Positions 1 to 64,000 of a DNA stretch of 64,000 nucleotides are shown one piece after another; within the stretch, counting starts at the first letter, position 1, and the number at the start of each line of letters is the position of its first letter. Below the pieces are notes generated by a model. It made no database searches and was not told the origin of the DNA. It saw only the letters and a program-made list of their open reading frames with translations. Made by a program: the position numbers and the translations under genes. The DNA lies in contig JAWPMT010000002.1 of NCBI GenBank assembly GCA_033344775.1, positions 898,685 to 962,684 of the forward strand, read 5' to 3'. The DNA is from Cytophagales bacterium (GTDB lineage Bacteria; Bacteroidota; Bacteroidia; Cytophagales; Cyclobacteriaceae).

Positions 1-3000
1 CTGCCCGATGGAAACCTGGAATTTCTCGGAAGGATCGATCATCAGGTCAAGATCAGGGGTTTCAGAGTTGAGTTATCAGAAATAGAGAATCAGCTGGCGT
101 CACACGCTGACATCACTGATGTTCATGTAGTTGCCAAAGAAAGGGACAATCATCAATACCTCGTGGGTTACTACATTGCTAAGTATGATATAGAGGCAAA
201 TGAGTTGAGGAATTACCTGGCAGAATTACTTCCTGATTATATGCTGCCATCTTATTTTGTTCAACTTGAGGAATTCCCGCTGACCTTGAATGGTAAGGTT
301 GACCACAGAGCCTTGCCAAAAGAAGACATAACACGAACCACCAACCATGTGCCTCCTAAGACAGAAAAAGAAAAGGCACTGTGTGAGGTGTGGTCACAAG
401 TATTACGGGTAGATCAAATAGGTATTAGAGATAACTTTTTTGCGATAGGAGGAGACTCGATCAAGTCTATTCAGATCAGTTCAAGAATGCGCCAGGTTGG
501 TTATGAAATGTCTATCAAAGACATTTTTAATAGCCAAACCATTGAACAATTAGCGCCTAAACTGAAACTCAGAGAGATCACTGCTGATCAGTCAGAAGTA
601 ACTGGAGAAGTGCCATTTACAGCTATTCAGCGATGGTATTTTGCACAGCAACTGAAGTCACCACATCACTATAATCAATCGGTGATGCTCAATTTCTCTG
701 AAGGGATAACTGATGACACTGTTTATCGCATATTCGATGCCATACAGTCACATCATGACGCATTGCGGATGCGGTTCAGGAATGAGGGTGATCGAACGAT
801 TCAGGAAAATCAACCGAAAGGTATTGATGTGGCGATCACAGAAGTGGATCTAAAACAGCTACCAGACCCTCAAAAAGAGCTGCTCACTTTATGCAACGAA
901 GTTCAAAGTAGCATCGATCTGGAATCAGGTCCTCTGATGAAACTAGGTTTGTTCCACTTGAATGATGGGAGTCGACTATTAATTGCCGTTCACCATTTAG
1001 TGATGGATGGTGTGTCATGGCGAATTGTATTTGAAGATATTGAAACGTTGTACACACAGATCAAGAAGGGAGACACCTTGACTTTGCCTCCTAAGACTGA
1101 TGCTTTCAAAAAGTGGGCCCATGGCATTCAATCGTACCTTCAGCAAGATCAATTCCTAAGTAAGCAATCATATTGGCAAACCGCAATTGACCAGGACTTC
1201 CAGGCGATCCCAAGAGACTTCCCTGAAGGCGGAAATCGGTACACAGATGCTTCGACGATCAGTTTTCAGCTAGATGAAAACCTAACTCAACTCTTGTTAA
1301 CAAAAGTCAATCGGCCATATGCTACCCAGATCAATGATATCTTATTAAGTGCTTTGTTGCTGAGCATCAAAGCGTGCTTTAATACCAATAATCTTCGCGT
1401 TGATTTTGAGGGACATGGTCGTGAGGAGATCCTAAAAAACGTAGATATTAGTCGTACAATTGGCTGGTTTACCAGTATTTATCCGGTTCAGCTAAACCTG
1501 GAAGGTGACGATTTGAGTGATTTGATCAAATCAGTTAAGGAAAAACTTCGTGCGGTACCGAATAATGGAGTCGACTATCTGATCAGTAAATTCCTTACAG
1601 AAGATGCTTTCAATGAGGATCCTGTGGTTGCCGATTCGAGTATCAGGTTTAACTACCTGGGACAATTTGATAGTGATACCGAGGACAGAGTATTTGCGAT
1701 GGCTTCTGAGCAAAAAGGGCTCAACCACACCTTAGAAGAAGAAAGGGTCTATGATTGGGATTTTTCTGGAATGGTGTCTAGTGGTCACTTAAGTCTTAGT
1801 CTGACGTATAGCCAATTGCAATATCATCGGGAAACGGTGGTAGCAGTAATGGAAACCTTCAAAGAGAAGCTTGAAGACCTCATCCAATACTGCTCCCAGT
1901 TAAAAATCGAAGAGCTCACACCTTCGGATCTTACCTATAAAAACCTGACGATTCCTCAATTGGAATTGCTTCAAAGTCAGTACAAAGTCAGCGATGTGTA
2001 TCCCTTGTCTTCCATGCAAGAGGGTATGTTATTCCACGCCTTGCTAGATCGTGAGGCGGATTTCTATTTTGAACAAATTAGCTACCGACTTAAAGGTCAG
2101 GTAGACATTGGCGCGATAGAGAAAAGCTTTTCTTACCTGATCGAGCGGTATGATATCCTCCGAACCTTATTCCTCCATGAAGGTTTTGAACGGCCTTTAC
2201 AAGTGGTCTTGAAAGAGCGTAAGCCCGATCTGAGTTACCATGACCTTACGGAAGAATTGGAAAATGGAGATTTCCATGAAACCATTCAAGCTTACAGAGA
2301 TCAGGATAAGGCCAATAAGTTCAACTTGAGTCGTGATCCACTGATGAGAGTGATCATACTAAAAGTCAATGAGGATGAATATGAGTTTATCTGGAGTCAC
2401 CACCACATCTTGATGGATGGCTGGTGCATGGGAGTCATCATCAATGAATTTAGTGCACTATATAGGAGTTTTAAACACGATACGCCAATAGATCTCCCAC
2501 CGGTTCAGCCTTATTCCAGTTACATTGGATGGTTGGAGGACAGGGATAAAAAAGCAGCTGTTAATTATTGGGCGAAGTACCTCCAGGGGTATGAGAAAAT
2601 CGCAACATTACCCAAGAACCTGAACTCACCTCAGAGTGCCGGCAACTACCAGAAAAGACATGTATCGGCTGTTTTAAACAAAGTTCAAACAGATGCTTTA
2701 CGAAAGTTGGGAGGCCAATATGGCGTCACTTTGAACACGATCATTCAGAGCTTATGGGCGGTGTTATTGGCCCGCTATAACAACACCAAAGATGTGGTCT
2801 TTGGAACGGTCGTTTCCGGCAGACCAGCCGAAATTTCCGGAATCGAGACCATGGTTGGTCTTTTTATCAATACCATACCGACACGGATCACTTTCGATGC
2901 TGCGGATACTTTAGGTGCCTTACTCCAAAAGGTTCAACAGATTTCATTGGAAACGGAGGAATTTCATTACAACTCTCTACCGGAGATTCAATCTCACAGT

Positions 3001-6000
3001 GAATTAGGTAAGGACCTCATCGATCACATCATGGTCTTCGAAAATTACCCGATCTCTAAAGAGATAGAAGGAAATGCGAAAGAGGAAGGCGACTACCTGG
3101 TTCATCATATGGAAGTATTTGAACAGTCGCATTACGATCTTACCATATTGGTATTTCCCGGTGATGAAATACGAATTGAATGGCAATACAATGGCCTTGT
3201 ATTTGCCGATGAAACAATCGAGAACGTCAGGGGCCATCTGCTGAATATATTTGATGCTGCGATATCGAATAGCGAGACTTTACCTGCTGAAATAGACTTG
3301 CTTTCACCTGAAGATCGATCGCTTTTATTGAAGGAATTCAATGCTACGGAAGAAGCTTATGACCAGTATCAGACACTGATCCACTTGTTTGATAGATGGG
3401 TCAAAGAAACACCGGATGAGGAGGCTTTGATATTCGATGATCAGACATTAAGCTATCGCGAATTGAATAACAAGGTGGATAAGCAATGCGCTCGATTACA
3501 AAAAGAGGGTATAGGAACTGGAGATATTATCGCCGTAATGATTGAAAGATCTCCTGAAATGGTGATCGGTATCCTTGCCGTACTTAAATCTGGTGCGGCG
3601 TATTTGCCCATTGATACAGAGTTGCCAGATTCCCGCATAAGATTCATGCTAAAGGAAAGTGGCGCTGCTCTGCTGTTCACTGAAAGTTTGCATTTGGACT
3701 CTTTCCGAAATACGATACGTGTACTAGATATTCTTTCAATTCAGGACGGAGCGATTGGATCTTTTCAACCCGTAGCTGTTTCTCCTACTGATTTAGCTTA
3801 CATCATTTATACCTCAGGATCAACGGGGCGGCCTAAAGGCGTGATGGTGGAACATCGTTCGGTGATCAACCTCGTTAAATCTCTTCCGAAGCATTATGGG
3901 ATCACAGACCAGGAAAAATTCTTGCTTTTTGCCAATGTGAGTTTCGATGCTTCTGTAGAACAAATGTGGCTTGCGTTTGATACAGGAGGGACACTGGTAG
4001 TACCCGACAGGGAGATGATTTTAAGCGAGACTTTACTGAATGCCTACTTGCGACGAACGGAAGTTTCTCACTTACATGTAACCCCTTCTTTTTTGGCCAA
4101 TTCCAACCTGGAAAACATGCCTTCCCTCAAACGAATCAATGTTGGAGGGGAAATGTGTCCGGTAAACGTTGTTCAGAAATATGCCGCAGATTACCCGATT
4201 TTTAATTCATACGGTCCAACAGAGGCGACAGTAACAACACATGTGTATGCATTCGACCCGGAGACGCTTGACTTAAGCACACTTCCTCTGGGAAAGGCGG
4301 TTGCCAATACCCAAACTTTTATCCTCAGCGAGGAAGATAATCTTCAACCGATGGGAGTTGTCGGAGAGATATGCATCAGTGGATATGGCTTAAGTTGCGG
4401 CTATCTTAACGACGATAGCCTTACCGCGGCAAAATTTGTCGAAAACCCATTTGATCATAACAGTAGGCTATACAGGACCGGAGACCTGGGAAGGTGGCTT
4501 CCTGACGGAAATATTGAAATCCTAGGAAGAGTTGATGATCAGGTGAAAGTAAGAGGATTCCGAATAGAGACAGGAGAGATAGAAAGCTGTCTGACATCTC
4601 ATGATTCCGTGAATGCCTCCGCCATTTTGGTGATAGGAGAAGGGAATGAGAAAGAAATTGTGGCTTACTATTTGTCCGAAGGAGACGTCTCACATTCCGA
4701 GTTGAGAGATTACCTGGCAATGCAGCTGCCTCATTACATGCTGCCATCACGTTTTGTAGGGTTGGAGGAATTCCCAATCAATACCAACGGAAAACTTGAT
4801 CGAAAAGCTCTTGCCAATATCAGCTCGAATGAAGTTGCCGGAGTAGTGAAACCCATCACGCCGACTCAAGAGTATTTACTCACATTGTGGAGTGAAGTGC
4901 TGAAAAAGAAGAAAGAACACATCAGTATTAATAAGAGCTTTTTCGAGCTGGGTGGGCATTCATTGAAGGCCATGATGCTGGTCAACAAAATATCGCAGGA
5001 TTTAGACATTGCGTTGCCTGTACGGGAGGTATTTGCGCATGAAGATATCATCAGCCTTGCGGCACATATTGATACACTGGATAGTGATCTTCATACGGCC
5101 ATCACAAGAGCTCCGGAAAAACCACTTTATGCGGCTTCTTCAGCTCAGCAACGATTGTTTTTCTTACACGAGCTGGAAAGAGACTCGGTAGCATACAACA
5201 TGCCTCGTATTTTGAGGCTAAAAGGTGAATTGAAGCGTGATCAATTGGAAAAGGCCTTTGAGACGTTGATCTATCGGCATGATATCTTCCGAACTTCGAT
5301 CGAACTATTCAATGGTGAGGTAGTACAACGAGTGGCTGATCATCCCAATTTTGAAATAACTCATTTTGAAGCGGATGAACAACGTGTTGAAGGTATTGTT
5401 CGTCAATTCATTCGTCCCTTCGACCTTGGTGTAGCTCCATTATTTAGAGTAGGACTGATCCACTTATCCGCTGATGAGCATGTTTTGATGATGGATATAC
5501 ATCATATCATCAGTGACGGGGCTTCGCAGGGACATCTGATCAATGAATTGATGCGTGTCTATAATGGCGAACAGCTTCAAGATCTACCATTACAGTACAG
5601 AGATTATGCTGAATGGCAACAGCGTGAAACCCAACAAGACCGGCTTTCCAGACAAAGATCCTTTTGGTTAAGAGAATTTGAAGAAGACGTTACCGCATTG
5701 GATCTACCGACTGACCATGCACGTCCAAAAGAGAAAGATTATTCCGGCGCAACCACAGGTTTCTTATTGGCTACTGAAGCATCAGTGGGATTAAAGACCT
5801 TGAGTGAAAAGCAAGGAACGACCATGTTCATGACCTTTTTGTCAATATTCAATGTGTTGTTGAGCAAACTGGGTAATGTACAGGATATTGTGGTCGGAAC
5901 ACCAGTCGCAGGTCGTAATCACGCGGACCTGGAGGGTATGCAAGGCATGTTTGTCAATACACTGGCGTTACGCAACTATCCCGATGATCAGTTGAGCTTT

Positions 6001-9000
6001 GAAGCTTTCTTGCAAAACGTAAAAGAGCGTGTATTTAATTGTTTTGAGAACCAGGATTATCAATACGAAGAGTTGGTTGATGCACTGGACCTGAATAGGG
6101 ACCAAGGAAGAAATCCACTGTTTGATGTGGCGTTTGTCTATCAAAACTTCGAGGAAGGAACACAGGCGATCCCAGACCTTACAGTCCATCCAATGAACAG
6201 TGGACATGACGTAGCAAAATTTGACCTGACCTTTACAGTCAGTGAAATAGTAGAGAACTTTCATGTTCATGTCAATTATGCTACAGAGTTGTTCGATCCA
6301 TCGACCATTGATCGCTTCAATGGTTATTTGAAGGCATTAATTGGGCAAGTTGCCACCGACGCCACCGTGAAGTTGTCGGAAATAGATGTACTATCTGATG
6401 AAGAGCGAAATCAACAGATATCAGTATTCAATGCTACTAAATTGCCTTACAACAGAGACGAGACGCTTGTTGACATCTTTGAACAATGGGTAGAAAGAAC
6501 CCCAGATGAAACCGCATTGATCTTCCATGGAGAGACGTTAAGCTATCTGGAATTGAATCAGCGTTCAAATGATCTGTGTGCTCAATTACAGGGCTCCGGC
6601 GTTAGAAAAGGAGATATTGTGGCCATTATGATCGAAAGATCTCCAGAATTGGTCATAGGAATTTTAGCGATACTGAAAGCTGGAGCGGCTTACCTGCCGA
6701 TCGATACGAAACTGCCTGTCTCAAGGGTAAGGTTTATGCTCGAAGATAGCGGCGCCAGGATATTGCTGACTGAAACAGATAAGATTGAATCAGGGGAATA
6801 TGATTTGGCGGCAGTAGATGTTAGATCTCATGAAAGTGTTGAAGGTACCTATCAGCCTGTTACTTTCTCCTCTGGCGATTTGGCATATGTTATTTACACG
6901 TCCGGCTCAACCGGAACACCGAAAGGGGTGATGATCGAACATCGGTCACTGATCAATTTATTGCACGATCATAAGGAGAAGATGAGCATTACCCAGGGGG
7001 AACGAATGTTGATGTTCTCAAGTGTAAGTTTTGATGCTTCTGTCGGACAGATTTGGTATGCTTTCAACAGTGGATCAGCGGTGGTTGTTGTGGATGAGAA
7101 GACGCTCACCAATACGGAGTTGCTGAACGCATACCTGGTGAAAAGTCAGGTCTCGTATTTCGAAGTGATGCCATCATTCCTTTCGAGCTTTGAATTGGAA
7201 GACAATCCTTATCTGAAGCGAATCGTAGTGGGCGGAGAAAAATGCCCGGTTCATTTGGCTGAGAAATACAGTAGATCCCTTGATTTTTTCAATGCATATG
7301 GACCTACAGAGGCTACCATTGTTACCAATATTTTCCATTATAATAAGAGAGTCTACGACCGGTCATCTGTCCCTATTGGAAAGCAGATTGCCAATTCCAG
7401 TGCTTACATTTTGAGCAGGAGTAATACCCTTCAGCCTATTGGTGTTGTAGGCGAGCTTTACCTTGGCGGGGATTGCCTTGGACGGGGATATCTGAATAAT
7501 CAGACACTGACGAATGAAAGATTTATCCAGAGCCCATTTCGATCTGACGAACGTCTTTATAAGACAGGAGACCTGGCCAGATGGCTTCCCGATGGTAATG
7601 TTGAATTTATTGGAAGGATAGATGATCAGGTAAAGATCAGGGGATTTCGAATCGAAACGGGTGAAATAGAAAGTTGCCTGCTTAAACTTGAATCAATTAC
7701 TGCTGCGGCGGTGATTGTGTTGGGTAATGGGAATGATGCGAAGTTGGTGACCTATTATGTAGCGCCGGAGAAATTGCCTGTTGGCAGGATGAAAGATCAA
7801 CTTTCCGAGTTTTTACCGGCTTATATGGTACCAGCTCACTTTGTTCACCTTAATTTCCTACCGGTCACTAGAAATGCCAAATTAGACCGCAAAGCTTTGC
7901 CTAAGGTAGAAATTCAAGCTGTAGAGGAGGATTTCGTGGGTCCGGAAACGGCTACAGAGGAAAAAATGGTTGAACTGTGGAGTGATGTCCTAAAACTCAA
8001 GAAGGATGTAATCAGTGTTGATCATAACTTTTTTGATTTAGGGGGACACTCACTGAAGGCGATGACGCTGACCAATAAAATTACAGAGTCGTTGGCGGTT
8101 AAAGTCCCTGTAAAAGAACTCTTTACTTATCAGGACATAAGAAGTCTAGCCAATTTCATAGATGGATTGTCAAAAAAACAAAGGGCGTCTATTCCTCGTG
8201 CTCCGGAAAAAACTTACTATGCCAGCTCAGCGGCACAACAACGACAATATTTTCTGAATGAGTTCGATAAACACTCCACTGCTTACAACATCCCTCAGGT
8301 CGTTAGAATTGAAGGTGAATTTGACGCTGAGAAATTGGAAGAAGCTTTTAGGACGCTAATTGATCGACATGAGATCTTTCGAACGGCTATCGAATTGGTT
8401 GAGGGAAGTGTGGTTCAAAGGGTGATTGAGGATCCAGGCTTTGAGATGCAGCACTATGAACCGGGTGATCGAAGTACGGAGGAAGTCGTCAAGCAATTCA
8501 TTCAGCCTTTCGATTTGAGTCAACCACCCTTACTAAGAGTCGGATTGGTCACACGGTCCACCAAAGATCGCATGCTGATGATAGATATGCATCATGTGAT
8601 CAGTGATGGCGTGTCTCAAGGGTATTTGATCAATGAACTAATCAGTATTTATAATGGAAAGCAACTTCATGACCTAACACTACATTACAAGGATTATGCT
8701 GAGTGGCAACAGAGTGAGGCTGAGCAAACCAGACTATCCGAGAGTAAAGTATTTTGGCTGAATGCGTTTGAACAAGAGATCAAAATACTAAACCTTCCTG
8801 GTGACTTTTCCCGACCCAAGGTCAAGGATTATTCCGGAGCAATTTCCGGATGTTTGTTAAGTGCCGAGGAATCTGTCGGTTTAAAAGCACTGAATAAGGA
8901 GCAGGGAACGACCATGTTCATGACCATGCTTTCTGTTCTCAATGTGTTATTGAGCAAGTTGAGTAATGAGCAAGACATCATCGTAGGAACACCTACCTCA

Positions 9001-12000
9001 GGAAGAACACATGCAGATCTGGAAAGGATGCAAGGGATGTTTGTCAACACGCTGCCTCTCCGAAACTACCCTAAACATGCCTTGCGCTTTGACGCTTTCT
9101 TGCGTCAGGTGAAAGAAAATGTCCTCAATTGTTTTGAACATCAGGTTTATCAATATGAGGACCTGGTAGAAGCCCTGGAATTAACCAGAGATACCGGGCG
9201 TAATCCAATGTTTGATGTGATGTTTGCTTACCACCGATATGAAGAGGAGGCTGAGGCGATACAGGATCTACGGATTACTTCTGTAAAAAATGAACATGTT
9301 GTCGCCAAATTTGATTTGTCATTTACCGTAAATGAGTTGAAGGATGGGTTACACCTTAGCGTAAACTATGCCACGGAGTTATTCCGTTCTTCGACCATTA
9401 ACCGTTTCTTGAATTACTTCAAAAAGGTGATTAGCTGTGTTATCGCTGACGTAGCAATTCCTCTTTCCGAGATTGACATCCTTTCACCTGAAGAAAGGCA
9501 TGAACTATTAAACGAATGCGGCTATTCGGCTGAATCCATAGAAAAAGATACGACCCTTGTCGATTTGTTCGAAAGATCGGTGGAACAGCATTCAGATGAA
9601 ATCGCACTGATAGCCGAGAAAGAAGAGCTCAGTTATTTTGAACTGAATCGACGTGTAAATGAGCAGTGTTTGCGATTGCAAAAAGCGAACATCAAACCAG
9701 GAGACATTGTGGCCGTCATGATCGAAAGGTCACCGGAAATGGTCATTGCAATTCTTGCTGTTTTGAAGTCTGGTGCAGCCTATTTGCCGATCGATACCAG
9801 TTTGCCAGGATCCCGGGTCTTGTTCATGCTTCAGGAAAGTGCTGCCAAATTGCTGCTGACTGAGAGAACATATGTTTCTCAATTTGAGAAGGCATTAACT
9901 GTGTTGGATACCCGATCCGAGACAAACCTGGACGGTCAACCCTACCAACCAGTTGGATTTTCTCCCTCAGAATTGGCTTATATCATCTATACCTCTGGGT
10001 CGACGGGTCAACCCAAAGGTGTCATGGTGGAACATCGTTCGGTCATCAACCTGGTCCAATCACTTCCTGAACAATATGGGATAGCCGACCGAGAAAGGAT
10101 CTTACTATTTGCCAATGTAAGTTTTGATGCGTCAGTGGAACAGATGTGGCTTGCCTTTGGTACCGGTGGTACGTTGGTCGTTCCCAATAAAGAAATGATT
10201 CTAAGCGAGCATTTACTCAATACTTTTCTCCAGGAATCCGGTGTTACCCATCTTCATGTGACACCATCATTTCTGGCCAGTTTTGAATTAAGTAAAAGCA
10301 ACGCATTGCGGCGAATCAACGTGGGCGGGGAAAAATGTCCGGTGCATGTGGTGCAGAAATATGCTGCTAATTATCCGATCTATAATTCCTATGGCCCAAC
10401 CGAAGCCACAGTAACGACCCATGTTTATTCTTTTGTTCCAGGGAGTGGAGATTGGAATGCGCTACCCTTAGGCAAGGCTGTTGCCAACACCCGTACCTAT
10501 GTGCTCAATGAGCAAGGGAAGCTCCAGCCCAGGGGAGTTGTTGGTGAAATATGCATAAGCGGTGAGGGCTTGAGCCGAGGTTACGTAAATAATCCTACTC
10601 AAACGTCACTAAAGTTCATCGAAAGCCCCTTCGAAAAAGGAGAGCGGCTCTATAAAACAGGAGATCTTGGAAGACGGCTCCCTGATGGCACTATTGAGAT
10701 TCTTGGAAGGGTGGATGATCAGGTGAAAATCAGAGGGTATCGAGTGGAGTTAGGTGAGATCGAAAGTCATATACTGGCCCATGAATCCGTCATTGCCTGT
10801 GCTGTGTTACTGATGGAAAGAGGAGATGTTGAGACTTTGGTAGCTTATTACGTATCAAAAGAGCAGGATCTTGAATCTTCTTTGTCTCACGTTCTGTCAC
10901 GACAATTACCTGCGTATATGGTGCCTGCTCAATTTATATTACTTGATCTGCTTCCGGTTACCGCTAATGGTAAATTGGACCGAAAGGCCATTGGTGAGCA
11001 AGAGATTCAAACAAAACAAGATTACGTGCCTCCGAATAATCCTGTACAACAGCGAATGGTATCGTTTTGGGCTGAAGTGTTGAATTTACGAGAGGATGAG
11101 ATCAGTATAGATCAAAGTTTTTTTCAGTTAGGCGGGAATTCTTTAAAAGCCATGATTCTTTTCAAGAAGCTTTCTGACTCATTTGAAGTGCCCATGGCAT
11201 TGGTGGATTTGTTTTCATATCCGACCATTAACGAGTTTTCAACTCATTTTGCGCTGGAGACGGAAGAACCCCTTCGGTCTGAATCCGATGAACTGGTTAG
11301 GTTAAAGCATGAGCAATCGAATGAAAAGAACTTGTTCTTTATTCACGATGGCAGTGGGGATTTACTGGGGTATCTGGATCTTGTCAGTCACCTCGCAGGG
11401 TGTAATTGTTGGGGAATCAGATCCGGAAGTTTATCGGACCTGAGCTACGAAGTGTCCAATGTTCATGAAATAGCTTCGAAATATATTGATTTGATCAAAT
11501 CTATTCAACCACAAGGGCCCTATCACCTCGCAGGTTGGAGTTTCGGTGGTGTTATTGCCCATGAAATGGCTTATCAACTGGAAGCAGAAAGCGCCGAAAA
11601 GGTTGCCCAGGTTTTTATGTTCGATACGGTATTGAATGAGAACACGCAGCAGGTTCAAGGTGATTTATTAACAGAAATCCAAAGTGCTATTACAGGGTTT
11701 TTCGATTGGGATACCGATCAACTACTCAAGGCCAAATCTTTCGAAGAATTGCTCATGGACTTCAAAAAGCTGACTAGCCTTAATAACCTTGATGCCGTAT
11801 CTGTGCTGAGAACATTGCCAGAAGGGATTCGAAATATGTTGCCAACTGAGGACAACATTGATATTGAGAACATGTTGATGTATTTCAAGACCATTGCCAT
11901 GTTTAGACGTGTGATGCTAAGCTATCGCCCAAAAGGAAAAGTTGATGCTCCACTTTTATATGTCCACGCCGAAGACTCTAATTTCGATTGGAATCGTTGG

Positions 12001-12141
12001 TCGTCTTACTATTCGAATCCAGTGACCGGGCATATTATTGAAGCTACACATTTTTCTATCCTGAAAGAACCCGCATTAACAACACTTGAACCGATCATTA
12101 ATGAAGCCGTGCTTGATGGAGCACTTAAACTAGAATCTTAA
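1..12141 (+). CDS. Non-ribosomal peptide synthetase, 5'-truncated by the window edge; visible architecture (A)-T-E-C-A-T-C-A-T-C-A-T-TE (terminal synthetase)
   Basis: Frame +1 is open from nt 1. Nt 1-162 translate to [25 protein letters not shown]..., an A-domain core, so the track Met at 163 is internal. Carrier-protein Ser codons: GGDS 457-459, GGHS 4960-4962 and 8050-8052, GGNS 11140-11142. E-type [12 protein letters not shown] starts at 991, with FNYLGQFD downstream. C-domain His motifs: HHILMDGWC from 2398, MHHIISDG from 5500, MHHVISDG from 8590. A-domain TSGSTGxPKG cores at 3811, 6898 and 9991. TE GWSFG has its Ser at 11539-11541. Stop codon at 12139-12141. Confidence 0.95.
   Translation: [4046 protein letters not shown]
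355..1900 (+). other. NRPS carrier (T) plus epimerisation (E) domains of the module whose A domain starts upstream; boundaries approximate
   Basis: [13 protein letters not shown] carrier motif. [18 protein letters not shown] and [10 protein letters not shown] are E-domain signatures rather than C-domain ones. Confidence 0.8.
1981..5080 (+). other. NRPS module C(DCL-type)-A-T; boundaries approximate
   Basis: [11 protein letters not shown] and HHILMDGWC directly after an E domain indicate a D-donor condensation type. A-domain cores: [61 protein letters not shown]. Carrier motif [12 protein letters not shown]. Confidence 0.8.
5100..8170 (+). other. NRPS module C(LCL-type)-A-T; boundaries approximate
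   Basis: [15 protein letters not shown] and [14 protein letters not shown] (C domain). [39 protein letters not shown] (A domain). [12 protein letters not shown] (T domain). Confidence 0.8.
8195..11255 (+). other. NRPS module C(LCL-type)-A-T; boundaries approximate
   Basis: [15 protein letters not shown] and [12 protein letters not shown] (C domain). [39 protein letters not shown] (A domain, same pocket-window strings as the first full module). [12 protein letters not shown] (T domain). Confidence 0.8.
11323..12138 (+). other. NRPS type-I thioesterase (release) domain
   Basis: [10 protein letters not shown], the GWSFGG nucleophile elbow, and a C-terminal ..[11 protein letters not shown] His region. 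It is the last domain before the stop. Confidence 0.8.
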
Positions 12142-12200
12142 CTACTGAACCGATTTGGAATTACCGTTCCTGATGGAATGGTCAAAATGAACTGACTAAT

Positions 12201-13892
12201 ATGAATGACAAAATAATTTGTGGCCTGAAATTAACTCATGATGGAGGAATTGCGGTCATCAAAGGGAATCAACTGATTTTTAGCATAGAAATGGAAAAAC
12301 TGAATAACAATCCAAGGTTCAGTTCCATTCCTGATCTATCGATCGTGAAACACATTCTGGCGGAATATGACCTGGAAATTGAAGATGTTGACCACTTTGT
12401 CATCGATGGCTGGTCAGGACTGGAAGACTCGTTTATCGAGGCTCGATCGAATGGAAACCCAGTCAAATTGGCTGTTGCAGGATACCGGGAAAAGGCCCTG
12501 TCGGCCAACGTTTTTCAACCTTTTGATCATGACTCACTTCCCATAGATAACCACGTGCTGGCATATTCCAGCTATATGCATGTGACAGGGCATATTGCCG
12601 GAGCCTATTGCAGCAGCCCTTTTGCCAGAGCAAATCAAAGCAGTTACATCCTGGTATGGGATGGTGGGATGTTCCCAAGACTCTATTACTTTGATGCACA
12701 GAAAATTGCCTTTCAAAACCTGGGGCCAATTAATTTTCTGATTGGTAACTTCTACCAGGTATTCGCCAGTTATTTCCATCCATTTAGCGTCGCAAATCCG
12801 CAACAAAAGGAAGACCTATCAATCGCAGGCAAAGTGATGGCCTATATCGCAAAGGGTGAAGTGGTGCCTGATTTGTTGGATGAATATAATTCAGTGCTCA
12901 AAGAGCATTTGGATCTGTCTTTGGACTTTGTTCACACTTTTGTAAAACATCTGCACAATAGACGCATCAAAGAAAAATATAGAGAGGAGGACATGCTGGC
13001 AACGATGCATCAGTTTCTTCAGGATCAATTGCTTGAAGGGCTCAAGAACAAGTTGAGCAAATACCCGGCGAACGAAAGAAACCTTTGTTATGCCGGTGGA
13101 TGTGCATTGAACATCAAATGGAACAGCGCGCTTCGAAATAGTGGATTGTTAAAAGAATTATGGATTCCACCTTTTCCAAACGATTCTGGCAGTGCTATTG
13201 GAGTAGCATGTGCGAAGATGATCACAGTATCCCCAGACCGATGGTTAGATTGGCGTGTGTTCTGTGGCCCCAAGGTGCAGGATAGCCTGGAAATGGATCA
13301 GGAATGGTCATCAATGGATTGTCCAATTGAAACCCTTGCGGGTATGATCGCCGAAAATGAAGACCTTCCGGTCGTGGTGCTTCAAGGTAATGCCGAAGTG
13401 GGGCCGCGTTCGTTAGGAGGGAGGAGTATCATTGCTTCCGCACGGAGTACCTCCATGAAAGATATCCTCAATCGTGTTAAAGATCGTGAGCCCTATAGAC
13501 CTGTGGCACCAATATGCCTTGAGGAAGATGCTCCTGAAGTATTTAATCCTGGCAGCCCTGATCCATACATGTTATTCGATCACATGGTGAAAGAAAGTTG
13601 GTTGCAAAAAATTCCGGCTGTATGTCATTTGGATGGTTCCGCAAGGTTACAAACTGTAAATAAGGCAGAAAATCCTGTTATTTATCGTTTGTTAGCTGAG
13701 TATAAAAGACATACCGGAATTCCGGTTTTGTGTAACACCAGCGCCAACTTTAAAGGCAAAGGGTTTTTCCCCGATGTTAAAAGTGTGATGGAGTGGGGTG
13801 AAGTAGATTTAATATGGAGCGATGACAAATTGCACTACCATAAGCACGCAAAATCCCTCGTCAAACAATACGATACCTTAACCGCTACTTAA
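12201..13892 (+). CDS. Carbamoyltransferase, NodU/CmcH/TobZ family
   Basis: N-terminal ICGLKLTHDGGIAVIKGNQLIFSIEMEKL (ASKHA-like start of the family). Central YAGGCALNIKWN. C-terminal GPRSLGGRSIIASARSTSMKDILNRVKDREPYRPVAPI matches the Carbam_trans_C signature as I remember it. It starts 59 nt after the NRPS stop on the same strand. Confidence 0.85.
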   Translation: MNDKIICGLKLTHDGGIAVIKGNQLIFSIEMEKLNNNPRFSSIPDLSIVKHILAEYDLEIEDVDHFVIDGWSGLEDSFIEARSNGNPVKLAVAGYREKALSANVFQPFDHDSLPIDNHVLAYSSYMHVTGHIAGAYCSSPFARANQSSYILVWDGGMFPRLYYFDAQKIAFQNLGPINFLIGNFYQVFASYFHPFSVANPQQKEDLSIAGKVMAYIAKGEVVPDLLDEYNSVLKEHLDLSLDFVHTFVKHLHNRRIKEKYREEDMLATMHQFLQDQLLEGLKNKLSKYPANERNLCYAGGCALNIKWNSALRNSGLLKELWIPPFPNDSGSAIGVACAKMITVSPDRWLDWRVFCGPKVQDSLEMDQEWSSMDCPIETLAGMIAENEDLPVVVLQGNAEVGPRSLGGRSIIASARSTSMKDILNRVKDREPYRPVAPICLEEDAPEVFNPGSPDPYMLFDHMVKESWLQKIPAVCHLDGSARLQTVNKAENPVIYRLLAEYKRHTGIPVLCNTSANFKGKGFFPDVKSVMEWGEVDLIWSDDKLHYHKHAKSLVKQYDTLTAT

Positions 13893-13905
13893 GCAATGTC
13901 ATGGA

Positions 13906-13940
13906 ATAGTTCGGGCTATGCCCGAACTATGTTGATTTTT
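13906..13940. terminator. Bidirectional intrinsic terminator between convergent genes
   Basis: An 11-bp perfect stem, ATAGTTCGGGC (13906-13916) / GCCCGAACTAT (13920-13930), with a 3-nt loop, followed by GTTGATTTTT. It lies between the + stop at 13892 and the - stop at 13958. Confidence 0.8.
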
Positions 13941-13957
13941 CACATTTACCTGGTTTA

Positions 13958-16396
13958 CTATTCAGCTTTAATGGAGTCTACCGGATTGATCATGGCTGTT
14001 TTCACAATCTGACGTCCTACAGTCAAACAGGAAATGATGAACAAGGTCAGTATTGGTACCAAAAAGGCCAGGATTCCCAGTTGCATCCTGAATGCGAAAT
14101 TAGAAAGCCAATCCTGGGCCACATAAATAACAATTGGGATTGAGATTACATTGGCCACAATTAGTGTAATCACATATTCTTTTGACAATATGAGAATCAG
14201 GTGATTAACATCCGCCCCGAGAACTTTTCGAATACTCATTTCTTTCACTCGCTGAGCGGCAGAAAAGGTGACGAATGCAAACAGGCCTAAACATGCAATA
14301 AAAATCGCGAGTATGGAGAAGATCAGGAAGATCTGGCCAAACTGTACATAAGACTTGTATTGCTCGTTGAATTCGTCATCCAAAAAGTAGTAATTGAATG
14401 GATTCCCCCGAAAGATATCATTGTAAGAATTTTGTATGTGGACAATGGTTTCGGAGATATTACTGGGACTCATTTTAAAGGAGAAATAGCGCTTAGCCTG
14501 ATTACTAACCACAAATAAGATGGGCATGTGATCTTCTCTCAATGACTGCCAATGAAAATCTTTTAAGACACCAGACACATACACCGTATCCTTTCTGATC
14601 AAGATCCGTTTATTGAGTGCTTCTTCTCCCTGGCCAAGACCATATACTTCAGCTGCCTTTTCATTGATAATCACATGAGGACGACTGCCAGTAAGATCAC
14701 TTTCCTTAAATGGTTCACCGGCAAGGAAGTCAAATTCATAGGTCGTAAAGAAACTCGGATCAACATACGAAATGCCGCCAGGTTTATTCAGACTTGGCTC
14801 ATCACCTAATTTTCTCATGCCAACAACTGCATTGTGACCTTTCCCGGGGATTGTGCCGGAACTGGTGGACGAAGCAATTGATGCCAATCTGGAGGATTCT
14901 GTTTTGAAGGCCACAAGGTCTGATGGCAATTGTTCTTCGTTGGAAACGATCTCTGGTCCTTTAACAATCAATACCTGTTCCATATCTACACCCAAATCCT
15001 GAGTTTTCATGAATGTAATCTGATTGTAGATGATGAATGTGCCTGAGATGAGTAGGGTAGAAATGAGGAATTGGAATGCCAGTGAGGCTTTTCTGATATT
15101 GAACCCCGATCCTGAATTGGACAGCTTAAATCGTTGAATATTGATCGCCTTGAAAGAGGAAATGACTACTGCAGGGTAAATGCCAGAAGCAAAAGAGCTA
15201 ACGATGATAAAAAGTATGAAGGTTAGCCAGAATGATGCTTGTTGTACCAGCAAAAAGGCAAACTTGGTTCCAAGAATCTGATTGAGATAAGCAAGTAATG
15301 CTGCGGTAATGAACAAAGCAATCACAGCGGAAATGACATTGATCAGAAACGATTCGATAATAAACTGCTTCCGCAATTGGCCTTTCGTAGAACCCAGCGC
15401 CTTTCGAACACCCACATCTTTTGCCCGCTTGGTAGAGCTGGCAATGGAAAGATTAATGAAGTTGAGCCATGCCACAATCAATATGATGATAGCAATGAGA
15501 ACAAGGGCACGTATTTCCTGGATATTAGCTGTACTGGTTGCTTGATCTTCTAAATGTTCGGAATAGAGATAGATATCTGGCAGGGGTTGTAGTGCAAACT
15601 CCCAGGTGATGTTATAGTGTTCCAGCGTTTTTCCGAAATTCTCGTAAACCATTGCGGCAATCTGCTCCTCAACATCGGCTGTTTTACTTCCATCTCTTAA
15701 TTTGAAATAGGTGAAAAAATTGGTTCTTCCCCATCTGCCTCGACCATTTTGATAGCTCTCACTTTCTAAGAGAGATTGCATTGGCATTAAAAAGTCGAAC
15801 TCTAAATGACTGTTTCCAGGAATCGTCTTCAGAACACCTGTTACCTTAAAACTGGCAGTAACCCATCCATCGACCTTAAGGGTTTTTCCTATAGGGTTCA
15901 CTTTTGATCCAAAATATTTGTCTGCCATCTCTTCCGTAAGAACGATACTATATTTATCGTCCAGCGCAGTTGATCGATTGCCTTGCTTTAATTCAAAGTC
16001 GAACATCTCTAAAAAAGTACTATCCGCGAAGAGCATGTCTTCCTCCATGAAGGGATTATTCTTTTCGGGATTATTCACCACTGCTCCGAAATACTGTGGG
16101 TGGATCCTGGTGTAACTTTCAATATCAGGTATATCAAGAAGTGCTTGAGGAGCTATAGCATAAGAGGTTTTGGCTTGTTGTCTGTTAACCTCCCCATTTT
16201 CCAGTGCTCTTAGGGTCAGTCGATAGGTATCCTGAGCATTGGTGTGAAAACCATCGTAACTTGACTCAAATTGGACATATTGTAAAATGGCTAAACATAC
16301 CCCCATGCCAATGGACAACCCAAGGATATTGATCAGTGAATAAGACTTATTCCTGATGAGGTTTCTTAATGAAATTCGGAGGTTCGTTTTAAACAT
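13958..16396 (-). CDS. ABC-transporter permease, FtsX/MacB-like with duplicated FtsX domains
   Basis: 812 aa. The N-terminus LRISLRNLIRNKSYSLINILGLSIGMG is typical of Bacteroidota FtsX-family permeases. Two 4-TM blocks are separated by large extracytoplasmic regions. No partner ATPase gene is adjacent. Confidence 0.8.
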   Translation of the reverse strand: MFKTNLRISLRNLIRNKSYSLINILGLSIGMGVCLAILQYVQFESSYDGFHTNAQDTYRLTLRALENGEVNRQQAKTSYAIAPQALLDIPDIESYTRIHPQYFGAVVNNPEKNNPFMEEDMLFADSTFLEMFDFELKQGNRSTALDDKYSIVLTEEMADKYFGSKVNPIGKTLKVDGWVTASFKVTGVLKTIPGNSHLEFDFLMPMQSLLESESYQNGRGRWGRTNFFTYFKLRDGSKTADVEEQIAAMVYENFGKTLEHYNITWEFALQPLPDIYLYSEHLEDQATSTANIQEIRALVLIAIIILIVAWLNFINLSIASSTKRAKDVGVRKALGSTKGQLRKQFIIESFLINVISAVIALFITAALLAYLNQILGTKFAFLLVQQASFWLTFILFIIVSSFASGIYPAVVISSFKAINIQRFKLSNSGSGFNIRKASLAFQFLISTLLISGTFIIYNQITFMKTQDLGVDMEQVLIVKGPEIVSNEEQLPSDLVAFKTESSRLASIASSTSSGTIPGKGHNAVVGMRKLGDEPSLNKPGGISYVDPSFFTTYEFDFLAGEPFKESDLTGSRPHVIINEKAAEVYGLGQGEEALNKRILIRKDTVYVSGVLKDFHWQSLREDHMPILFVVSNQAKRYFSFKMSPSNISETIVHIQNSYNDIFRGNPFNYYFLDDEFNEQYKSYVQFGQIFLIFSILAIFIACLGLFAFVTFSAAQRVKEMSIRKVLGADVNHLILILSKEYVITLIVANVISIPIVIYVAQDWLSNFAFRMQLGILAFLVPILTLFIISCLTVGRQIVKTAMINPVDSIKAE

Positions 16397-16845
16397 AATA
16401 GAGGGTTGATTTATTGTTTGTTTCGAAGTTATTCAAAATATAAAAAGAATATGGATGAACAATTACTGTTAATTCTTATGAGATGACGAATCTGGTTTCC
16501 CGATCAATAATGAGTGAGATAGGTGTAAATGCCTGCTTACGTCAATTACAAAAAAAGAATACACTAATTTTTTTAGTGAAAATTTTGGGTGAATTTATCA
16601 TTTTTTTGTCAGTATTTGAAGGAAGAAAATATAGAAAAAAAGTGCTTAAAATAACTTTAATGGCGCATATAGCAAGGTTATACCTCTTTTTTCCATATGT
16701 TAAAACATACATATATCATGTAGGTAAGAAAAAAAAGATCAGACAATGTTTACCATCAAATTGAGAGGAAAATGTTTGCCATTTATTTAGCAATATTTTG
16801 ATCGGTTTGCCTAGATTACAGCTGCTAAAAACAAGTCACATTACA

Positions 16846-17589
16846 ATGAGTGTATTTATCGAACAACAGTATGAGTCTTACTCAGAAGATGACCACAAAA
16901 CATGGAAGGAATTATATGAAATTCAAAATCAGGAACTGATCTCATATTCTTCAGAAGGATACCAGTTGGGCTACCGAAAAATAGCACTTCCGGAGGGTAG
17001 GGTGGTTAATTTGGACAAGCTTAATGAAAAGCTAGGTTCTTTTTGCGGATGGCAGGCGGTAGGTGTTCGCGGCCTGGTACCAACCAAAGAATTTTTCTTT
17101 ATGTTGATGAAGAAGAATTTTCCTGTTTCAGTTCAAATCAGAAAGCCTCAAGAATTGGGTTTTAGCAAGTTACCCGACATCTTTCATGATGTGTGTGGCC
17201 ATGTGCCGATGTTATTGAATGATACATTTTCGGAATTTGTTAAGAAGTTTAGTGAGTTGGGACTGAAACACTTCGAAAATGAAAAGGCCGTTCTTTATTT
17301 ATCCCGGCTCTATTGGTATACTTTGGAAATGGGTCTGATTTATGAAGAAGGAGAGGTCAAACCATACGGAGGAGCGATCCTCACATCAAGAAAGGAAATT
17401 AAGAACATCTATAGCAATACCAGTAGCAAGCATGATTTTGATGTGTATGAGCTTATCAATACCCCATATGATAATCTGAAATTGCAAACTGATTACTTTG
17501 TGATTGATAGTTACGATCAATTGTTTACCGGTTTGGAGCAATTAGAAGTGATTATCGAAGAGGAGTTTAATCTGGAAGAAACGCACTAA
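16846..17589 (+). CDS. phhA: Pterin-dependent aromatic amino-acid hydroxylase (phenylalanine hydroxylase family)
   Basis: PDIFHDVCGHVPML (2-His iron ligands), LSRLYWYTLEMGLI (Glu ligand region) and YGGAILTSRKE. The track start at 16798 is a TTG; the in-frame ATG at 16846 (MSVFIEQQ...) is the more likely start. Confidence 0.8.
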   Translation: MSVFIEQQYESYSEDDHKTWKELYEIQNQELISYSSEGYQLGYRKIALPEGRVVNLDKLNEKLGSFCGWQAVGVRGLVPTKEFFFMLMKKNFPVSVQIRKPQELGFSKLPDIFHDVCGHVPMLLNDTFSEFVKKFSELGLKHFENEKAVLYLSRLYWYTLEMGLIYEEGEVKPYGGAILTSRKEIKNIYSNTSSKHDFDVYELINTPYDNLKLQTDYFVIDSYDQLFTGLEQLEVIIEEEFNLEETH

Positions 17590-17680
17590 AAATTTAGAAG
17601 CGATTATACTTTGGGCTGAGTCCCAAATGCATTTCCTTCAAAAATATAGGTCCAGGTTTTTAGTCTTTGAATATTAACAC

Positions 17681-20600
17681 TTGAATAGTAGACTGTTTCG
17701 TCGACTCAAAACAACCTTCGAATCAATGGAGATCACATTAAGCGCCTTTCGAAAAGGTATGCTACTGGCACTCATATGTTTAAGCCAACAATTTCTAGCG
17801 ATTGCTACGGATCAAAAGTTGCTGGATAAAGTTGATCAGGAAGTGACAAGATTGATGAGGCGTGGAGATATTCCTGGTTTAAGTCTGGTCATTCACTTCG
17901 GGGATGAGCAAGTGATCCGAACGTATGGATTTGCCGATCTTACAAACCAGGTTCCGGTGAGTGACCAGACACTTTTTCAGCTGGGATCTTGTAGTAAAGC
18001 ATTCACCGGGCTGGCAGTCACTCTGCTCGAACAGCAAGGTAAGATCGATCTCGATGCAAGGGTGGCCCATTACCTGCCGTGGTTTAGGGTGAGATTCGAA
18101 GACTCCATGGTGCAGGTGACTTTACGGCAACTTATGCATCATACGAGTGGGATTCCCTGGGAGACGATCGCAAAAATTCCGGAGAGCAATGATCCCGATG
18201 CCCTGCAACTGACCGTGAAAAAAATCATTGACCAGCAACTTGATGAATTGCCAGGAAAAGAGTTCCAATATGCCACGATCAATTACGACGTGTTGGCGTT
18301 GGTGATACAGGAAGTTACCGGTCAACCCTTTGAGGACTTTGTAAAGGATCATGTCTTGGCACCACTACAGTTGCGAAACACCTCCATTGGTTCTCCAATA
18401 AATGAGACACGTATGTCCAAGGGGTATAAATTAGGTTTTTTTAATGCCAGGGAATACGAAGCTCCGGTTTATAGGGGCAACAACGCCGCTGGATATATGA
18501 TCTCGGATATTCGGGACATTGGACGATGGATGCAGTTGCAACTGGGACTGGTTGAAACCAACCTAAGTGAGGCGATCTTACAAACACATCAACGAGACAG
18601 ATCTGTAGGGCTTCATGGCCAATCTGCTTACGCCAGTGGGTGGAACGTGGCGTTTGATGGTACTGAAGAGGTATATCACGGTGGGATGAATCCGAACTTC
18701 TCCTCTTATTTTGCCTTTCGGTCAGAGGAAAAGATCGCCGTTGGGGTCCTGACCAATGCCAGTAGTAATTACACAGCAGTGCTGGGAGATAGGGTCATGA
18801 AATTGCTGGCTGATGAAGATATTGAACTGGAATTTGATCCGGGCGATGGTAATGACAAGACTTACTCGGGGATAGCGATTGCATTAGCGTTATATGTCCT
18901 GATCGTTTTAGCTTTCCTGATACTGATCATTGTGCAAAGTATCCAGGGGAAAAGACGCGTGAAATGGCCCGCACCCTCGGATTTCGGAGCGTTTGCTAAA
19001 GCCCTGTTATTTATTGCCCCGTTTCTTGGGGGTCTGTATATATTTCCGGGAGCTGTAGTGGGCTTTACCTGGGATGCGATCCTGGTATGGAGTCCCGAAA
19101 GCCTGATGATCATGCTGGGAGTCCTGTTCCTGGCCATAGGATTGTCGATGCTGGTGTATCTGGTGAGTTTGTTTTTATCTGAACCTAATGATTACAAAAG
19201 GAAAGCTCCCCGGATATTATTGATCAGCATCCTCTCCGGTCTTGCCAATGTAGCGGTCATCATTATCGTGACATCTGTGATCAATTCGGATGTTGCCCTC
19301 AAATACCTGATTTTCTACTACGGTCTCGTCATTAGCCTTTACTTATTTGGTCGTCGATTTGTGCAGATCAGCCTCATCAAATTTACCAGGGAACTCGTTT
19401 ATGATCTCAGGATACAGTTGACGAGCAAGATCTTTTCTACTTCCTACGACAAATTCGAACGGATCCATCGGGGTAGGGTGTATACCGCCCTCAATGATGA
19501 TGTTGCTACCATCGGCAATTCAACTTCGCTGTTTGTCAATTTGATCACCAGCTTCATTACCGCATTAGGTGCCTTTATATACCTGGCAGCTATCGCTTTC
19601 TGGGCCACCATGCTCACCATTTTTCTGATCATTACACTTTCCACCATTTATTATTTTGCAGTGCAAAGCACAAATATCTACTTTGAGCAAGCGCGTGATT
19701 CCAGAAATGTATTCATGGGGCTGATCAATGGGATGATCGATGGGTTCAAGGAAATTAGTTTGCACCGGAAGAAAAAGCTTGAATACAAGGATGATCTTGC
19801 CGCAAGTGCCCGGGAATTCAAAGACAAGACCATGACCGCCGATATTCGTTTTGTCAATGCTTTTCTGATAGGAGAATCGCTGCTTGTGATCCTCTTAGGG
19901 GTCGTTTCCATTGGAATGACAGAGATGTTTCCCAATATTCAATTCTTCACCGTCATGAGCTTTGTCATCGTGCTGCTCTATCTGATCGGACCAGTCAATA
20001 GCATTTTAAGTGCAGTTCCGGCGCTGATGAATTTAAGAATATCCTGGAACCGGATTAATCAGTTCATCAGCGAGATCCCCGCGAACCTGGACCTGGATCA
20101 AAAGACGGAGCCTGAATTCGAACAGGTAGAAAGACTGGAAGCAAAAGGGATCACTTATCAGTTTAAGAATGCAGAGGGAAAAGCTGCCGGCTTCCGGGTG
20201 GGTCCAATTGATCTGGAGGTAAACAAAGGGGAGATCTTGTTCATCATCGGTGGGAATGGAAGTGGTAAGACCACCCTTGCCAAATTGTTGCTGGGACTCT
20301 ACTTGCCAGATGAAGGTGAAATAACTGTGAATGATACAGCATTGAAAAATGCGGAGCTCAGCGAATATTACTCGCCTGTATTCACACCTCCCTACCTTTT
20401 CGAAAAGCTCTACAACTGCGATACAACAGGACAGAAAGAGAAAATTGAGCAATATTTGCAGGTATTGGACCTACAGGAAAAAGTGACAATCGAGAACAAC
20501 CAATACAGTACCATCAGGCTTTCGGGCGGTCAAAAAAAGCGCCTGGCCTTGCTCCAATGTTATTTGGAGGATTCACCTATCTATCTCTTCGATGAATGGG

Positions 20601-20797
20601 CGGCAGATCAGGATCCCGAATACCGTAAATTCTTTTACCGTACATTGCTCCCTGAAATGAGAGAGATGGGAAAGATCGTCATTGCGATCACTCATGATGA
20701 TCACTACTTCGATGTGGCGGATAGAGTAATGAAGATGAATCAGGGACATCTCGAGTTATACTCCAAAGGTCAAATTCTGGCACCTTCTGAGTTGTAA
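17681..20797 (+). CDS. Fusion protein: periplasmic S12/beta-lactamase-fold serine peptidase, 3 TM helices, then a cyclic-peptide-type ABC exporter (TMD + NBD)
   Basis: Signal peptide MLLALICLSQQFLAIA. S-x-x-K motif SCSK with the Ser codon at 17987-17989. FQYATINYDVLALVIQEVTG and YHGG motifs of the S12/AmpC-like fold. Hydrophobic helices start from about aa 395. NBD Walker A GGNGSGKTT (about 20249), signature LSGGQKKRLALL, Walker B IYLFDEWAADQD. The track start is a TTG; ATG 17726 (MEITLSAF) is an alternative start. Confidence 0.85.
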   Translation: MNSRLFRRLKTTFESMEITLSAFRKGMLLALICLSQQFLAIATDQKLLDKVDQEVTRLMRRGDIPGLSLVIHFGDEQVIRTYGFADLTNQVPVSDQTLFQLGSCSKAFTGLAVTLLEQQGKIDLDARVAHYLPWFRVRFEDSMVQVTLRQLMHHTSGIPWETIAKIPESNDPDALQLTVKKIIDQQLDELPGKEFQYATINYDVLALVIQEVTGQPFEDFVKDHVLAPLQLRNTSIGSPINETRMSKGYKLGFFNAREYEAPVYRGNNAAGYMISDIRDIGRWMQLQLGLVETNLSEAILQTHQRDRSVGLHGQSAYASGWNVAFDGTEEVYHGGMNPNFSSYFAFRSEEKIAVGVLTNASSNYTAVLGDRVMKLLADEDIELEFDPGDGNDKTYSGIAIALALYVLIVLAFLILIIVQSIQGKRRVKWPAPSDFGAFAKALLFIAPFLGGLYIFPGAVVGFTWDAILVWSPESLMIMLGVLFLAIGLSMLVYLVSLFLSEPNDYKRKAPRILLISILSGLANVAVIIIVTSVINSDVALKYLIFYYGLVISLYLFGRRFVQISLIKFTRELVYDLRIQLTSKIFSTSYDKFERIHRGRVYTALNDDVATIGNSTSLFVNLITSFITALGAFIYLAAIAFWATMLTIFLIITLSTIYYFAVQSTNIYFEQARDSRNVFMGLINGMIDGFKEISLHRKKKLEYKDDLAASAREFKDKTMTADIRFVNAFLIGESLLVILLGVVSIGMTEMFPNIQFFTVMSFVIVLLYLIGPVNSILSAVPALMNLRISWNRINQFISEIPANLDLDQKTEPEFEQVERLEAKGITYQFKNAEGKAAGFRVGPIDLEVNKGEILFIIGGNGSGKTTLAKLLLGLYLPDEGEITVNDTALKNAELSEYYSPVFTPPYLFEKLYNCDTTGQKEKIEQYLQVLDLQEKVTIENNQYSTIRLSGGQKKRLALLQCYLEDSPIYLFDEWAADQDPEYRKFFYRTLLPEMREMGKIVIAITHDDHYFDVADRVMKMNQGHLELYSKGQILAPSEL

Positions 20798-20811
20798 ATC
20801 CCAAATCAGGA

Positions 20812-21624
20812 ATGAATATGTTGAATGATACGGACGATCGGGATCAATCAGCTGAAGAGCAGGTGATTGGGATTGTTGGAGGTATGGGGCCCCAAGCAGG
20901 GATAGAGCTGGCCAATGATATTTTCCGACTTACGGAAGCTAAGAAAGATCAGGAGCATCGATCGGTGATCATGATGTCATATCCCGGGCAGCTAGGAGAC
21001 CGGACTGCTTACATCGAGGGTACTGAGTTGATAAATCCGGCGTTCAATATTGCGAAGGTCATTCAAAAGTTGGAATTGTCGGGAGCAGATGTCGTTGGAA
21101 TCGCTTGCAATAGTTCCCATGTTCCTGCCATCTACAATGTAATACTAGATGAACTGAAAAAGTCATCAAGTCGGGTAAGGCTGCTGAACATGCCCAAAGA
21201 AACTTGTAAACACATCAAGGAACATTTCCCAGAAGCTGCAAAAGTAGGCGTCATGAGTACGAACGGTACTTATAAAGCAGGAGTATATGTGACACTCCTT
21301 GAGCAGGCAGGACTTCAGGCAGTCGTTCCAACATATTCGTTTCAAAATGAAGTGATTCACGACATGGTCTACAATCCCAGTTATGGGATCAAATCCTGTC
21401 CAGAGGGGATCACAGATGAAGTCATCGACTTGTTGGGACGAGCTTTTTCTTTTTTTCAGGAGCAGGGAGTAGATGCAGTCATATTAGGTTGTACAGAAAT
21501 TCCATTGGCCCTGAAGCAATACCCTAAGACAAAACAAATACCCCTGTTGATCAATCCCAGTGAAATATTGGCCAAAGCCCTCATCGCAGCGACAGAAAGG
21601 CGACAACTGGCTCATGGCGAGTAA
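20812..21624 (+). CDS. Asp/Glu/hydantoin-family amino-acid racemase (aspartate-racemase-like)
   Basis: IGIVGGMGPQAG, DQEH, GDRTAYI, and the two catalytic-Cys motifs IACNSSH and LGCTEIPL. It starts 14 nt after the upstream stop. Confidence 0.8.
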   Translation: MNMLNDTDDRDQSAEEQVIGIVGGMGPQAGIELANDIFRLTEAKKDQEHRSVIMMSYPGQLGDRTAYIEGTELINPAFNIAKVIQKLELSGADVVGIACNSSHVPAIYNVILDELKKSSSRVRLLNMPKETCKHIKEHFPEAAKVGVMSTNGTYKAGVYVTLLEQAGLQAVVPTYSFQNEVIHDMVYNPSYGIKSCPEGITDEVIDLLGRAFSFFQEQGVDAVILGCTEIPLALKQYPKTKQIPLLINPSEILAKALIAATERRQLAHGE

Positions 21625-21995
21625 AGATTAACTTGAAGGGGAGGAAGGTTCTTTACGACTGTTCTGTAAACATTAGGTTGATAAGTTCATTTAAGAGGAT
21701 TCGAAGAATTCCATCAGAGTGCTGACAGTAAGCATAGGGTAAACCACGAAAGAAAAGGTCCTTGCTGGCGCGCGTTTTGAACGCGTGGCTTCTATTAATA
21801 TAAATAAGCTCTTGGCCTAGGAAATACAATGCTCTTGTTTAGGACTAAAATTGTGACCAAGAACCGGAATCTTGTTAATTCAGGCTTTTTGACTTTCTAA
21901 GCCAAAATGTTAACGTCTTTTTGTTCTAAAGAGGGGGTTGAAGCCACTCGCCGTAAAATAAAAAAAGATTCTCAGATTTCTCTGAGAGGCTTTTT

Positions 21996-22085
21996 GCGTC
22001 CTACGCGGACCGGAACCGGACGAGACTCGAATCGCACCGGCGACCCGGTCACGACCTCCTGCGTGACAGGCAGGAACATATTGGT
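21996..22085. other. GC-rich structured segment with tRNA-like pieces; identity unresolved
   Basis: It stands out from AT-rich flanks. It is preceded by the hairpin CTCAGA-TTTC-TCTGAG (about 21970-21985) with T/A runs on both sides. On the minus strand it contains CCTGC-CTGTCAC-GCAGG (anticodon-arm-like) and a GCGATTCGAGTCTCG T-loop-like string. On the plus strand it contains ACCGG-CGAC-CCGGT. I could not fold a canonical cloverleaf. Confidence 0.3.
22018..22042 (+). repeat. Left copy of the imperfect direct repeat flanking the integrase gene
   Basis: GGACGA-gactcga-ATCGCACCGGCG. Compare 23490-23515, GGACGA-tcatatgg-ATCGCACCGGCG. Confidence 0.6.
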
Positions 22086-22186
22086 TTGATATGTGTTAAA
22101 TGTCTTTAAAATGGCCAATTGGGAGGTTTATGAATTTGTGAAATACCATATGAAACCATATTTTGCGTGCAAATCGCGTGCACGTC

Positions 22187-23425
22187 ATGAGTACAACACT
22201 AAAATTCGTCCTCGATACCCGAAGAGCTAAAGATAACGGAACCTATCCATTACGACTAAGAATTATGCATAACCGTGTCAATTCTCATATCTCATTGGGC
22301 TATTCTCTTTCAGAGAAAGAATGGGACGGCAAGAATGAGCGTCTTAGATCATCCTCGAAATCTTACGGCAATGTTAGCCGCTTCAATAACGATTTGCAAT
22401 CACGTAAAGCCAAGTATTTCGAGATCATTGGAGAATTGGAACGAGATGGAATTCTAGATAATTTGAGTGCTTCCCAGCTCAAGGGCCACCTAGAGAAGAA
22501 ACCCAAAGGAAACGTGAGTTTTGGTGATTTCATTCAGCAACAATACGAACTGAAGCTGAATGCTAATAAGTCAGGAACTGCTCGAACCTATAAGGATCTG
22601 GCAAACTTCCTAAGAAGATACAATGATGGAAATCTCAATCTCAGTTTTGTCGAGATAGATTACAATTTTCTGGTTCAATTGGAACATCAACATATTGGTA
22701 AAGGGAATCAATACAGTTCACTTTCGGTTTACCTGCGAACCCTTCGTTCGCTTTACAATGAAGCCATTAAAATGGGCTTGGTGAATGAGAAACATTATCC
22801 GTTTACGAAATACAAAATCAAAGAAGGACAACCCAGAAGAAGTGCTTTGACCAAGAAGAATTTTCAGCTAGTAAAAAAGGCTGAGTTTAAACAGGGGAGT
22901 GCCAAGCAGATTGGAAGAGATTTCTACCTGGCCAGCTTCTACTTACACGGCATGAACTGGATGGACATGTGTTTGCTGAGATATGAGAACCTATCTGATG
23001 ATCTAAATCGGTTGCAATATGTTAGGAAGAAAACTGGTAAGCCATTTAATCTCAAAGTATCGGAGCCTCTTATTGATGCCATAAACTCATTGAAAACCTT
23101 CGATGCTTCCAATCGAAAGGACTTCATTTTTCCCGTCTTAAAGCTCGAAGATGATCCTGAGAAGTATGTCACTAAAATCAACAACCGCAGGCTTAAAATC
23201 AATAAGTATCTGAAAATGGTTGCCCAAGACCTGGATATTTCAAGCTTCTCCATCTATTCCGCTCGACATACTTATGCTACGATGTTATGGGAAAATTCTG
23301 GATCTGCTGCAGTCACTCAACGCAGCCTGGGCCACAAGACCGAGGAGCAGACGCAGGAGTATCTTTCTTACTTTGGGAATGATAAAGTGGACAGTGCTTC
23401 GGATGATTTGTTTGAGATACTTTAG
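22187..23425 (+). CDS. Tyrosine site-specific integrase (Bacteroidota Arm-domain / SAM-like / catalytic core type)
   Basis: The N-terminus TLKFVLDTRRAKDNGTYPLRLRIMHNRV is typical of the Bacteroidota Arm DNA-binding domain. C-terminal YSARHTYATML ... LGHKTEEQTQEYL carries the R-H-R-Y-type catalytic motifs. The track start at 22163 is a TTG; ATG 22187 is the likelier start. Confidence 0.85.
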   Translation: MSTTLKFVLDTRRAKDNGTYPLRLRIMHNRVNSHISLGYSLSEKEWDGKNERLRSSSKSYGNVSRFNNDLQSRKAKYFEIIGELERDGILDNLSASQLKGHLEKKPKGNVSFGDFIQQQYELKLNANKSGTARTYKDLANFLRRYNDGNLNLSFVEIDYNFLVQLEHQHIGKGNQYSSLSVYLRTLRSLYNEAIKMGLVNEKHYPFTKYKIKEGQPRRSALTKKNFQLVKKAEFKQGSAKQIGRDFYLASFYLHGMNWMDMCLLRYENLSDDLNRLQYVRKKTGKPFNLKVSEPLIDAINSLKTFDASNRKDFIFPVLKLEDDPEKYVTKINNRRLKINKYLKMVAQDLDISSFSIYSARHTYATMLWENSGSAAVTQRSLGHKTEEQTQEYLSYFGNDKVDSASDDLFEIL

Positions 23426-23489
23426 TCCAGGACTGCTTTCAAATTCACCAAATTTCGATGTTGTTAACCTTCTACCCCCGTAGGCGCTG

Positions 23490-23515
23490 GGACGATCATA
23501 TGGATCGCACCGGCG
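23490..23515 (+). repeat. Right copy of the imperfect direct repeat flanking the integrase gene
   Basis: It shares the 6-nt and 12-nt arms with 22018-42. It lies 65 nt after the integrase stop. Confidence 0.6.
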
Positions 23516-23606
23516 TTGCCAACGAAATCCAGGTTTGTAATAGGACCACCTAAACACCGGCCCGTTCTCAAATCTACCGCTTCAGTAGCATTCATATTTT
23601 CTGATA

Positions 23607-23650
23607 TATCATTTGATATATATTTAAATAAATTATTATCATTTGATATA
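23607..23650 (+). promoter_or_regulatory. Two perfect copies of a 14-bp palindromic box, TATCATTTGATATA, 30 bp apart; candidate operator
   Basis: Copies at 23607-23620 and 23637-23650. Each contains the inverted repeat TATCA-tt-TGATA. The second copy ends 15 nt before ATG 23666. Confidence 0.4.
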
Positions 23651-23665
23651 ATCTAATTGATTAAT

Positions 23666-24298
23666 ATGAAGTCTTCAACGGCCTCTTTGATAGTTTCTAT
23701 TTGGTGTCTGTTTATACTTTTTAAGGTCGAGGGACAAGGTCGCCCGGACACAGTGAAACTTAGGAATAATTACAACACCTTAAAAAATCTATTGAGTACA
23801 GATAGCGCCAATCTTGATTTATTACTTGATTTGGCGCAGACATCCAGAAAATTGAGCAATGCCGACGAGGCTTTACTATACCTTAATCAAATAAAGGATC
23901 TCGATTCACTTCATTTGGAGGCCAGGAGTTTGGAAGCTTACGTGCTTAGAGACCAGGGTGAACTTCAAAAATCTTTTGACCTATGGCTTAGGGTCGGAGA
24001 GGAGATCAACCAGTTGCCAAATGCGGAGAGAATTCATTACGATCTGGCCTTACTTGCCATGAAACTGGAACGCTATGAGGTAGGAATATCTTCATTAGAA
24101 AAAGCTATCGCACTAGATGATACAAAAGCCAATTATTTTCTTAACCTTGGGGTTTGTCGAGCCAGGTCAAAACGCCTGAAGGAAGGTTGTTCGGATTGGA
24201 AAAGAGCGCATGAGCTCGGTGCTACACAAGCTGAAGCGCTGATACGAAAATATTGTCCGGTTACCTGCAAGGAGTTATTCACAAATTGTGAAGATTAG
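23666..24298 (+). CDS. Secreted TPR-repeat protein
   Basis: Signal peptide MKSSTASLIVSIWCLFILFKVEG, followed by TPR-like 34-aa helical repeats (AEALLYLNQIKDLD, YDLALLAMKLERYEVGISSLEKAIALD, ANYFLNLGVC). ATG 23666 is in frame with the track TTG at 23657. Confidence 0.6.
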   Translation: MKSSTASLIVSIWCLFILFKVEGQGRPDTVKLRNNYNTLKNLLSTDSANLDLLLDLAQTSRKLSNADEALLYLNQIKDLDSLHLEARSLEAYVLRDQGELQKSFDLWLRVGEEINQLPNAERIHYDLALLAMKLERYEVGISSLEKAIALDDTKANYFLNLGVCRARSKRLKEGCSDWKRAHELGATQAEALIRKYCPVTCKELFTNCED

Positions 24299-24531
24299 AT
24301 TACATTTCCGCGATACGAAATGAATCAATCCTCTTCAATCAACATTTTACAGTTTTAGAAAGAAGTCCAGCAATTTTTTGCGTAATTAAAGTAAATTATT
24401 TGAATCAATGCATAATAATTTATCATCAACTTTATCGATTGGACAGTCGATGATAATAACTCCATCTACACCATTTTTCTTCAATCGGTCATAAGTTTTA
24501 ATGGTAGGTCAAGTCAATGAAAAATTAGTCG

Positions 24532-24702
24532 TCATGAGTTGTCAATTCTTTTCTTCAATTTCCTGAAGGCTTGATCTGGATCAAATCTTTTAGTAGGGGC
24601 TTCTTCCGAATCCGATGCCAATGGCTGTGTCAGGTCTTTTGCATCCATTGCCTGATCTTCGGACTTTTCACCGGACGCTTTTCGACTTTTTTTCTTTGAC
24701 AT
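24532..24702 (-). CDS. Small, highly charged hypothetical protein (56 aa from MSKKKSRK...)
   Basis: Supported by the ORF only. The composition is low-complexity Lys/Ser/Asp/Glu-rich. Its 5' end is partly duplicated at 29738-29792. Confidence 0.25.
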   Translation of the reverse strand: MSKKKSRKASGEKSEDQAMDAKDLTQPLASDSEEAPTKRFDPDQAFRKLKKRIDNS

Positions 24703-24971
24703 AAATAATGAAGGCTTTGGCGAGGCTTCCAAACAATGGATAGACAATGACCACCGTTCTATCTAACCAATAGCAAGTTAGGAATAATTTCCATTTACCC
24801 CTAGAGGGAGGAGGCTGGATCATCATTCAGTGCAAAAAATCACGTTTGTTGTCAGGTTGCTGCAGGGGTAGAATCATCGGTTCTCCAAACGGATGTCGGA
24901 GGGCGAAATGGCAATATGCTATCGCAATATTTGCAAGTTGGAACACAAAATAGGAGGATATCCAAATGCAT

Positions 24972-27900
24972 TCAATCCAGCACACCATCCCGGAAATAGT
25001 CGCTGGGTTTCTTTCCGAATCGAAGTTCGTACCGCTCTGAAAAACGGCTCGAGTTGTTAAACCCTGCCGCAAGGCCGACCGCCGTGACATTGCCATACAC
25101 TTGGTCTTCCAGTAGTTTTCTGGCTTTTTGCAAGGCGATTTCAAATTGATATTGTATAGGCGTAAGGCCTGTCAGTTTCTTTAGTCTTCTCTGAAACTGC
25201 CGCTTACCCAGATTGAAGTGATCCGCAAGGTCCGCGACCTGGAAGTCACTGTTTTCAAGCTCTTGTAAGATTACTGATTCCACTTCTTTGAGCCACTCCA
25301 GGTCTGATTTGTACATTACGGTCGACGAATTGGCCTGATGGGCAATATTTCCTTCTTCTACTGGTTCCTCCTCGACCATTTCCAGAGCTCCTTCTTTTCT
25401 GGTTTGATACCTGGTAATCAGATTTTGGACCCTTGCTTTGAGTTCTTGAGGCGAAAATGGTTTGGTGAGGTAATCGTCTACGCCAATCGCCAGGGCTTGC
25501 AATTTACGGTCTTCAAAATTGAGGGCAGTGAGCATGACCACCGGGATGTTGCGAAATTGCTCAGACGATTTCATGTGTTCCAGCAAGCTGTATCCGTCCA
25601 TCTCTGGCATCATGACATCCGTAATGACCAGGTCAAATGGCTCTGCTGACAATTTGTCCAGGGCTTTTTTTCCGTTTTTGGCCAGGGAGATGTCATAGTC
25701 ACCCGCGAGCAACTGACTGACATATTGCCGCATGTCCGGATGGTCCTCGACGATCAAAACCCTAAACGATGATGTTTCGGATATAGGTGAGGGCAGGAGG
25801 TTGTCTTCGGCTGCTGCCCAGGTCTCAACTACATCACCTTCCTCCTGGGGTGACCTGTCGTCTGGTGCTTCGGCAGGTTTGCATGGAATTTCAAGCTTAA
25901 AGGTGCTTCCATGGTCCAATGCACTTTCGACAGTTAGGTCACCTCCCATGCGTCCTGCCAGCTCATAAGCCAATGCAAGTCCAATACCAGTACCGCCCTG
26001 GATGGGAGCATCGGGCTGCTTGCTCTGGAAGTACCGGTCAAAGATGTGCGGAAGATCATCCGGTGCAATTCCCTGACCCGTATCGATCACCTGGATCATC
26101 AGGTTTTCATTTTGCCGAGACAGGGCCAGTTCGACCTCACCTCCGGCAGCGGTGTATTTGATAGCATTGAAGAGCAAGTTGTTCAGTACTTTTTCTATGC
26201 GCTGGGGGTCCAGTAAGACCCAGGTTGGCAACTTCTCGTCGATTGAATGTCTGTAGCGGATCTCTAGTTGCTCCGCCATGGAAGTATAGTTGGAAGAGAT
26301 CCGCTGGATGAGCGACTTCAATTCAACAGGTTCTTCCTTCAACGCTATGTTGCTGGATTCCATCTTCGACAGGTCAAGGATGTCATTCACGAGGCCTTTC
26401 AATTTACGCGTGTTGCGCTGCATGAGCTGTAGCGTTTGCGTGGTTTCAGCAGGAGGATAAGCGCCTTCTTGATCAATCAGGTTATCCAGAGGACTGCTGA
26501 TCAACGTCAAAGGTGTTCGCAATTCGTGAGAGATATTGGCAAAGAACCGTGACTTAGTTTTTTCGAGTGTCGCGAGCTCATTTTTCTGCTGCTCAATCTC
26601 CTTATTCCTTGTCTGAAGGGTATTGTTGGCTTTTTGCTTGGACTGGTAGTAACGGAAAAGGATAAAAACAATGACCAGCAGTAGAATTACACCCGCCAGC
26701 ATCGCGTATTGGTTGTTTGTTTGACGTTTTATGGTTTGGTCAGCGATCAGTTGTTGTTGTTGATTGGCATACTGAATGGAATCTTTCTCCTGTTCAAATT
26801 GATGTTCAGCCTGAAGCTGGATCATGGCCTTTGTATTACTTTCATTGAACACACTATCGGAGTACTGCTTATAGGTGATATGGTTTTCGTAGGCGGCCTC
26901 AAAGTTGCCGAATTCCGCCTCAACCCTGGCCAGGTGCTCGGTGCTGTAAATGATCACTTGAGGATCACCGGTCTGAAATCCTATTTCTTTTGCCGATTGG
27001 AATTGCAACCGGGATTCAATCAGTTTTCCTCGTGCCTGATAAACCTGCCCCATGGTGATCATAGGATAAGGTTCCATATATTTGAAATTGAGTTCTCTTG
27101 CAAGTTTGAGAGCTGCGGAGGCATAGTAGAAGGCACTATCAAGATTGTTGAGGTAGAAATAGGAGTCGGCAATGTTGTTCATTGAAATGACAACATGACC
27201 ATTTCTCAATCCCGTCTCTTCCTTGATCTTCAGGGATTTCAAGTCATATAATAACGCTTTTTCATAATCACCTTGTACGGCGTAATTCACGCCGATATTG
27301 GCAAGTTGCTGAGCCATACCTCGTCTGTCATTTAGTTCTGTGGATATAGACAAAGCTTTTAGCAAATAATCGACAGCCGCGCTGAAATGTTTTTGTCCTG
27401 AATAAGCTGATCCAAGGTCTGAATAAACTTTCATCATCGCGCTTTGGTCACCAAGGCTTTCAGCCAGTTTTAAGGCGGCGAAGCTATATTCAATCGAAGA
27501 CTTAAAGTCGCCCAATACCTGTAGGATCATAGCAAGTCGAGAATATACCGCCAATAGCTTTTGTTGCTTCCCGGCCTGGACATAGTAATCGACACATTCG
27601 AGGCAGAGCTGATAAGCTTTTCTGAATTCGTCTCTTCTCTTGGCCAAATCGCACAGCCCCATCTTGGCATCACCTTTACCTGTTGTGTAGTCGTGCATTT
27701 GAGCAAGTTCGAGCATATCCTGGTAATTGCCTTCGGAGGCATCATAGTTACCGTAGGAATAGTTATAATCTCCCTGATTGGAGAGGGCATTGATCTTTAG
27801 TAATGGATAGTTAATTTCATCCGCCAGCAGCATTGATCTGTTGATATATTGCATGGCCTGCGTGGAATCCAACGATTTGTAGGCGGTTGTCATGTTGTCG

Positions 27901-28043
27901 AGAATGTCCTCTGCTGCCTCTTCCGATAGCCCATCCAGTTGGGTTTCTAAAATATTCAAAAGGGAATCAAAAGTCGGGTGTTGCTGTGCTGGACTGAATT
28001 GAAGGACGGATAAGAAAAGAATGCCAGTAAACAAATAGTTCAT
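24972..28043 (-). CDS. Single-polypeptide two-component regulator: signal peptide, periplasmic TPR sensor, TM, HisKA/HATPase, receiver, AraC-type HTH
   Basis: MNYLFTGILFLSVLQFSPAQ signal peptide. About 10 TPR-like repeats. TM helix YAMLAGVILLLVIVFILF. H-box FFANISHELRTPLT. LNNLLFNAIKYT and DTGQGI..GGTGIGLALA (N/G boxes). Receiver VLIVEDHPDMR..DLVITDVMMPEMDG. C-terminal AraC HTH (LADHFNLGKRQFQRRLKKLTGLTP...). Confidence 0.9.
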   Translation of the reverse strand: MNYLFTGILFLSVLQFSPAQQHPTFDSLLNILETQLDGLSEEAAEDILDNMTTAYKSLDSTQAMQYINRSMLLADEINYPLLKINALSNQGDYNYSYGNYDASEGNYQDMLELAQMHDYTTGKGDAKMGLCDLAKRRDEFRKAYQLCLECVDYYVQAGKQQKLLAVYSRLAMILQVLGDFKSSIEYSFAALKLAESLGDQSAMMKVYSDLGSAYSGQKHFSAAVDYLLKALSISTELNDRRGMAQQLANIGVNYAVQGDYEKALLYDLKSLKIKEETGLRNGHVVISMNNIADSYFYLNNLDSAFYYASAALKLARELNFKYMEPYPMITMGQVYQARGKLIESRLQFQSAKEIGFQTGDPQVIIYSTEHLARVEAEFGNFEAAYENHITYKQYSDSVFNESNTKAMIQLQAEHQFEQEKDSIQYANQQQQLIADQTIKRQTNNQYAMLAGVILLLVIVFILFRYYQSKQKANNTLQTRNKEIEQQKNELATLEKTKSRFFANISHELRTPLTLISSPLDNLIDQEGAYPPAETTQTLQLMQRNTRKLKGLVNDILDLSKMESSNIALKEEPVELKSLIQRISSNYTSMAEQLEIRYRHSIDEKLPTWVLLDPQRIEKVLNNLLFNAIKYTAAGGEVELALSRQNENLMIQVIDTGQGIAPDDLPHIFDRYFQSKQPDAPIQGGTGIGLALAYELAGRMGGDLTVESALDHGSTFKLEIPCKPAEAPDDRSPQEEGDVVETWAAAEDNLLPSPISETSSFRVLIVEDHPDMRQYVSQLLAGDYDISLAKNGKKALDKLSAEPFDLVITDVMMPEMDGYSLLEHMKSSEQFRNIPVVMLTALNFEDRKLQALAIGVDDYLTKPFSPQELKARVQNLITRYQTRKEGALEMVEEEPVEEGNIAHQANSSTVMYKSDLEWLKEVESVILQELENSDFQVADLADHFNLGKRQFQRRLKKLTGLTPIQYQFEIALQKARKLLEDQVYGNVTAVGLAAGFNNSSRFSERYELRFGKKPSDYFRDGVLD

Positions 28044-28308
28044 AGGATTGGGGTAAGGTCACATGTTTACCAGGAACTTAAGTTCCGTAAATAAATATAG
28101 AAAGAATTGGGTGCTGGAGCCTCCTTCTTAGGAGCAATTACGAATTTGACCCCCTCATTTGATGTGTATATCTGAATTTGCGTGGCCACTGTCACCACGG
28201 TGCTTCTATTTCAGATGCGCAAAGCGTGATGCCTTTGGTCAGGACTGTCGTATGGTTTTTCCTCGAAGAGGGCGTAAAAACCTATTCCAATCTCTGCCAA
28301 TCCCAAAA

Positions 28309-28384
28309 TGACGCGAATTGAAAGTTTTTGACACGAATTGAAAGCGGAAGACGCGAAATGAAATATGATGTCGCGAAATGACTG
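28309..28384 (+). promoter_or_regulatory. Four direct repeats on an exact 20-bp phase; candidate transcription-factor binding array
   Basis: TGACGCGAATTGAAAG (28309-24), TGACACGAATTGAAAG (28329-44), AGACGCGAAATGAAAT (28349-64), TGTCGCGAAATGACTG (28369-84). The array lies in the 723-bp divergent region between the 24972-28043 regulator (-) and the sigma-factor side (+). Confidence 0.55.
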
Positions 28385-28463
28385 GAATTCACAGATGTAC
28401 TCACCTAAACTTATCCATGTAAATGATTTGACAAATACTAGATAAAGGGAAAACGCTACGCCA

Positions 28464-28721
28464 ATGAAAAAGTTGATTCGTCCTCCAATGATGGTGCTTT
28501 TGGGGCTACTGGTTGCTGTAACCGGATTCCGATCCCCCGAAGTGACCACAAACGTAAGGGCGGATTTCCATATCATCTACGAACTGGTGTCTGAACTAAG
28601 GAAGTATAGCTTACATCCGGGAAATCCACGCTCATCAATAAACAAATTTGAATTTATCATATCTGAAAGTGATTTTGTTGTAAATGACTTATCTACCCGC
28701 TGGGGTTCATTTCTCAGATAG
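28464..28721 (+). CDS. Small hypothetical membrane/secreted protein (85 aa)
   Basis: ATG start. N-terminal hydrophobic helix MKKLIRPPMMVLLGLLVAVTGF. It begins 80 nt after the repeat array and ends 45 nt before the sigma-factor gene. No recognisable motif. Confidence 0.3.
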   Translation: MKKLIRPPMMVLLGLLVAVTGFRSPEVTTNVRADFHIIYELVSELRKYSLHPGNPRSSINKFEFIISESDFVVNDLSTRWGSFLR

Positions 28722-28766
28722 TCAATACAGCAGACAAGTCACAGCTACCAATTAAACCAAAATGCC

Positions 28767-29321
28767 ATGTTAAAAAATGATCAAACGATAAGTCCGTCAG
28801 ATGAAAACTTGGACGAATTGCTATTCGCCGGCATCAAATTGCATGATGAAGGTGCGCTTGAAACCTTGTTCAAGAAGTACTATGTTACCCTTTGCCGGAA
28901 GGCGGTGGGGATCGTAAAGGTGGACACGGTGGCGGAGGAAATCGTGTCAGATGTTTTCTTTACCATATGGAGCAGGAGGGATAAGATCAACATTCAATCT
29001 AATGTGTTGGGTTACCTGCGTTATGCCGTGCGCAATCATGCCCTGAATTACTTGAAATTACGAAAACTGGGCACGGTAGATCTGTCTCAGATGGAGTACC
29101 AGGCCCAGACAAATGATTTGGATCCACTAGAAAATCTCATGATGGATGAGTGTATGGATGAATGGGAAGACAAGATCAGTCAATTACCCATGCAGCGACA
29201 AAAAATCCTCAGGATGTGTAGACTGGAGGGGCTGTCAGTGGCTAAGGTAGCCAGTCAATTGTCATTGGCGGAACAGACGGTCAGAAATCAAGTGCAACTG
29301 GCAATCAAGGGTTTGAAGTAG
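28767..29321 (+). CDS. ECF-type RNA polymerase sigma-70 family factor (Bacteroides expansion type)
   Basis: Region 2 is AEEIVSDVFFTIWSRR.. and region 4 is RQKILRMCRLEGLSVAKVASQLSLAEQTVRNQV (HTH). No FecR-like anti-sigma gene follows it. Confidence 0.8.
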   Translation: MLKNDQTISPSDENLDELLFAGIKLHDEGALETLFKKYYVTLCRKAVGIVKVDTVAEEIVSDVFFTIWSRRDKINIQSNVLGYLRYAVRNHALNYLKLRKLGTVDLSQMEYQAQTNDLDPLENLMMDECMDEWEDKISQLPMQRQKILRMCRLEGLSVAKVASQLSLAEQTVRNQVQLAIKGLK

Positions 29322-29414
29322 ATTTCGAGATATTCACTTTTTGAAGAAAAACCTCATAATTATCTTATTGCTTGATTGGACATTTTGAGAAGCGACTTTT
29401 ACGACCTCCTAACT

Positions 29415-29732
29415 CCCAGGAGTGGTCTACTTATCCAGAAAAAGCAGATATCAGTCTTACCTTGAGGAACCTTATTTTGCGTTCCGGGAATTATCCTGGA
29501 AAGGGAACTGTTTGCAAAATTCAATTCCGGAGGTGAAGACGCGGCCCACGGCTGGGGAGTGAAACAAGACCTGTTTCTATTTTTCGAAGAAATAAGATGA
29601 TCTTCTCAAATGCTGCTATTAATCCAGTCAAAAACAACCAACCATATCACCACAAACGGCAAGTATGGCCTATGTTATAGGCATCTTCCCTTAGCGCGTC
29701 ATTCAGAGCGCAGCGAAGAATCTCCTGACGCG
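29415..29732 (+). repeat. RE-A element copy 1 (about 170-nt core to 29585, plus a 3' extension ending in an RE-B palindrome at 29695-29732)
   Basis: Aligns by eye with 33399-33587, 36308-36480 and 36663-36958 (CCAGAAAAAGCAGATATCAGTCTTTACCTTGAGGAACC...GTGAAACAAAGACTGTTTCCATTTTT). Confidence 0.8.
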
Positions 29733-30090
29733 ACTTTATCTTCGGTCTTTTCACCGGTCGCTTTTCGTTTTTTTATATAGTATAAATGATGAAGTTCTCT
29801 AAGATTTAAAGATCAAGGATTAACACGTATTTTTCGAGATTCCATTCAAAATCGAACAAACGTTGCCAATTCTGTTCAAAATCGTTGATTTTTCTCTTCT
29901 TTTGAGGGATTTTCGAGGGTTGGATTTGATTCTTAGAATGTATTTTCATGCACATTACGTGATCAACTTTGCAAAACGGGAATTCTCATGTACATGCTAC
30001 AGTTTTAGCGATCAAGAAAAGTCAAATTTTATTAAATTCCAAGGAAAAGTTAGTAGCCAGCTATTGATGACCATGTGACAGGCCTCTTAT

Positions 30091-33000
30091 ATGAAATATT
30101 TATTGTGGTGCATCATGTTCCTGATGATGAAACAACAATCTCTCGCCCAAGAGAACCTGGATTCTTTGTGGGCTTTGTGGAATAATACGAATCTTCCGGA
30201 CACGATTCGTTTGGAAGCCATCGATAATATCTCTTATGGATATTTACCGGATCAACCGGATAGTGCGGAATTCTTTGCACAGGTTCAACGTGACTATGCT
30301 GAAAGCAGAGGACTAAAAAAGTATCAGTCGCTCGCTCTATGGACCCAAGCTTACTCAAGTACTATAAAAGGAAATAACAGAGATGCCTTGGAATTAACGA
30401 AGCTTGCTTACGAATTAGCGAAAGAAGCAGGAGCTAAAAAAGAAGCCGGGAACGCCTTAAAACTTCTTGGAAGTATTTATGAAATGCTTGGAGAGTATGC
30501 CAATGCACTTGATCATTTTGACCGTGCCTTAACAATATTCGAAGAAATTGGGTACAAAAGAGGTCAAGCGGGAACGATAAATGATGCTGCGATAATTTAC
30601 TTAAATCGGGGAGAGTTTGACTTGGCTCTTGATCAATTTAAACAAAGTTTTAGGATAATGGAAGATGTCGGGGATGAATTTGGTCAAGCCAACGCCTTGA
30701 ATAATTCAGGACTAATTTATTCGGAACGCGGAGAGTTTGCGCAGGCACTTGACCATTTTAAGCAGAGCGAACGGATAATGAAAGGAATTGGGAACAAAAA
30801 AGGTGTTGCAATGTCATTGGGTTCTATTGGAAGGGTTTATGCACAGATAGCAGAGTATGATCTTGCAATTGAGCATTTTAACCGCTCATTAGAGTTAAAG
30901 GAAGAAATCGGGGATAGACAAGGTGTGGCTGTGTCATTAGAAGGCATTGGACACATCTATAAAGAACAGGGTAAGTTGATGCTGGCAATGGATTATCATA
31001 ACCGCAGTTTAGCGATATGGGAAGAAATTGAGTACAAACAAGGTGTGGCCTCCACATTAATTAATATTGGATCAGTCTACAGGGACCTTGGAGAATATGC
31101 TGAGGCAATAGACTATTTTACTCGTGGCTTGAAAATAGCTGAAGAATTAGAGATTAATATTCAAAAATCTGTCGCGCTGAGTAGGATTGGGCGTGTGAAA
31201 TTGACTTTAGGTAAATACAATGAAGCCGTAGACCATAGCCAACAATCGCTTAAACTATCACAGAAGCTGGGTGATCTCGCCCAAATTAAGGAATCAGCAC
31301 ACACCTTGTACGAGGCTTACAAAAATACTGGCAAACCGATTGAAGCATTCGGAATGTTAGAGCTATACCTGAGTACCCGTGATAGCCTGGAAAGTGATGA
31401 AAAAAATCGAGAGTTGCTCCGGGTGGAATTTCAATATAAGTACGAGAAAGAAAAACAGGAGCTGGCTTTCCAGCAAGAACAAGAGCGATTGATCCAGGAA
31501 CAAGAGGTATCCCGCTTACAATGGATCATATATGGCTCCATTGGGATGATTTTATTGTTGGTTCTACTTGCTTTTCTTGTCTACAGAAATTACCGGATCA
31601 AGCAACAATCGAATCAATTGCTTGCGCAACAAAATCAAGAGATTTCTAACCAAAAACGAGAACTGCAAGAACTGGACAAGTTGAAATCACGCTTTTTTGC
31701 CAATATCTCTCATGAATTGAGGACACCTCTTACGCTAATTTCCGGTCCATTGGAGTCTTTATTGCACAGTCCCTCCAAAGAGGAGATCAATAAAACGCTT
31801 CCGCTAGCGATCAGGAACACCAAGAAGCTCAAAGAACTGGTCAATGATATCCTGGACTTATCGAAAGTAGAAAATAAAGGGATTGAATTACGCGAAAGTT
31901 CCGTGGACCTACCCGTCTTTCTAAGAAGGATTTGGGCCAATTATGAATCAATGGCTGATCAGCTCTCCATTGATTACAAAATTTCTATTGAACAACTTGA
32001 TATCAGCTGGATCCTAATGGATAGCAAACGAGTAGAAAAGATTCTCAATAATTTGCTATTTAACGCCATCAAGTATACTTCCAGTGGAGGCAAAATAACA
32101 CTTACTGCACAAAGGCGCGAGGATACTGTCATGATCGAGATAGCAGATACCGGGCAAGGCATTGCCCGTGAAGACCTGCCCCATATTTTTGACCGATACT
32201 TTCAAAGTAAGCAATCTAATGCTCCTATCCAGGGAGGTACAGGTATTGGCCTTGCACTGGCACATGAGTTGGCCTACCTGATGGGCGGAGATATTACAGT
32301 GGAAAGTGAGCTTCACAAAGGAAGTACCTTTACGTTAATTTTCCCACTGATGGAAACGGAAGCTCCCGTGGAAGAGGTTTTCCAGAAGGTAGAGCCTGAT
32401 ACTTACACACCAGATTCGGAAGAGCGTGTCATCAAGGGATCTCCAAAAGGTCCAAAACATAAGGTCTTAATTGTAGAAGATAATGCAGACATGAGGGCTT
32501 ACCTCAATGACCAGGTTCAACGGAACTACCTCACCTCACTGGCCACTCATGGAGTGGAAGCGCTGGAGATGCTGAAAACCGATTCCTTTGACCTAATCAT
32601 TACTGATGTAATGATGCCTGAAATGGATGGGTACGCACTTGTGCAACACTTGAAGAGCGATAAACATTTCCAAGGTATACCTGTAATCATGCTCACTGCC
32701 CTGAACATGGAGGATAATAAACTGGATGCCCTGGCGTTAGGGGTGGACGACTACCTGACCAAACCTTTTTCACCTCTGGAATTGCAGGCCCGGATCTCGA
32801 ACCTTATCGACCGGTATAGAGAGAGGAAAAAATGGATGGATGAAAACTACGACCCCCATCGTGAAAGTGAAATGGAAATCAATGAGGGGGAATTGGAAAT
32901 AATAGATCAACAGCAAGTAAGTCAATTAGGGATGACATGGCTTCAAACAGTCAAGGATATAGTCCTTAAGGAGCTGGAAAATCCTGAATTTCAAGTAGCA

Positions 33001-33246
33001 GACCTGGCCAACCAATTTCACCTGAGCAAGAGACAATTTTTCCGAAGATTTAAAACACTGACCGGTCTCACACCAAAACAGTTCCAAGTGGAGGTTGCCC
33101 TGCAAAAAGCGAGGGAATTGCTGGAAAAAGATGTCTACCACAATGCTTCTGCAGTTGCTTATTCGGTCGGTATGCAGAATGTCTCAAGGTTTAACAAAGC
33201 ATATTTTGAACGTTTCGGGAAATATCCCAAGGAATATTTTGAGTGA
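30091..33246 (+). CDS. Paralogous single-polypeptide two-component regulator: TPR sensor, TM, HisKA/HATPase, receiver, AraC HTH
   Basis: Same architecture as 24972-28043. Long identical or near-identical strings in the output half: KSRFFANISHELRTPLTLIS, LNNLLFNAIKYT, PHIFDRYFQSKQ, IQGGTGIGLALA, TDVMMPEMDGY, GVDDYLTKPFSP. The TPR half is diverged. Confidence 0.9.
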   Translation: MKYLLWCIMFLMMKQQSLAQENLDSLWALWNNTNLPDTIRLEAIDNISYGYLPDQPDSAEFFAQVQRDYAESRGLKKYQSLALWTQAYSSTIKGNNRDALELTKLAYELAKEAGAKKEAGNALKLLGSIYEMLGEYANALDHFDRALTIFEEIGYKRGQAGTINDAAIIYLNRGEFDLALDQFKQSFRIMEDVGDEFGQANALNNSGLIYSERGEFAQALDHFKQSERIMKGIGNKKGVAMSLGSIGRVYAQIAEYDLAIEHFNRSLELKEEIGDRQGVAVSLEGIGHIYKEQGKLMLAMDYHNRSLAIWEEIEYKQGVASTLINIGSVYRDLGEYAEAIDYFTRGLKIAEELEINIQKSVALSRIGRVKLTLGKYNEAVDHSQQSLKLSQKLGDLAQIKESAHTLYEAYKNTGKPIEAFGMLELYLSTRDSLESDEKNRELLRVEFQYKYEKEKQELAFQQEQERLIQEQEVSRLQWIIYGSIGMILLLVLLAFLVYRNYRIKQQSNQLLAQQNQEISNQKRELQELDKLKSRFFANISHELRTPLTLISGPLESLLHSPSKEEINKTLPLAIRNTKKLKELVNDILDLSKVENKGIELRESSVDLPVFLRRIWANYESMADQLSIDYKISIEQLDISWILMDSKRVEKILNNLLFNAIKYTSSGGKITLTAQRREDTVMIEIADTGQGIAREDLPHIFDRYFQSKQSNAPIQGGTGIGLALAHELAYLMGGDITVESELHKGSTFTLIFPLMETEAPVEEVFQKVEPDTYTPDSEERVIKGSPKGPKHKVLIVEDNADMRAYLNDQVQRNYLTSLATHGVEALEMLKTDSFDLIITDVMMPEMDGYALVQHLKSDKHFQGIPVIMLTALNMEDNKLDALALGVDDYLTKPFSPLELQARISNLIDRYRERKKWMDENYDPHRESEMEINEGELEIIDQQQVSQLGMTWLQTVKDIVLKELENPEFQVADLANQFHLSKRQFFRRFKTLTGLTPKQFQVEVALQKARELLEKDVYHNASAVAYSVGMQNVSRFNKAYFERFGKYPKEYFE

Positions 33247-33398
33247 CCGGTCAAATTGTCCTCATTATTTCCATATTTCGAAGAAAATAGAGAATCTTCT
33301 CATATGGCGCAATCTTGAAGAATGGTATGGTCAGCATGACATTTTTTAAAGTAGGTTGGATCAAGAAGTTCAATTTTCCTATTGCCTATTTGATTCAT

Positions 33399-33587
33399 CA
33401 CTTATCCAGAAAAAGCAGACATCAGTCTTTACCTTGAGGAACCTTATTTTGCATTCCGGGAATTAATCTGGAATGGGAACTGCTTACAAAATTCAGTTCC
33501 GGAGGTGAAGACGCGGCCCCACGGCCGAGGAGTGAAACAATGACTGTTTCCATTTTTCGAAGCAATAAGATGATCTTCTCAAGTGCT
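33399..33587 (+). repeat. RE-A element copy 2
   Basis: Same consensus and orientation as copy 1. Its T-run ends at 33556, and the element ends about 265 nt upstream of ATG 33854. Confidence 0.8.
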
Positions 33588-33853
33588 GTATTCTCATCAG
33601 ATTGTCATTCCCGTTTCCCGAGGCGAGGCGGAATTTTTTAGCTTATCTTTTTAAAATGCCGAAAACCTTGCTGTCTTGTATCCTTGCCATCTCCTCAAGG
33701 TCACGCTGACGCCATTGATTGAAGTGAATACATGTGGGGTTTTCTGAACAGAAAACGGCAGTGTGAAGAATTTCCTGAACATAAGATAGTTAAATCCAAG
33801 AAAAATCATGTCCCCTTATTGTAGCAAAATGCAAATCAAAAAATTAAACTTGG

Positions 33854-35425
33854 ATGAAACCTGAATTTATACCTAATAAAAGGCCGCTGGAGTTCGTAAG
33901 AATCGTGCTCTGTCTCATACTGTTTCACCTGATCTTAGCTGAAACCAGTGCTCAGCAGACGATACCTGTTGTTCAGAATAAGGATGGGTTTTGGACCAGA
34001 GATGGGAACCAGCAAGTCATTAAATTTGACTCCATTGATGCAGCTGATGATGGCAATGACCGCATCACCTTCTATGCCGATGAGCTCAGGGTGCTGGATC
34101 CCGATGATGGAAGGGAGTTGTTCAATCTTGGAGCATCAAACAGTGTAACGATTGGGCATGATGGCCGTTTGAGGTATTTGTGGGATGACGGAACTCTTGC
34201 TTATGATATGTTCACTCCAGCTGCCAATGATCTATTCTTTTTACAATTCCATGAACCTGGAGTTAATAAAACCGTTTTTAGCTATGATCCGAAGGACGAT
34301 CACGGTAAAATCTTCTTTCCCAATACGGTTTTGACGGGCGTAATAACTAACAATCCTGCTGAATTTGCCCCGCCTAAATTAATTTTAAGCACTAAATATG
34401 GCACAAATCAAGCTAATGAGACAAAATTTATCTTAGAATCCGATGATGATAATTTTTTTATCTCTAAGCAGAGAGACAATGGTAGTGTAAATACTTTATT
34501 TGAATTGACATTTACTAGTGGGACCAGATTCCATAATGAACCATGGTACTTTGAATTAGATAATGGGAAGTATATACGTTTAGATTTGGACGGTACCAAG
34601 GAGGATCATGTCTCTTTTTGGAGAGGGCATGGTTCTTCGGAAGATCATGTAGGAAGTTTTGGAATGGACAGCACTATTATCAACGGTGCATTATTTATAA
34701 GACCCAAGAAATCTGATGATCTAACTTGGCAGGTAAAGAATACAGGTGACGCCATTAAAATTGGATCTGTGAACAGTGATGGATCTAGTCCAAACGAAAT
34801 CCTCAAGATAACAGAGCAATATGTTGTTATACGTAATGACGTAAATAACAGTCTCACACTTGATCCAACCCTTGCTCTTAGCGGTGGAGCTAATTTCTAC
34901 AGTGTAAATAACATTAGAATTGGAGCAGGCCAAGACGGGAATAGCAAGGGAAAGGCCCATATCCTTATAACAGGAGGTGAGAAAGAACCTGTCCTCATAC
35001 GCTATAACCCGACGACAGCCCCTATTACCCCAACCTGGGATACAAAAGTCAAAGATGGCTTTGCCCTGGCTGTCGAAAAAGGAATACTTTCTGAAGATCT
35101 AGCAATAGCGGAAAAAGGTCAATGGGCCGATTACGTATTCGAGGAGGACTATCAGCCCATGCCATTGGAGGAGCTGGAAAAATTTGTCAAAGAAGAAAAG
35201 CACCTACCAGGGATTATCTCTGAGCCCGAGATTGAAGCAGATGGCTTTTATCAGGTCCACGATGCGATGGTCGGTCAACTGAAAAACCTGGAAGAGCAGG
35301 TGTTGCACAACATTGCCCAGGAGAAGACCATCAAAATACAAGCGGCGCAGATAAAAAACCTGACCCAGAAGTTGAATCAGTTGGAAAAACTGGTTCAGCA
35401 ACTTGCTGACAAGGCAGGTAATTAG
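33854..35425 (+). CDS. Secreted protein with a unique N-terminal region and the shared C-terminal WxDYVF...KHLPG module
   Basis: Signal/anchor VRIVLCLILFHLILAETSAQ. C-terminal WADYVFEEDYQPMPLEELEKFVKEEKHLPGIISEPEIE..., then a heptad-like tail (35123-35422). Confidence 0.85.
   Translation: MKPEFIPNKRPLEFVRIVLCLILFHLILAETSAQQTIPVVQNKDGFWTRDGNQQVIKFDSIDAADDGNDRITFYADELRVLDPDDGRELFNLGASNSVTIGHDGRLRYLWDDGTLAYDMFTPAANDLFFLQFHEPGVNKTVFSYDPKDDHGKIFFPNTVLTGVITNNPAEFAPPKLILSTKYGTNQANETKFILESDDDNFFISKQRDNGSVNTLFELTFTSGTRFHNEPWYFELDNGKYIRLDLDGTKEDHVSFWRGHGSSEDHVGSFGMDSTIINGALFIRPKKSDDLTWQVKNTGDAIKIGSVNSDGSSPNEILKITEQYVVIRNDVNNSLTLDPTLALSGGANFYSVNNIRIGAGQDGNSKGKAHILITGGEKEPVLIRYNPTTAPITPTWDTKVKDGFALAVEKGILSEDLAIAEKGQWADYVFEEDYQPMPLEELEKFVKEEKHLPGIISEPEIEADGFYQVHDAMVGQLKNLEEQVLHNIAQEKTIKIQAAQIKNLTQKLNQLEKLVQQLADKAGN
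35123..35422 (+). other. Shared C-terminal module, copy 1
   Basis: WADYVFEEDYQPMPLEELEKFVKEEKHLPGIIS...LKNLEEQVLHNIAQEK..., coiled-coil-like tail. Confidence 0.8.
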
Positions 35426-35496
35426 TCCTAAAAACTCTAGAAATGATTTGAGGTTTCATGGTTTGGTATTCAGGGCGGTATACCAAATAATTCAAG

Positions 35497-35527
35497 AAGC
35501 TGATCGGAAAGGTCAGCTTTTTTTTTG
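35497..35527 (+). terminator. Intrinsic terminator after 33854-35425
   Basis: Stem AAGCTGATC / GGTCAGCTT (8 bp including one G-U) with loop GGAAA, followed by a run of 9 T. Confidence 0.8.
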
Positions 35528-36307
35528 ATGATCCTCCCGTTATTGGTCATAAGACCAACAGCCATACTCTAGACAAATCCCTTAACGCGTCATTCAGAGC
35601 GCAGCGAAGCATCTCCTGACGCGATAGTACCTAATAGCTGACCTCCGTCGTAGATTCCACATTGCGCTGGCGCTCCATTCTGATTGACGAAGGTTGCGTA
35701 TCATTCTCATTAGATCGTCTCCGCGACTCGGTCATTGCGGAATTTTTCGCCCAACCTTTAAAAAGGGCGAAAAATGTCCTTGCAATCTCTTCGACGATCT
35801 TTCCTGATTTTTTCATTTTACGGAATCTCAACCAAAGGAGTGCCGTCTAACAAATGAAAAGCTGAATACTTACCTAGCTTGTGACCAACAACCTTACCCC
35901 CGACAAATCCCTAGCGCGTCATTCAATGCGTAGCGAGGCATCTCCAGTCTCGATAGTACTTAAATCACTGATCTCCATCGAAGATTCCTGGAATGAAAAA
36001 CTGCCTTTCAGTTCATTGAGAGATTGCGGCATTTTTTGGCCGAGGAGTAAAATATACGACCAAAAAAGCCGCAATGACGTTTAGTTTAGACCTCCGTCGA
36101 AGATTCCACATTGCGCTGGCGCTCCATTCTGAATGACGGAGGTAGAGGCATCTTCCCTAATCGCGTCATTCGGAGTGCAGCGAAGCATCTACCGACGCAA
36201 TAGCACCTAATCTGCTGACCTCCGTCGTAGATTCCTGGAAAAGAAACGGCTTTTCTGTTCATAAAGAGATTGCGGCATTTTTTGGCGTGGAAGTAATGTA
36301 TCCTATG

Positions 36308-36480
36308 CCCAGGAGTGGTGTACTCATCCAGAAAAAGCAGATATCAGTCTTTACCTTGAGGAACCTTATTATGCGTTCCGGAAATTAACCTGGAATGGGA
36401 ACTAATTGCAAAATTCAGTTCCGGAGGTGAAGACGCGGCCCCACGGCCGGGGAGTGAAACAAAGACTGTTTCCATTTTTC
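36308..36480 (+). repeat. RE-A element copy 3
   Basis: Contains GTCTTTACCT (36347-56), AGGTGAAGAC (36425-34), CGGCC-CCAC-GGCCG (36436-49), and GAAACA-AAGAC-TGTTTC plus a T-run (36456-79). Confidence 0.8.
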
Positions 36481-36662
36481 GTGGAAAATAGAGGATACTC
36501 TCAATTGCGGCTATAAATCTAGAAAAATTGTTTGGTTGCACTAAGCTTGTCGAAGGGTAGACGAAAGCACGGATATCACAAAAAATGCCTACTTCGACAC
36601 GCTCAGCATGACATTTTTTAAGGCTAGTAACCTCACTTTGGAGAATAGATTGAATCAAAGTT

Positions 36663-36958
36663 AAAAAGCAGATATCAGTCTTTACCTTGAGTAACCTTAT
36701 TTTGCGTTCCGGTAATTAACCTGGAATGAGTACTAATTGCAAAATTCAGTTCCGGAGGTGAAGACACGGCCCCACGGCCGGGGAGTGAAACAAAGACTGT
36801 TTCCATTTTTCGAAGAAATAAGTGATCTTCTCAAGTGCTGCTATCAACCCATTCAAAAAACAACTAACCACATCACCACAAACTGCAAGTATGGCTTATG
36901 TTTCAGGCATCTTCCCTTATCGCGTCATTCTGAGCGCAGCGAAGCATCTCCCGACGCG
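36663..36958 (+). repeat. RE-A element copy 4, with the same 3' extension as copy 1 ending in RE-B
   Basis: Aligns with copy 1 across both core and extension (..CACCACAAAC.GCAAGTATGGC.TATGTT..GGCATCTTCCCTTA.CGCGTCATTC..). Confidence 0.8.
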
Positions 36959-37065
36959 ATAGAAACTTGTCCTGCTAACCTCCGTCGTAGATTCCACATT
37001 ACGCTGCCGCTCCATGCTGCATGACGGAGGTGGTGAGCGAAGCATCTCCCGACGCGATTTACACA

Positions 37066-37101
37066 AACAAAAAAAGGCCTGTCAAAATTATTGACAGGCC
37101 T
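37066..37101 (-). terminator. Intrinsic terminator of the OmpH-like gene
   Basis: 11-bp stem AGGCCTGTCAA (37075-85) / TTGACAGGCCT (37091-101). On the minus strand it is followed by a T-run (A-run 37069-37075 on +). Confidence 0.8.
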
Positions 37102-37129
37102 CTTGAATTACTACTTAGCTCAAATCAGG

Positions 37130-37687
37130 TTACTGACTCTTGGACATTTGTTCAAAAGTCTCAATCACAAGATCACTTACATTCGTTTCTTCCTGGGCAT
37201 AAAGTACCATGGGTGGTCCATTCACCGCTCTGACATCCGTGTTCAATATGTGAGTATAGCCATACTGCTTCGCTACCTCTTTAATGGCCAGCTGTAACTC
37301 ATCCAAAATAGGCTGAACAAGAATACTATCCTGTCGGGCGACCTCCTCTTCCGATCCCTGCTTGAAAGCCTGGATGGCCTGAGAGAGGTTTTGAAGCTCG
37401 GTCAGTTTATCCTGACGGATCAGTTCATTCATGGAGGCAGAGTCTTTTACAAAACTTTGTTGCTTTTGCTGAAAGTCCTGGATCTTTCCTTGCAGTGCCA
37501 GATTCAATTCGTAGATGGTGGTGTCCAATTTGCTTCGTTGCTCCTGGTAAACAGGAATTTGGGATACCGCACCATTGATACTCAGATAACCAATCTTTGA
37601 CGTGGTTACTTTCTCAAGCTTGAAACTTGAAGTGATTACCAGCAAGACCAGTATGATCAAAATCGAAGGTTGAAGTAACTTTTTCAT
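37130..37687 (-). CDS. OmpH/Skp-family periplasmic chaperone
   Basis: 185 aa with signal peptide MKKLLQPSILIILVLLVITSS. A long Q/E/K-rich helical arm, and a C-terminal AKQYGYTHILN.. motif typical of OmpH proteins. Confidence 0.75.
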   Translation of the reverse strand: MKKLLQPSILIILVLLVITSSFKLEKVTTSKIGYLSINGAVSQIPVYQEQRSKLDTTIYELNLALQGKIQDFQQKQQSFVKDSASMNELIRQDKLTELQNLSQAIQAFKQGSEEEVARQDSILVQPILDELQLAIKEVAKQYGYTHILNTDVRAVNGPPMVLYAQEETNVSDLVIETFEQMSKSQ

Positions 37688-38210
37688 GTAGGGTAAGATT
37701 TAAATTTTCTTTTGTTTTAAAGGATTGCTTTTTCTCCTTTCCTACCTGACAATAAAAATCGACGATCATACCAACGGCCGATTAAAAATTTTCCAGGTAT
37801 CTAGAAAGCCCAGGATCAGCGTTTCAGGGTTAGAGACTATCGTTATCTCTTTTGTGAAAAGATGGCTGACTGCCAAAAAAAGATTACAGATCTTGAGATA
37901 AGAACTGAATCCGGTTGTTACCCGAAATTATTTTTTCCGTTTCAGCTTTTTTGGCCAGATCGCAGGAATTGCGTCGTATCTACTGGCCACCATTTTTTGG
38001 GTAAATACATTAAGCTTCCCTTTTAGCTTGGTTTAAGATAATAGCATGCATCTCTGCCTTGTTATTCTTTTTCGGATCATGGATTGGTTAGATCCCTCGA
38101 AATAACTGTCGGATAAATAAGAATGATCATATGTCCACTGGAAAATAGAAGTTCTCCTGTATGATTTTCAATAACCTACTTATCAAGAATATGTCTTTAA
38201 TCAATAGAAT

Positions 38211-40106
38211 ATGAATTTCCATTTAAAAGAAAAGCGAAAGCCCTGGACCTCATCAGGAATGAGCAATCGGGGTTCTGACCTATGGGTGATCAGGGGTCCT
38301 GGACGTTTCGGGTTGCGAATGGCCATGTTGTTTGTCCTTTTCATAGCTGTATTTCACAGTTCCCATGCCCAGGACAGTCCAGCAATGGTCGTTGAGTCTG
38401 AACTCCAATTGAACCAGCCTGGTGGAACATCCGGCAGTAGCATCAGGTTTAAGATGACAAACCTGGCTTTATCAGATTGGCTCTTGCGTACGGACCTTAA
38501 TTCCGGGAATATCGAATTATTATCAACAGACTTAACGAGAGGATTTCACTTTACCCAGAACGGGGAATTGGGAATTGGTATTGCTGATCCTGATGAAAAA
38601 CTGGAGATTCTCGGTAATATTGCTCTGAATGTTACAGCTGATAATTTAGGAGGATCAAACTACAGGTCTTCGGGGTTGATTCTTAGCTCGACTATCTTTG
38701 ATTCATGGAAGTCTGGTGCTATCTATGGCACGGTAGGTAATCCCAATGACATAAGTGATTCTCCGGGTGGTTTGGCTTTTTATACCAAGCCGAAAGGATC
38801 AGTAGATGTTGATCTAGAGGAGAGAATGAGAATCGACTATCAGGGCAATGTGGGAATCGGTACTGATTCACCTACCGAAAAGCTCGATGTAGCCGGAACC
38901 GTAAAAGCCACTGCTTTTATTTTAGATGATGGTTCGCAATTGACTGGTTCCTTGTGGTCAGGGGATAATACTCTAGCGTCCTTTGTAGGTCGAGTAGGAA
39001 TAGGAACAGCCGGTAGCCCCAGTGCGGGCCTTGAAGTAAAGGATGGTATTAACACGAGAATTAGAGTCAAGGGTGACAATAACACCGACGGTGTTGACTT
39101 TGGGCTGCAAGATCACAGACTTGTATTGATGAACAGAAAGGAGGGAAGTGACATAGATTTCTTAACTAACGACGGCAGTATAACGTCGAAAGTAAAAATA
39201 AAAAGTAACGGACAGGTTGGTATTGGCACAGCACTGCCAGATGCCCAACTTCATGTGGAAGGATCCGGTATCGATTTGTTGGAATTATGGTCTGATGATG
39301 GTACAGCCTCATCTATACACGGGTTGGTCAAAAATCTTCAGAGCAACTTATTTGAGTTAACAGGAACCATCGCCTTCGAAAGAGATGCCGGTGGTGATAT
39401 AACAAAAAATGGGATAGGGTTGTTCGCAAATAAAATTACTATAGGTGCTGGGGCAACTCCGCTAGCGACATTCGACACACATAATGGTATTATTAATTTT
39501 TCGGATGATGTAACCATAGCTGATGATTTAATAGTGGAGAACAACTTTACAGTGGAGGGAGACTTAATAGTAGATACCGATACGGAAGTGAATGATCTAA
39601 AGGTAGACGGGGTACTAACCATAACTCCCAAATCCGATGACCTTTTTGCCATAAAAGCCAATGGGCCAGTACACATTAGCCGAAAGGAAACGAATGGTGC
39701 TGCTGATTCATTCGAAAACATTGATGTAGATGCGCTGGATCACGCAACCCTTTTTGTGGAAGATGGTATTGTCTCTGAAGACGTGATCTACACCACTGTC
39801 GGTGATAATTGGCCCGATTATGTTTTCGAAGAAGATTACGAACTCCATGACCTGGGCGAACTAGAGGATTTTATCATAAAACATAAACACTTGCCAGGTG
39901 TCATTAGCCAGCTAGAAGTAAAGGAAAAAGGGCTTGTAAGCGGCAAGCAGATGACCATTACCTTGTTGGAAAAGGTCGAAGAACTTACTTTATATACCAT
40001 CCAACAGCACAAGGCCCTTCAGGAGCAGCAAGCGTATAATGCCGCCTTATTGGAGAGGCTGGATGCGCTTGAGGTAAAAGTAAGTAGTGCCCGCGAAAAC
40101 AAATAG
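38211..40106 (+). CDS. Secreted tail-fibre-like repeat protein with the shared C-terminal module
   Basis: Signal peptide MAMLFVLFIAVFHSSHAQ (true start may be ATG 38259 or 38319). Four G-x-[VL]-G-I-G-[TI]-x2-P-x3-L-[DEH]-[VI] units, for example GNVGIGTDSPTEKLDVAGTVKAT. C-terminal WPDYVFEEDYELHDLGELEDFIIKHKHLPGVIS... Confidence 0.85.
   Translation: MNFHLKEKRKPWTSSGMSNRGSDLWVIRGPGRFGLRMAMLFVLFIAVFHSSHAQDSPAMVVESELQLNQPGGTSGSSIRFKMTNLALSDWLLRTDLNSGNIELLSTDLTRGFHFTQNGELGIGIADPDEKLEILGNIALNVTADNLGGSNYRSSGLILSSTIFDSWKSGAIYGTVGNPNDISDSPGGLAFYTKPKGSVDVDLEERMRIDYQGNVGIGTDSPTEKLDVAGTVKATAFILDDGSQLTGSLWSGDNTLASFVGRVGIGTAGSPSAGLEVKDGINTRIRVKGDNNTDGVDFGLQDHRLVLMNRKEGSDIDFLTNDGSITSKVKIKSNGQVGIGTALPDAQLHVEGSGIDLLELWSDDGTASSIHGLVKNLQSNLFELTGTIAFERDAGGDITKNGIGLFANKITIGAGATPLATFDTHNGIINFSDDVTIADDLIVENNFTVEGDLIVDTDTEVNDLKVDGVLTITPKSDDLFAIKANGPVHISRKETNGAADSFENIDVDALDHATLFVEDGIVSEDVIYTTVGDNWPDYVFEEDYELHDLGELEDFIIKHKHLPGVISQLEVKEKGLVSGKQMTITLLEKVEELTLYTIQQHKALQEQQAYNAALLERLDALEVKVSSARENK
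39810..40103 (+). other. Shared C-terminal module, copy 2
   Basis: WPDYVFEEDYELHDLGELEDFIIKHKHLPGVISQLEVKEKG...LLEKVEELTLYTIQQHKALQEQQ... Confidence 0.8.
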
Positions 40107-40268
40107 TAACCATGTGCTTCTGCTCAGGAGGCAGAAAAAATCATTCACAATGAAGACTTTACGAGGAGTTGTTTTTGGAGGTTATTTAGGCAGACCTAAA
40201 AATCCTCAAGGATCATCAGGCCAGAGTTATGGCTTAACCTCTCGAATTGATGACTCACACCACCTTAA

Positions 40269-43028
40269 ATGAATAATACGATGAAAAGAAATCAAATGAT
40301 AAATATAAGAGGTGTCCATGGGGTGTGGCTCAAGCGGCTGTTCCTGTTCATTCCTTTGATCATCCTGATGATTGAAAGGTCCGAGGCTCAAAGTGCCAAG
40401 AAATTTACTCAAAATCAACTCGAGATTAATAAAGATGGCATTGAAAGTAGCGCCTTTTATCTGTTACAAGATGATCAAGGAAATAAATGGAAGTTAGAAA
40501 GTAGTAGAACAGATTTTAAAATAAAGGGACCTGATTCCAATGGCGGAACTTTAATGAGGCTCATTATTCTAAATAATGGTAAGATTGGTATAAATACGCC
40601 CACCCCTACTGTAGAACTAGAGGTAGATGGCACGATTAAAGCCACCACTTTTGATGGAGATGGTTCGCAATTGACTGGTATCGATGCTAGCCAGATCGCC
40701 AATTTGCCTACAGGTGTGGGTAGTTCCCTGTGGTCAGAGAACGGTTCGAAAATATTCTACGATCAAGGTAGAGTGGGTATAGGAACCACCAACCCCACTG
40801 CGGCCCTTGAAATAAAGGAAAGTGTTAACACGAGAATTAGAGTTAAGAGTGATGTAAACACCGACGGTGTTGACATTGGGTTGACAGGTGACAGACTTGT
40901 ATTGATGAACAGACGGCAGGGAAGTGACATAGATTTTTTAACTAACGACGGCAGTATAACCACGAAAGTAAAAATAAAAAGCAATGGCAATATGGGCATT
41001 GGCACGACATCACCTTCCGAAAAACTAGAGGTAGCTGGTACTGTAAAAGCCAGTGCCTTACATCTTCATGACGTTGGTTTAGCAAGGATGAAATTCACTT
41101 CATCAACGACCGGTGAAACAGCAAACGACGGGTTCCACGTAGGGACTTCCGGCACTGTGGATGCCATTATTAATAACAAAGAAGCTGGTGACTTGAACAT
41201 TGCGACTAACAACCTTACACGCATAGTAGTTAAATCTGATGGCAGAGTAGGAATTGGTACCACTTCCCCGGATGAAGCGCTTGTGGTAGCCGGAAATATC
41301 AAAGCCACTGAATTTATCGGGAATGGTTTCGGATTGACGACCTTAAACGCCGCGAATCTGACAGGTGTTCTTCCTGAACTGGATGCTTCCAACCTCATGA
41401 ATATCGATGCCGCGCAGATCAACAATTTATCGCAGGATCTGCAGCTCAATGGTACGATTCTAACACTTGGTGATTCCAGTTCTGTAGATCTCGCGAATGC
41501 GGGATTCCTGGGAACGGACAATTCGCTACCTATAAACGTCACAGATGGCAAAATTGGAATAGGAACCTTGACCCCAGAACGAACATTCCATTTTACCAGA
41601 GTTGGCGTGGACGATGGTAATGATGGAGGTATGCGAATCGACCGGTCAACCTATGGTCCGGTCCTCGTCATGGCGAAGTACCCTGGGGGTACGCCAACCA
41701 ACTATCTGGACAATCCAGGTATGTACAGTCCGGAAAATGTAATGATTATGAGAACCAACCCAAATGATTTCACATTCTCCTATAGTCCAATTCCGGAACT
41801 TGGTCATTCGGGTAGAAAAGATCTTCTTACGATTAAGAAAGATGGAAAAATAGGTATCGGGAAAGTCAATCCTTCTAAGAAGTTGGATGTCGATGGTACG
41901 GTAAAAGCCAGTGCTTTTGTAGGAGATGGTAAAGATATCACCAATATCAATCCTGATAACATTACGGATTTAGATGCGAGGGTCTCTGCTGTTGTTGAGG
42001 GCAATTCCCTGTGGTCGGAAAACAGTGATAAAATATTCTACAACGCTGGATTTGTGGGTATTGGCAAGGACAACCCAACGGAAGCATTGGACATAGTAGG
42101 TAATATCCAAGCCACAGAAGATATCCAATTGAACGGGACGGGTACATTAAACGCCATAAGAGCGGATGTAGATGGCACCAAGCATTGGATCCACTTCTTT
42201 GGTGAGTTTACCGGTGTTGAGGAGCACCTCCGGCATAAAATGAATTTTCATGCCGACTCAGGAATCACCCTTGGGGCGTGGCCGAATCCAATCGTGAATA
42301 TCAATAATAGTAATCGATCGGTGGGGATAAACCTGAACGGTCAAAATCCAACTGAAAGACTGGATGTCAATGGAAATGTAAAAGCAACCGGATTTATTGG
42401 AAATGGTAGCGCCCTGGAAGACATTGATCCTGATCACATCACCGGCCTGGACGCTCGCATCTCTGCAGTAGGTGGATTTGATGGCGGGTTGGTGAACAAT
42501 AACATTACGATTGCAGCTCATCAGGGTTTAACGATTAGAAACTCAGAGAAAGGATCTTTAGCCGACCCAATGGTAGAAGGGCTAGTGATCTATGATAGGA
42601 ATTTCTTCGGGGCTCAAGAGCCAGGTGGAAACTATTTTGACGGTGATGGCGGAGGTCTTGCGGTGTATAACGCGGATGACGGATGGAGCGCCATAGTAGA
42701 TACCAAAAACATGAAACATCTGAGTGCAGTATTCCGCTCGGTAGTCTCTACAAGGTTTGCCGTAAGCGCTAATTCCTCGTTTGATGACTGGCCAGATTAT
42801 GTTTTCGATGCGGAATATGAGCTTACTCCGTTGGAGGAAGTAGAAGCCTATATATCGAAAAACAAGCACCTTCCTGAAGTACCTTCCGCTGCTGATGTAG
42901 CTGAAGAGGGTATCGATCTCGGTAACATGGACAAGACTTTGCTGAAAAAAGTGGAGGAGCTTACCTTGTACATCATCGAGCAAAATAAACGCATCGAGCA
43001 ATTGGAAGCGAAGCTCGCTGATCAATGA
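40269..43028 (+). CDS. Secreted tail-fibre-like repeat protein (919 aa) with the shared C-terminal module
   Basis: Signal/anchor LKRLFLFIPLIILMIERSEAQ. Eight G-x-[VIM]-G-I-[GN]-T/K..P...L-[DE]-V-x-G-x-[VI]-[KQ]-A-[TS] units. C-terminal WPDYVFDAEYELTPLEEVEAYISKNKHLPEVPS... Confidence 0.85.
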   Translation: MNNTMKRNQMINIRGVHGVWLKRLFLFIPLIILMIERSEAQSAKKFTQNQLEINKDGIESSAFYLLQDDQGNKWKLESSRTDFKIKGPDSNGGTLMRLIILNNGKIGINTPTPTVELEVDGTIKATTFDGDGSQLTGIDASQIANLPTGVGSSLWSENGSKIFYDQGRVGIGTTNPTAALEIKESVNTRIRVKSDVNTDGVDIGLTGDRLVLMNRRQGSDIDFLTNDGSITTKVKIKSNGNMGIGTTSPSEKLEVAGTVKASALHLHDVGLARMKFTSSTTGETANDGFHVGTSGTVDAIINNKEAGDLNIATNNLTRIVVKSDGRVGIGTTSPDEALVVAGNIKATEFIGNGFGLTTLNAANLTGVLPELDASNLMNIDAAQINNLSQDLQLNGTILTLGDSSSVDLANAGFLGTDNSLPINVTDGKIGIGTLTPERTFHFTRVGVDDGNDGGMRIDRSTYGPVLVMAKYPGGTPTNYLDNPGMYSPENVMIMRTNPNDFTFSYSPIPELGHSGRKDLLTIKKDGKIGIGKVNPSKKLDVDGTVKASAFVGDGKDITNINPDNITDLDARVSAVVEGNSLWSENSDKIFYNAGFVGIGKDNPTEALDIVGNIQATEDIQLNGTGTLNAIRADVDGTKHWIHFFGEFTGVEEHLRHKMNFHADSGITLGAWPNPIVNINNSNRSVGINLNGQNPTERLDVNGNVKATGFIGNGSALEDIDPDHITGLDARISAVGGFDGGLVNNNITIAAHQGLTIRNSEKGSLADPMVEGLVIYDRNFFGAQEPGGNYFDGDGGGLAVYNADDGWSAIVDTKNMKHLSAVFRSVVSTRFAVSANSSFDDWPDYVFDAEYELTPLEEVEAYISKNKHLPEVPSAADVAEEGIDLGNMDKTLLKKVEELTLYIIEQNKRIEQLEAKLADQ
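42789..43025 (+). other. Shared C-terminal module, copy 3
   Basis: WPDYVFDAEYELTPLEEVEAYISKNKHLPEVPSAADVAEEG...LLKKVEELTLYIIEQNKRIEQLEAKL. Confidence 0.8.
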
Positions 43029-43194
43029 AGAAAGACTCAGAAAAAACTGATTGGAGCAAGTCTCATGCCTTAGTTCAATGATCCTGGCATCGCCATAGAT
43101 CAGTGAATGAGCACCTTCCTTGGGTAACATGAGATAATAGACAGGGTGAGTAGGGCTTTTGCACTTCGGTGCGGAGGCCCTTTATTTTTTAGGA

Positions 43195-43591
43195 CAGTCG
43201 CAGGTCGGATGAGAACATACCAGCTCCGTCATCCAGCATGGAGCGCCAGCTATTTTCGTCTCCGCGACTTGGTCATTGCGGATTTTTTGGTCGTATATTT
43301 TATCCCCGGCCAAAAAATGCCGCAATCTCCTAAAGAACTGAAAGGCAGCCCAGTCTGGCGCGCGTTGCGAAGCTAAAACGCGTGCTCATTCTATAAATCT
43401 CTTACTGAAAGCAACGCTCTGAATGACGCGATAAGGGAAGATGCCACCACCTCCGTCATGCAGAATGGAGCGCCATTTACGATCGTCATTGCGGCTTTTT
43501 TGGTCGTATATTTTATCCACGTCCAAAAAATGCCGCAATCTCCTAAAGAACTGAAAGGCCGCCAGTCTGGCGCGCGTTGCAAAGCTAAAAC
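43195..43591. repeat. Mosaic repeat block: two tandem composite units (half RE-C, RE-D hairpin, RE-F, RE-E)
   Basis: RE-D is GTCATTGCGG.TTTTTTGGTCGTATATTTTATCC.CG.CCAAAAAATGCCGCAATC, at 43272-43327 and 43485-43540. Each copy is followed by TCCTAAAGAACTGAAAGGC and then RE-E, TGGCGCGCGTTGC.AAGCTAAAAC, at 43356-43385 and 43568-43591. Confidence 0.85.
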
Positions 43592-43809
43592 ATCAGTTGA
43601 TTATTTTGAGATATTTGAAACTACCCTGCTACATCATATGTCTTGATTTTGCAGTCTGGAGATGGATTAGGTGGGGGAGAGTTTCCTAATAGAGAGATCG
43701 TTTGAGTCTGATCGCATGGGCTAAAAACTGGCCCTGGGCAAAAAATGGAAGAAACCTTGGTATTTACATCAGAAATAGTTGTCTTAATCATAAACTCATA
43801 CTGACTGAC

Positions 43810-45900
43810 ATGAGAGAGGTTAGCAAGTTCAATCTGGCATTATCGGTATTAAATGCCGTACCATTACATAAGCTTAACTTCCATTGGCTTTTAATGATAG
43901 CAATGATTTTGCTTAGTGTAAGTCCCAATAGTATTTCAGCTCAATCTCAGGCCCCTAAGTTCATCAGGACTTATCAGTCAGGAGTATTTCTGAATAGTGG
44001 TGTGCCATATGTGGAGGCTCATACCGAGGAGTCTCTTAAATTATTTGTGAATATGCAGGAGGCGTTTTCTCTTGACGAAAATGAGATTCAGAATACAGGC
44101 AATTATGGAGTTTTGTCCCCTTTACCCCCTGGGTCCCTAATGACAGTAGAGATTTATGATCAGAATATTTTTGAAAACAAATCAAATGACTTCATTAACC
44201 GGGATGGGCTCCTTTATGGTATAAAAATTTTCGGGGCGCCCTATTGGGAAAGAAATAGCTATACTGTCAAAAATTGCCTTTATGGCAATCGTTATAACCT
44301 CCATCAAACTCCAACAAAAACCCCGGATGATTTCGGTACTGTCAAATGTCCTGGGTTTAGTCGCGCGAGTGACGATTGGCGAAGTAATTACTTGGCGTCG
44401 GCAATGGAATACCTCAAGAGGGAAAACCCGAATGATGACTTTAGATATCCCTTTACTCTGAATGGACTTCCCGCTGTATTGAGGGTCACCATAGAGGAAG
44501 AGGAACCCATGACCGTAACGAATAGCGTCATTAGGGATTCTCATATTCCTGGGATACCCAAGTTAAAAGAGATTTTCAATTTTGATGAACCACAGAAACG
44601 GCAACCCATTATTACTATGGCAAATGAGGGATATGATGGAACTGTTCACGAAACTAATTTCATTACAGAGAACAGCCCAACATTATTCACTGAACAAGGA
44701 AATGGATGGACCAAACCATCGAGCAAGACAGACCTGGGTTTTGAAAATTTTAATTCAGGGTCTGGATCATGCATTGAAGAGGAATGGCCAATAGAGCGTG
44801 TATATAAGTGGACTGCCAGGTATGAAGAAGGTACCATTTATGAGAATCCCGTTAATTTCTTTGTAAGAGAAAAAGATGTCAAGTTTTATAGACCAGATGG
44901 TACTGCCAAGCGTCCGGAGAAACCTTTACTTTTTTATGATCCCAATCATTCTAATGAGAAGGCTTGGGATGTTATCGTATTTGAATATGCCAAGGCATTG
45001 GGGCGGATTCCTCGAATTTTGAGAGGAGGTGTAACAAACATATATATGAAAACAGAACCACGTGCGAGTGCATGTGGTCATGATAGCAAATCAATGCTTT
45101 TAAGCAGTGACTTTCGTTCTGAAAAAATGGAAGAAACTGTCTTGCATGAAGCGGTTCATATTACATTGGATGAATACCTTGTAGATTTTGATTTGCCTCA
45201 CCTCCCTCATCAACACGGGGATCCAAACTGGGCAAAATCAATTGCAGCGGATGGAAGAAACTATTCGCAATACGTCCAAGAAAATGATTGGACTTTCAAG
45301 AGGGAGCAAGTTTCGGAGCATTTTGCCGTTTTCCTCTGGTTGAGAAATGACTATTTTAAGAAAAAGGCCAGGAACGGTGGTCAGACTAATTGGATACAAC
45401 TTGCCAAAAGACTCAGTAATCAGGCAATTGACTTTATGCCAAACAGAATCAATTATTTTCAGGATTACCTGCTCACCAGACCCTATAATGGTATTTCCTA
45501 TCAAAATTGGAGTGAGGCCATTTACCCATTGCAAGATAAGCGTATCATCGATTTGCCGTTTGACCCGGTATCAACAGTCGCGGCCAGGCCTGACCTATCT
45601 GAAAGTGGTGTAACAGAGAGAGACATCCCTGCACAATTAGAAGCATGGTCAATTGTCGTATATCCAAATCCTTCAGAAGGGAAATTTTCAGTCAACCTGA
45701 CTGTCACAAATCAGGATGTAATACCATACCGGATAACGGACCTTGCAGGGAGAACTGTATATTCCGGAACATTTATTGATCTTCGTGAAGGGAGTAACTC
45801 ACTGGAGGTTGATATGGGTGATCTGGTGGAAAAGGGAGTTTATATTCTCCAGCTTCATGGTACGAATTTGCACCAAACTAAACGTCTGCTTATCAGGTGA
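43810..45900 (+). CDS. Secreted putative zinc metalloprotease (HExxH) with a T9SS C-terminal sorting domain
   Basis: Hydrophobic leader LLMIAMILLSVSPNSISAQ. VLHEAVHITLDEY carries the HExxH motif. C-terminal WSIVVYPNPSEGKFSVNL...GVYILQLHGTNLHQTKRLLIR (about 45645-45897) is a Por/T9SS CTD signature. The track start at 43702 is a TTG; ATG 43810 is the likelier start. Confidence 0.75.
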   Translation: MREVSKFNLALSVLNAVPLHKLNFHWLLMIAMILLSVSPNSISAQSQAPKFIRTYQSGVFLNSGVPYVEAHTEESLKLFVNMQEAFSLDENEIQNTGNYGVLSPLPPGSLMTVEIYDQNIFENKSNDFINRDGLLYGIKIFGAPYWERNSYTVKNCLYGNRYNLHQTPTKTPDDFGTVKCPGFSRASDDWRSNYLASAMEYLKRENPNDDFRYPFTLNGLPAVLRVTIEEEEPMTVTNSVIRDSHIPGIPKLKEIFNFDEPQKRQPIITMANEGYDGTVHETNFITENSPTLFTEQGNGWTKPSSKTDLGFENFNSGSGSCIEEEWPIERVYKWTARYEEGTIYENPVNFFVREKDVKFYRPDGTAKRPEKPLLFYDPNHSNEKAWDVIVFEYAKALGRIPRILRGGVTNIYMKTEPRASACGHDSKSMLLSSDFRSEKMEETVLHEAVHITLDEYLVDFDLPHLPHQHGDPNWAKSIAADGRNYSQYVQENDWTFKREQVSEHFAVFLWLRNDYFKKKARNGGQTNWIQLAKRLSNQAIDFMPNRINYFQDYLLTRPYNGISYQNWSEAIYPLQDKRIIDLPFDPVSTVAARPDLSESGVTERDIPAQLEAWSIVVYPNPSEGKFSVNLTVTNQDVIPYRITDLAGRTVYSGTFIDLREGSNSLEVDMGDLVEKGVYILQLHGTNLHQTKRLLIR

Positions 45901-45928
45901 CCTGTAAACTATTTTCTGCTTTGCCATT

Positions 45929-46410
45929 CTGGCGAGTGTTGCGTATCATCCTGGCGCGCGTTGCGAAGCCAAAACGCGTGCCCATTCAGCAAGTGCTGCT
46001 CAATTTTTTATCCAAAACCGAAGCCGGCTTGGTTAGTCCAAGGCATTTGGTTGTCATGATGATGATAGAATAGCGGATTGAGAATTTGGTTTCAGCTGAT
46101 TTTTTCTTGTCAATCCATTTCGAGTCGCGAATTGAGGGCAGTCCGCATGCACGGAAGAATAATCAAAAACATGATGATTGTAATTGAGCATTCTATTTGT
46201 TTTTAAGGTCACGAAAACCACGGTTGCAACTCTCACCACCTCCGTCATTCAGAATGGAGCGCCAGCGGAATGTGGAATCTACGACGGAGGTCTACCATTA
46301 CGTGATTGCGGCTTTTTGGATGTTTTTTATTCCACTGCCAAAAAAATGAGAATGGCGCGCGTAGCGAAAGCCAAAAAGTGTACCCATTCATCAAGTGCTA
46401 CTCAATTTTG
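45929..46410. repeat. Mosaic repeat block (RE-E twice, inverted RE-C, partial RE-D)
   Basis: RE-E at 45952-45981 and 46353-46384, each followed by CCATTCA.CAAGTGCT.CTCAATTTT. RE-C in inverted orientation at 46238-46291. Partial RE-D (GATTGCGGCTTTTTGG...CCAAAAAAATG) at about 46303-46348. Confidence 0.8.
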
Positions 46411-46691
46411 TTATCTGTCGGTCAAAGCACTTCCTTCCGGAACTTTTCTGGTGAGGACCACCGGCGGGTCAATAAATTTCTCAGAACTAATGGTCATCAC
46501 GCATTGGTCATGAGATCATAGAAATTGAAAGAAAGTGATGTGTTTCGTAAATGTGGGGGCTCTGGGCGGGAGCCCCTCATACTACACTTTCATAGTGAAC
46601 AGCAAACCAGGTCCGCTGACAAGATTAAAGAAGAAGCTGATGGAGTTAATTCTCGTGCTAAGTAAGAACATGAAGTAATTTTTTCACACAA

Positions 46692-49600
46692 ATGAAACGC
46701 TTGAGATCATTTCAATTGCTTTGCTGCTTGCTGGTGACTTGTGCTAGTTTGGAAGCGCAGCAACCATTAGGCTTTTACTTTCCTGACAGGCCCTTTATTA
46801 ACACCTCGGACCCTAATAATCGAAATGTGAATCATCCAGATGGATCCGATATGCAGGATTTGAAAAGAGCTACAGCATTTATTGCGGGTTCGGCAGATGA
46901 ATTTTGTTCTTGTACGCTGATGAATAATGTCAGGCAGGACGGTAGCATTTTAGTAAGCACCTCGGCTCACTGTTTCCCCAATCGAGACTCGGGTAGTGAG
47001 ATTGGTGTGGTACTTACGTTCAATTATGAAATGTCTGATGCCCTAAACAGGGGCACGGACGTTGATGATGTGGTGATCACAAACGCTTATAACGTTTCAG
47101 GTACGTTATTGTACAAGGATGAAATAAGTGACATGGCCTTACTCGAACTTCGGGTCGAAGGAATCGAAAACTGGCCTGAAAATGTATATGCAGCGGGCTG
47201 GGACCTGTCAATAGAAAACACTTTATCATTTAATATTTCCCATCCTCAAAGTGATCACAAAAAAATATTCATCAATCCGGAAAGTCAAGCCTTTAAATGG
47301 AAGGACTTGCAAAGTTTCAAGGGTTACGCTTTTGAAATGACTGGCAGATGGAACAATCGTAGTACGCATCTTGAGGGCGGGGCGAGCGGTTCGGGATTCT
47401 TTAATGCAAATCAGGCGTTAATTGGCATTTATAGTGGTTTTCACCCAAGTTCTGGTGCCTATTTTTCCTCTGCACTTTCCAATGTCTGGTACAATGTAGA
47501 TGGAGCCCAAGGCCTTCGGAACTGGCTTGATCCCGATGAGACCTGGATCACCCAAATTCCTGGGGGGTATTTGTCTGATATGATCCCGGTACAGTCTGAT
47601 TTCATGCTGGAAATTGGCGGGGGGGAAACATATAGTTCAAAGGGAATTAACCCATCAGACCCTTCAAGATTAGAGGAAGGCGTTCATTATCTACGGCCAG
47701 CGATTATATTTAATGATCTGGCCTCCTTCGGAAGTTGGGAAAGCATATTGGGCATTAATATGCCTGATCCTAATGCATCAAAAGTGGTTTTGACCGTTTA
47801 TGAGATCATCTGGGATGCAGAAATGGCTCAATATCGCGAACAATTGTTGTATGGTACTTTTGCCAACAATACGATCTCTCCAAATGCACCGGTATCTGCT
47901 GGTTTCCGAGGCGCAGGCTGGGATTGTAACGACCTTCCGGTCGGATTTCCTCCCTGTGAAAGAAATACAGGATTTTGGCTTATCGATCGCCCAGTTGATT
48001 GGAGTACGACCATAAAACCGGCCTTTGCCAGAGCATTGAGCCTTCAATCGTCACATGAAGAGGGTGTTCAATCACTTTGGGATGTAACTATCCCGGTTGT
48101 GATCCGACTGACTAATGTAGGAAGCGAGTCTGTCGAGGTGAGAGCAGTGAGCTATCCAGCAGAAGTTCCGAGAAATGCCAGACAATTGTTTAAACCGAAA
48201 GAGTTGGCTCAGCAATTCAGGAGCTACAAATACCCATCCAGCCGGGGAGCCAATGCCGATCCTATTTTCATCAATCGATTGAGCGCCGAGCAGAACGGAC
48301 AACAGCTACAAGAAATAAAGTCAGGCAATAACGGAGGATATTTAAACTTGGGCAATCCCAATTTTAAGATCGGTCCGGTAAAGGTCGGCCCTACTGCAGG
48401 GGATCTCGAACTTACGTTGGATATTGTGAATCAAATCTTCCCGTACAATTACAAAGTATGGATCGATTACTTCAACTCAGACGATTTAGAGGGCAGGTGG
48501 GAAATTGACCCTGAGGATCCATCTCATAGTTATACGTACAATTTCGTAAATGATCCGGTAGCTCATCCCATGGAGGAAATTGCCGCTGGTTTCGCTAGTG
48601 ATGGTACGTTGTTGGTTAATCACCCAATGCCGAGAGCCCGTGAAATAAAGCTAAATCCAGGAGAGAAGCGCCTGACCCGTATGCGAGTAGCGGTTTCGAA
48701 TGAGTTGATCACCCATGATGGGGAGTATGGTATCGGCGAAGTAGAGGATTACCTGATTGAATTAGTGGCACCCACTTGTGAGGAACTGAGGCCAGTTGAA
48801 TATGAGGACTTTGCGGAAGCAGTGCTTCCTTATTGTGGTGAAGGAGGTTATTTAGAAACGAAAGGGCCCTTGACAGAATACTATCAGGAGACCGTCCCTG
48901 GTAGTTTGGAATTTCACACAGGTAAAAAGTCCAATGTTAGATTTGCTTCAGCCAAAGCAACCGGAAGCTGGTACACCAGTGGTGCCAATGCAATTAGCGA
49001 TAACAGAGTGGATCCGGTGCCTAATCCAGCCGATCCCGACTTTGACCAATCACTGATGGCGATCTCTACCAACGATCAGGAGGCTGATCCTGATGAATTG
49101 GTGGATCAGGAGCTCCGAATGGACGTTTACTATCCGTTGCCGAAAGAGGGGATCACCCTGGATGAACTGTCGGCTTTGCCGTTGATCATCTACCACTTTG
49201 GTGGTGCCTTCATGTGGAATACCCGTCAAAGTAAATTGACGGAAAAGACCTGCCAATGGTTGGCCAGCAAGGGTTTTGTAGTAGCAGCCATCGACTACCG
49301 TGTAGGTCTGTATGGGTATGAGGAAAAAGTTGGGTTGCGAACGATGCTTCGGGCCTGGCAGGACAGTCGTGCGGCAACCAAGTGGTGGCGGATGCCGGAG
49401 AACGAAAACGAAGTGAATGACGATTTTGAGGAATTGTGGAAGGTGGATCAATCAAAGGTCTACGCACTGGGGCATAGTGCAGGCGGGATCACCAGCCAGA
49501 CGAATCTATTCCTGACAGAAGTCAAATACGAAAACGAACATGAATCTGACAACTTTCTGGAAGCTACCTCCGAAGGGTATGGTTACGGTGGATGGGATGA

Positions 49601-50570
49601 TAGTGGCAATCCGAACTACCTGACATTTGGCCTGGAGGATTACGAGCCCATTCCCTGCCTTAACATCCAGGGACACAACACCTGTGATGTGTTGAGTAAA
49701 GCTACTGATGGCAGCTATGGCAGTTATCAAGGCAGTGATGGTGAGTTAGCTGCATTAATCACACAAAAACTCAATACTTACGCTTCCATGGATGGTCGCG
49801 TTGATAAATCCGTATCCTTTGCGGGTGCGCTGGCGAAGACAGACTGGATGTTAACCCCCCCGTTTAGATATGCGGCCGAAATTCATCATCATGAGGATGC
49901 GGTTGTTCCGTGGGGTCATGACTACCCCTTCAATGGAGGACGCTTGCCATGGGGGCGGATCATCAGTGTGTTTCCCAATTTTTCAATTTCCAAAATTTAT
50001 GGCGGTGGAGCCATGAAAGAAGCTTGGGACGATGCCCTGTTACCAACTGGTGGGACATTTGAGTTGTTAACCTTGGATGGTCCGGATCAAGGTGGTATGA
50101 ATGGTCAGGCCAGTTACCATGTTCCGGAATACAAATTTGGAAGCAACTACGATGATTACTTAAATGGAGCAGACCCGGAAATAGAAAATAAGATCATGTA
50201 TTATGTGGATGCCTTTTTCACAAAGGATTGGACTTCTGGTGTCGCCGGTCGTGAGATCAATAGTGAATTTGAAGCAGGAGAGGAGAAGCCCAAACCGGAA
50301 ATGGAGGTCGAGCCTACCTTCAAAGTGTTCCCTAATCCTGCCAATAACCAATTAAACATTCTGACTGAAGTTCGTCAGGTTGGGCCCCTTCAGATCCGGA
50401 TCTATGACTTTCAAGGCCGGAAAGTATACGAACTATCCAGAGACGAAATTGGTCAAGGTCATCAGTTGATCACCCTTAGGAATCTGGAGCTTGCTTCCGG
50501 GACCTATGTGGTGGCCATAGAGGCTGGAGATTTGGTTAGGAGAGAAAATATTTTGATCAAAAGAGAATGA
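46692..50570 (+). CDS. Multidomain T9SS cargo: S1 (trypsin-fold) serine protease-like, GEVED region, alpha/beta-hydrolase (esterase/lipase-like), T9SS CTD
   Basis: Signal peptide MKRLRSFQLLCCLLVTCASLEAQ. VSTSAHCF (His), ISDMALLEL (Asp) and EGGASGSGFF (Ser) in trypsin-fold order. GIGEVEDYLIE. IIYHFGGAFMWN and ALGHSAGG (HGG / GxSxG esterase motifs). C-terminal FKVFPNPANNQLNIL...GTYVVAIEAGD (about 50319-50567). Confidence 0.8.
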   Translation: MKRLRSFQLLCCLLVTCASLEAQQPLGFYFPDRPFINTSDPNNRNVNHPDGSDMQDLKRATAFIAGSADEFCSCTLMNNVRQDGSILVSTSAHCFPNRDSGSEIGVVLTFNYEMSDALNRGTDVDDVVITNAYNVSGTLLYKDEISDMALLELRVEGIENWPENVYAAGWDLSIENTLSFNISHPQSDHKKIFINPESQAFKWKDLQSFKGYAFEMTGRWNNRSTHLEGGASGSGFFNANQALIGIYSGFHPSSGAYFSSALSNVWYNVDGAQGLRNWLDPDETWITQIPGGYLSDMIPVQSDFMLEIGGGETYSSKGINPSDPSRLEEGVHYLRPAIIFNDLASFGSWESILGINMPDPNASKVVLTVYEIIWDAEMAQYREQLLYGTFANNTISPNAPVSAGFRGAGWDCNDLPVGFPPCERNTGFWLIDRPVDWSTTIKPAFARALSLQSSHEEGVQSLWDVTIPVVIRLTNVGSESVEVRAVSYPAEVPRNARQLFKPKELAQQFRSYKYPSSRGANADPIFINRLSAEQNGQQLQEIKSGNNGGYLNLGNPNFKIGPVKVGPTAGDLELTLDIVNQIFPYNYKVWIDYFNSDDLEGRWEIDPEDPSHSYTYNFVNDPVAHPMEEIAAGFASDGTLLVNHPMPRAREIKLNPGEKRLTRMRVAVSNELITHDGEYGIGEVEDYLIELVAPTCEELRPVEYEDFAEAVLPYCGEGGYLETKGPLTEYYQETVPGSLEFHTGKKSNVRFASAKATGSWYTSGANAISDNRVDPVPNPADPDFDQSLMAISTNDQEADPDELVDQELRMDVYYPLPKEGITLDELSALPLIIYHFGGAFMWNTRQSKLTEKTCQWLASKGFVVAAIDYRVGLYGYEEKVGLRTMLRAWQDSRAATKWWRMPENENEVNDDFEELWKVDQSKVYALGHSAGGITSQTNLFLTEVKYENEHESDNFLEATSEGYGYGGWDDSGNPNYLTFGLEDYEPIPCLNIQGHNTCDVLSKATDGSYGSYQGSDGELAALITQKLNTYASMDGRVDKSVSFAGALAKTDWMLTPPFRYAAEIHHHEDAVVPWGHDYPFNGGRLPWGRIISVFPNFSISKIYGGGAMKEAWDDALLPTGGTFELLTLDGPDQGGMNGQASYHVPEYKFGSNYDDYLNGADPEIENKIMYYVDAFFTKDWTSGVAGREINSEFEAGEEKPKPEMEVEPTFKVFPNPANNQLNILTEVRQVGPLQIRIYDFQGRKVYELSRDEIGQGHQLITLRNLELASGTYVVAIEAGDLVRRENILIKRE

Positions 50571-51295
50571 AAATTGACATTGGATTTGAGAAGATCGATA
50601 AAGAAGCTGATACATGCTAGACCGACATTTGCGAATCAATTTCCGGCGCTGCACATGGCCTGAACTTAACGAACCAAACTTCATGGCAAAATGACCCTTC
50701 GTTCCTTTACTGTTGGCCATCGGAAATCGTGACGATGTAGACCCCCTTCATGCGCAAATTCCCATATAGCTTGGATCCAATGCTAAAAAAATCAGTAGAG
50801 AAAGGTGCACTAGACGGTGAGATGTAGATACTGAATGTAACTCATTTCGCCGCGCTCCATGGAGGGGTGTTGCTCCCTGGGCCATAGTACCGGTCGAAGT
50901 GTCTCCGCAGCTTTATTGGTTGATCAAACATACATGATGTCAGAAAAGTCCGGGAGGCTTGGTTAAATGGCGAACCCGCATTGTCCTTTAAGATGAAACA
51001 CTCTTTCAATACTGCTATAAGATCAGGTTGATGAGTTCATGATTGTTAGAGAACGAATGTCGATATCGACCATGCTTTCCAGGTCAGGAAGAATCAGAAT
51101 GTCTGGAAGACCTGAAGGAACAGAAGCGGGGACCTGCTTCGAAAGAGAAGCAATTGAGTATTCTGATCAAATATCAGATGAGAGAGTAATTTGAAGGAGA
51201 CATTTTGGGACAGATCGAAATATAACATAATATAAAACATACACAGCTTATCAAAAACCTGGATATGAAGATTTCAACTGTAAACAGCAGAAAAT

Positions 51296-51874
51296 ATGTA
51301 TAGAATTTTTCTTTTTATTATATGTGGTGGACTCTGCCATATTAGTCAGGCGCAAGGCATCACACTCGGAACCATCAATCAACCCGAGGGCTTTACTTCG
51401 TTCGCGAATACCAAGATTTTTGTTTTGGAGAGCTATCGGAACGTGGATCACATGAAACAGGTAGTGAATGATGATCCGGACTTGAAAATAGTTGAGGACT
51501 ATAACTTTTGGGTGGAGCGGGGTGTCCTGACCTCATGGCTCAAATATGCGGGAGTCGAATCATGGGCAGATCATGTATTAGAAGCGAACTATCCATTACC
51601 GAAGCTGGAGGAAGTCAAGGCTTTCATCAATACCAACAAACACCTGCCGGGCGTTCCCTCAGTACAGGAGATGAAAATGGCGGGAGGTCAAAGCATGAAA
51701 GCCATAGACAGGATCTTACTGACCAAGATCGAAGAACTCTATCTGTATCAGATCGAGGAAGAAAAGAAACTGAGCCAATTGCAGGTGGATGAAGCAATGG
51801 ATGAGGATCGGACGCTTCGATGGCTCTCTGAACTTGGGAAGGAACTGGATGAAGCGTTACCCGGAGACGAATAG
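51296..51874 (+). CDS. Small secreted protein consisting almost only of the shared module
   Basis: Signal peptide MYRIFLFIICGGLCHISQAQ. WADHVLEANYPLPKLEEVKAFINTNKHLPGVPSVQEM...LLTKIEELYLYQIEEEKKL (51563 to about 51790). Confidence 0.8.
   Translation: MYRIFLFIICGGLCHISQAQGITLGTINQPEGFTSFANTKIFVLESYRNVDHMKQVVNDDPDLKIVEDYNFWVERGVLTSWLKYAGVESWADHVLEANYPLPKLEEVKAFINTNKHLPGVPSVQEMKMAGGQSMKAIDRILLTKIEELYLYQIEEEKKLSQLQVDEAMDEDRTLRWLSELGKELDEALPGDE
51563..51790 (+). other. Shared module, copy 4
   Basis: Variant with H for Y and L for F in the WxDYVF box; the rest is conserved. Confidence 0.75.
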
Positions 51875-51910
51875 CCCCAACAATAATTAGTGAATTAATC
51901 AATTAAGCGC

Positions 51911-53116
51911 ATGCAACGAAACTTATTTAACCTGTGCTGTCTGCTGATAAGTACGCTGATATCGATGATGTCCTCGGCCCAGGCAACCAACAGTCCCTTT
52001 GACAAAAGGGAACATACCTTTTTGCAATTTAATGGACCCCTTGGCCTGGTGGGTGGCGTTTCAGATCCCAATACGATCAACATCAACAACGCAAATAATC
52101 AGTTAGCGGAGACGATGCTTTGGGTAGGAGAAGGCATCGTATCCAATAAATTGTGTGTATTTAAAATTCCCGGTTGGGCGGATTATGTATTTGACCCGGC
52201 CTACAAAACGCCATCCCTTTCCGATGTGGAGGAATTCCTTTCGGAGCACAAACATTTACCAGGTATTCCATCTGAAGAAGAAGTGAAGGAGCATGGTTAT
52301 TCCCCTTCGGAGCTGTATGCGGCCTACCTGGCCAAAATCGAAGAACTCACGCTATTGACCATCGATCGGCAAAGTAAGCTTGAGGCCTTAAAAGCCGGGA
52401 TGCCTTCCTATCAGGTATACGACGATCTGTTAGGCCAATTGGCAAATGTAGAGGACAACTCTCTTCAGGAGGCTACCATATCCGATGTTGAAAACCCAGC
52501 AATGGTTAGCGATGAATTGGCTGAAGCAAGCATGGACGGAGCAACCGATGGTATGCTATACCAAAATTCAAAGCTTTTTACATGCGATGACAGTTTGTTC
52601 GTGTTGGGAAGAATGGTGATTACGAAGGACTATAAGAATCTTCCCGATAGCGATGATGAAGTCCTTTGTCCGACCTGCGGCGATGATGATGAAGATGGGG
52701 ACAACAATGATGGCCGCAGTGAGACTTTTCCGGTCGTCAATGATTTAAATCCCGAATTCCTGCTCTACATCAATGGAGGGACCACCACCTATGATTATAT
52801 CTGCCGGAACCTTCATGAAAAGTGGGGAGATTACGTTTTCGAGGATTCCTATCCTCTTATGTCGTTAGAATCACTCAGCACATATGTGTCTACCAACAGG
52901 CATTTGCCAGGCATCCCATCGGAGGCTGAGGTGATGGCGAATGGTCTGGAGTTGAGCGAAATGACAGGCAAATTCATCGTCAAGATAGAAGAGCTGTTTT
53001 TATACCTGCTACAACAGGACGAAGAGATCAGGCGGATACAAGCGTGGCATACGCCGGAAGGAAGAGACCAGCTTATTGTTCAGTTGGCTGATCAAATTAA
53101 ATCCCTGAAAAAGTAA
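51911..53116 (+). CDS. Secreted protein carrying two copies of the shared module separated by an acidic, Cys-containing linker
   Basis: Signal peptide LCCLLISTLISMMSSAQA. Module a is WADYVFDPAYKTPSLSDVEEFLSEHKHLPGIPSEEEV...IEELTLLTI. The linker contains CPTCGDDDEDGDNNDG. Module b is WGDYVFEDSYPLMSLESLSTYVSTNRHLPGIPSEAEV...IEELFLYLL. Confidence 0.8.
   Translation: MQRNLFNLCCLLISTLISMMSSAQATNSPFDKREHTFLQFNGPLGLVGGVSDPNTININNANNQLAETMLWVGEGIVSNKLCVFKIPGWADYVFDPAYKTPSLSDVEEFLSEHKHLPGIPSEEEVKEHGYSPSELYAAYLAKIEELTLLTIDRQSKLEALKAGMPSYQVYDDLLGQLANVEDNSLQEATISDVENPAMVSDELAEASMDGATDGMLYQNSKLFTCDDSLFVLGRMVITKDYKNLPDSDDEVLCPTCGDDDEDGDNNDGRSETFPVVNDLNPEFLLYINGGTTTYDYICRNLHEKWGDYVFEDSYPLMSLESLSTYVSTNRHLPGIPSEAEVMANGLELSEMTGKFIVKIEELFLYLLQQDEEIRRIQAWHTPEGRDQLIVQLADQIKSLKK
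52175..52395 (+). other. Shared module, copy 5 (internal)
   Basis: See the parent CDS; Trp codon at 52175-52177. Confidence 0.75.
52823..53045 (+). other. Shared module, copy 6
   Basis: See the parent CDS; Trp codon at 52823-52825. Confidence 0.75.
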
Positions 53117-53127
53117 TCGATGCGATC

Positions 53128-56100
53128 ATGAAAACTTACTTTAAACCCATTGTGCTTTTGATCCTATGCATGTCGCTGATCGCGATGGCGGGTCCCTTTG
53201 GTTCAGTCAGCTTTGAGGAGGAGGATGCAACTGCACCCATCTCGATTATCCAGGGGGATCCGACTGTAGCCAATCATCCTCAGCTCAGAGATGGGAAAAT
53301 ACAGGAAAAAATCAGAAACTTTTTCTCAACCCCCACGGTACCAAGTGAGATCTACGACGATTACGTGCACCGCGATATCAATGATGCCATTGTCCAATTT
53401 ACCCGACCCACCAGTGGATTCCTGGATTTGGATGGAGACGCGAGGGAATCCATCATTGAGATAGATTTAAAAAAGATCTATAAAGCCTCCCGAAAAAACC
53501 GCCTGGGAGGTATCGTTGCAGACCTTATTGACGAAAACACCTCCAATTTTTCCCTCACAATCACGGCAAAGTCGACCGCTAATTATGGCCTATTGGATAA
53601 CCCAGTGAATGGCAAGTCTTACTTGATCGAAGAAGGCGATATTTTGTTTCAAGGTACTGTTGATGAGAATGGCTTGGAAGATAACCTGGACGATCATGGT
53701 AACAGGGTTTTGACCTTGGGGGGTACCGGATCGAATATGGACGCCTTATTCCGGAATTTTCTGGGGAAGATTTCCAGTGAGGAGTGGAATTCGATAGATA
53801 TCAAGCGAAGGCTTAACAGTGCCAAAGGCTTTTTCGATGAAGATAAAATAGCGGTTGCGGTGACGCTGATCGGGCAAAATGCCAGGGTATTTGGTTTGCG
53901 CATTCCCGGTTATGATTACATGCATCCGCTGGACATCTTTCCCGATGATTACTACACCCTTGTGACAGTCACCAAGCCAGATGGGACTACTAAAAATTAC
54001 AGGTTTGATGTGACCAACGGCGAATATGACGATTCGGACCCGAACTTTATCGTGGATGCGGTGATGGGTGACAAGATCAACTTTGAGGTGGTTTCCCCAT
54101 CGGGATCGGTTCCCCAAATTGAAGGCGTACCGGATATCTGGATTTCGGGTTTTTCCTCTTCCCGGGCATTTATGTGTAATCCTGATTTAACGCCCGGAGA
54201 GTACAACGAATTCATTCCGTGGGAAGACCAGGTACACATGTACATGGTCAACAAGTATCCACCGGGCTTTGAGGTAAAAGTAGATGATTGGGTTGATAAT
54301 GGGAGTGGAGGCGCTCATAATTGGTCCTGGGACTGGATTGCAGAGCGAAGGGTGGATCCTTCCAAAACCAAATACCAGGCCGATATCAAATTCCCACCCA
54401 TCAAGGACAACTTCTCTTATGATCCTGGAGGTTATCAAAGAGAAGATCAATCTACGGGCTATGCAGCTGAACTGGTTCACTACTGGAACAGGCACGCCAG
54501 TGACAACACGTATGAAGCCAGTGCTGACGGGCCGAGGTTCCTGCTGGATGTGGATGGAGATGAGATCCTCTACATCGGCACCAACGACATGGATGCCATT
54601 CATACGACAGACCCTGATGTCTACACCCTTGGACCAGAGTTCTTTACTGATAAAACCACGAGTAGTTTCTTGCCCGTGAATTGGCAATACATGTGGCCAG
54701 GGGAGGCCCTGGACGTGGAATATGATCAGGATGGGTATCCAAGTGCCGGATATGTGGTGAACGATTATATCAGTGCCTACCGGAAAGTCAAACAACGCGG
54801 AGATGGCAACACGGACTATGATGAGTATTACAAAGGTTATTTGATTGAAGATTATGGCCTTTGGCGGCAGGGTAACTTAAAAGGGTCGGTCATCGGAGGA
54901 AATACTGCTGAAGCCAGTCCCTGCGCCTCGGGTTGCAAATACAATCCACTGGCGGCCTGGCAAGATTTACCAGGAGCCACCGGCCAGAACAATGCTCACC
55001 CGGGGGTGATCAAAATCACCCAGGATGGTCGTCAGATCAGTTTTCGCATGCGGGTGCAGCCCCCCCTGACCGAGGACAAAGGGTTTTACGGCACGATCAA
55101 AGGCACTAACACGCCCATGGGCTGGGGGCAAACGGCCAAATACACCCTGACCGGCCTGAAAGACCTGAGTGATGAAGAAAGGGCCCGGTACTCATTAGCA
55201 GTGGTGACCTACAAAATAGCGGGCTATGAAGATACGGATGGTGGCTTCGGAGGCTATCCGTACGGACCCTATAGCCAGTATATTCCACCTTATGAGCATG
55301 AAGAAGGGGCTATAGTCCCTTATGGTGGCACCACTTATATTGATCAGGAGGTATTCTGGAGTGCTGGTGCGGAAGGCTGGGATGCAGCAACCGGAGAGTG
55401 GTCGGTAGACCTGAAGCTAGAGAGTGGTTGGTCGGTTGTGGTGGCCTACTACAATACCTCGTATGAGGGAGTAAACGAAAAAAGCATTGTCGCTGGCCGG
55501 GACCTGTGGATCATGGACCCATTGAAGCAGATCACAGCTCCCGGGAGCAACCATTGGACGTATGCACCTAATGATATCCCCTTTGTGGGTGATGGTAAAC
55601 TGGACTTAAAAGAAGGGACGGGAGAAAGGGTACACGAATACATCCGGGAAACAAGATCCAAGGAGGACAAGGAACGCGGTTTTGGCGGCTGGGGCCAAAC
55701 GAAGTACACCCGGGAATATGTATTACAAAAAGGGACCAAGATCACGTTTGCCGCCACAGATGTGGGCACGGGTAAAGTGGAAATATGGAATGGCGCCGGA
55801 CCACCCCACTTGTACATGTGGCGGGACCTGGCCAAATATATGCCTCGTGATACGGTGGCCAAATACCTGAAGTACATCGTGAGCAGGGTCCAGGAAAATG
55901 GCTTTGATGCCGGTGAATTGGTGCATACCGAAGAAAACGAGGCCTACTTCACCTACACCTGGAATGAAACGGGTGTATTCGAGATTGTTTCCAACTTCAT
56001 GGACATGCCCTATTCTAATGGGTCCATCAAAGTGGTAGTGGTAGATGATTATGAGGCAGATGCGCTGGACGACCTTACCGTGGACAAGCAGCGCGGTAAC

Positions 56101-59100
56101 ATTGAGATCCGTAATTTGAGTGAAGAAGAAAGACAATGGTTGCTGGATAAAACTGGGAATACGGCTGCTGATATTGCGAGGATCAATAACTATATGATAG
56201 CGGAGATCGCTGATGTGTTAAGTGAATACCAATTTGTCAAAGGCCCCAGGGCCAACAGTTTTGGACATCCCTTCGGCGGGTTGCGGAATTTTGCCAATGT
56301 CTATAAATGGTATAGAGATGAAAATGAAATCACGGATCTCGATAACGAACCATGGTTCCGTGACTTTGATCCCATTTCCTTCTGGCCTGCGGAATGGAAT
56401 AAGGTCTGGCTAAGACATTCCCCGTATTCGATCACGGGCAAGCGATTTCCGGAAACCCAGGTTAATCCGGAAAATGTACTCAGAGACCCAGCGGAGCCGG
56501 TCTTCCGGGGCCAGATGCAACGCGCTTTTGATTTAACCTCCTTCCAGAGCGAATATGGTTTTGTGAGGTGGTTGCCCTGGTTAGCAGAATCTCCCTATGA
56601 AGGAATAAAGATTGCGAACTACACCAAACCCATGGTGAATTTGGAGGAGTTTTTCAATGGTCAAAATGGAAGTTCGGCGGATGGTGCCTGGTCCGGGAAT
56701 CCATATGTGACATTGCCCATGTTGCAGACGGCCCTTGGGGAGGAAACACCCATTTCAGATGATGCACTCAATCAACTGGATTTTTATCATGACCTGAAGG
56801 CGGGCAAAAAACTGCTCTTCGACATCACCTCCACGCAAAATCTTGTAGTGAAGAACCAGGTACCCAGGGTTGATCCCTACTTCAACGACGTTAAAACGAT
56901 AGACCACAACGTAAGTCTGCCGAATGAGGTGTACATGGATGGGTGGGCGAAAGAGACCACTGATCTTCGGGCACTGGCCGAGAATTCGTACGAGGTATTC
57001 CAGCGGTCCAGGCATGAGAATGGCATGTACTATGACACCTACAAATTGAGGGGGCTTCGTGCCCACCCCGCTTCAGTATCCGGCTCAGGTATGGGATTAG
57101 TGGCCCTCACGGTAGCAGATAAAATGGGCTGGGAGGCATCAGGGGAGGCGGCTGTTCTGGCTGAAAAGACCCTGGAAACGCTGACCAATCATTTGAGACC
57201 CGGAAGTGCTGATTTTAAACTAAGTGTGACCAGATCAGGCTATCCGCTTCATTGGCCGGACATTGAAACAGGGCAGAGGTTTGAGAAATGGGACGATGAA
57301 TACAGCACCATTGATGCGGCCATCATGGTTTGCGGGGCGCTGTTTGCGAAGAAATACTTTAGTGATAACACCAATATTGCCCGTTATGCCGATGCGCTGT
57401 TCAATTCCATCGACTGGGCTTTGTCCATCGATGATCCTGCCACCGGGAAACTTCACTTCAAAATGAACCCGAACAGTGATCAGGGGGAAGGGTTGCCAGG
57501 CAGTACGAGCCCCTTTAACGAATACATGATCCTGGCCTATCTGGCCCACGAACAAGCCCAACAACAGGTGACGGTGCATGGGGCCAATATTGCCCCTAAA
57601 TACCAGGACGCGATCAATCTATGGGACACCTTTTTCAATGTTGACCTAGGTGCAGATGAAAATTTACCTAAATCAATGTATGACAGCTTGAAGATGCTCA
57701 CAGACGTACCCGGAGAATTCATTCCTTCCTTCACGCTTCAATTCATTTACTTTTTGTGCAATGATTTTACCACCAGCAACTATTTCATGGGGTACTATGA
57801 CAATGCGATGAAAGGGGATAGGAGTTGGTGGAATGACCAGGCGCAGCAGCAGCATACCTACCAGTGGGGATTAGGAGAAGGAAGTAGTCCGGTCAATAAC
57901 GGGTTTGATGCCAATAGCATCAACAATAATCCTCACCACATGGTCTCTCCACATGTGATGGCAGGGTTTATTCCAATAGATAAAGTTTCCGTTACCCAGG
58001 ATATCCAGGACATGCTGGCCAGTGCGGGAGGAAGCCCAAATGGCGTATATTATATGGAAGGGACTGCTAAGCCTGTACTTTGGAGGTATAGCCTCGATCC
58101 ACAATTCCAAAGCTGGAGAAGCAATGAGATCCAGCTGGTAGACTGGTCGAAGATGGTCTTTGGTTTGGCCAGTTTGTTTGAATTGTCAGACAATGTTCCG
58201 GGGGAAGATTTCTTCGCGCATTACAATGATTTCGATTTCCCCTTACCCGAACAAACATTTGCGGCCATCGGTGATTATGGATGGGAAGGACCTGATGCTC
58301 AAAACGTGGCGAATATGATCGATAGCTGGCAGGTGGATTTCATCATCTCCCTGGGAGATGATAGCTATGCGGACAAGCTCAACAACAACATCGATGACAA
58401 TGTTGGCCAGTATTATCACTCCTATATATTTCCCTACTTCGGCAATTATGGTGCTGGAAGTGCGAACGCACAAAATCGTTTTTGGCCAGTGCTGGGCAAT
58501 CATGACTACAAAGCAAGTGATCCGCCGGGTCAGTATCTCCAGGAGTGGCTGAATTTCTTTACTCTCCCTGATCAGCCTGCTGGGGAACGATACTATGAGA
58601 AGCGGATTGGAGATGTCCATTTATTCGGCATGAACTGGAATGCTCAAGAACCCGACGGTCGTGATGAAACCTCTGATCAGGCCTTGTGGCTTCAGGATAG
58701 ACTGGCTGCGTCAGATGCCAAATTTAAGCTGGTCTATGGCCACCAAACTCCCTATTCTTCCGGGTTTACGGATAAACCCGGTCACGGAAGTATCCCTGTT
58801 ATCCAGTGGCCATACAAAGATTGGGGTGCTGACCTGGTCCTCTCCGGTCACGAACACATGTATGAACGCTGGGAAGTGGACGGCATGACCTACCTGGTAA
58901 ATGGTATGGGCGGAGCACCGATTTATTCCTATGTAGTGGATCACTCCATAAGTCCTACTCCGGTAGTTCATCATTCAGGTCCCAATCTTCCCCATGCCGC
59001 CATGCAGGGTGTGGTGCGCGATGATCCGGACAACCCGGGAGGGAGGTGCCTTGACTTGACAATGGTGGATATCACCGGGCATGTCATAGACCAATATACC

Positions 59101-59430
59101 ATTTGTAACAGTGAATCCACCTCCGGCAGGTCTGTAGCAGAGGAACAGGTACTGGCGACAGAAGAGGCTTTCGGCGAAGGGGAGATTGATATTTATCCTA
59201 ACCCTGCACGAGATATACTCCATGTGCGATTCGAATTGGATCAGCCGGAAGTGGTTTCCTTCAACGTAGTGAACCTGGCCGGACAGCTTCTCAAGAGTAA
59301 TAAAGTTAAAGGCCAGGCAGGCAGTAATACCATGCAACTGGGTATTCAAACACTTCCTGTCGGCATCTATGTGCTTGAAATAGCAATAGGTCAGGATCAA
59401 CTCTATAAAAGAAGGTTCATCGTAAAATAG
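53128..59430 (+). CDS. Giant (2100 aa) multidomain T9SS cargo: large uncharacterised N-terminal part, GH144/DUF3131-like (alpha/alpha)6 region, calcineurin-like metallophosphoesterase, T9SS CTD
   Basis: Signal peptide MKTYFKPIVLLILCMSLIAMAG. The region at about 56950-58230 aligns by eye with the GH144 gene at 62746-64000 (SGSGMGLVALTVADKMGW vs GGSGFGIMALIVGIERGF; YPLHWPD vs FPHWWYG; STIDAAIMVCGALFAKKYF vs DLVETAFLMQGLITARQYF; FNEYMILAYLA vs YNECLIMYLLA). Phosphoesterase motifs: IGDYGWEG, SLGDDSY, GNHDY, GHQTPYSS, SGHEHMYER (about 58258-58960). CTD: IDIYPNPARDILHVRF...GIYVLEIAIG (about 59186-59427). Confidence 0.85.
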   Translation: MKTYFKPIVLLILCMSLIAMAGPFGSVSFEEEDATAPISIIQGDPTVANHPQLRDGKIQEKIRNFFSTPTVPSEIYDDYVHRDINDAIVQFTRPTSGFLDLDGDARESIIEIDLKKIYKASRKNRLGGIVADLIDENTSNFSLTITAKSTANYGLLDNPVNGKSYLIEEGDILFQGTVDENGLEDNLDDHGNRVLTLGGTGSNMDALFRNFLGKISSEEWNSIDIKRRLNSAKGFFDEDKIAVAVTLIGQNARVFGLRIPGYDYMHPLDIFPDDYYTLVTVTKPDGTTKNYRFDVTNGEYDDSDPNFIVDAVMGDKINFEVVSPSGSVPQIEGVPDIWISGFSSSRAFMCNPDLTPGEYNEFIPWEDQVHMYMVNKYPPGFEVKVDDWVDNGSGGAHNWSWDWIAERRVDPSKTKYQADIKFPPIKDNFSYDPGGYQREDQSTGYAAELVHYWNRHASDNTYEASADGPRFLLDVDGDEILYIGTNDMDAIHTTDPDVYTLGPEFFTDKTTSSFLPVNWQYMWPGEALDVEYDQDGYPSAGYVVNDYISAYRKVKQRGDGNTDYDEYYKGYLIEDYGLWRQGNLKGSVIGGNTAEASPCASGCKYNPLAAWQDLPGATGQNNAHPGVIKITQDGRQISFRMRVQPPLTEDKGFYGTIKGTNTPMGWGQTAKYTLTGLKDLSDEERARYSLAVVTYKIAGYEDTDGGFGGYPYGPYSQYIPPYEHEEGAIVPYGGTTYIDQEVFWSAGAEGWDAATGEWSVDLKLESGWSVVVAYYNTSYEGVNEKSIVAGRDLWIMDPLKQITAPGSNHWTYAPNDIPFVGDGKLDLKEGTGERVHEYIRETRSKEDKERGFGGWGQTKYTREYVLQKGTKITFAATDVGTGKVEIWNGAGPPHLYMWRDLAKYMPRDTVAKYLKYIVSRVQENGFDAGELVHTEENEAYFTYTWNETGVFEIVSNFMDMPYSNGSIKVVVVDDYEADALDDLTVDKQRGNIEIRNLSEEERQWLLDKTGNTAADIARINNYMIAEIADVLSEYQFVKGPRANSFGHPFGGLRNFANVYKWYRDENEITDLDNEPWFRDFDPISFWPAEWNKVWLRHSPYSITGKRFPETQVNPENVLRDPAEPVFRGQMQRAFDLTSFQSEYGFVRWLPWLAESPYEGIKIANYTKPMVNLEEFFNGQNGSSADGAWSGNPYVTLPMLQTALGEETPISDDALNQLDFYHDLKAGKKLLFDITSTQNLVVKNQVPRVDPYFNDVKTIDHNVSLPNEVYMDGWAKETTDLRALAENSYEVFQRSRHENGMYYDTYKLRGLRAHPASVSGSGMGLVALTVADKMGWEASGEAAVLAEKTLETLTNHLRPGSADFKLSVTRSGYPLHWPDIETGQRFEKWDDEYSTIDAAIMVCGALFAKKYFSDNTNIARYADALFNSIDWALSIDDPATGKLHFKMNPNSDQGEGLPGSTSPFNEYMILAYLAHEQAQQQVTVHGANIAPKYQDAINLWDTFFNVDLGADENLPKSMYDSLKMLTDVPGEFIPSFTLQFIYFLCNDFTTSNYFMGYYDNAMKGDRSWWNDQAQQQHTYQWGLGEGSSPVNNGFDANSINNNPHHMVSPHVMAGFIPIDKVSVTQDIQDMLASAGGSPNGVYYMEGTAKPVLWRYSLDPQFQSWRSNEIQLVDWSKMVFGLASLFELSDNVPGEDFFAHYNDFDFPLPEQTFAAIGDYGWEGPDAQNVANMIDSWQVDFIISLGDDSYADKLNNNIDDNVGQYYHSYIFPYFGNYGAGSANAQNRFWPVLGNHDYKASDPPGQYLQEWLNFFTLPDQPAGERYYEKRIGDVHLFGMNWNAQEPDGRDETSDQALWLQDRLAASDAKFKLVYGHQTPYSSGFTDKPGHGSIPVIQWPYKDWGADLVLSGHEHMYERWEVDGMTYLVNGMGGAPIYSYVVDHSISPTPVVHHSGPNLPHAAMQGVVRDDPDNPGGRCLDLTMVDITGHVIDQYTICNSESTSGRSVAEEQVLATEEAFGEGEIDIYPNPARDILHVRFELDQPEVVSFNVVNLAGQLLKSNKVKGQAGSNTMQLGIQTLPVGIYVLEIAIGQDQLYKRRFIVK

Positions 59431-59471
59431 TGCTTTTATGGCAGGGTAGTGACTTCTTTGACGATTACCAG

Positions 59472-59498
59472 AGCCCGGGTTGTTGCCCGGGCTTTTTT
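59472..59498 (+). terminator. Intrinsic terminator after the 2100-aa gene
   Basis: AGCCCGGG (59472-79) / CCCGGGCT (59486-93) GC-rich stem, followed by TTTTTT (59493-98). Confidence 0.9.
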
Positions 59499-59789
59499 GC
59501 CTAATCCGGAGAGGGAGTAAGTAGAGTAGGGCCTTCTGAGAAATTCCCCGACTGGGCGTCTAAGGTGAACTACATACATGGCGGTCGAGGTAAGATACGG
59601 ACGGCAGTCGTATGCCTATACTTTGATTCGGGGCACGAAGCCTGAGGCTAACGCTAAAATCTCGATTTCGAGATTGATGAATGCATGGAAAATGTACTTT
59701 ATCAGGTGAGAACCTTGCACTTGCTCAAAAACTAATTCATGGCAGAAGTTGCCAATTTTTCAGGAAATAAAAGATATCTGGTAGTTTAA

Positions 59790-60300
59790 GCGTTTTTAAG
59801 TACGCCCTGGTTATAGGAGAAATTGTCCTGGTATTTACCTGCGTTTTCGCTCAAAAAAACAACAATGGTATGTTTCAGCAGATTCTGGTGTTCAAGCTTA
59901 TCCATCAAGAGACCAATATTCTTATCCAATGTATTAACTCATGGCGGAAAGGGTTCTTCAACCGGAATCGGTTATTTCGGGAAAATGATTGACCAAATGA
60001 TCGGTGCTTATTTGATCTGTAATGTAACCATCAATCTCTTCCTCATTTCTGAAATGTAAACCGTCATACCGGAGGAAATATTCAGATGATCCTTCAGGAA
60101 GTTCAAAGAAGTAATCAACCTGCATAGCATCGGTATTTCGTCATGTATTGTTAATGGGTAAGAAAATCCGATACGTTGGTGCCGAGGCATTGCTTACCAG
60201 CTAACCAGATGCGGGTTACCCACCATCCCTCGCAACCTGGATTGCGTTGTATAAGATCAGATGATTGACAGCCACTCAATCGTATGGAAGAATGCGCGAT
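59790..60300 (-). pseudogene. Decayed sulfatase-family gene remnant (frameshifted and truncated)
   Basis: Minus-strand frames give, in N-to-C order but in different frames and interrupted by stops: YTTQSRLRGMVGNPH (degenerate C-x-P-S-R-like region), RIGFSYPL, EIDGYITDQISTDHLVNHF, and VNTLDKNIGLLMDKLEHQNLLKHTIVVFLSENAG. The last resembles the sulfatase D..[IV]G.[IL]...L...G....T.[IV].F.SDNG block. No intact ORF is present. Confidence 0.5.
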
Positions 60301-60352
60301 GTTAGGTTCACTATAATCCCTGATTTCTTAGACCTTTGTTTTTCCGTAATCT

Positions 60353-60389
60353 GAAAGAAAACAGTCCCAACCTAAAGCATTGGGACTGT
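60353..60389 (-). terminator. Intrinsic terminator downstream of the GH3 gene
   Basis: 10-bp stem ACAGTCCCAA (60361-70) / TTGGGACTGT (60380-89). On the minus strand it is followed by TTTCTTTC. Confidence 0.65.
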
Positions 60390-60458
60390 TTATCGAATAG
60401 AAAGGGTATGAAAAAGAACTACTAGTTTCTATTTACATTATTGATCTTTGACTAATAC

Positions 60459-62753
60459 TTATTTACTCCAGTTGATCTTGGCCGTTTGAACATCCCGGGA
60501 ATTACCCCCAATCATGATTTCAAAATCACCGGCTTCCCATACATGTTCCAGATCATAGTTGTAGAACTTCAGGTCTTCTGTGGTTACCTCAAATACGATG
60601 GTTTGGGTCTCTCCAGGTTGAAAGGCGACCTTTTGGAAACCCTTTAATTCTTTTACTGGCCGAGTTACCGTTCCAACCAAATCCCTGATATAAAGTTGAA
60701 TGACTTCTTTTCCGGCTATGTCACCAACATTGGTTACTGTCACAGAAACAGCCAGTGACTCCTCTCCGTGGAGATTGCTTTTGCTCACTTTAACCGGCCC
60801 ATACTCGAATGAAGTATAGCTCAACCCATATCCGAAAGGGTAGAGGGGCGCATTCGACACATCCAGGTAATTGGATTTGAACTTTTGAAACCATTTGCCT
60901 TCGGGCAATGGTCGGCCCGTATTTTTAGAATTGTAAAAAATGGGTATTTGACCGGTATTTTGAGGAAATGTGGTGCTCAGCTTGCCGGAAGGATTCACAT
61001 CCCCAAATAATACATCGGTAATGGCGTAACCGCCTTCACTGCCCGCAAACCAAACATTCAGAATCGCCGGTAGGTTTTCTTGTTCCCACTTGAGTGCCAG
61101 TGGCCTACCTGTAAACAGAACAAGGACTACTGGCTTGCCTGTACTCAGAAGCGCCTCCATCAATCTCCTTTGATTTTCTGGCATTTCTATACTTGTTACA
61201 CTTGAGCTTTCACCACTACTTTCGGATGCTTCGCCCATAGCAGCGACAATCACATCCGCCCGACTGGCAACTTGTAAGGCTTCCGCGATCAGTTCCGATT
61301 CGCTGCGATCGTCCCTTTTTGTGTCTTTTCCAAACACGCTGATCCTGGACTCAAGAGAGGGATCTTCAACAAAGTTGCTTCCCTTGGCTGTCAGGATTTT
61401 GACATCTTCACCTACTGTTTCCATCATACACTCAAGCAGCGAGGGAGTAGCTTCATGATTCCCCGATACGCTCCATGTTCCCTGCATATTACGTCCATTA
61501 TCCGCCATTGGACCAATCAAGGCGATGGTTCCTGCCTTTTTCAAGGGAAGAACATCACCTTCATTTTTTAGGAGAACAAATGTTTCCGCAGCAATCTTTC
61601 GTGCTACATCCCTGTTTGCCTGAGTAAAAATTTCTAGTATCGACCGGTTGATATCACAGTATCTATAAGGGTCTTCAAACAGCCCCAATTTGAATTTGGC
61701 TTCAAGAATGCGACGACAGGCACGGTCTATTGCTTCCTGAGTAATAATTCCTTTCTCCAGTGCTTCCCCCAACTTGCTAATGAAAGCTTCGCTGACCATG
61801 TCCATATCGTTACCGGCCAACAAAGCCAAAGCTGCTACAGCGGTAGTATCGCCCACGCCATGCTCGGTCATTTCCGTTACACCAGTGTAATCGGAGACGA
61901 CAAAACCGTCAAAATTCCATTCTTCTCTGAGTAAGTTGGTTAGCAACCACTTATTTCCCGTGGCAGGCACACCATCTATTTCATTGAAGGAGGACATCAC
62001 ACTTCCGACGCCAGCATCGACCGCTGCTTTATAGGGTTGCATGTATTCATTATACATCCTCTGGCGACTCATATCGACCGTTCCGTAATCTCTACCAGCC
62101 TCTGCTGCCCCATAGAGAGCAAAATGCTTGACACATGACATCATCGTGTTATTAGCGGAAAGATCATCACCCTGATAACCACGGACCATAGCTGCCGCTA
62201 TCGCTGACCCTAAGTAGGCGTCCTCCCCGGATCCCTCTGAAATTCGACCCCACCTTGGGTCCCTTGAGACATCTGTCATCGGAGAAAAGGTCCAGGCGAT
62301 CCCATCTGCAGTGGCTTCCTGTGCTGCAATCCGAGCTGTTCGTTCAATTAATGCCCGATCCCAGCTACAGGAAAGACCTAACGGAATAGGGAAAACTGTC
62401 CGGTATCCATGAATGACGTCCATGGCAAAAACAAGAGGAATACCTAATCTGCTTTCTTCTACCGCTACTTTTTGGGCAGCACGAACTTTTTCAACGCCCC
62501 GTATATTGAACAGGCCACCAACCTGACCTTTTTTGATTTTTTGAACTACACCGGTACTTTGGGCAAGTCCCGTATTGATATCTCCTGCTGAAGGAAGGTT
62601 TAACTGACCTAGTTTTTCTTCCAGCGTCATCAGCGCCATTAAAGAATCTACCTGATGGGTATATCCGGGTGGTCCTGACGCGGTTGGCGAGTTGCAGGAA
62701 AAGAGTAACCAAAGGATGCATATTGTATTGTAGGATGATTTGATTTTATTCAT
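60459..62753 (-). CDS. bglX: Glycoside hydrolase family 3 beta-glucosidase (BglX-like, periplasmic)
   Basis: 764 aa. LEEKLGQL, RLGIPLVFAMDVIHG, KHFALYGAAEAGRDY, GFVVSDY (nucleophile Asp region), and a C-terminal FnIII-like domain. The start overlaps the upstream gene's stop by 8 nt. Confidence 0.9.
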   Translation of the reverse strand: MNKIKSSYNTICILWLLFSCNSPTASGPPGYTHQVDSLMALMTLEEKLGQLNLPSAGDINTGLAQSTGVVQKIKKGQVGGLFNIRGVEKVRAAQKVAVEESRLGIPLVFAMDVIHGYRTVFPIPLGLSCSWDRALIERTARIAAQEATADGIAWTFSPMTDVSRDPRWGRISEGSGEDAYLGSAIAAAMVRGYQGDDLSANNTMMSCVKHFALYGAAEAGRDYGTVDMSRQRMYNEYMQPYKAAVDAGVGSVMSSFNEIDGVPATGNKWLLTNLLREEWNFDGFVVSDYTGVTEMTEHGVGDTTAVAALALLAGNDMDMVSEAFISKLGEALEKGIITQEAIDRACRRILEAKFKLGLFEDPYRYCDINRSILEIFTQANRDVARKIAAETFVLLKNEGDVLPLKKAGTIALIGPMADNGRNMQGTWSVSGNHEATPSLLECMMETVGEDVKILTAKGSNFVEDPSLESRISVFGKDTKRDDRSESELIAEALQVASRADVIVAAMGEASESSGESSSVTSIEMPENQRRLMEALLSTGKPVVLVLFTGRPLALKWEQENLPAILNVWFAGSEGGYAITDVLFGDVNPSGKLSTTFPQNTGQIPIFYNSKNTGRPLPEGKWFQKFKSNYLDVSNAPLYPFGYGLSYTSFEYGPVKVSKSNLHGEESLAVSVTVTNVGDIAGKEVIQLYIRDLVGTVTRPVKELKGFQKVAFQPGETQTIVFEVTTEDLKFYNYDLEHVWEAGDFEIMIGGNSRDVQTAKINWSK

Positions 62754-64000
62754 AGCTGAATCCTAGTCTGTCCAGCCCCGCTTTTACTTCGGGAGCGGAC
62801 GTAAATAATTTCCAAAGCAGGCCTGTTCTATAATTTTCGATCATCACAGGGATAGGTCCCTGATCAATGGCCAGGTACCTGGGCTGGTACCACTGATCTT
62901 CTAAGCTAAATGCATCATATGGGCCATATGATCCGACAAGCGTATCAGCTTCCAAATACAAGAACTTCAGGAAGTTCATACTTTCTTCAGGTGTGTAGGG
63001 AAAGGAGGACAATGCGGCCGTGGGAGAGATGACACCAATATCGCGATCCGGTTGATGTCCGGAATACCCCTGAATAGAATAACTTGACGTGAGTCCCCAA
63101 CAATTTCCTCCATAGCCCTTAAAGTCGTTGGGGTTTTGAACGCAATGGGCGTGGTGAATTTTGGCATGATTGACGTTTAACATCCAATAATCACCATACC
63201 TGTCTTTCAAACCTCTGGGATCTAGTCCCAAATAAGAATAGTGCGACCAAAACAATGGCCCGACGGGGGAGTTGTTATCGGCATAATGATCCAAAATGGT
63301 CCGAAATCCAAGGAATTCAATATCTGAAGTGATCTCTCCATTTCTTGCCCAACCTTGGTGATAAACTGCAGGATCAATTGGATAGGTGGGCGAAGATGCC
63401 GCTAATAGATACATGATGAGGCATTCATTGTAACCCCTTACCGCAAAGTTCATGTCCCAGCCATATGTTGGTGACCAGTGCCAGTAAAGTATCTCTTCTT
63501 CTTTGGTGTACCAATTCCACTGTACCGCTTTCCAAAGTTTGTTGATCCTCTCCCTGACCTCCAATTCTTTCTCGTCCTCGCCGTTAAAATATTGTCTGGC
63601 AGTAATCAAACCCTGCATGAGAAACGCTGTTTCTACCAGGTCTCCGCCATCATCTTTTTGGCTAAACGCTTTCGTTTTTCCAGATTCCCCATACCACCAA
63701 TGGGGGAAGGCCCCGTGAAATGTATCAGCCGTCTCCAGGAAATTCAGTATAACAATCATTCTGTCAATCGCATCCGCTCTTTGGATGAAGCCACGCTCTA
63801 TCCCCACAATCAATGCCATGATGCCAAAACCGGAACCCCCTGAGGTCACGACATTCTTGTCATTCTGGGGATAATCTCCGTCCAGATGTGTTCTTTCCCG
63901 GGCCATACCGGAGTGAGGCTCCGCATTCTCCCAGAAATAATTGATCGTCTGTCTTTGCACCACGTTTAACAGCGAATCTTCCGAAAGATCCGCCTCTTTC
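62746..64000 (-). CDS. GH144-family (DUF3131) endo-beta-1,2-glucanase-like protein, N-terminus beyond the window edge
   Basis: The minus frame stays open from the track GTG (63963) to nt 64000 (..KEADLSEDSLLNVVQRQTINYFW..), so the gene is truncated by the window. Family-typical strings are VQRQTINYFWENAEPHSGMARER, GGSGFGIMALIVG and GAFPHWWYG. Confidence 0.8.
   Translation of the reverse strand, partial: KEADLSEDSLLNVVQRQTINYFWENAEPHSGMARERTHLDGDYPQNDKNVVTSGGSGFGIMALIVGIERGFIQRADAIDRMIVILNFLETADTFHGAFPHWWYGESGKTKAFSQKDDGGDLVETAFLMQGLITARQYFNGEDEKELEVRERINKLWKAVQWNWYTKEEEILYWHWSPTYGWDMNFAVRGYNECLIMYLLAASSPTYPIDPAVYHQGWARNGEITSDIEFLGFRTILDHYADNNSPVGPLFWSHYSYLGLDPRGLKDRYGDYWMLNVNHAKIHHAHCVQNPNDFKGYGGNCWGLTSSYSIQGYSGHQPDRDIGVISPTAALSSFPYTPEESMNFLKFLYLEADTLVGSYGPYDAFSLEDQWYQPRYLAIDQGPIPVMIENYRTGLLWKLFTSAPEVKAGLDRLGFSYE

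Follow-up and report, generated by a model that had tools for sequence, protein, structure and literature searches.

The window, meaning the whole 64,000-nucleotide stretch of Bacteroidota DNA that was analysed, opens inside an NRPS gene, and the cluster that follows runs to an integrase gene at its downstream edge, with these features:

1..12141, + strand: NRPS gene, 5'-truncated at the window edge (Pfam, motif parse)
1..3300, + strand: first visible NRPS module, consisting of a partial A, T (GGDSI), E and the downstream C (HHILMDG) (tblastn to relatives)
12201..13892, + strand: NodU/CmcH-type carbamoyltransferase, tailoring (Pfam Carbam_trans_N/C; NodU 639 bits against a cut-off of 1000)
13958..16396, - strand: duplicated MacB/FtsX-type ABC permease (Pfam MacB_PCD twice, FtsX twice; ADOP/DarB-like, below cut-off)
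16798..17589, + strand: phenylalanine-4-hydroxylase-like, pterin-dependent aromatic amino-acid hydroxylase (Pfam Biopterin_H; NF008877 238 bits against a cut-off of 247)
17726..20797, + strand: peptidase-ABC exporter fusion gene, ZmaM-like, 1023 aa (ORF, Pfam, NCBIfam, 39% identity to ZmaM)
17726..17806, + strand: putative Sec-type signal peptide or N-terminal anchor (aa 1-27; A-I-A/T-D; by eye from the sequence)
17831..18769, + strand: S12 (beta-lactamase-fold) peptidase domain, putatively periplasmic (Pfam PF00144, alignment to ClbP 7mdc, family table)
18878..19165, + strand: three-helix ClbP-type transmembrane (TM) domain, aa 385-480 (ClbP alignment, hydropathy)
19217..19975, + strand: ABC exporter TMD, type IV / ABCB-like fold (Pfam ABC_membrane, TIGR01194)
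20204..20602, + strand: NBD core with Walker A GGNGSGKT and signature LSGGQ (Pfam ABC_tran 1.1e-24, motifs read)
20812..21624, + strand: aspartate-racemase-family gene (TIGR00035 141 bits against a cut-off of 93; best PDB match 1jfl, an Asp racemase)
22163..23425, + strand: Bacteroidota-type tyrosine integrase, downstream cluster edge (Pfam Arm-DNA-bind_5, Phage_int_SAM_5, Phage_integrase)

The hydroxylase gene is apparently the first of a hydroxylase-fusion-racemase operon, in which the racemase gene begins 15 bases after the fusion gene, and the integrase gene begins 539 bases past the end of the racemase gene; no tRNA was found in a search of 16000-30000.

The NRPS frame is open from the first base of the window and parses as (A8-A10)-T(GGDSI)-E(HHLVMDG, EGHGRE)-C(HHILMDG)-A-T-C-A-T-C-A-T-TE, with the thioesterase identified by GWSFG and Pfam Thioesterase (2.7e-20), which bears out the preliminary description of an A-T-E first module followed by a C domain and a canonical TE. 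The gene, with its A and C domains, lies 5.6 kb upstream of the fusion gene on the same strand, and the E-values of the domain matches in both proteins rule out chance. Stachelhaus-type extraction, checked on ZmaO, gives the A-domain codes DAEHNGSVTK, DAGEVGAIVK, and DAEHNGSVTK, and the acidic residues of these pockets suggest a cationic peptide product. When the first 1100 visible aa of the NRPS served as a protein query, every match returned was shorter than 1921 aa and at most 52% identical. Orthology with any fetched cluster was rejected, the modules being 30-50% identical and mosaic, so that the product is not transferable from the clusters of relatives.

The open reading frame of the fusion gene spans 17681..20797 (+), where an alternative TTG start at 17681 would yield 1038 aa; the ATG at 17726 (MEITLSAF..) is the likelier start, since the 1023-aa product in the protein database (P0001) begins there and homologues align from approximately that point. 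All four parts proposed in the preliminary description are present in the order given: a signal peptide, an S12 serine-hydrolase domain, three TM helices, and a TIGR01194 ABC half-transporter. The N-terminal signal-like segment is MEITLSAFRKGMLLALICLSQQFLAIA, followed by TDQ, and hydropathy places the hydrophobic helices at aa 385-403, ~425-445, and 462-480. In addition to Pfam ABC_membrane and ABC_tran, the ABC part matches the 'cyclic peptide export ABC transporter' family TIGR01194 at 353.6 bits (cut-off 286.2), while the PDB relatives of its TMD are limited to ABCB1 and MsbA at E=1e-27 or weaker. Exporters of the SyrD/PvdE/YojI type, to which the C-terminal 530 aa correspond above the family cut-off, have neither the N-terminal peptidase nor the three extra helices. 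As judged from the domain matches, the fusion protein is most likely a homodimerising ABC half-transporter with an N-terminal ClbP-type peptidase tethered through the three-helix domain, in a predicted topology.

The peptidase domain matches Pfam Beta-lactamase (PF00144; E=5e-65, residues 51-363 of the 1038-aa form), and the S12 motifs quoted in the preliminary description are real: S88-C-S-K91, Y182-A-T184, and Y317-H-G-G320 in the 1023-aa numbering, with the catalytic serine codon at 17987-17989 as had been proposed. In the PDB, the top match is full-length ClbP (7mdc/7mde/7ul6; E=1e-52), and the alignment covers the peptidase domain and all three TM helices, reaching chain residue 458. On the soluble domain, Staphylococcus aureus Flp ties with ClbP in score, and the ClbP-type assignment therefore rests on the diagnostic residues and the TM domain. 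Flp and FmtA-like proteins and the class C beta-lactamases share the fold and the S-x-x-K / Tyr core, but carry Y-x-N and lack both an equivalent of N331 and the ClbP-type TM domain.

Criteria by which prodrug peptidases can be told from the rest of the S12 family have been set out by Velilla et al. 2022 (PMC9889268): position 188 (ClbP numbering) is Ser/Thr rather than the Asn of the wider S12 family, N331 is strictly conserved and reads the D-Asn side chain, and position 257 is His or Asn (PMC9889268). The criteria also call for a C-terminal three-helix TM domain with W460 and W466 between TM2 and TM3, and for a cluster that has NRPS A and C domains and a first module making N-acyl-D-Asn. 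These positions were compared across relatives drawn from at least 120 sequence clusters (at 90% identity) with at least 52% identity to the fusion protein. The catalytic triad S88, K91, and Y182 corresponds to ClbP S95-K98-Y186 and is invariant in 120 relatives, as are W449 and W455 in the TM2-TM3 linker (ClbP W460 and W466). T184 aligns with ClbP S188 (Asn in Flp) and is T in 120/120 relatives, N322 in H-G-G-M-N aligns with ClbP N331 (Leu in Flp) and is N in 120/120, and N248, at ClbP H257, is likewise N in 120/120. In ClbP numbering, S95, K98, Y186, T188, N257, H327, G329, N331, W460, and W466 are thus all present and invariant in the 120 relatives. Going by the alignments, the residues that set prodrug peptidases apart from ordinary S12 enzymes are kept with a single exception, Q85 (17978-17980), which stands at the position of ClbP E92. 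Where ClbP has S188, H257, E92, and K235, the fusion protein has T, N, Q, and M.

The alignments to ClbP and ZmaM, together with these residues, support the ClbP/ZmaM-type prodrug peptidase suggested initially. ClbP, XcnG (xenocoumacin), and AmiB (amicoumacin) share the peptidase and three-helix TM domain, but at ~450-500 aa have no fused transporter, and colibactin is exported by a separate protein, ClbM (PMC9889268), whereas the fusion protein carries its own exporter. ZmaM of zwittermicin A biosynthesis (Bacillus cereus/thuringiensis) shares the four-part architecture, T188, N257, N331, W460, and W466, and the NRPS cluster context; the copy on Bacillus thuringiensis pBMB431 is 39% identical and colinear over 1025 aa, and its gene sits between ZmaL-like and ZmaN-like genes in an annotated zwittermicin cluster whose record names zmaJ. 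EdeA (edeine) and PamJ (paenilamicin) are described as further fusions of the ZmaM subtype, single polypeptides of ~1000-1100 aa, and the 1023 aa and above-cut-off TIGR01194 match of the present protein fall within it. ZmaM differs in its Bacillus hosts and in position 92, which is Q in the present Bacteroidota protein.

The genes expected to build an acyl-D-Asn cap are found in the same clusters of relatives. A conserved stand-alone starter of ~2150 aa, FAAL-ACP-C-A-T(GGDSI)-E, occurs in 17 Bacteroidota genomes; it carries its own FAAL-ACP before C-A-T-E, whereas ZmaO begins with C. Its A-domain code, DLTKIGEV(G/C), is listed as an Asn signature (PMC12283262), and ZmaO has the same 9 residues. 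From the coordinate tables, the starter precedes a fusion gene by 46-63 kb in six genomes, with both on one contig and strand, adjoins a fusion gene at three loci (L020/L105, L113/L199, and L001), and is on another contig of a fusion-bearing genome in three more; 11/17 starter proteins belong to genomes that also bear a fusion gene. All of the near-complete homologue loci fetched first (18/18) adjoin NRPS genes, mostly directly after the gene ending in TE. One locus provides a natural negative control: in L019 the nearby NRPS opens with C-A[DIWELTAIC]-T-E and has no Asn module, and the peptidase is dead (S95E, K98E, Y186H, N331G).

By analogy with these relatives, the starter module of the present cluster would lie upstream of the window. 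The preliminary description had taken the first visible A-T-E as the carrier of the cleavable D-residue, a role that the comparisons speak against. In tblastn, its E domain is 42-47% and its C domain 41-50% identical to the modules that follow the starter in L106, L116, L118, L108, L112, L114, L136, and L011, while identity to the starter E domains is 28-34%, so that it is probably not the leader module but resembles the one after it. The A8-A10 tail of the partial A domain gives no guide to its specificity, since the identities to Asn modules overlap those to non-Asn modules (41-53%).

Taken with the NRPS context, these observations make it likely that the fusion protein is a ZmaM/ClbP-type exporter-peptidase that removes a fatty-acyl-D-Asn cap from an exported non-ribosomal peptide. 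The cytoplasmic assembly line would produce an inactive pre-peptide with, as in relatives, an N-terminal fatty-acyl-D-Asn cap supplied by a FAAL-ACP-C-A(Asn)-T-E starter. The ABC exporter would carry the lipidated pre-peptide over the inner membrane, presumably ahead of cleavage, after which the acyl chain would rest on the TM2-TM3 linker (W449/W455) on the periplasmic side, T184 and N322 would recognise the D-Asn side chain, and S88 would cleave the amide bond after D-Asn, giving N-acyl-D-Asn and a mature peptide with a free N-terminus. As the Bacteroidota host is Gram-negative, unlike the Bacillus hosts of ZmaM, cleavage would fall in a true periplasm.

The departure at position 92 and the neighbouring racemase bear on the identity of the cap. 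In prodrug peptidases E92 is 'highly', not 'strictly', conserved, orients N331, and excludes D-Asp, and ClbP E92Q keeps wild-type D-Asn activity while gaining D-Asp substrates (PMC9889268), so that the specificity of the fusion protein may differ from that of ClbP. Among the 120 relatives position 92 is E in 79 and Q in 41, the switch having arisen repeatedly, and Q is rare outside the Bacteroidota (1/23). An Asp racemase lies within 10 kb of the fusion gene at 21/33 fully flanked Bacteroidota loci and at 0/23 others, making it a conserved Bacteroidota neighbour that is absent from the zma region examined and from the 23 non-Bacteroidota loci. It is conceivable, though unlikely, that the Bacteroidota have their own version of the system, in which the stand-alone FAAL-ACP-C-A(Asn)-T-E starter and ZmaM-like fusion are joined by a dedicated Asp racemase, the change from E to Q retunes the cap (D-Asn, or D-Asn plus D-Asp), and the racemase, or in some clusters an amidohydrolase, serves cap supply or recycling. 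If true, the system would contain a naturally occurring switch of specificity as well as a salvage branch, neither of them described for ClbP-type systems.

That the same machine handles another leader, with D-Asp or both D-Asn and D-Asp as the cap residue, Q relaxing or switching specificity and the racemase linked to it, appears unlikely, despite the properties of ClbP E92Q, the repeated E/Q split, and the position of the racemase as the next gene. Racemase linkage is somewhat commoner with Q (12/16 versus 21/49; p=0.04, uncorrected for phylogeny), but the association is gone in fully flanked loci (p=0.21), and no such link is claimed here. Among Q-type fusions, a starter is visible for L020 alone, and that starter combines an E domain with the usual Asn code (DLTKIGEVC); N331 and T188 are unchanged, and no position co-varying with position 92 was found in the family alignment. 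Two candidate partners of Q92 were rejected: the G/C variant at starter code position 331, since both code variants pair with E, and K235M, since K235 is not conserved even among E-type family members.

A peptidase directed not at a leader but at the mature product or a foreign compound (self-resistance, proofreading, or tailoring), with the ABC part merely exporting, is improbable. D-peptidases, esterases, and beta-lactamases are all found among S12 enzymes, the soluble domain ties with Flp, and the cluster contains a TE of its own and further transport genes, but the residues for D-Asn (T188, N331) and acyl contact (W460, W466) show a specific conservation that S12 enzymes in general do not share, starter genes co-occur with the fusion, and in L019, with its non-Asn starter, the peptidase is decayed. 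With an integrase directly after the cluster and NRPS modules mosaic relative to relatives, rearrangement or loss of the starter is conceivable, which would leave an intact fusion gene with no cognate substrate; such a remnant is, however, very unlikely given that the catalytic and binding residues and the NRPS core motifs in the visible 12 kb are all intact and that the integrase is downstream of, not within, the cluster. The least tenable reading, a PBP-type (SurE-like) off-loading cyclase or an ordinary class C beta-lactamase, shares the superfamily fold but is effectively refuted by motif and score tests: the domain follows a signal peptide and is tethered to the membrane, whereas a SurE-like enzyme would be soluble and free-standing and would off-load an NRPS that lacks a TE, the canonical TE is present (in line with the doubt already expressed in the preliminary description), no SurE-type chain is found among the 60 best PDB relatives, and AmpC matches at only ~1e-20 (class C model NF033085 108 bits against a cut-off of 415), with Y-A-T/H-G-G replacing Y-x-N/K-T-G.

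Although the mechanism is already known, its occurrence in a large Bacteroidota clade is one for which no paper was found: a literature search for ClbP-type systems in Bacteroidota returned nothing relevant, and Firmicutes reportedly make up most of the 271 candidates in the ClbP structure paper (PMC9889268). The first alignment-based locus scan used patterns derived from the NBD and was consequently swamped by peptidase-less ABC exporters, many of which match at 29-36% identity; repeated with a peptidase-only alignment, the scan matched at least 563 stretches of genome DNA. If the cap is lost on export, the structures predicted by colinearity for these Bacteroidota clusters would have an incorrect N-terminus, as would lipopeptides made synthetically to match bioinformatic predictions; neither the fatty acid nor the first D-Asn would be present in the real products. 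Given cap removal on export and the size of the clade, the fusion gene would mark clusters with likely producer-toxic products worth isolating, and the pre-peptides could be trapped with ClbP-type inhibitors or in Ser mutants. With both E and Q occurring naturally at position 92, which sets specificity, the E92Q result from the literature can be put to the test directly.

The kind of MacB/FtsX-type permease encoded here recurs beside the starter gene, with the same Pfam domain make-up in L117, and may have a role in passage out of the periplasm. ORFs of similar size, a likeness of size only, occupy the place of the permease in L107, L109, and L115.

On sequence criteria, E92 alone excepted, the peptidase-ABC fusion encoded in the window is a ClbP-type prodrug peptidase of the ZmaM/EdeA/PamJ subtype, ClbP and ZmaM being the peptidases that activate the prodrugs of colibactin and zwittermicin. 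The gene is embedded in a nonribosomal peptide synthetase (NRPS) cluster with the following features.

Features of the cluster and its downstream edge (window positions; basis in brackets)
1-12141, + strand: NRPS, open from window base 1 (Pfam, motif parse)
3943-4239, 7030-7326, 10123-10419: A-domain pockets (code extraction)
12201-13892: NodU/CmcH-type carbamoyltransferase (Pfam/NCBIfam)
13958-16396, - strand: duplicated MacB/FtsX-type permease (Pfam)
16798-17589: phenylalanine-hydroxylase-like gene (Pfam/NCBIfam)
17681-20797, + strand: peptidase-ABC fusion ORF (translation; Pfam and NCBIfam)
17978-17980, + strand: codon of Q85, at the ClbP E92 position
20812-21624: aspartate-racemase-family gene, starting 15 bases past the fusion gene
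22163-23425: Bacteroidota-type tyrosine integrase, directly downstream of the cluster

The fusion is numbered here from the ATG at 17726, the start of its 1023-aa product in the protein database (P0001). Its translation matches Pfam Beta-lactamase (E=5e-65), ABC_membrane and ABC_tran, and the C-terminal half exceeds the cut-off of the NCBIfam model TIGR01194 ('cyclic peptide export ABC transporter'; 353.6 bits, cut-off 286.2). The exporter half is without a close solved relative, ABCB1 and MsbA matching at E=1e-27 or weaker in the PDB. Three strongly hydrophobic helices (aa 385-403, about 425-445 and 462-480) separate the hydrolase domain from the exporter's own membrane domain, and the Lys/Arg-rich loops after helices 1 and 3 are consistent with a hydrolase domain predicted to face the periplasm and an exporter that starts in the cytoplasm. 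The motifs are S88-C-S-K91, Y182-A-T184 and Y317-H-G-G320, with the codon of S88 starting at 17987. Translation, Pfam, NCBIfam and hydropathy thus reproduce the ORF, four-part domain order, motifs and serine codon of the preliminary description.

That description had also proposed ClbP/XcnG/ZmaM-type prodrug activation, and the peptidase domain supports this reading. Among all PDB sequences the top relative is full-length ClbP (7mdc, 7mde, 7ul6; E=1e-52), in an alignment that begins with the hydrolase domain and takes in all three TM helices, compared with about 1e-20 for AmpC-type lactamases, and no SurE-type chain occurs among the 60 best PDB relatives. When only the soluble domain is compared, Staphylococcus aureus Flp (5.6e-47) ties with ClbP (2.6e-47), so overall similarity does not settle the class. 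The diagnostic residues are more informative: in prodrug peptidases, position 188 (ClbP numbering) is Ser/Thr rather than the Asn of the wider S12 family, position 257 is His/Asn, N331, which reads the D-Asn side chain and is oriented by E92, is strictly conserved in these peptidases only, and W460 and W466 of the TM2-TM3 linker are strictly conserved, W466 being essential (PMC9889268). A residue-by-residue alignment to ClbP (ClbP numbering taken as chain index + 30) places S95, K98, Y186, T188, N257, N331, W460, W466, K240 and F243 in the fusion, and a MAFFT alignment of ClbP with 120 relatives shows no variation at S95, K98, Y186, T188, N257, H327, G329, N331, W460 or W466. Flp carries Asn at 188 and Leu at 331 and is without a TM domain. 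The sole departure from the diagnostic residues in the fusion is the replacement of E92 by Gln. The salt-bridge partner of E92 in ClbP, K235, is Met in the fusion; this was dropped as a meaningful change, E-type family members also being without a conserved K235.

The likeness to ZmaM extends over the full protein. In a tblastn search against plasmids, the top matches to the peptidase and TM part (37% identity, E=1e-87) lie on Bacillus thuringiensis and B. cereus megaplasmids and are annotated 'cyclic peptide export ABC transporter'. The annotated pBMB431 region, whose record names zmaJ, corresponds to the zwittermicin cluster, and the gene order (hybrid NRPS/PKS, LLM oxidoreductase, ABC fusion, HAD phosphatase, NRPS) identifies the match as ZmaM. 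Fusion and ZmaM align end to end with 39% identity over 1025 residues and have T188, N331, W460 and W466 in common. Intact ZmaM-like fusions were also seen in several Candidatus Aminicenantes (Acidobacteriota) MAGs (L232, L235, L238, L239, L245, L247, L249, L251), one Candidatus Aminicenantes MAG carrying three copies.

Under the proposed mechanism, the half-transporter would dimerise and export an N-acylated pre-peptide, the tethered peptidase would cut behind D-Asn on the outer side of the inner membrane, and N-acyl-D-Asn and the active peptide would be freed into the periplasm, from which, speculatively, the MacB/FtsX-type permease may aid the exit of the product. We regard this export-and-decapping scheme as likely for the window fusion; its main uncertainty is the unseen starter, the NRPS protein predicted to build the acyl-D-Asn cap in relatives.

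The NRPS is cut by the 5' edge of the window, its frame open at base 1, and has the domain order [A8-A10]-T(GGDSI)-E(HHLVMDG, EGHGRE)-C(HHILMDG)-A-T-C-A-T-C-A-T-TE. Pfam and motifs thus recover the visible A-T-E, the following C domain and the TE described from the sequence alone, though the reading of this A-T-E as the D-residue leader is probably wrong. In all 17 relatives examined the starter ends directly after its own E domain, whereas the window E domain continues in frame into the next C. The window E domain is 42-47% identical to E domains of post-starter modules (L106, L116, L118, L108, L112, L114) or of a third module (L136), against only 28-34% for the E domains within the starters, and the C domain behind it is 41-50% identical to those behind the post-starter E domains. 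These comparisons indicate that the first visible A-T-E is probably not the leader module. The post-starter module is A(Asn)-T-E in six of those clusters, so the peptides there would begin acyl-D-Asn-D-Asn.

Full-length relatives of the fusion number in the hundreds at 52-67% identity (Fulvivirga, Chitinophaga, Pedobacter, Aquimarina, Maribacter and other Bacteroidota). A first scan found NRPS genes beside the fusion in 18 of 18 near-complete loci, the fusion mostly directly following a TE-ending gene. In two loci (L020, L001) the next downstream NRPS gene opens with a FAAL-like AMP-binding domain, behind which come ACP, C, A (code DLTKIGEV(C/G)) and a T that bears GGDSI, a motif typical of carriers feeding E domains; an E domain follows in L020, while the L001 locus stops within the A domain. 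Searching with these two starters showed that 17 Bacteroidota genomes encode a conserved, stand-alone FAAL-ACP-C-A(Asn)-T-E protein about 2150 aa long (L105-L119, L133, L136; e.g., L106:9938-16441). PMC12283262 gives DLTKIGEV(G/C) as a signature for Asn, and ZmaO of the zwittermicin cluster, the positive control for code extraction, parses as C-A[DLTKIGEVG]-T(GGDSI)-E. A fusion was also found in 11 of the 17 starter genomes, with the fusion list comprising the best 80 of 563 matches. By contig ranges, the two genes share contig and strand in six genomes, they lie on different contigs in three further genomes, and the starter adjoins the fusion in L020/L105, L113/L199 and L001.

Start-to-start distance of the fusion from its upstream starter in the six genomes
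Fulvivirga marina: 63.0 kb
Cytophagales MAG: 45.7 kb
Chryseosolibacter histidini: 50.7 kb
Flavobacterium jejuense: 57.1 kb
Bacteroidota MAG: 57.9 kb
Chryseobacterium MAG: 57.1 kb

The gene after the starter is a TauD-type oxygenase or a MacB-type permease; a MacB/FtsX-type permease adjoins the starter in L117 (Pfam), with ORFs of similar size at the same place in L107, L109 and L115. In Aquimarina clusters (L108:19588-21102; also L112, L114) the gene of a 505-aa amidohydrolase (NF006560/PRK09061, 489 bits) separates the starter from the following NRPS gene. PRK09061 was once titled D-glutamate deacylase; if that title is right, the enzyme could deacylate the released N-acyl-D-amino-acid cap.

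A natural control is provided by L019, where the peptidase (9998-11365) is dead (S95E, K98E, Y186H, N331G) and the nearby NRPS gene opens with a non-Asn module, C-A[DIWELTAIC]-T-E. The peptidase domain of the L032 fusion (1742-3157) is also degenerate (S95D), and both proteins retain the TM Trp pair and the exporter.

The E92Q variant of ClbP retains D-Asn activity and gains D-Asp activity (PMC9889268). Among the 120 proteins (P0001-P0120), 79 have E at position 92 and 41 have Q, and no other alignment column co-varies with this position. Q has arisen repeatedly: an E protein is the nearest neighbour of 11 of the 41 Q proteins, the window fusion included. Outside the Bacteroidota, Q is rare (1 of 23). 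Of the fully flanked Bacteroidota loci, 21 of 33 have an aspartate racemase within 10 kb of the fusion, often as the very next gene, whereas none of the 23 loci of Aminicenantes, Clostridia, Paenibacillus, Brevibacillus and others has one at that distance; L035 (Paenibacillus) has a weak racemase homologue. In tests that ignore phylogeny, Q and racemase co-occur somewhat above expectation across all loci (p=0.04) and are not associated among fully flanked loci (p=0.21). Given the latter value and the ordinary Asn code in L020, the sole Q-type fusion with a visible starter, a Q-driven switch in specificity is a minority possibility and not a finding. The starter carries its own E domain, which leaves the role of the racemase unexplained.

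The kind of system is already known and holds no surprise in mechanism; known prodrug-peptidase candidates are mostly from Firmicutes, with some from Proteobacteria and Actinobacteria (PMC9889268). The size of the Bacteroidota clade, the stand-alone FAAL-containing starter and the racemase partner were not found described in the literature searched, and the fusion is of use in mining genomes and in revising predicted product structures.

The three complete A domains of the window have the unusual codes DAEHNGSVTK, DAGEVGAIVK and DAEHNGSVTK. The pocket of each contains an acidic residue (E239 or E278), and the substrates may therefore be cationic. Codes of the DAEH.G..T form also occur in L004 and L018, with DPEHIGKIS in L014 and DAEYVGEVT in L033. 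Later modules resemble different clusters (L014, L004) at 45-50%; the assembly line is a mosaic and its product is not inferable by orthology. Close homologue loci (L001, L002) have a truncated aspartate kinase beside the racemase instead of the carbamoyltransferase, which points to precursor or tailoring chemistry varying around a constant export/activation core.

With the integrase next door, the cluster may sit on a mobile island; no tRNA gene was found in 16000-30000 of the window. Past the integrase are regulators, T9SS-tailed proteins and glycosidases, none related to the cluster. Two paralogous proteins of about 1020-1050 aa (24972-28043, - strand; 30091-33246, + strand) combine TPR repeats, histidine kinase, receiver domain and AraC HTH, with an ECF sigma factor gene (28767-29321) between them. 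A run of large + strand ORFs occupies 33854-59430, of which 33854-35425, 38211-40106, 40269-43028 and 51911-53116 are without a Pfam match, while T9SS C-terminal sorting tails occur on three (43702-45900, 46692-50570 and 53128-59430), the last encoding 2100 aa with a metallophosphatase domain.

Follow-up and report, generated by a model that had tools for sequence, protein, structure and literature searches.

A helical C-terminal module common to variable-headed secreted proteins of Bacteroidota: an undescribed domain family and possible three-chain cap

Introduction

Why should secreted proteins with very different N-terminal heads end in the same C-terminal module? The question is raised by a locus in the window (the whole stretch of 64,000 nucleotides analysed here), in which an original prediction, made from the sequence alone, saw five leader-bearing ORFs with six copies of an unassigned module, described as a compact box followed by a heptad coiled coil and proposed to serve in oligomerisation, docking or cell-surface anchoring. 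We conclude that the module defines an undescribed domain family whose role is of a familiar kind, and we argue, with about even confidence, that this role is to cap variable-headed secreted fibres at their C-terminal end: a self-contained element for three-chain registration and oligomerisation.

Five secreted proteins carry six copies of the module

All five ORFs are present on the plus strand. ORF1 (R8G66_07820; 33854..35425, 523 aa) has a Sec-type leader, an orphan head and a C-terminal module (copy 1, 35033..35422) with strand-like segment, WxDYVF box and zipper tail. ORF2 (R8G66_07830; 38211..40106, 631 aa) has a leader, which is preceded by ~35 aa when the first ATG is taken as the start, four GxVGIGT units (~38562-39276) and a C-terminal module (copy 2, 39720..40103). 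ORF3 (R8G66_07835; 40269..43028), of 919 aa from the first ATG or 910 aa from the NCBI start nine codons later, has a leader, a longer series of such units (~40578-42399) and a C-terminal module with a short zipper tail (copy 3, 42699..43025). ORF4 (R8G66_07850; 51296..51874, 192 aa) consists of a leader, an N-terminal part of ~70 aa and one module (copy 4, 51473..51871); ORF5 (R8G66_07855; 51911..53116, 401 aa) consists of a leader and two modules, one internal (copy 5, 52085..52420) and one C-terminal (copy 6, 52733..53113), with an acidic linker between them. An HMM built from the six copies and run against the six-frame translation of the whole window recovered exactly these six (E 1e-34 to 1e-40) and no seventh. 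The copies have 13 invariant columns in common and are 55-62% identical at the DNA level, and are therefore old paralogues, not recent duplicates.

A hydrophobic Sec-type leader ending in ..AQ is found in all five ORFs and is the only export feature of these proteins. The five ORFs contain no SDxRxK motif and give no match to T9SS CTD models (TIGR04183/PF18962, TIGR04131), and PF13884 matches neither them nor 96 family representatives at E<=1; the earlier view that none ends in an S74-type SDxRLK chaperone or a T9SS CTD thus stands. The repeat counts of four and eight need a small amendment, as ORF2 does have four GxVGIGT units but ORF3 has seven canonical units plus one degenerate unit. The heads, described earlier as unrelated in size, are very different except in ORF2 and ORF3, which have stalk sequence in common, including a 213-nt stretch of 85% identity, and which both match tail-fibre PHROGs 9942 and 18345 (E 9e-19 for ORF2, E 1e-25 for ORF3). 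No such phage tail-fibre-like stalk (GxVGIGT unit; PHROGs 9942/18345, PF06598) is found in ORF1, ORF4 or ORF5, and the ORF1 head has only 2 homologues among 5.8 billion proteins. ORF2 and ORF3 are probably co-transcribed: no terminator-like site lies between them, and a hairpin follows ORF3 at 43152-43181. A terminator-like hairpin also lies 3' of ORF1, at 35494-35522.

The module is an undescribed helical domain

The module is a helical "box plus leucine-zipper" domain of ~125 residues, in which a strand-like segment is followed by a small box of three helices (WxDYVF ... HLPG[IV]PS) and finally by a heptad leucine-zipper helix. The conserved unit begins ~25 aa upstream of the W, with the strand-like segment [YF]xLxVxGxIxAxxVxV, which corrects the boundaries drawn earlier. 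AF2 predicts copy 2 to be all-helical with a long C-terminal helix (pLDDT 90.5) and is likewise confident on the box alone (pLDDT 92.1); a regular heptad pattern, with I/V/L at a and L/Q at d, spans positions 86-128 of the module alignment. The compact box and coiled coil of the original prediction are thereby supported. Four residues, D33, H57, E87 and E88, are invariant in the alignment and, judged from conservation, could serve catalysis or metal binding instead of structure.

The module has remained unassigned: the copies of Pfam, NCBIfam, PHROGs and PADLOC that we searched hold no model of it, it is not covered among PDB sequences, Foldseek of the AF2 model against a PDB library gave no match with E below 3 and hence no solved structural neighbour, and we found no literature on it. 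The anti-phage defence profiles of PADLOC do not match module proteins. A profile search retrieved 38,398 clusters of module proteins (at 50% identity), mainly from Bacteroidota and also from Opitutales and Thermoanaerobaculia MAGs. Shared by very different heads, the module is far from specific to this genome. It is one of the larger gaps in how secreted proteins of Bacteroidota are annotated, and it accounts for thousands of entries labelled "hypothetical", "bZIP" or "cell wall anchor". The stray database name of bZIP transcription factor was rejected; there is no bZIP Pfam match, Sec leaders are present, and only the Leu heptad is bZIP-like.

Module and S74 alternate at the end of homologous stalks

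The closest likeness in architecture is to S74 (PF13884; endoNF, T5 pb1, MyRF ICA), which likewise closes tail-fibre-like stalks at their extreme C-terminus and has a coiled-coil helix at its end. The distance from the end of the module to the C-terminus has a median of 3 residues (161 module ORFs, 80 genomes), and the module takes the C-terminal position behind a trimeric fibre stalk, as in S74 proteins. Among the best 120 homologues of the ORF3 stalk, the module stands at the end of 17, the S74 SDxRxK motif is found in 20, and none has both; module and S74 are mutually exclusive alternatives on homologous GxVGIGT stalks. In two S74 proteins with PF13884 (L014 11549-13198 and L065 14158-17271), the N-terminal part shows homology to 39 and 82 module proteins, respectively. 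True phage contigs also encode fibre proteins that lack a leader and end in the module; in one such contig (L101) a baseplate wedge gene lies directly upstream of the module fibre gene, and another (L104) has a major head protein gene.

The two domains are nevertheless distinct. The module has neither a PF13884 match nor a Ser-Lys site, its predicted box is all-helical, and it can be internal and occur in 2-3 copies per chain. Homology to S74 was rejected: hhalign pairs the coiled-coil tails only, and with the tails removed the comparison gives a probability of 24% over 14 columns, confined to the upstream strand segment. These differences bear on a reading in which the module is a removable intramolecular chaperone that, after folding, cleaves itself off autocatalytically as S74 does, through its invariant Asp/His/Glu residues. 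The identical architectural slot, the invariance of these residues and the position of W31 at the module boundary speak for such cleavage. We nonetheless hold it to be very unlikely, as the SDxRxK Ser-Lys dyad is missing, no homology to S74 extends beyond the coiled-coil tail, one phage copy has Pro in place of the near-invariant Ser of HLPGxPS, and the internal modules of two- and three-module chains run straight into further domains.

The phage copies bear equally on the proposal of a cell-surface anchor, and on the related possibility of a new export signal, in which the module would bind an envelope component or be recognised by a translocon. The pattern resembles that of T9SS CTDs of type A (TIGR04183/PF18962) and type B (TIGR04131), in that a conserved domain forms the C-terminus of proteins with a leader and variable N-termini, almost exclusively in Bacteroidota, and phages that infect these hosts could employ such an envelope-binding domain at the fibre tip. 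However, the module matches no CTD HMM, is helical rather than a beta-sandwich, is present on leaderless phage fibres and extends to Opitutales and Thermoanaerobaculia; it is the most conserved part of the proteins, unlike receptor-binding tips, and module proteins lack any membrane or lipid anchor feature, hydrophobic segment or lipobox. The anchoring proposal is not supported, and an anchor or export signal of either sort appears highly improbable.

A possible three-chain cap

The oligomerisation role fits the architecture, the mutual exclusivity with S74 and a rule of three in copy number. Chains contain at most 3 modules among the top scorers of the 38,398-cluster family (bit scores add per copy), and of seven two-module genes examined, five and probably six lie next to a one-module gene. 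The ORF4/ORF5 pair is kept in another genome (L112), with an ORF4 orthologue at 5394-5999 (33% identity, E 2e-33) and a collinear ORF5 orthologue at 6001-7329 (33% identity, E 4e-60).

In the cap that we propose, the boxes and zippers of three modules would associate after Sec export, the modules being supplied by three chains, by a one-module plus a two-module chain (ORF4 + ORF5) or by one three-module chain. This association would set the register and nucleate folding of the upstream fibre or head from the C-terminal end, the role that the S74 intramolecular chaperone and the T4 fibritin foldon play on phage fibres; having no Ser-Lys site, the module, unlike S74, would probably stay attached. 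The outcome would be a family of secreted oligomers whose binding heads differ widely. We infer that the module is trimeric, acts as a folding nucleus and is retained after folding. The likeness to the foldon and other C-terminal trimerisation nuclei, as small C-terminal register and folding elements, would be one of function: the foldon is a beta-hairpin propeller of ~27 residues, whereas the module is helical, has ~125 residues and brings its own zipper.

The confident AF2 model of a helical box plus a ~50-residue helix counts in favour of the cap. Between paralogues of a tandem array, the box keeps 63-84% identity, while the zipper tails vary in length and fall to 29-41% identity, a combination that fits the expectation for paralogue-specific pairing. 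Against the cap, ORF4 and ORF5 offer hardly any head that would need folding, the ORF1 head is not recognisably fibre-like, the invariant D33, H57, E87 and E88 could have a catalytic or metal-binding function, and Ile/Val at a with Leu at d, taken alone, is more typical of dimers. The heptad residues do not tell oligomer states apart. If the three-chain cap is correct, it would represent a second, non-proteolytic way of folding tail-fibre-like proteins and could supply a compact trimerisation tag.

Linkage to T9SS cargo and toxin genes

A pure folding cap leaves one observation unexplained: in other genomes, module genes are strongly linked to genes for "3-coathanger stack" T9SS cargo or RHS/Tc-like toxins. 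A same-strand CTD protein directly follows the last-module gene in 34 of 86 cases, compared with 30 of 782 for other genes, at a median gap of ~15 nt. Across 80 loci, 24 of 37 coathanger-domain proteins are encoded directly downstream of a module gene, and a coathanger protein lies within two genes of 30 of 86 module runs. In at least 16 loci, module arrays have RHS or SpvB-RHS genes beside them, and the coathanger motif is present in some of these RHS proteins; an Opitutales MAG (L050) retains the coathanger partner without a CTD.

The window has T9SS neighbours too, all on the plus strand: a type A CTD protein (43702..45900; PF18962 and TIGR04183) downstream of ORF3; another with trypsin-like and esterase-like domains (46692..50570) upstream of ORF4; and a 2100-aa type A CTD protein with a metallophosphatase domain (53128..59430), whose gene starts 12 nt past the ORF5 stop. 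Such loci resemble phage pairs of a tail-fibre gene and a downstream assembly or adhesin gene, as in T4 gp37/gp38 and the Tfa proteins of Mu and P2, in that a fibre gene is followed a few nucleotides later by a partner; the putative partners here, however, are coathanger plus T9SS-CTD proteins, for which no kinship with Tfa or gp38 was detected.

The box varies less among copies from one genome than across genomes. This and the linkage speak for a docking adaptor, in which the box would bind the partner (T9SS type A cargo, typically via the 3-coathanger stack, or an RHS/Tc-like toxin), the zipper would only set stoichiometry, and the variable heads would be displayed or delivered with the partner, by piggy-back export or surface tethering. 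Yet gene adjacency is not physical contact; no reading frame of the window encodes a 3-coathanger domain, nor do the true phage loci with the module, ~40-50% of loci have no such partner, and a CTD-less passenger has no known route across the outer membrane. We regard the docking adaptor, and with it the docking role of the original prediction, as unlikely but not remote.

A further reading, which we offer as speculation and hold to be improbable, would have the module act as coupling hub in a Bacteroidota system for display or delivery, so far undescribed: three-module zipper caps would join interchangeable binding heads, of which an array encodes up to 15 paralogues, to 3-coathanger partners that are T9SS cargo or RHS/Tc-like toxin cocoons. 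If this were true, CTD-less fibres would gain a route to the cell surface and toxins a targeting device. The tight linkage to RHS/Tc-like toxins and to T9SS cargo with the 3-coathanger domain, itself just as unstudied, is a concrete, testable lead on the way in which CTD-less proteins get to the surface of Bacteroidota and on target finding by these toxins.

Other genes of the cluster

Between ORF1 and ORF2 lies a minus-strand gene for an OmpH/Skp-like periplasmic chaperone (37130..37687; PF03938), possibly associated with the module cluster; OmpH genes flank module genes in three other loci as well (L052, L053 and L116). At the head of the plus-strand cluster, a hybrid sensor with TPR, histidine kinase, receiver and AraC domains (30091..33246) is a candidate regulator, and response-regulator genes occur in 18 of 80 related loci.

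Five genes for putatively exported proteins, and six module copies

The window comes from a Cytophagales MAG, in which it lies on a 1.1-Mb contig, and its five module-bearing genes were found at the positions originally predicted, all on the forward strand (ORF1, 33854..35425; ORF2, 38211..40106; ORF3, 40269..43028; ORF4, 51296..51874; ORF5, 51911..53116); all five are annotated as hypothetical (R8G66_07820, R8G66_07830, R8G66_07835, R8G66_07850 and R8G66_07855, respectively). An HMM of the six module copies, run against all six reading frames of the window, recovered these six, two of them in ORF5, with E-values of 1e-34 to 1e-40, and none besides. The conserved unit starts ~25 residues upstream of the tryptophan of its WxDYVF...HLPG[IV]PS box, with a strand-like [YF]xLxVxGxIxAxxVxV segment, and 13 columns are invariant among the six copies (W, D, V, Y, L, H-L-P, S, G, E-E and L). 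As the DNA of the copies is only 55–62% identical, they are old paralogues, and recent duplication is ruled out as the origin of their similarity.

The original prediction also held that each protein has a signal-peptide-like leader and lacks both the S74 intramolecular chaperone and the C-terminal sorting domain (CTD) of the type IX secretion system (T9SS). Indeed, all five carry a hydrophobic leader ending in ..AQ, and matches to SDxRxK, PF13884 and the CTD are all absent from them. Judging from predicted leaders, the module proteins are probably exported at least as far as the periplasm. Two other points need refining. ORF2 has the four GxVGIGT stalk units attributed to it, and the eight counted in ORF3 are seven canonical units and one degenerate one; the N-terminal heads, described as unrelated in size, share stalk sequence in the case of ORF2 and ORF3. 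There, a stretch of 213 nt (39017-39229 in ORF2, 40793-41005 in ORF3) is 85% identical, far above the 55–62% of the modules; a gene conversion event or a partial duplication, either of them recent, would account for this and is what the figures suggest. The head of ORF1 has two homologues among 5.8 billion proteins.

Terminator-like hairpins lie 3′ of ORF1 and of ORF3 and suggest a division into transcription units consisting of ORF1, of ORF2-ORF3, and of a further unit that includes ORF4, ORF5 and 53128..59430. A sigma-70 promoter scan found 37 sites, no excess over the 37.5 expected, and so gave no information.

A large family across Bacteroidota

The module had been called unassigned, and this is borne out: in searches of the five ORFs with Pfam, NCBIfam, PHROGs and PADLOC profiles the module itself was never matched, and it was likewise unmatched in a Pfam scan of 96 representative family members. 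A PDB sequence search with the module returned coiled-coil noise only (e.g. proteasome Rpt6). Our literature searches turned up no account of the module, nor of the “3-coathanger stack domain” (NCBIfam NF045639; hereafter coathanger) that is encoded beside many module genes, and Zhang et al. 2012 describes neither. The role proposed below is of a familiar kind; for the domain family itself we found no model, structural neighbour or description.

A word-indexed search with the profile of the six copies retrieved 3,466 proteins. Nearly all are annotated as “hypothetical”, and among the odd labels are “cell wall anchor protein”, “SlyX” and “BZIP transcription factor”, the last a misnomer owed to the heptads of the module tail. 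When 1.84 billion cluster representatives were scanned exhaustively with HMMER, 38,398 clusters matched at E≤1e-3, 28,184 of them at E≤1e-30, and a scan of one genome per species confirmed at least 589 matches. The possibility that the similarity is limited to this genome is contradicted by the 80 loci that we retained, which span all orders of Bacteroidota and include a few MAGs labelled Thermoanaerobaculia, Opitutales, Planctomycetota or Balneola.

In these 80 loci we surveyed 161 module ORFs. The proteins usually measure 250–600 aa, and the median distance from the end of the module to the stop codon is 3 residues; a hydrophobic leader is present in 141 of the 155 ORFs that are 190 aa or longer. 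Heads are mostly orphans, with LRR, fn3, Laminin_G_3, PKD or Ig domains in a few. Tandem arrays are frequent and reach 14–15 paralogues (loci L012, L026 and L049, the last a 15-gene array from Sphingobacterium spiritivorum ATCC 33861); array paralogues are 63–84% identical in the box, 36–39% in the heads and 29–41% in the zipper tails, which vary in length. Lipoprotein anchoring is ruled out, a lipobox-like motif being present in only 2 of 155 module ORFs.

Predicted structure of the module

AlphaFold2 modelled the whole module (the ORF2 copy, residues 504–631) from a 126-sequence alignment with a pLDDT of 90.5 and a pTM of 0.75. In the model the chain is extended at its N-terminal end, then forms three short helices and a final one of ~50 residues; the 72-residue box modelled alone reached a pLDDT of 92.1. 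Foldseek found no solved neighbour in the PDB: the best E-value was 3.4 when the query was the whole module, and 7.3 when it was the box. Its sole match in BFVD was A0A5J6VKV2 (E-value 7e-4, 28% identity), a 719-aa protein of a “Megaviridae environmental sample”. This uncharacterised protein may be a homologue from a giant virus, or may result from a binning error.

The coiled-coil tail expected after the compact box is present as regular heptads at alignment positions 86–128: a positions are I/V/L (position 107 is Asn in 24 of 126 sequences), and d positions are Leu (position 96 is Gln in 103 of 126). These heptad residues do not fix the oligomeric state.

An alternative ending for fibre stalks

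We compared the C-termini of the 120 proteins that best match the ORF3 stalk: 17 terminate in the module and 20 have the S74 motif, and the two never occur together. The fetched loci also encode two S74 proteins (PF13884) whose N-terminal parts are homologous to 39 and 82 module proteins, respectively. This exclusivity and homology make the module and S74 alternative endings on the same kind of stalk. The two endings are not homologous: hhalign pairs their coiled-coil tails only, and with tails removed the probability is 24% and the alignment covers only the upstream strand segment.

The reading that accounts for more of the facts than any other, and that we hold with moderate confidence, is that the module caps the C-terminus, where it would oligomerise the chains, probably in threes, and set their register; it would take the role that S74 chaperones or foldons have for other fibres, without proteolysis. 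That the module is instead a removable chaperone seems very unlikely to us. A catalytic role for the near-invariant Ser of HLPGxPS is rejected, as this residue is Pro in one phage copy.

The module also occurs in viruses. A tblastn search of 50,697 GenBank phage genomes gave no match, and IMG/VR yielded 29 loci: L081-L097 encode leader-bearing, host-type module proteins, and L098-L107 encode leaderless proteins of 459–2972 aa with the module at the end. PHROGs confirmed a phage origin for two of the latter, L101, where a baseplate wedge gene lies directly upstream of the module gene, and L104, which has a major head protein gene. The module ends virion fibres too, and a domain in so distal a position is unlikely to anchor anything in a cell envelope; cell-surface anchoring, which the original prediction had offered, is not sustained, and we consider it very unlikely that the module is an envelope anchor or export signal.

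Module copies per chain

A three-fold cap predicts exactly three combinations of modules: three chains with one each, a one-module and a two-module chain, or one chain with three. Because bit scores are additive per module copy, proteins with four or more modules would top the ranking of the 38,398 clusters. Yet the highest scores belong to three-module proteins (representatives P0121-P0126 and P0128), and three is the maximum per chain in the 149 best-scoring representatives examined. Natural three-module chains are encoded at L115 3875-8034 and L116 1073-4720, with heads such as Laminin_G_3 or LRR/PKD.

A one-module gene adjoins the two-module gene in five of seven cases examined (the window, L061, L110, L111 and L112), probably also in L114, and does not in L113. 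In L112 the 201-aa one-module protein is 33% identical to ORF4 (E-value 2e-33), the 442-aa two-module protein is collinear with ORF5 (33% identity, E-value 4e-60), and a T9SS cargo gene follows downstream as in the window; by these alignments the ORF4/ORF5 pair is conserved there. Adjacency of this kind is only suggestive of a rule of three, as tandem arrays make part of it expected by chance.

Neighbouring T9SS cargo, coathanger and RHS genes

In 34 of 86 cases the gene next after the last module gene encodes, on the same strand and after a median gap of ~15 nt, a protein with a T9SS type A CTD, compared with 30 of 782 for other genes of the same loci. Many of these partners have a coathanger domain just ahead of the CTD, and some have little else. 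With a local HMM we found the coathanger in 37 of 1024 ORFs of the 80 loci; 24 of the 37 lie directly downstream of a module gene, and for 30 of 86 module runs a coathanger gene is present within two genes. Genes for a coathanger and type A CTD that start within a few nt of a preceding module gene include L014 15248-15778 (after module gene 13444-15246; another module gene lies at 8957-10339), L007 11366-11998 (after module gene 10493-11350), L016 690-1223, L024 8120-8692 and L079 10317-12047, among others; an Opitutales MAG keeps the coathanger partner without the CTD. In Flavobacterium, L032 and L067 represent a conserved locus in which gltA, a module gene and a coathanger/CTD gene stand together. 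At 16 loci or more, module genes or arrays are flanked by RHS or SpvB-TcdB-RHS giants, some with a coathanger motif inside. As far as we can tell, the linkage of module genes to the coathanger domain and to toxin loci is new.

It is possible, though we think it doubtful, that the module docks to coathanger/T9SS cargo or RHS partners, as a real rival to the cap or as an additional function. The argument for docking is gene adjacency; against it, the coathanger is absent from the window, where three neighbouring cargo proteins have the CTD only. By the local HMM no module protein carries a coathanger, and the phage loci with the module have none.

Small secreted proteins of ~145 aa that consist of one YD/RHS-type motif (YxYDxxGNRxxR) and a T9SS CTD (L002 10502-10993, L035 17220-17657, L045 10309-10734 and L078 10463-10897) are encoded next to SpvB-TcdB-RHS giants and module genes; they might connect RHS cocoons with export by the T9SS. 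An OmpH/Skp-like periplasmic chaperone gene lies beside module genes in four unrelated loci: the window (37130-37687, reverse strand), L052 (10358-10906), L053 (10316-10849) and L116 (465-1001). It flanks module genes only in these, and a general association is ruled out.

Other features of the window

Dispersed intergenic repeats lie between the cluster genes (33400-33586, 35570-37044, 43218-43603 and 45951-46303); their units are 27–190 nt long, 75–100% identical and present in both orientations. They look like REP/MITE-type elements, and contain spurious ORFs at 36344-36658 (reverse strand), 36737-37024 and 46184-46513 (both forward). An Rfam scan of the window, repeats included, gave no match. 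Upstream, the cluster is preceded by genes for a multi-module NRPS (3992 aa, with a thioesterase domain), for a tyrosine integrase and an ECF sigma factor, and for a pair of paralogous hybrid sensors that combine TPR, histidine kinase, receiver and AraC domains (163-12141, 22163-23425, 24972-28043 on the reverse strand, 28767-29321 and 30091-33246). The tyrosine integrase hints that the secreted-protein cluster may sit on an island.
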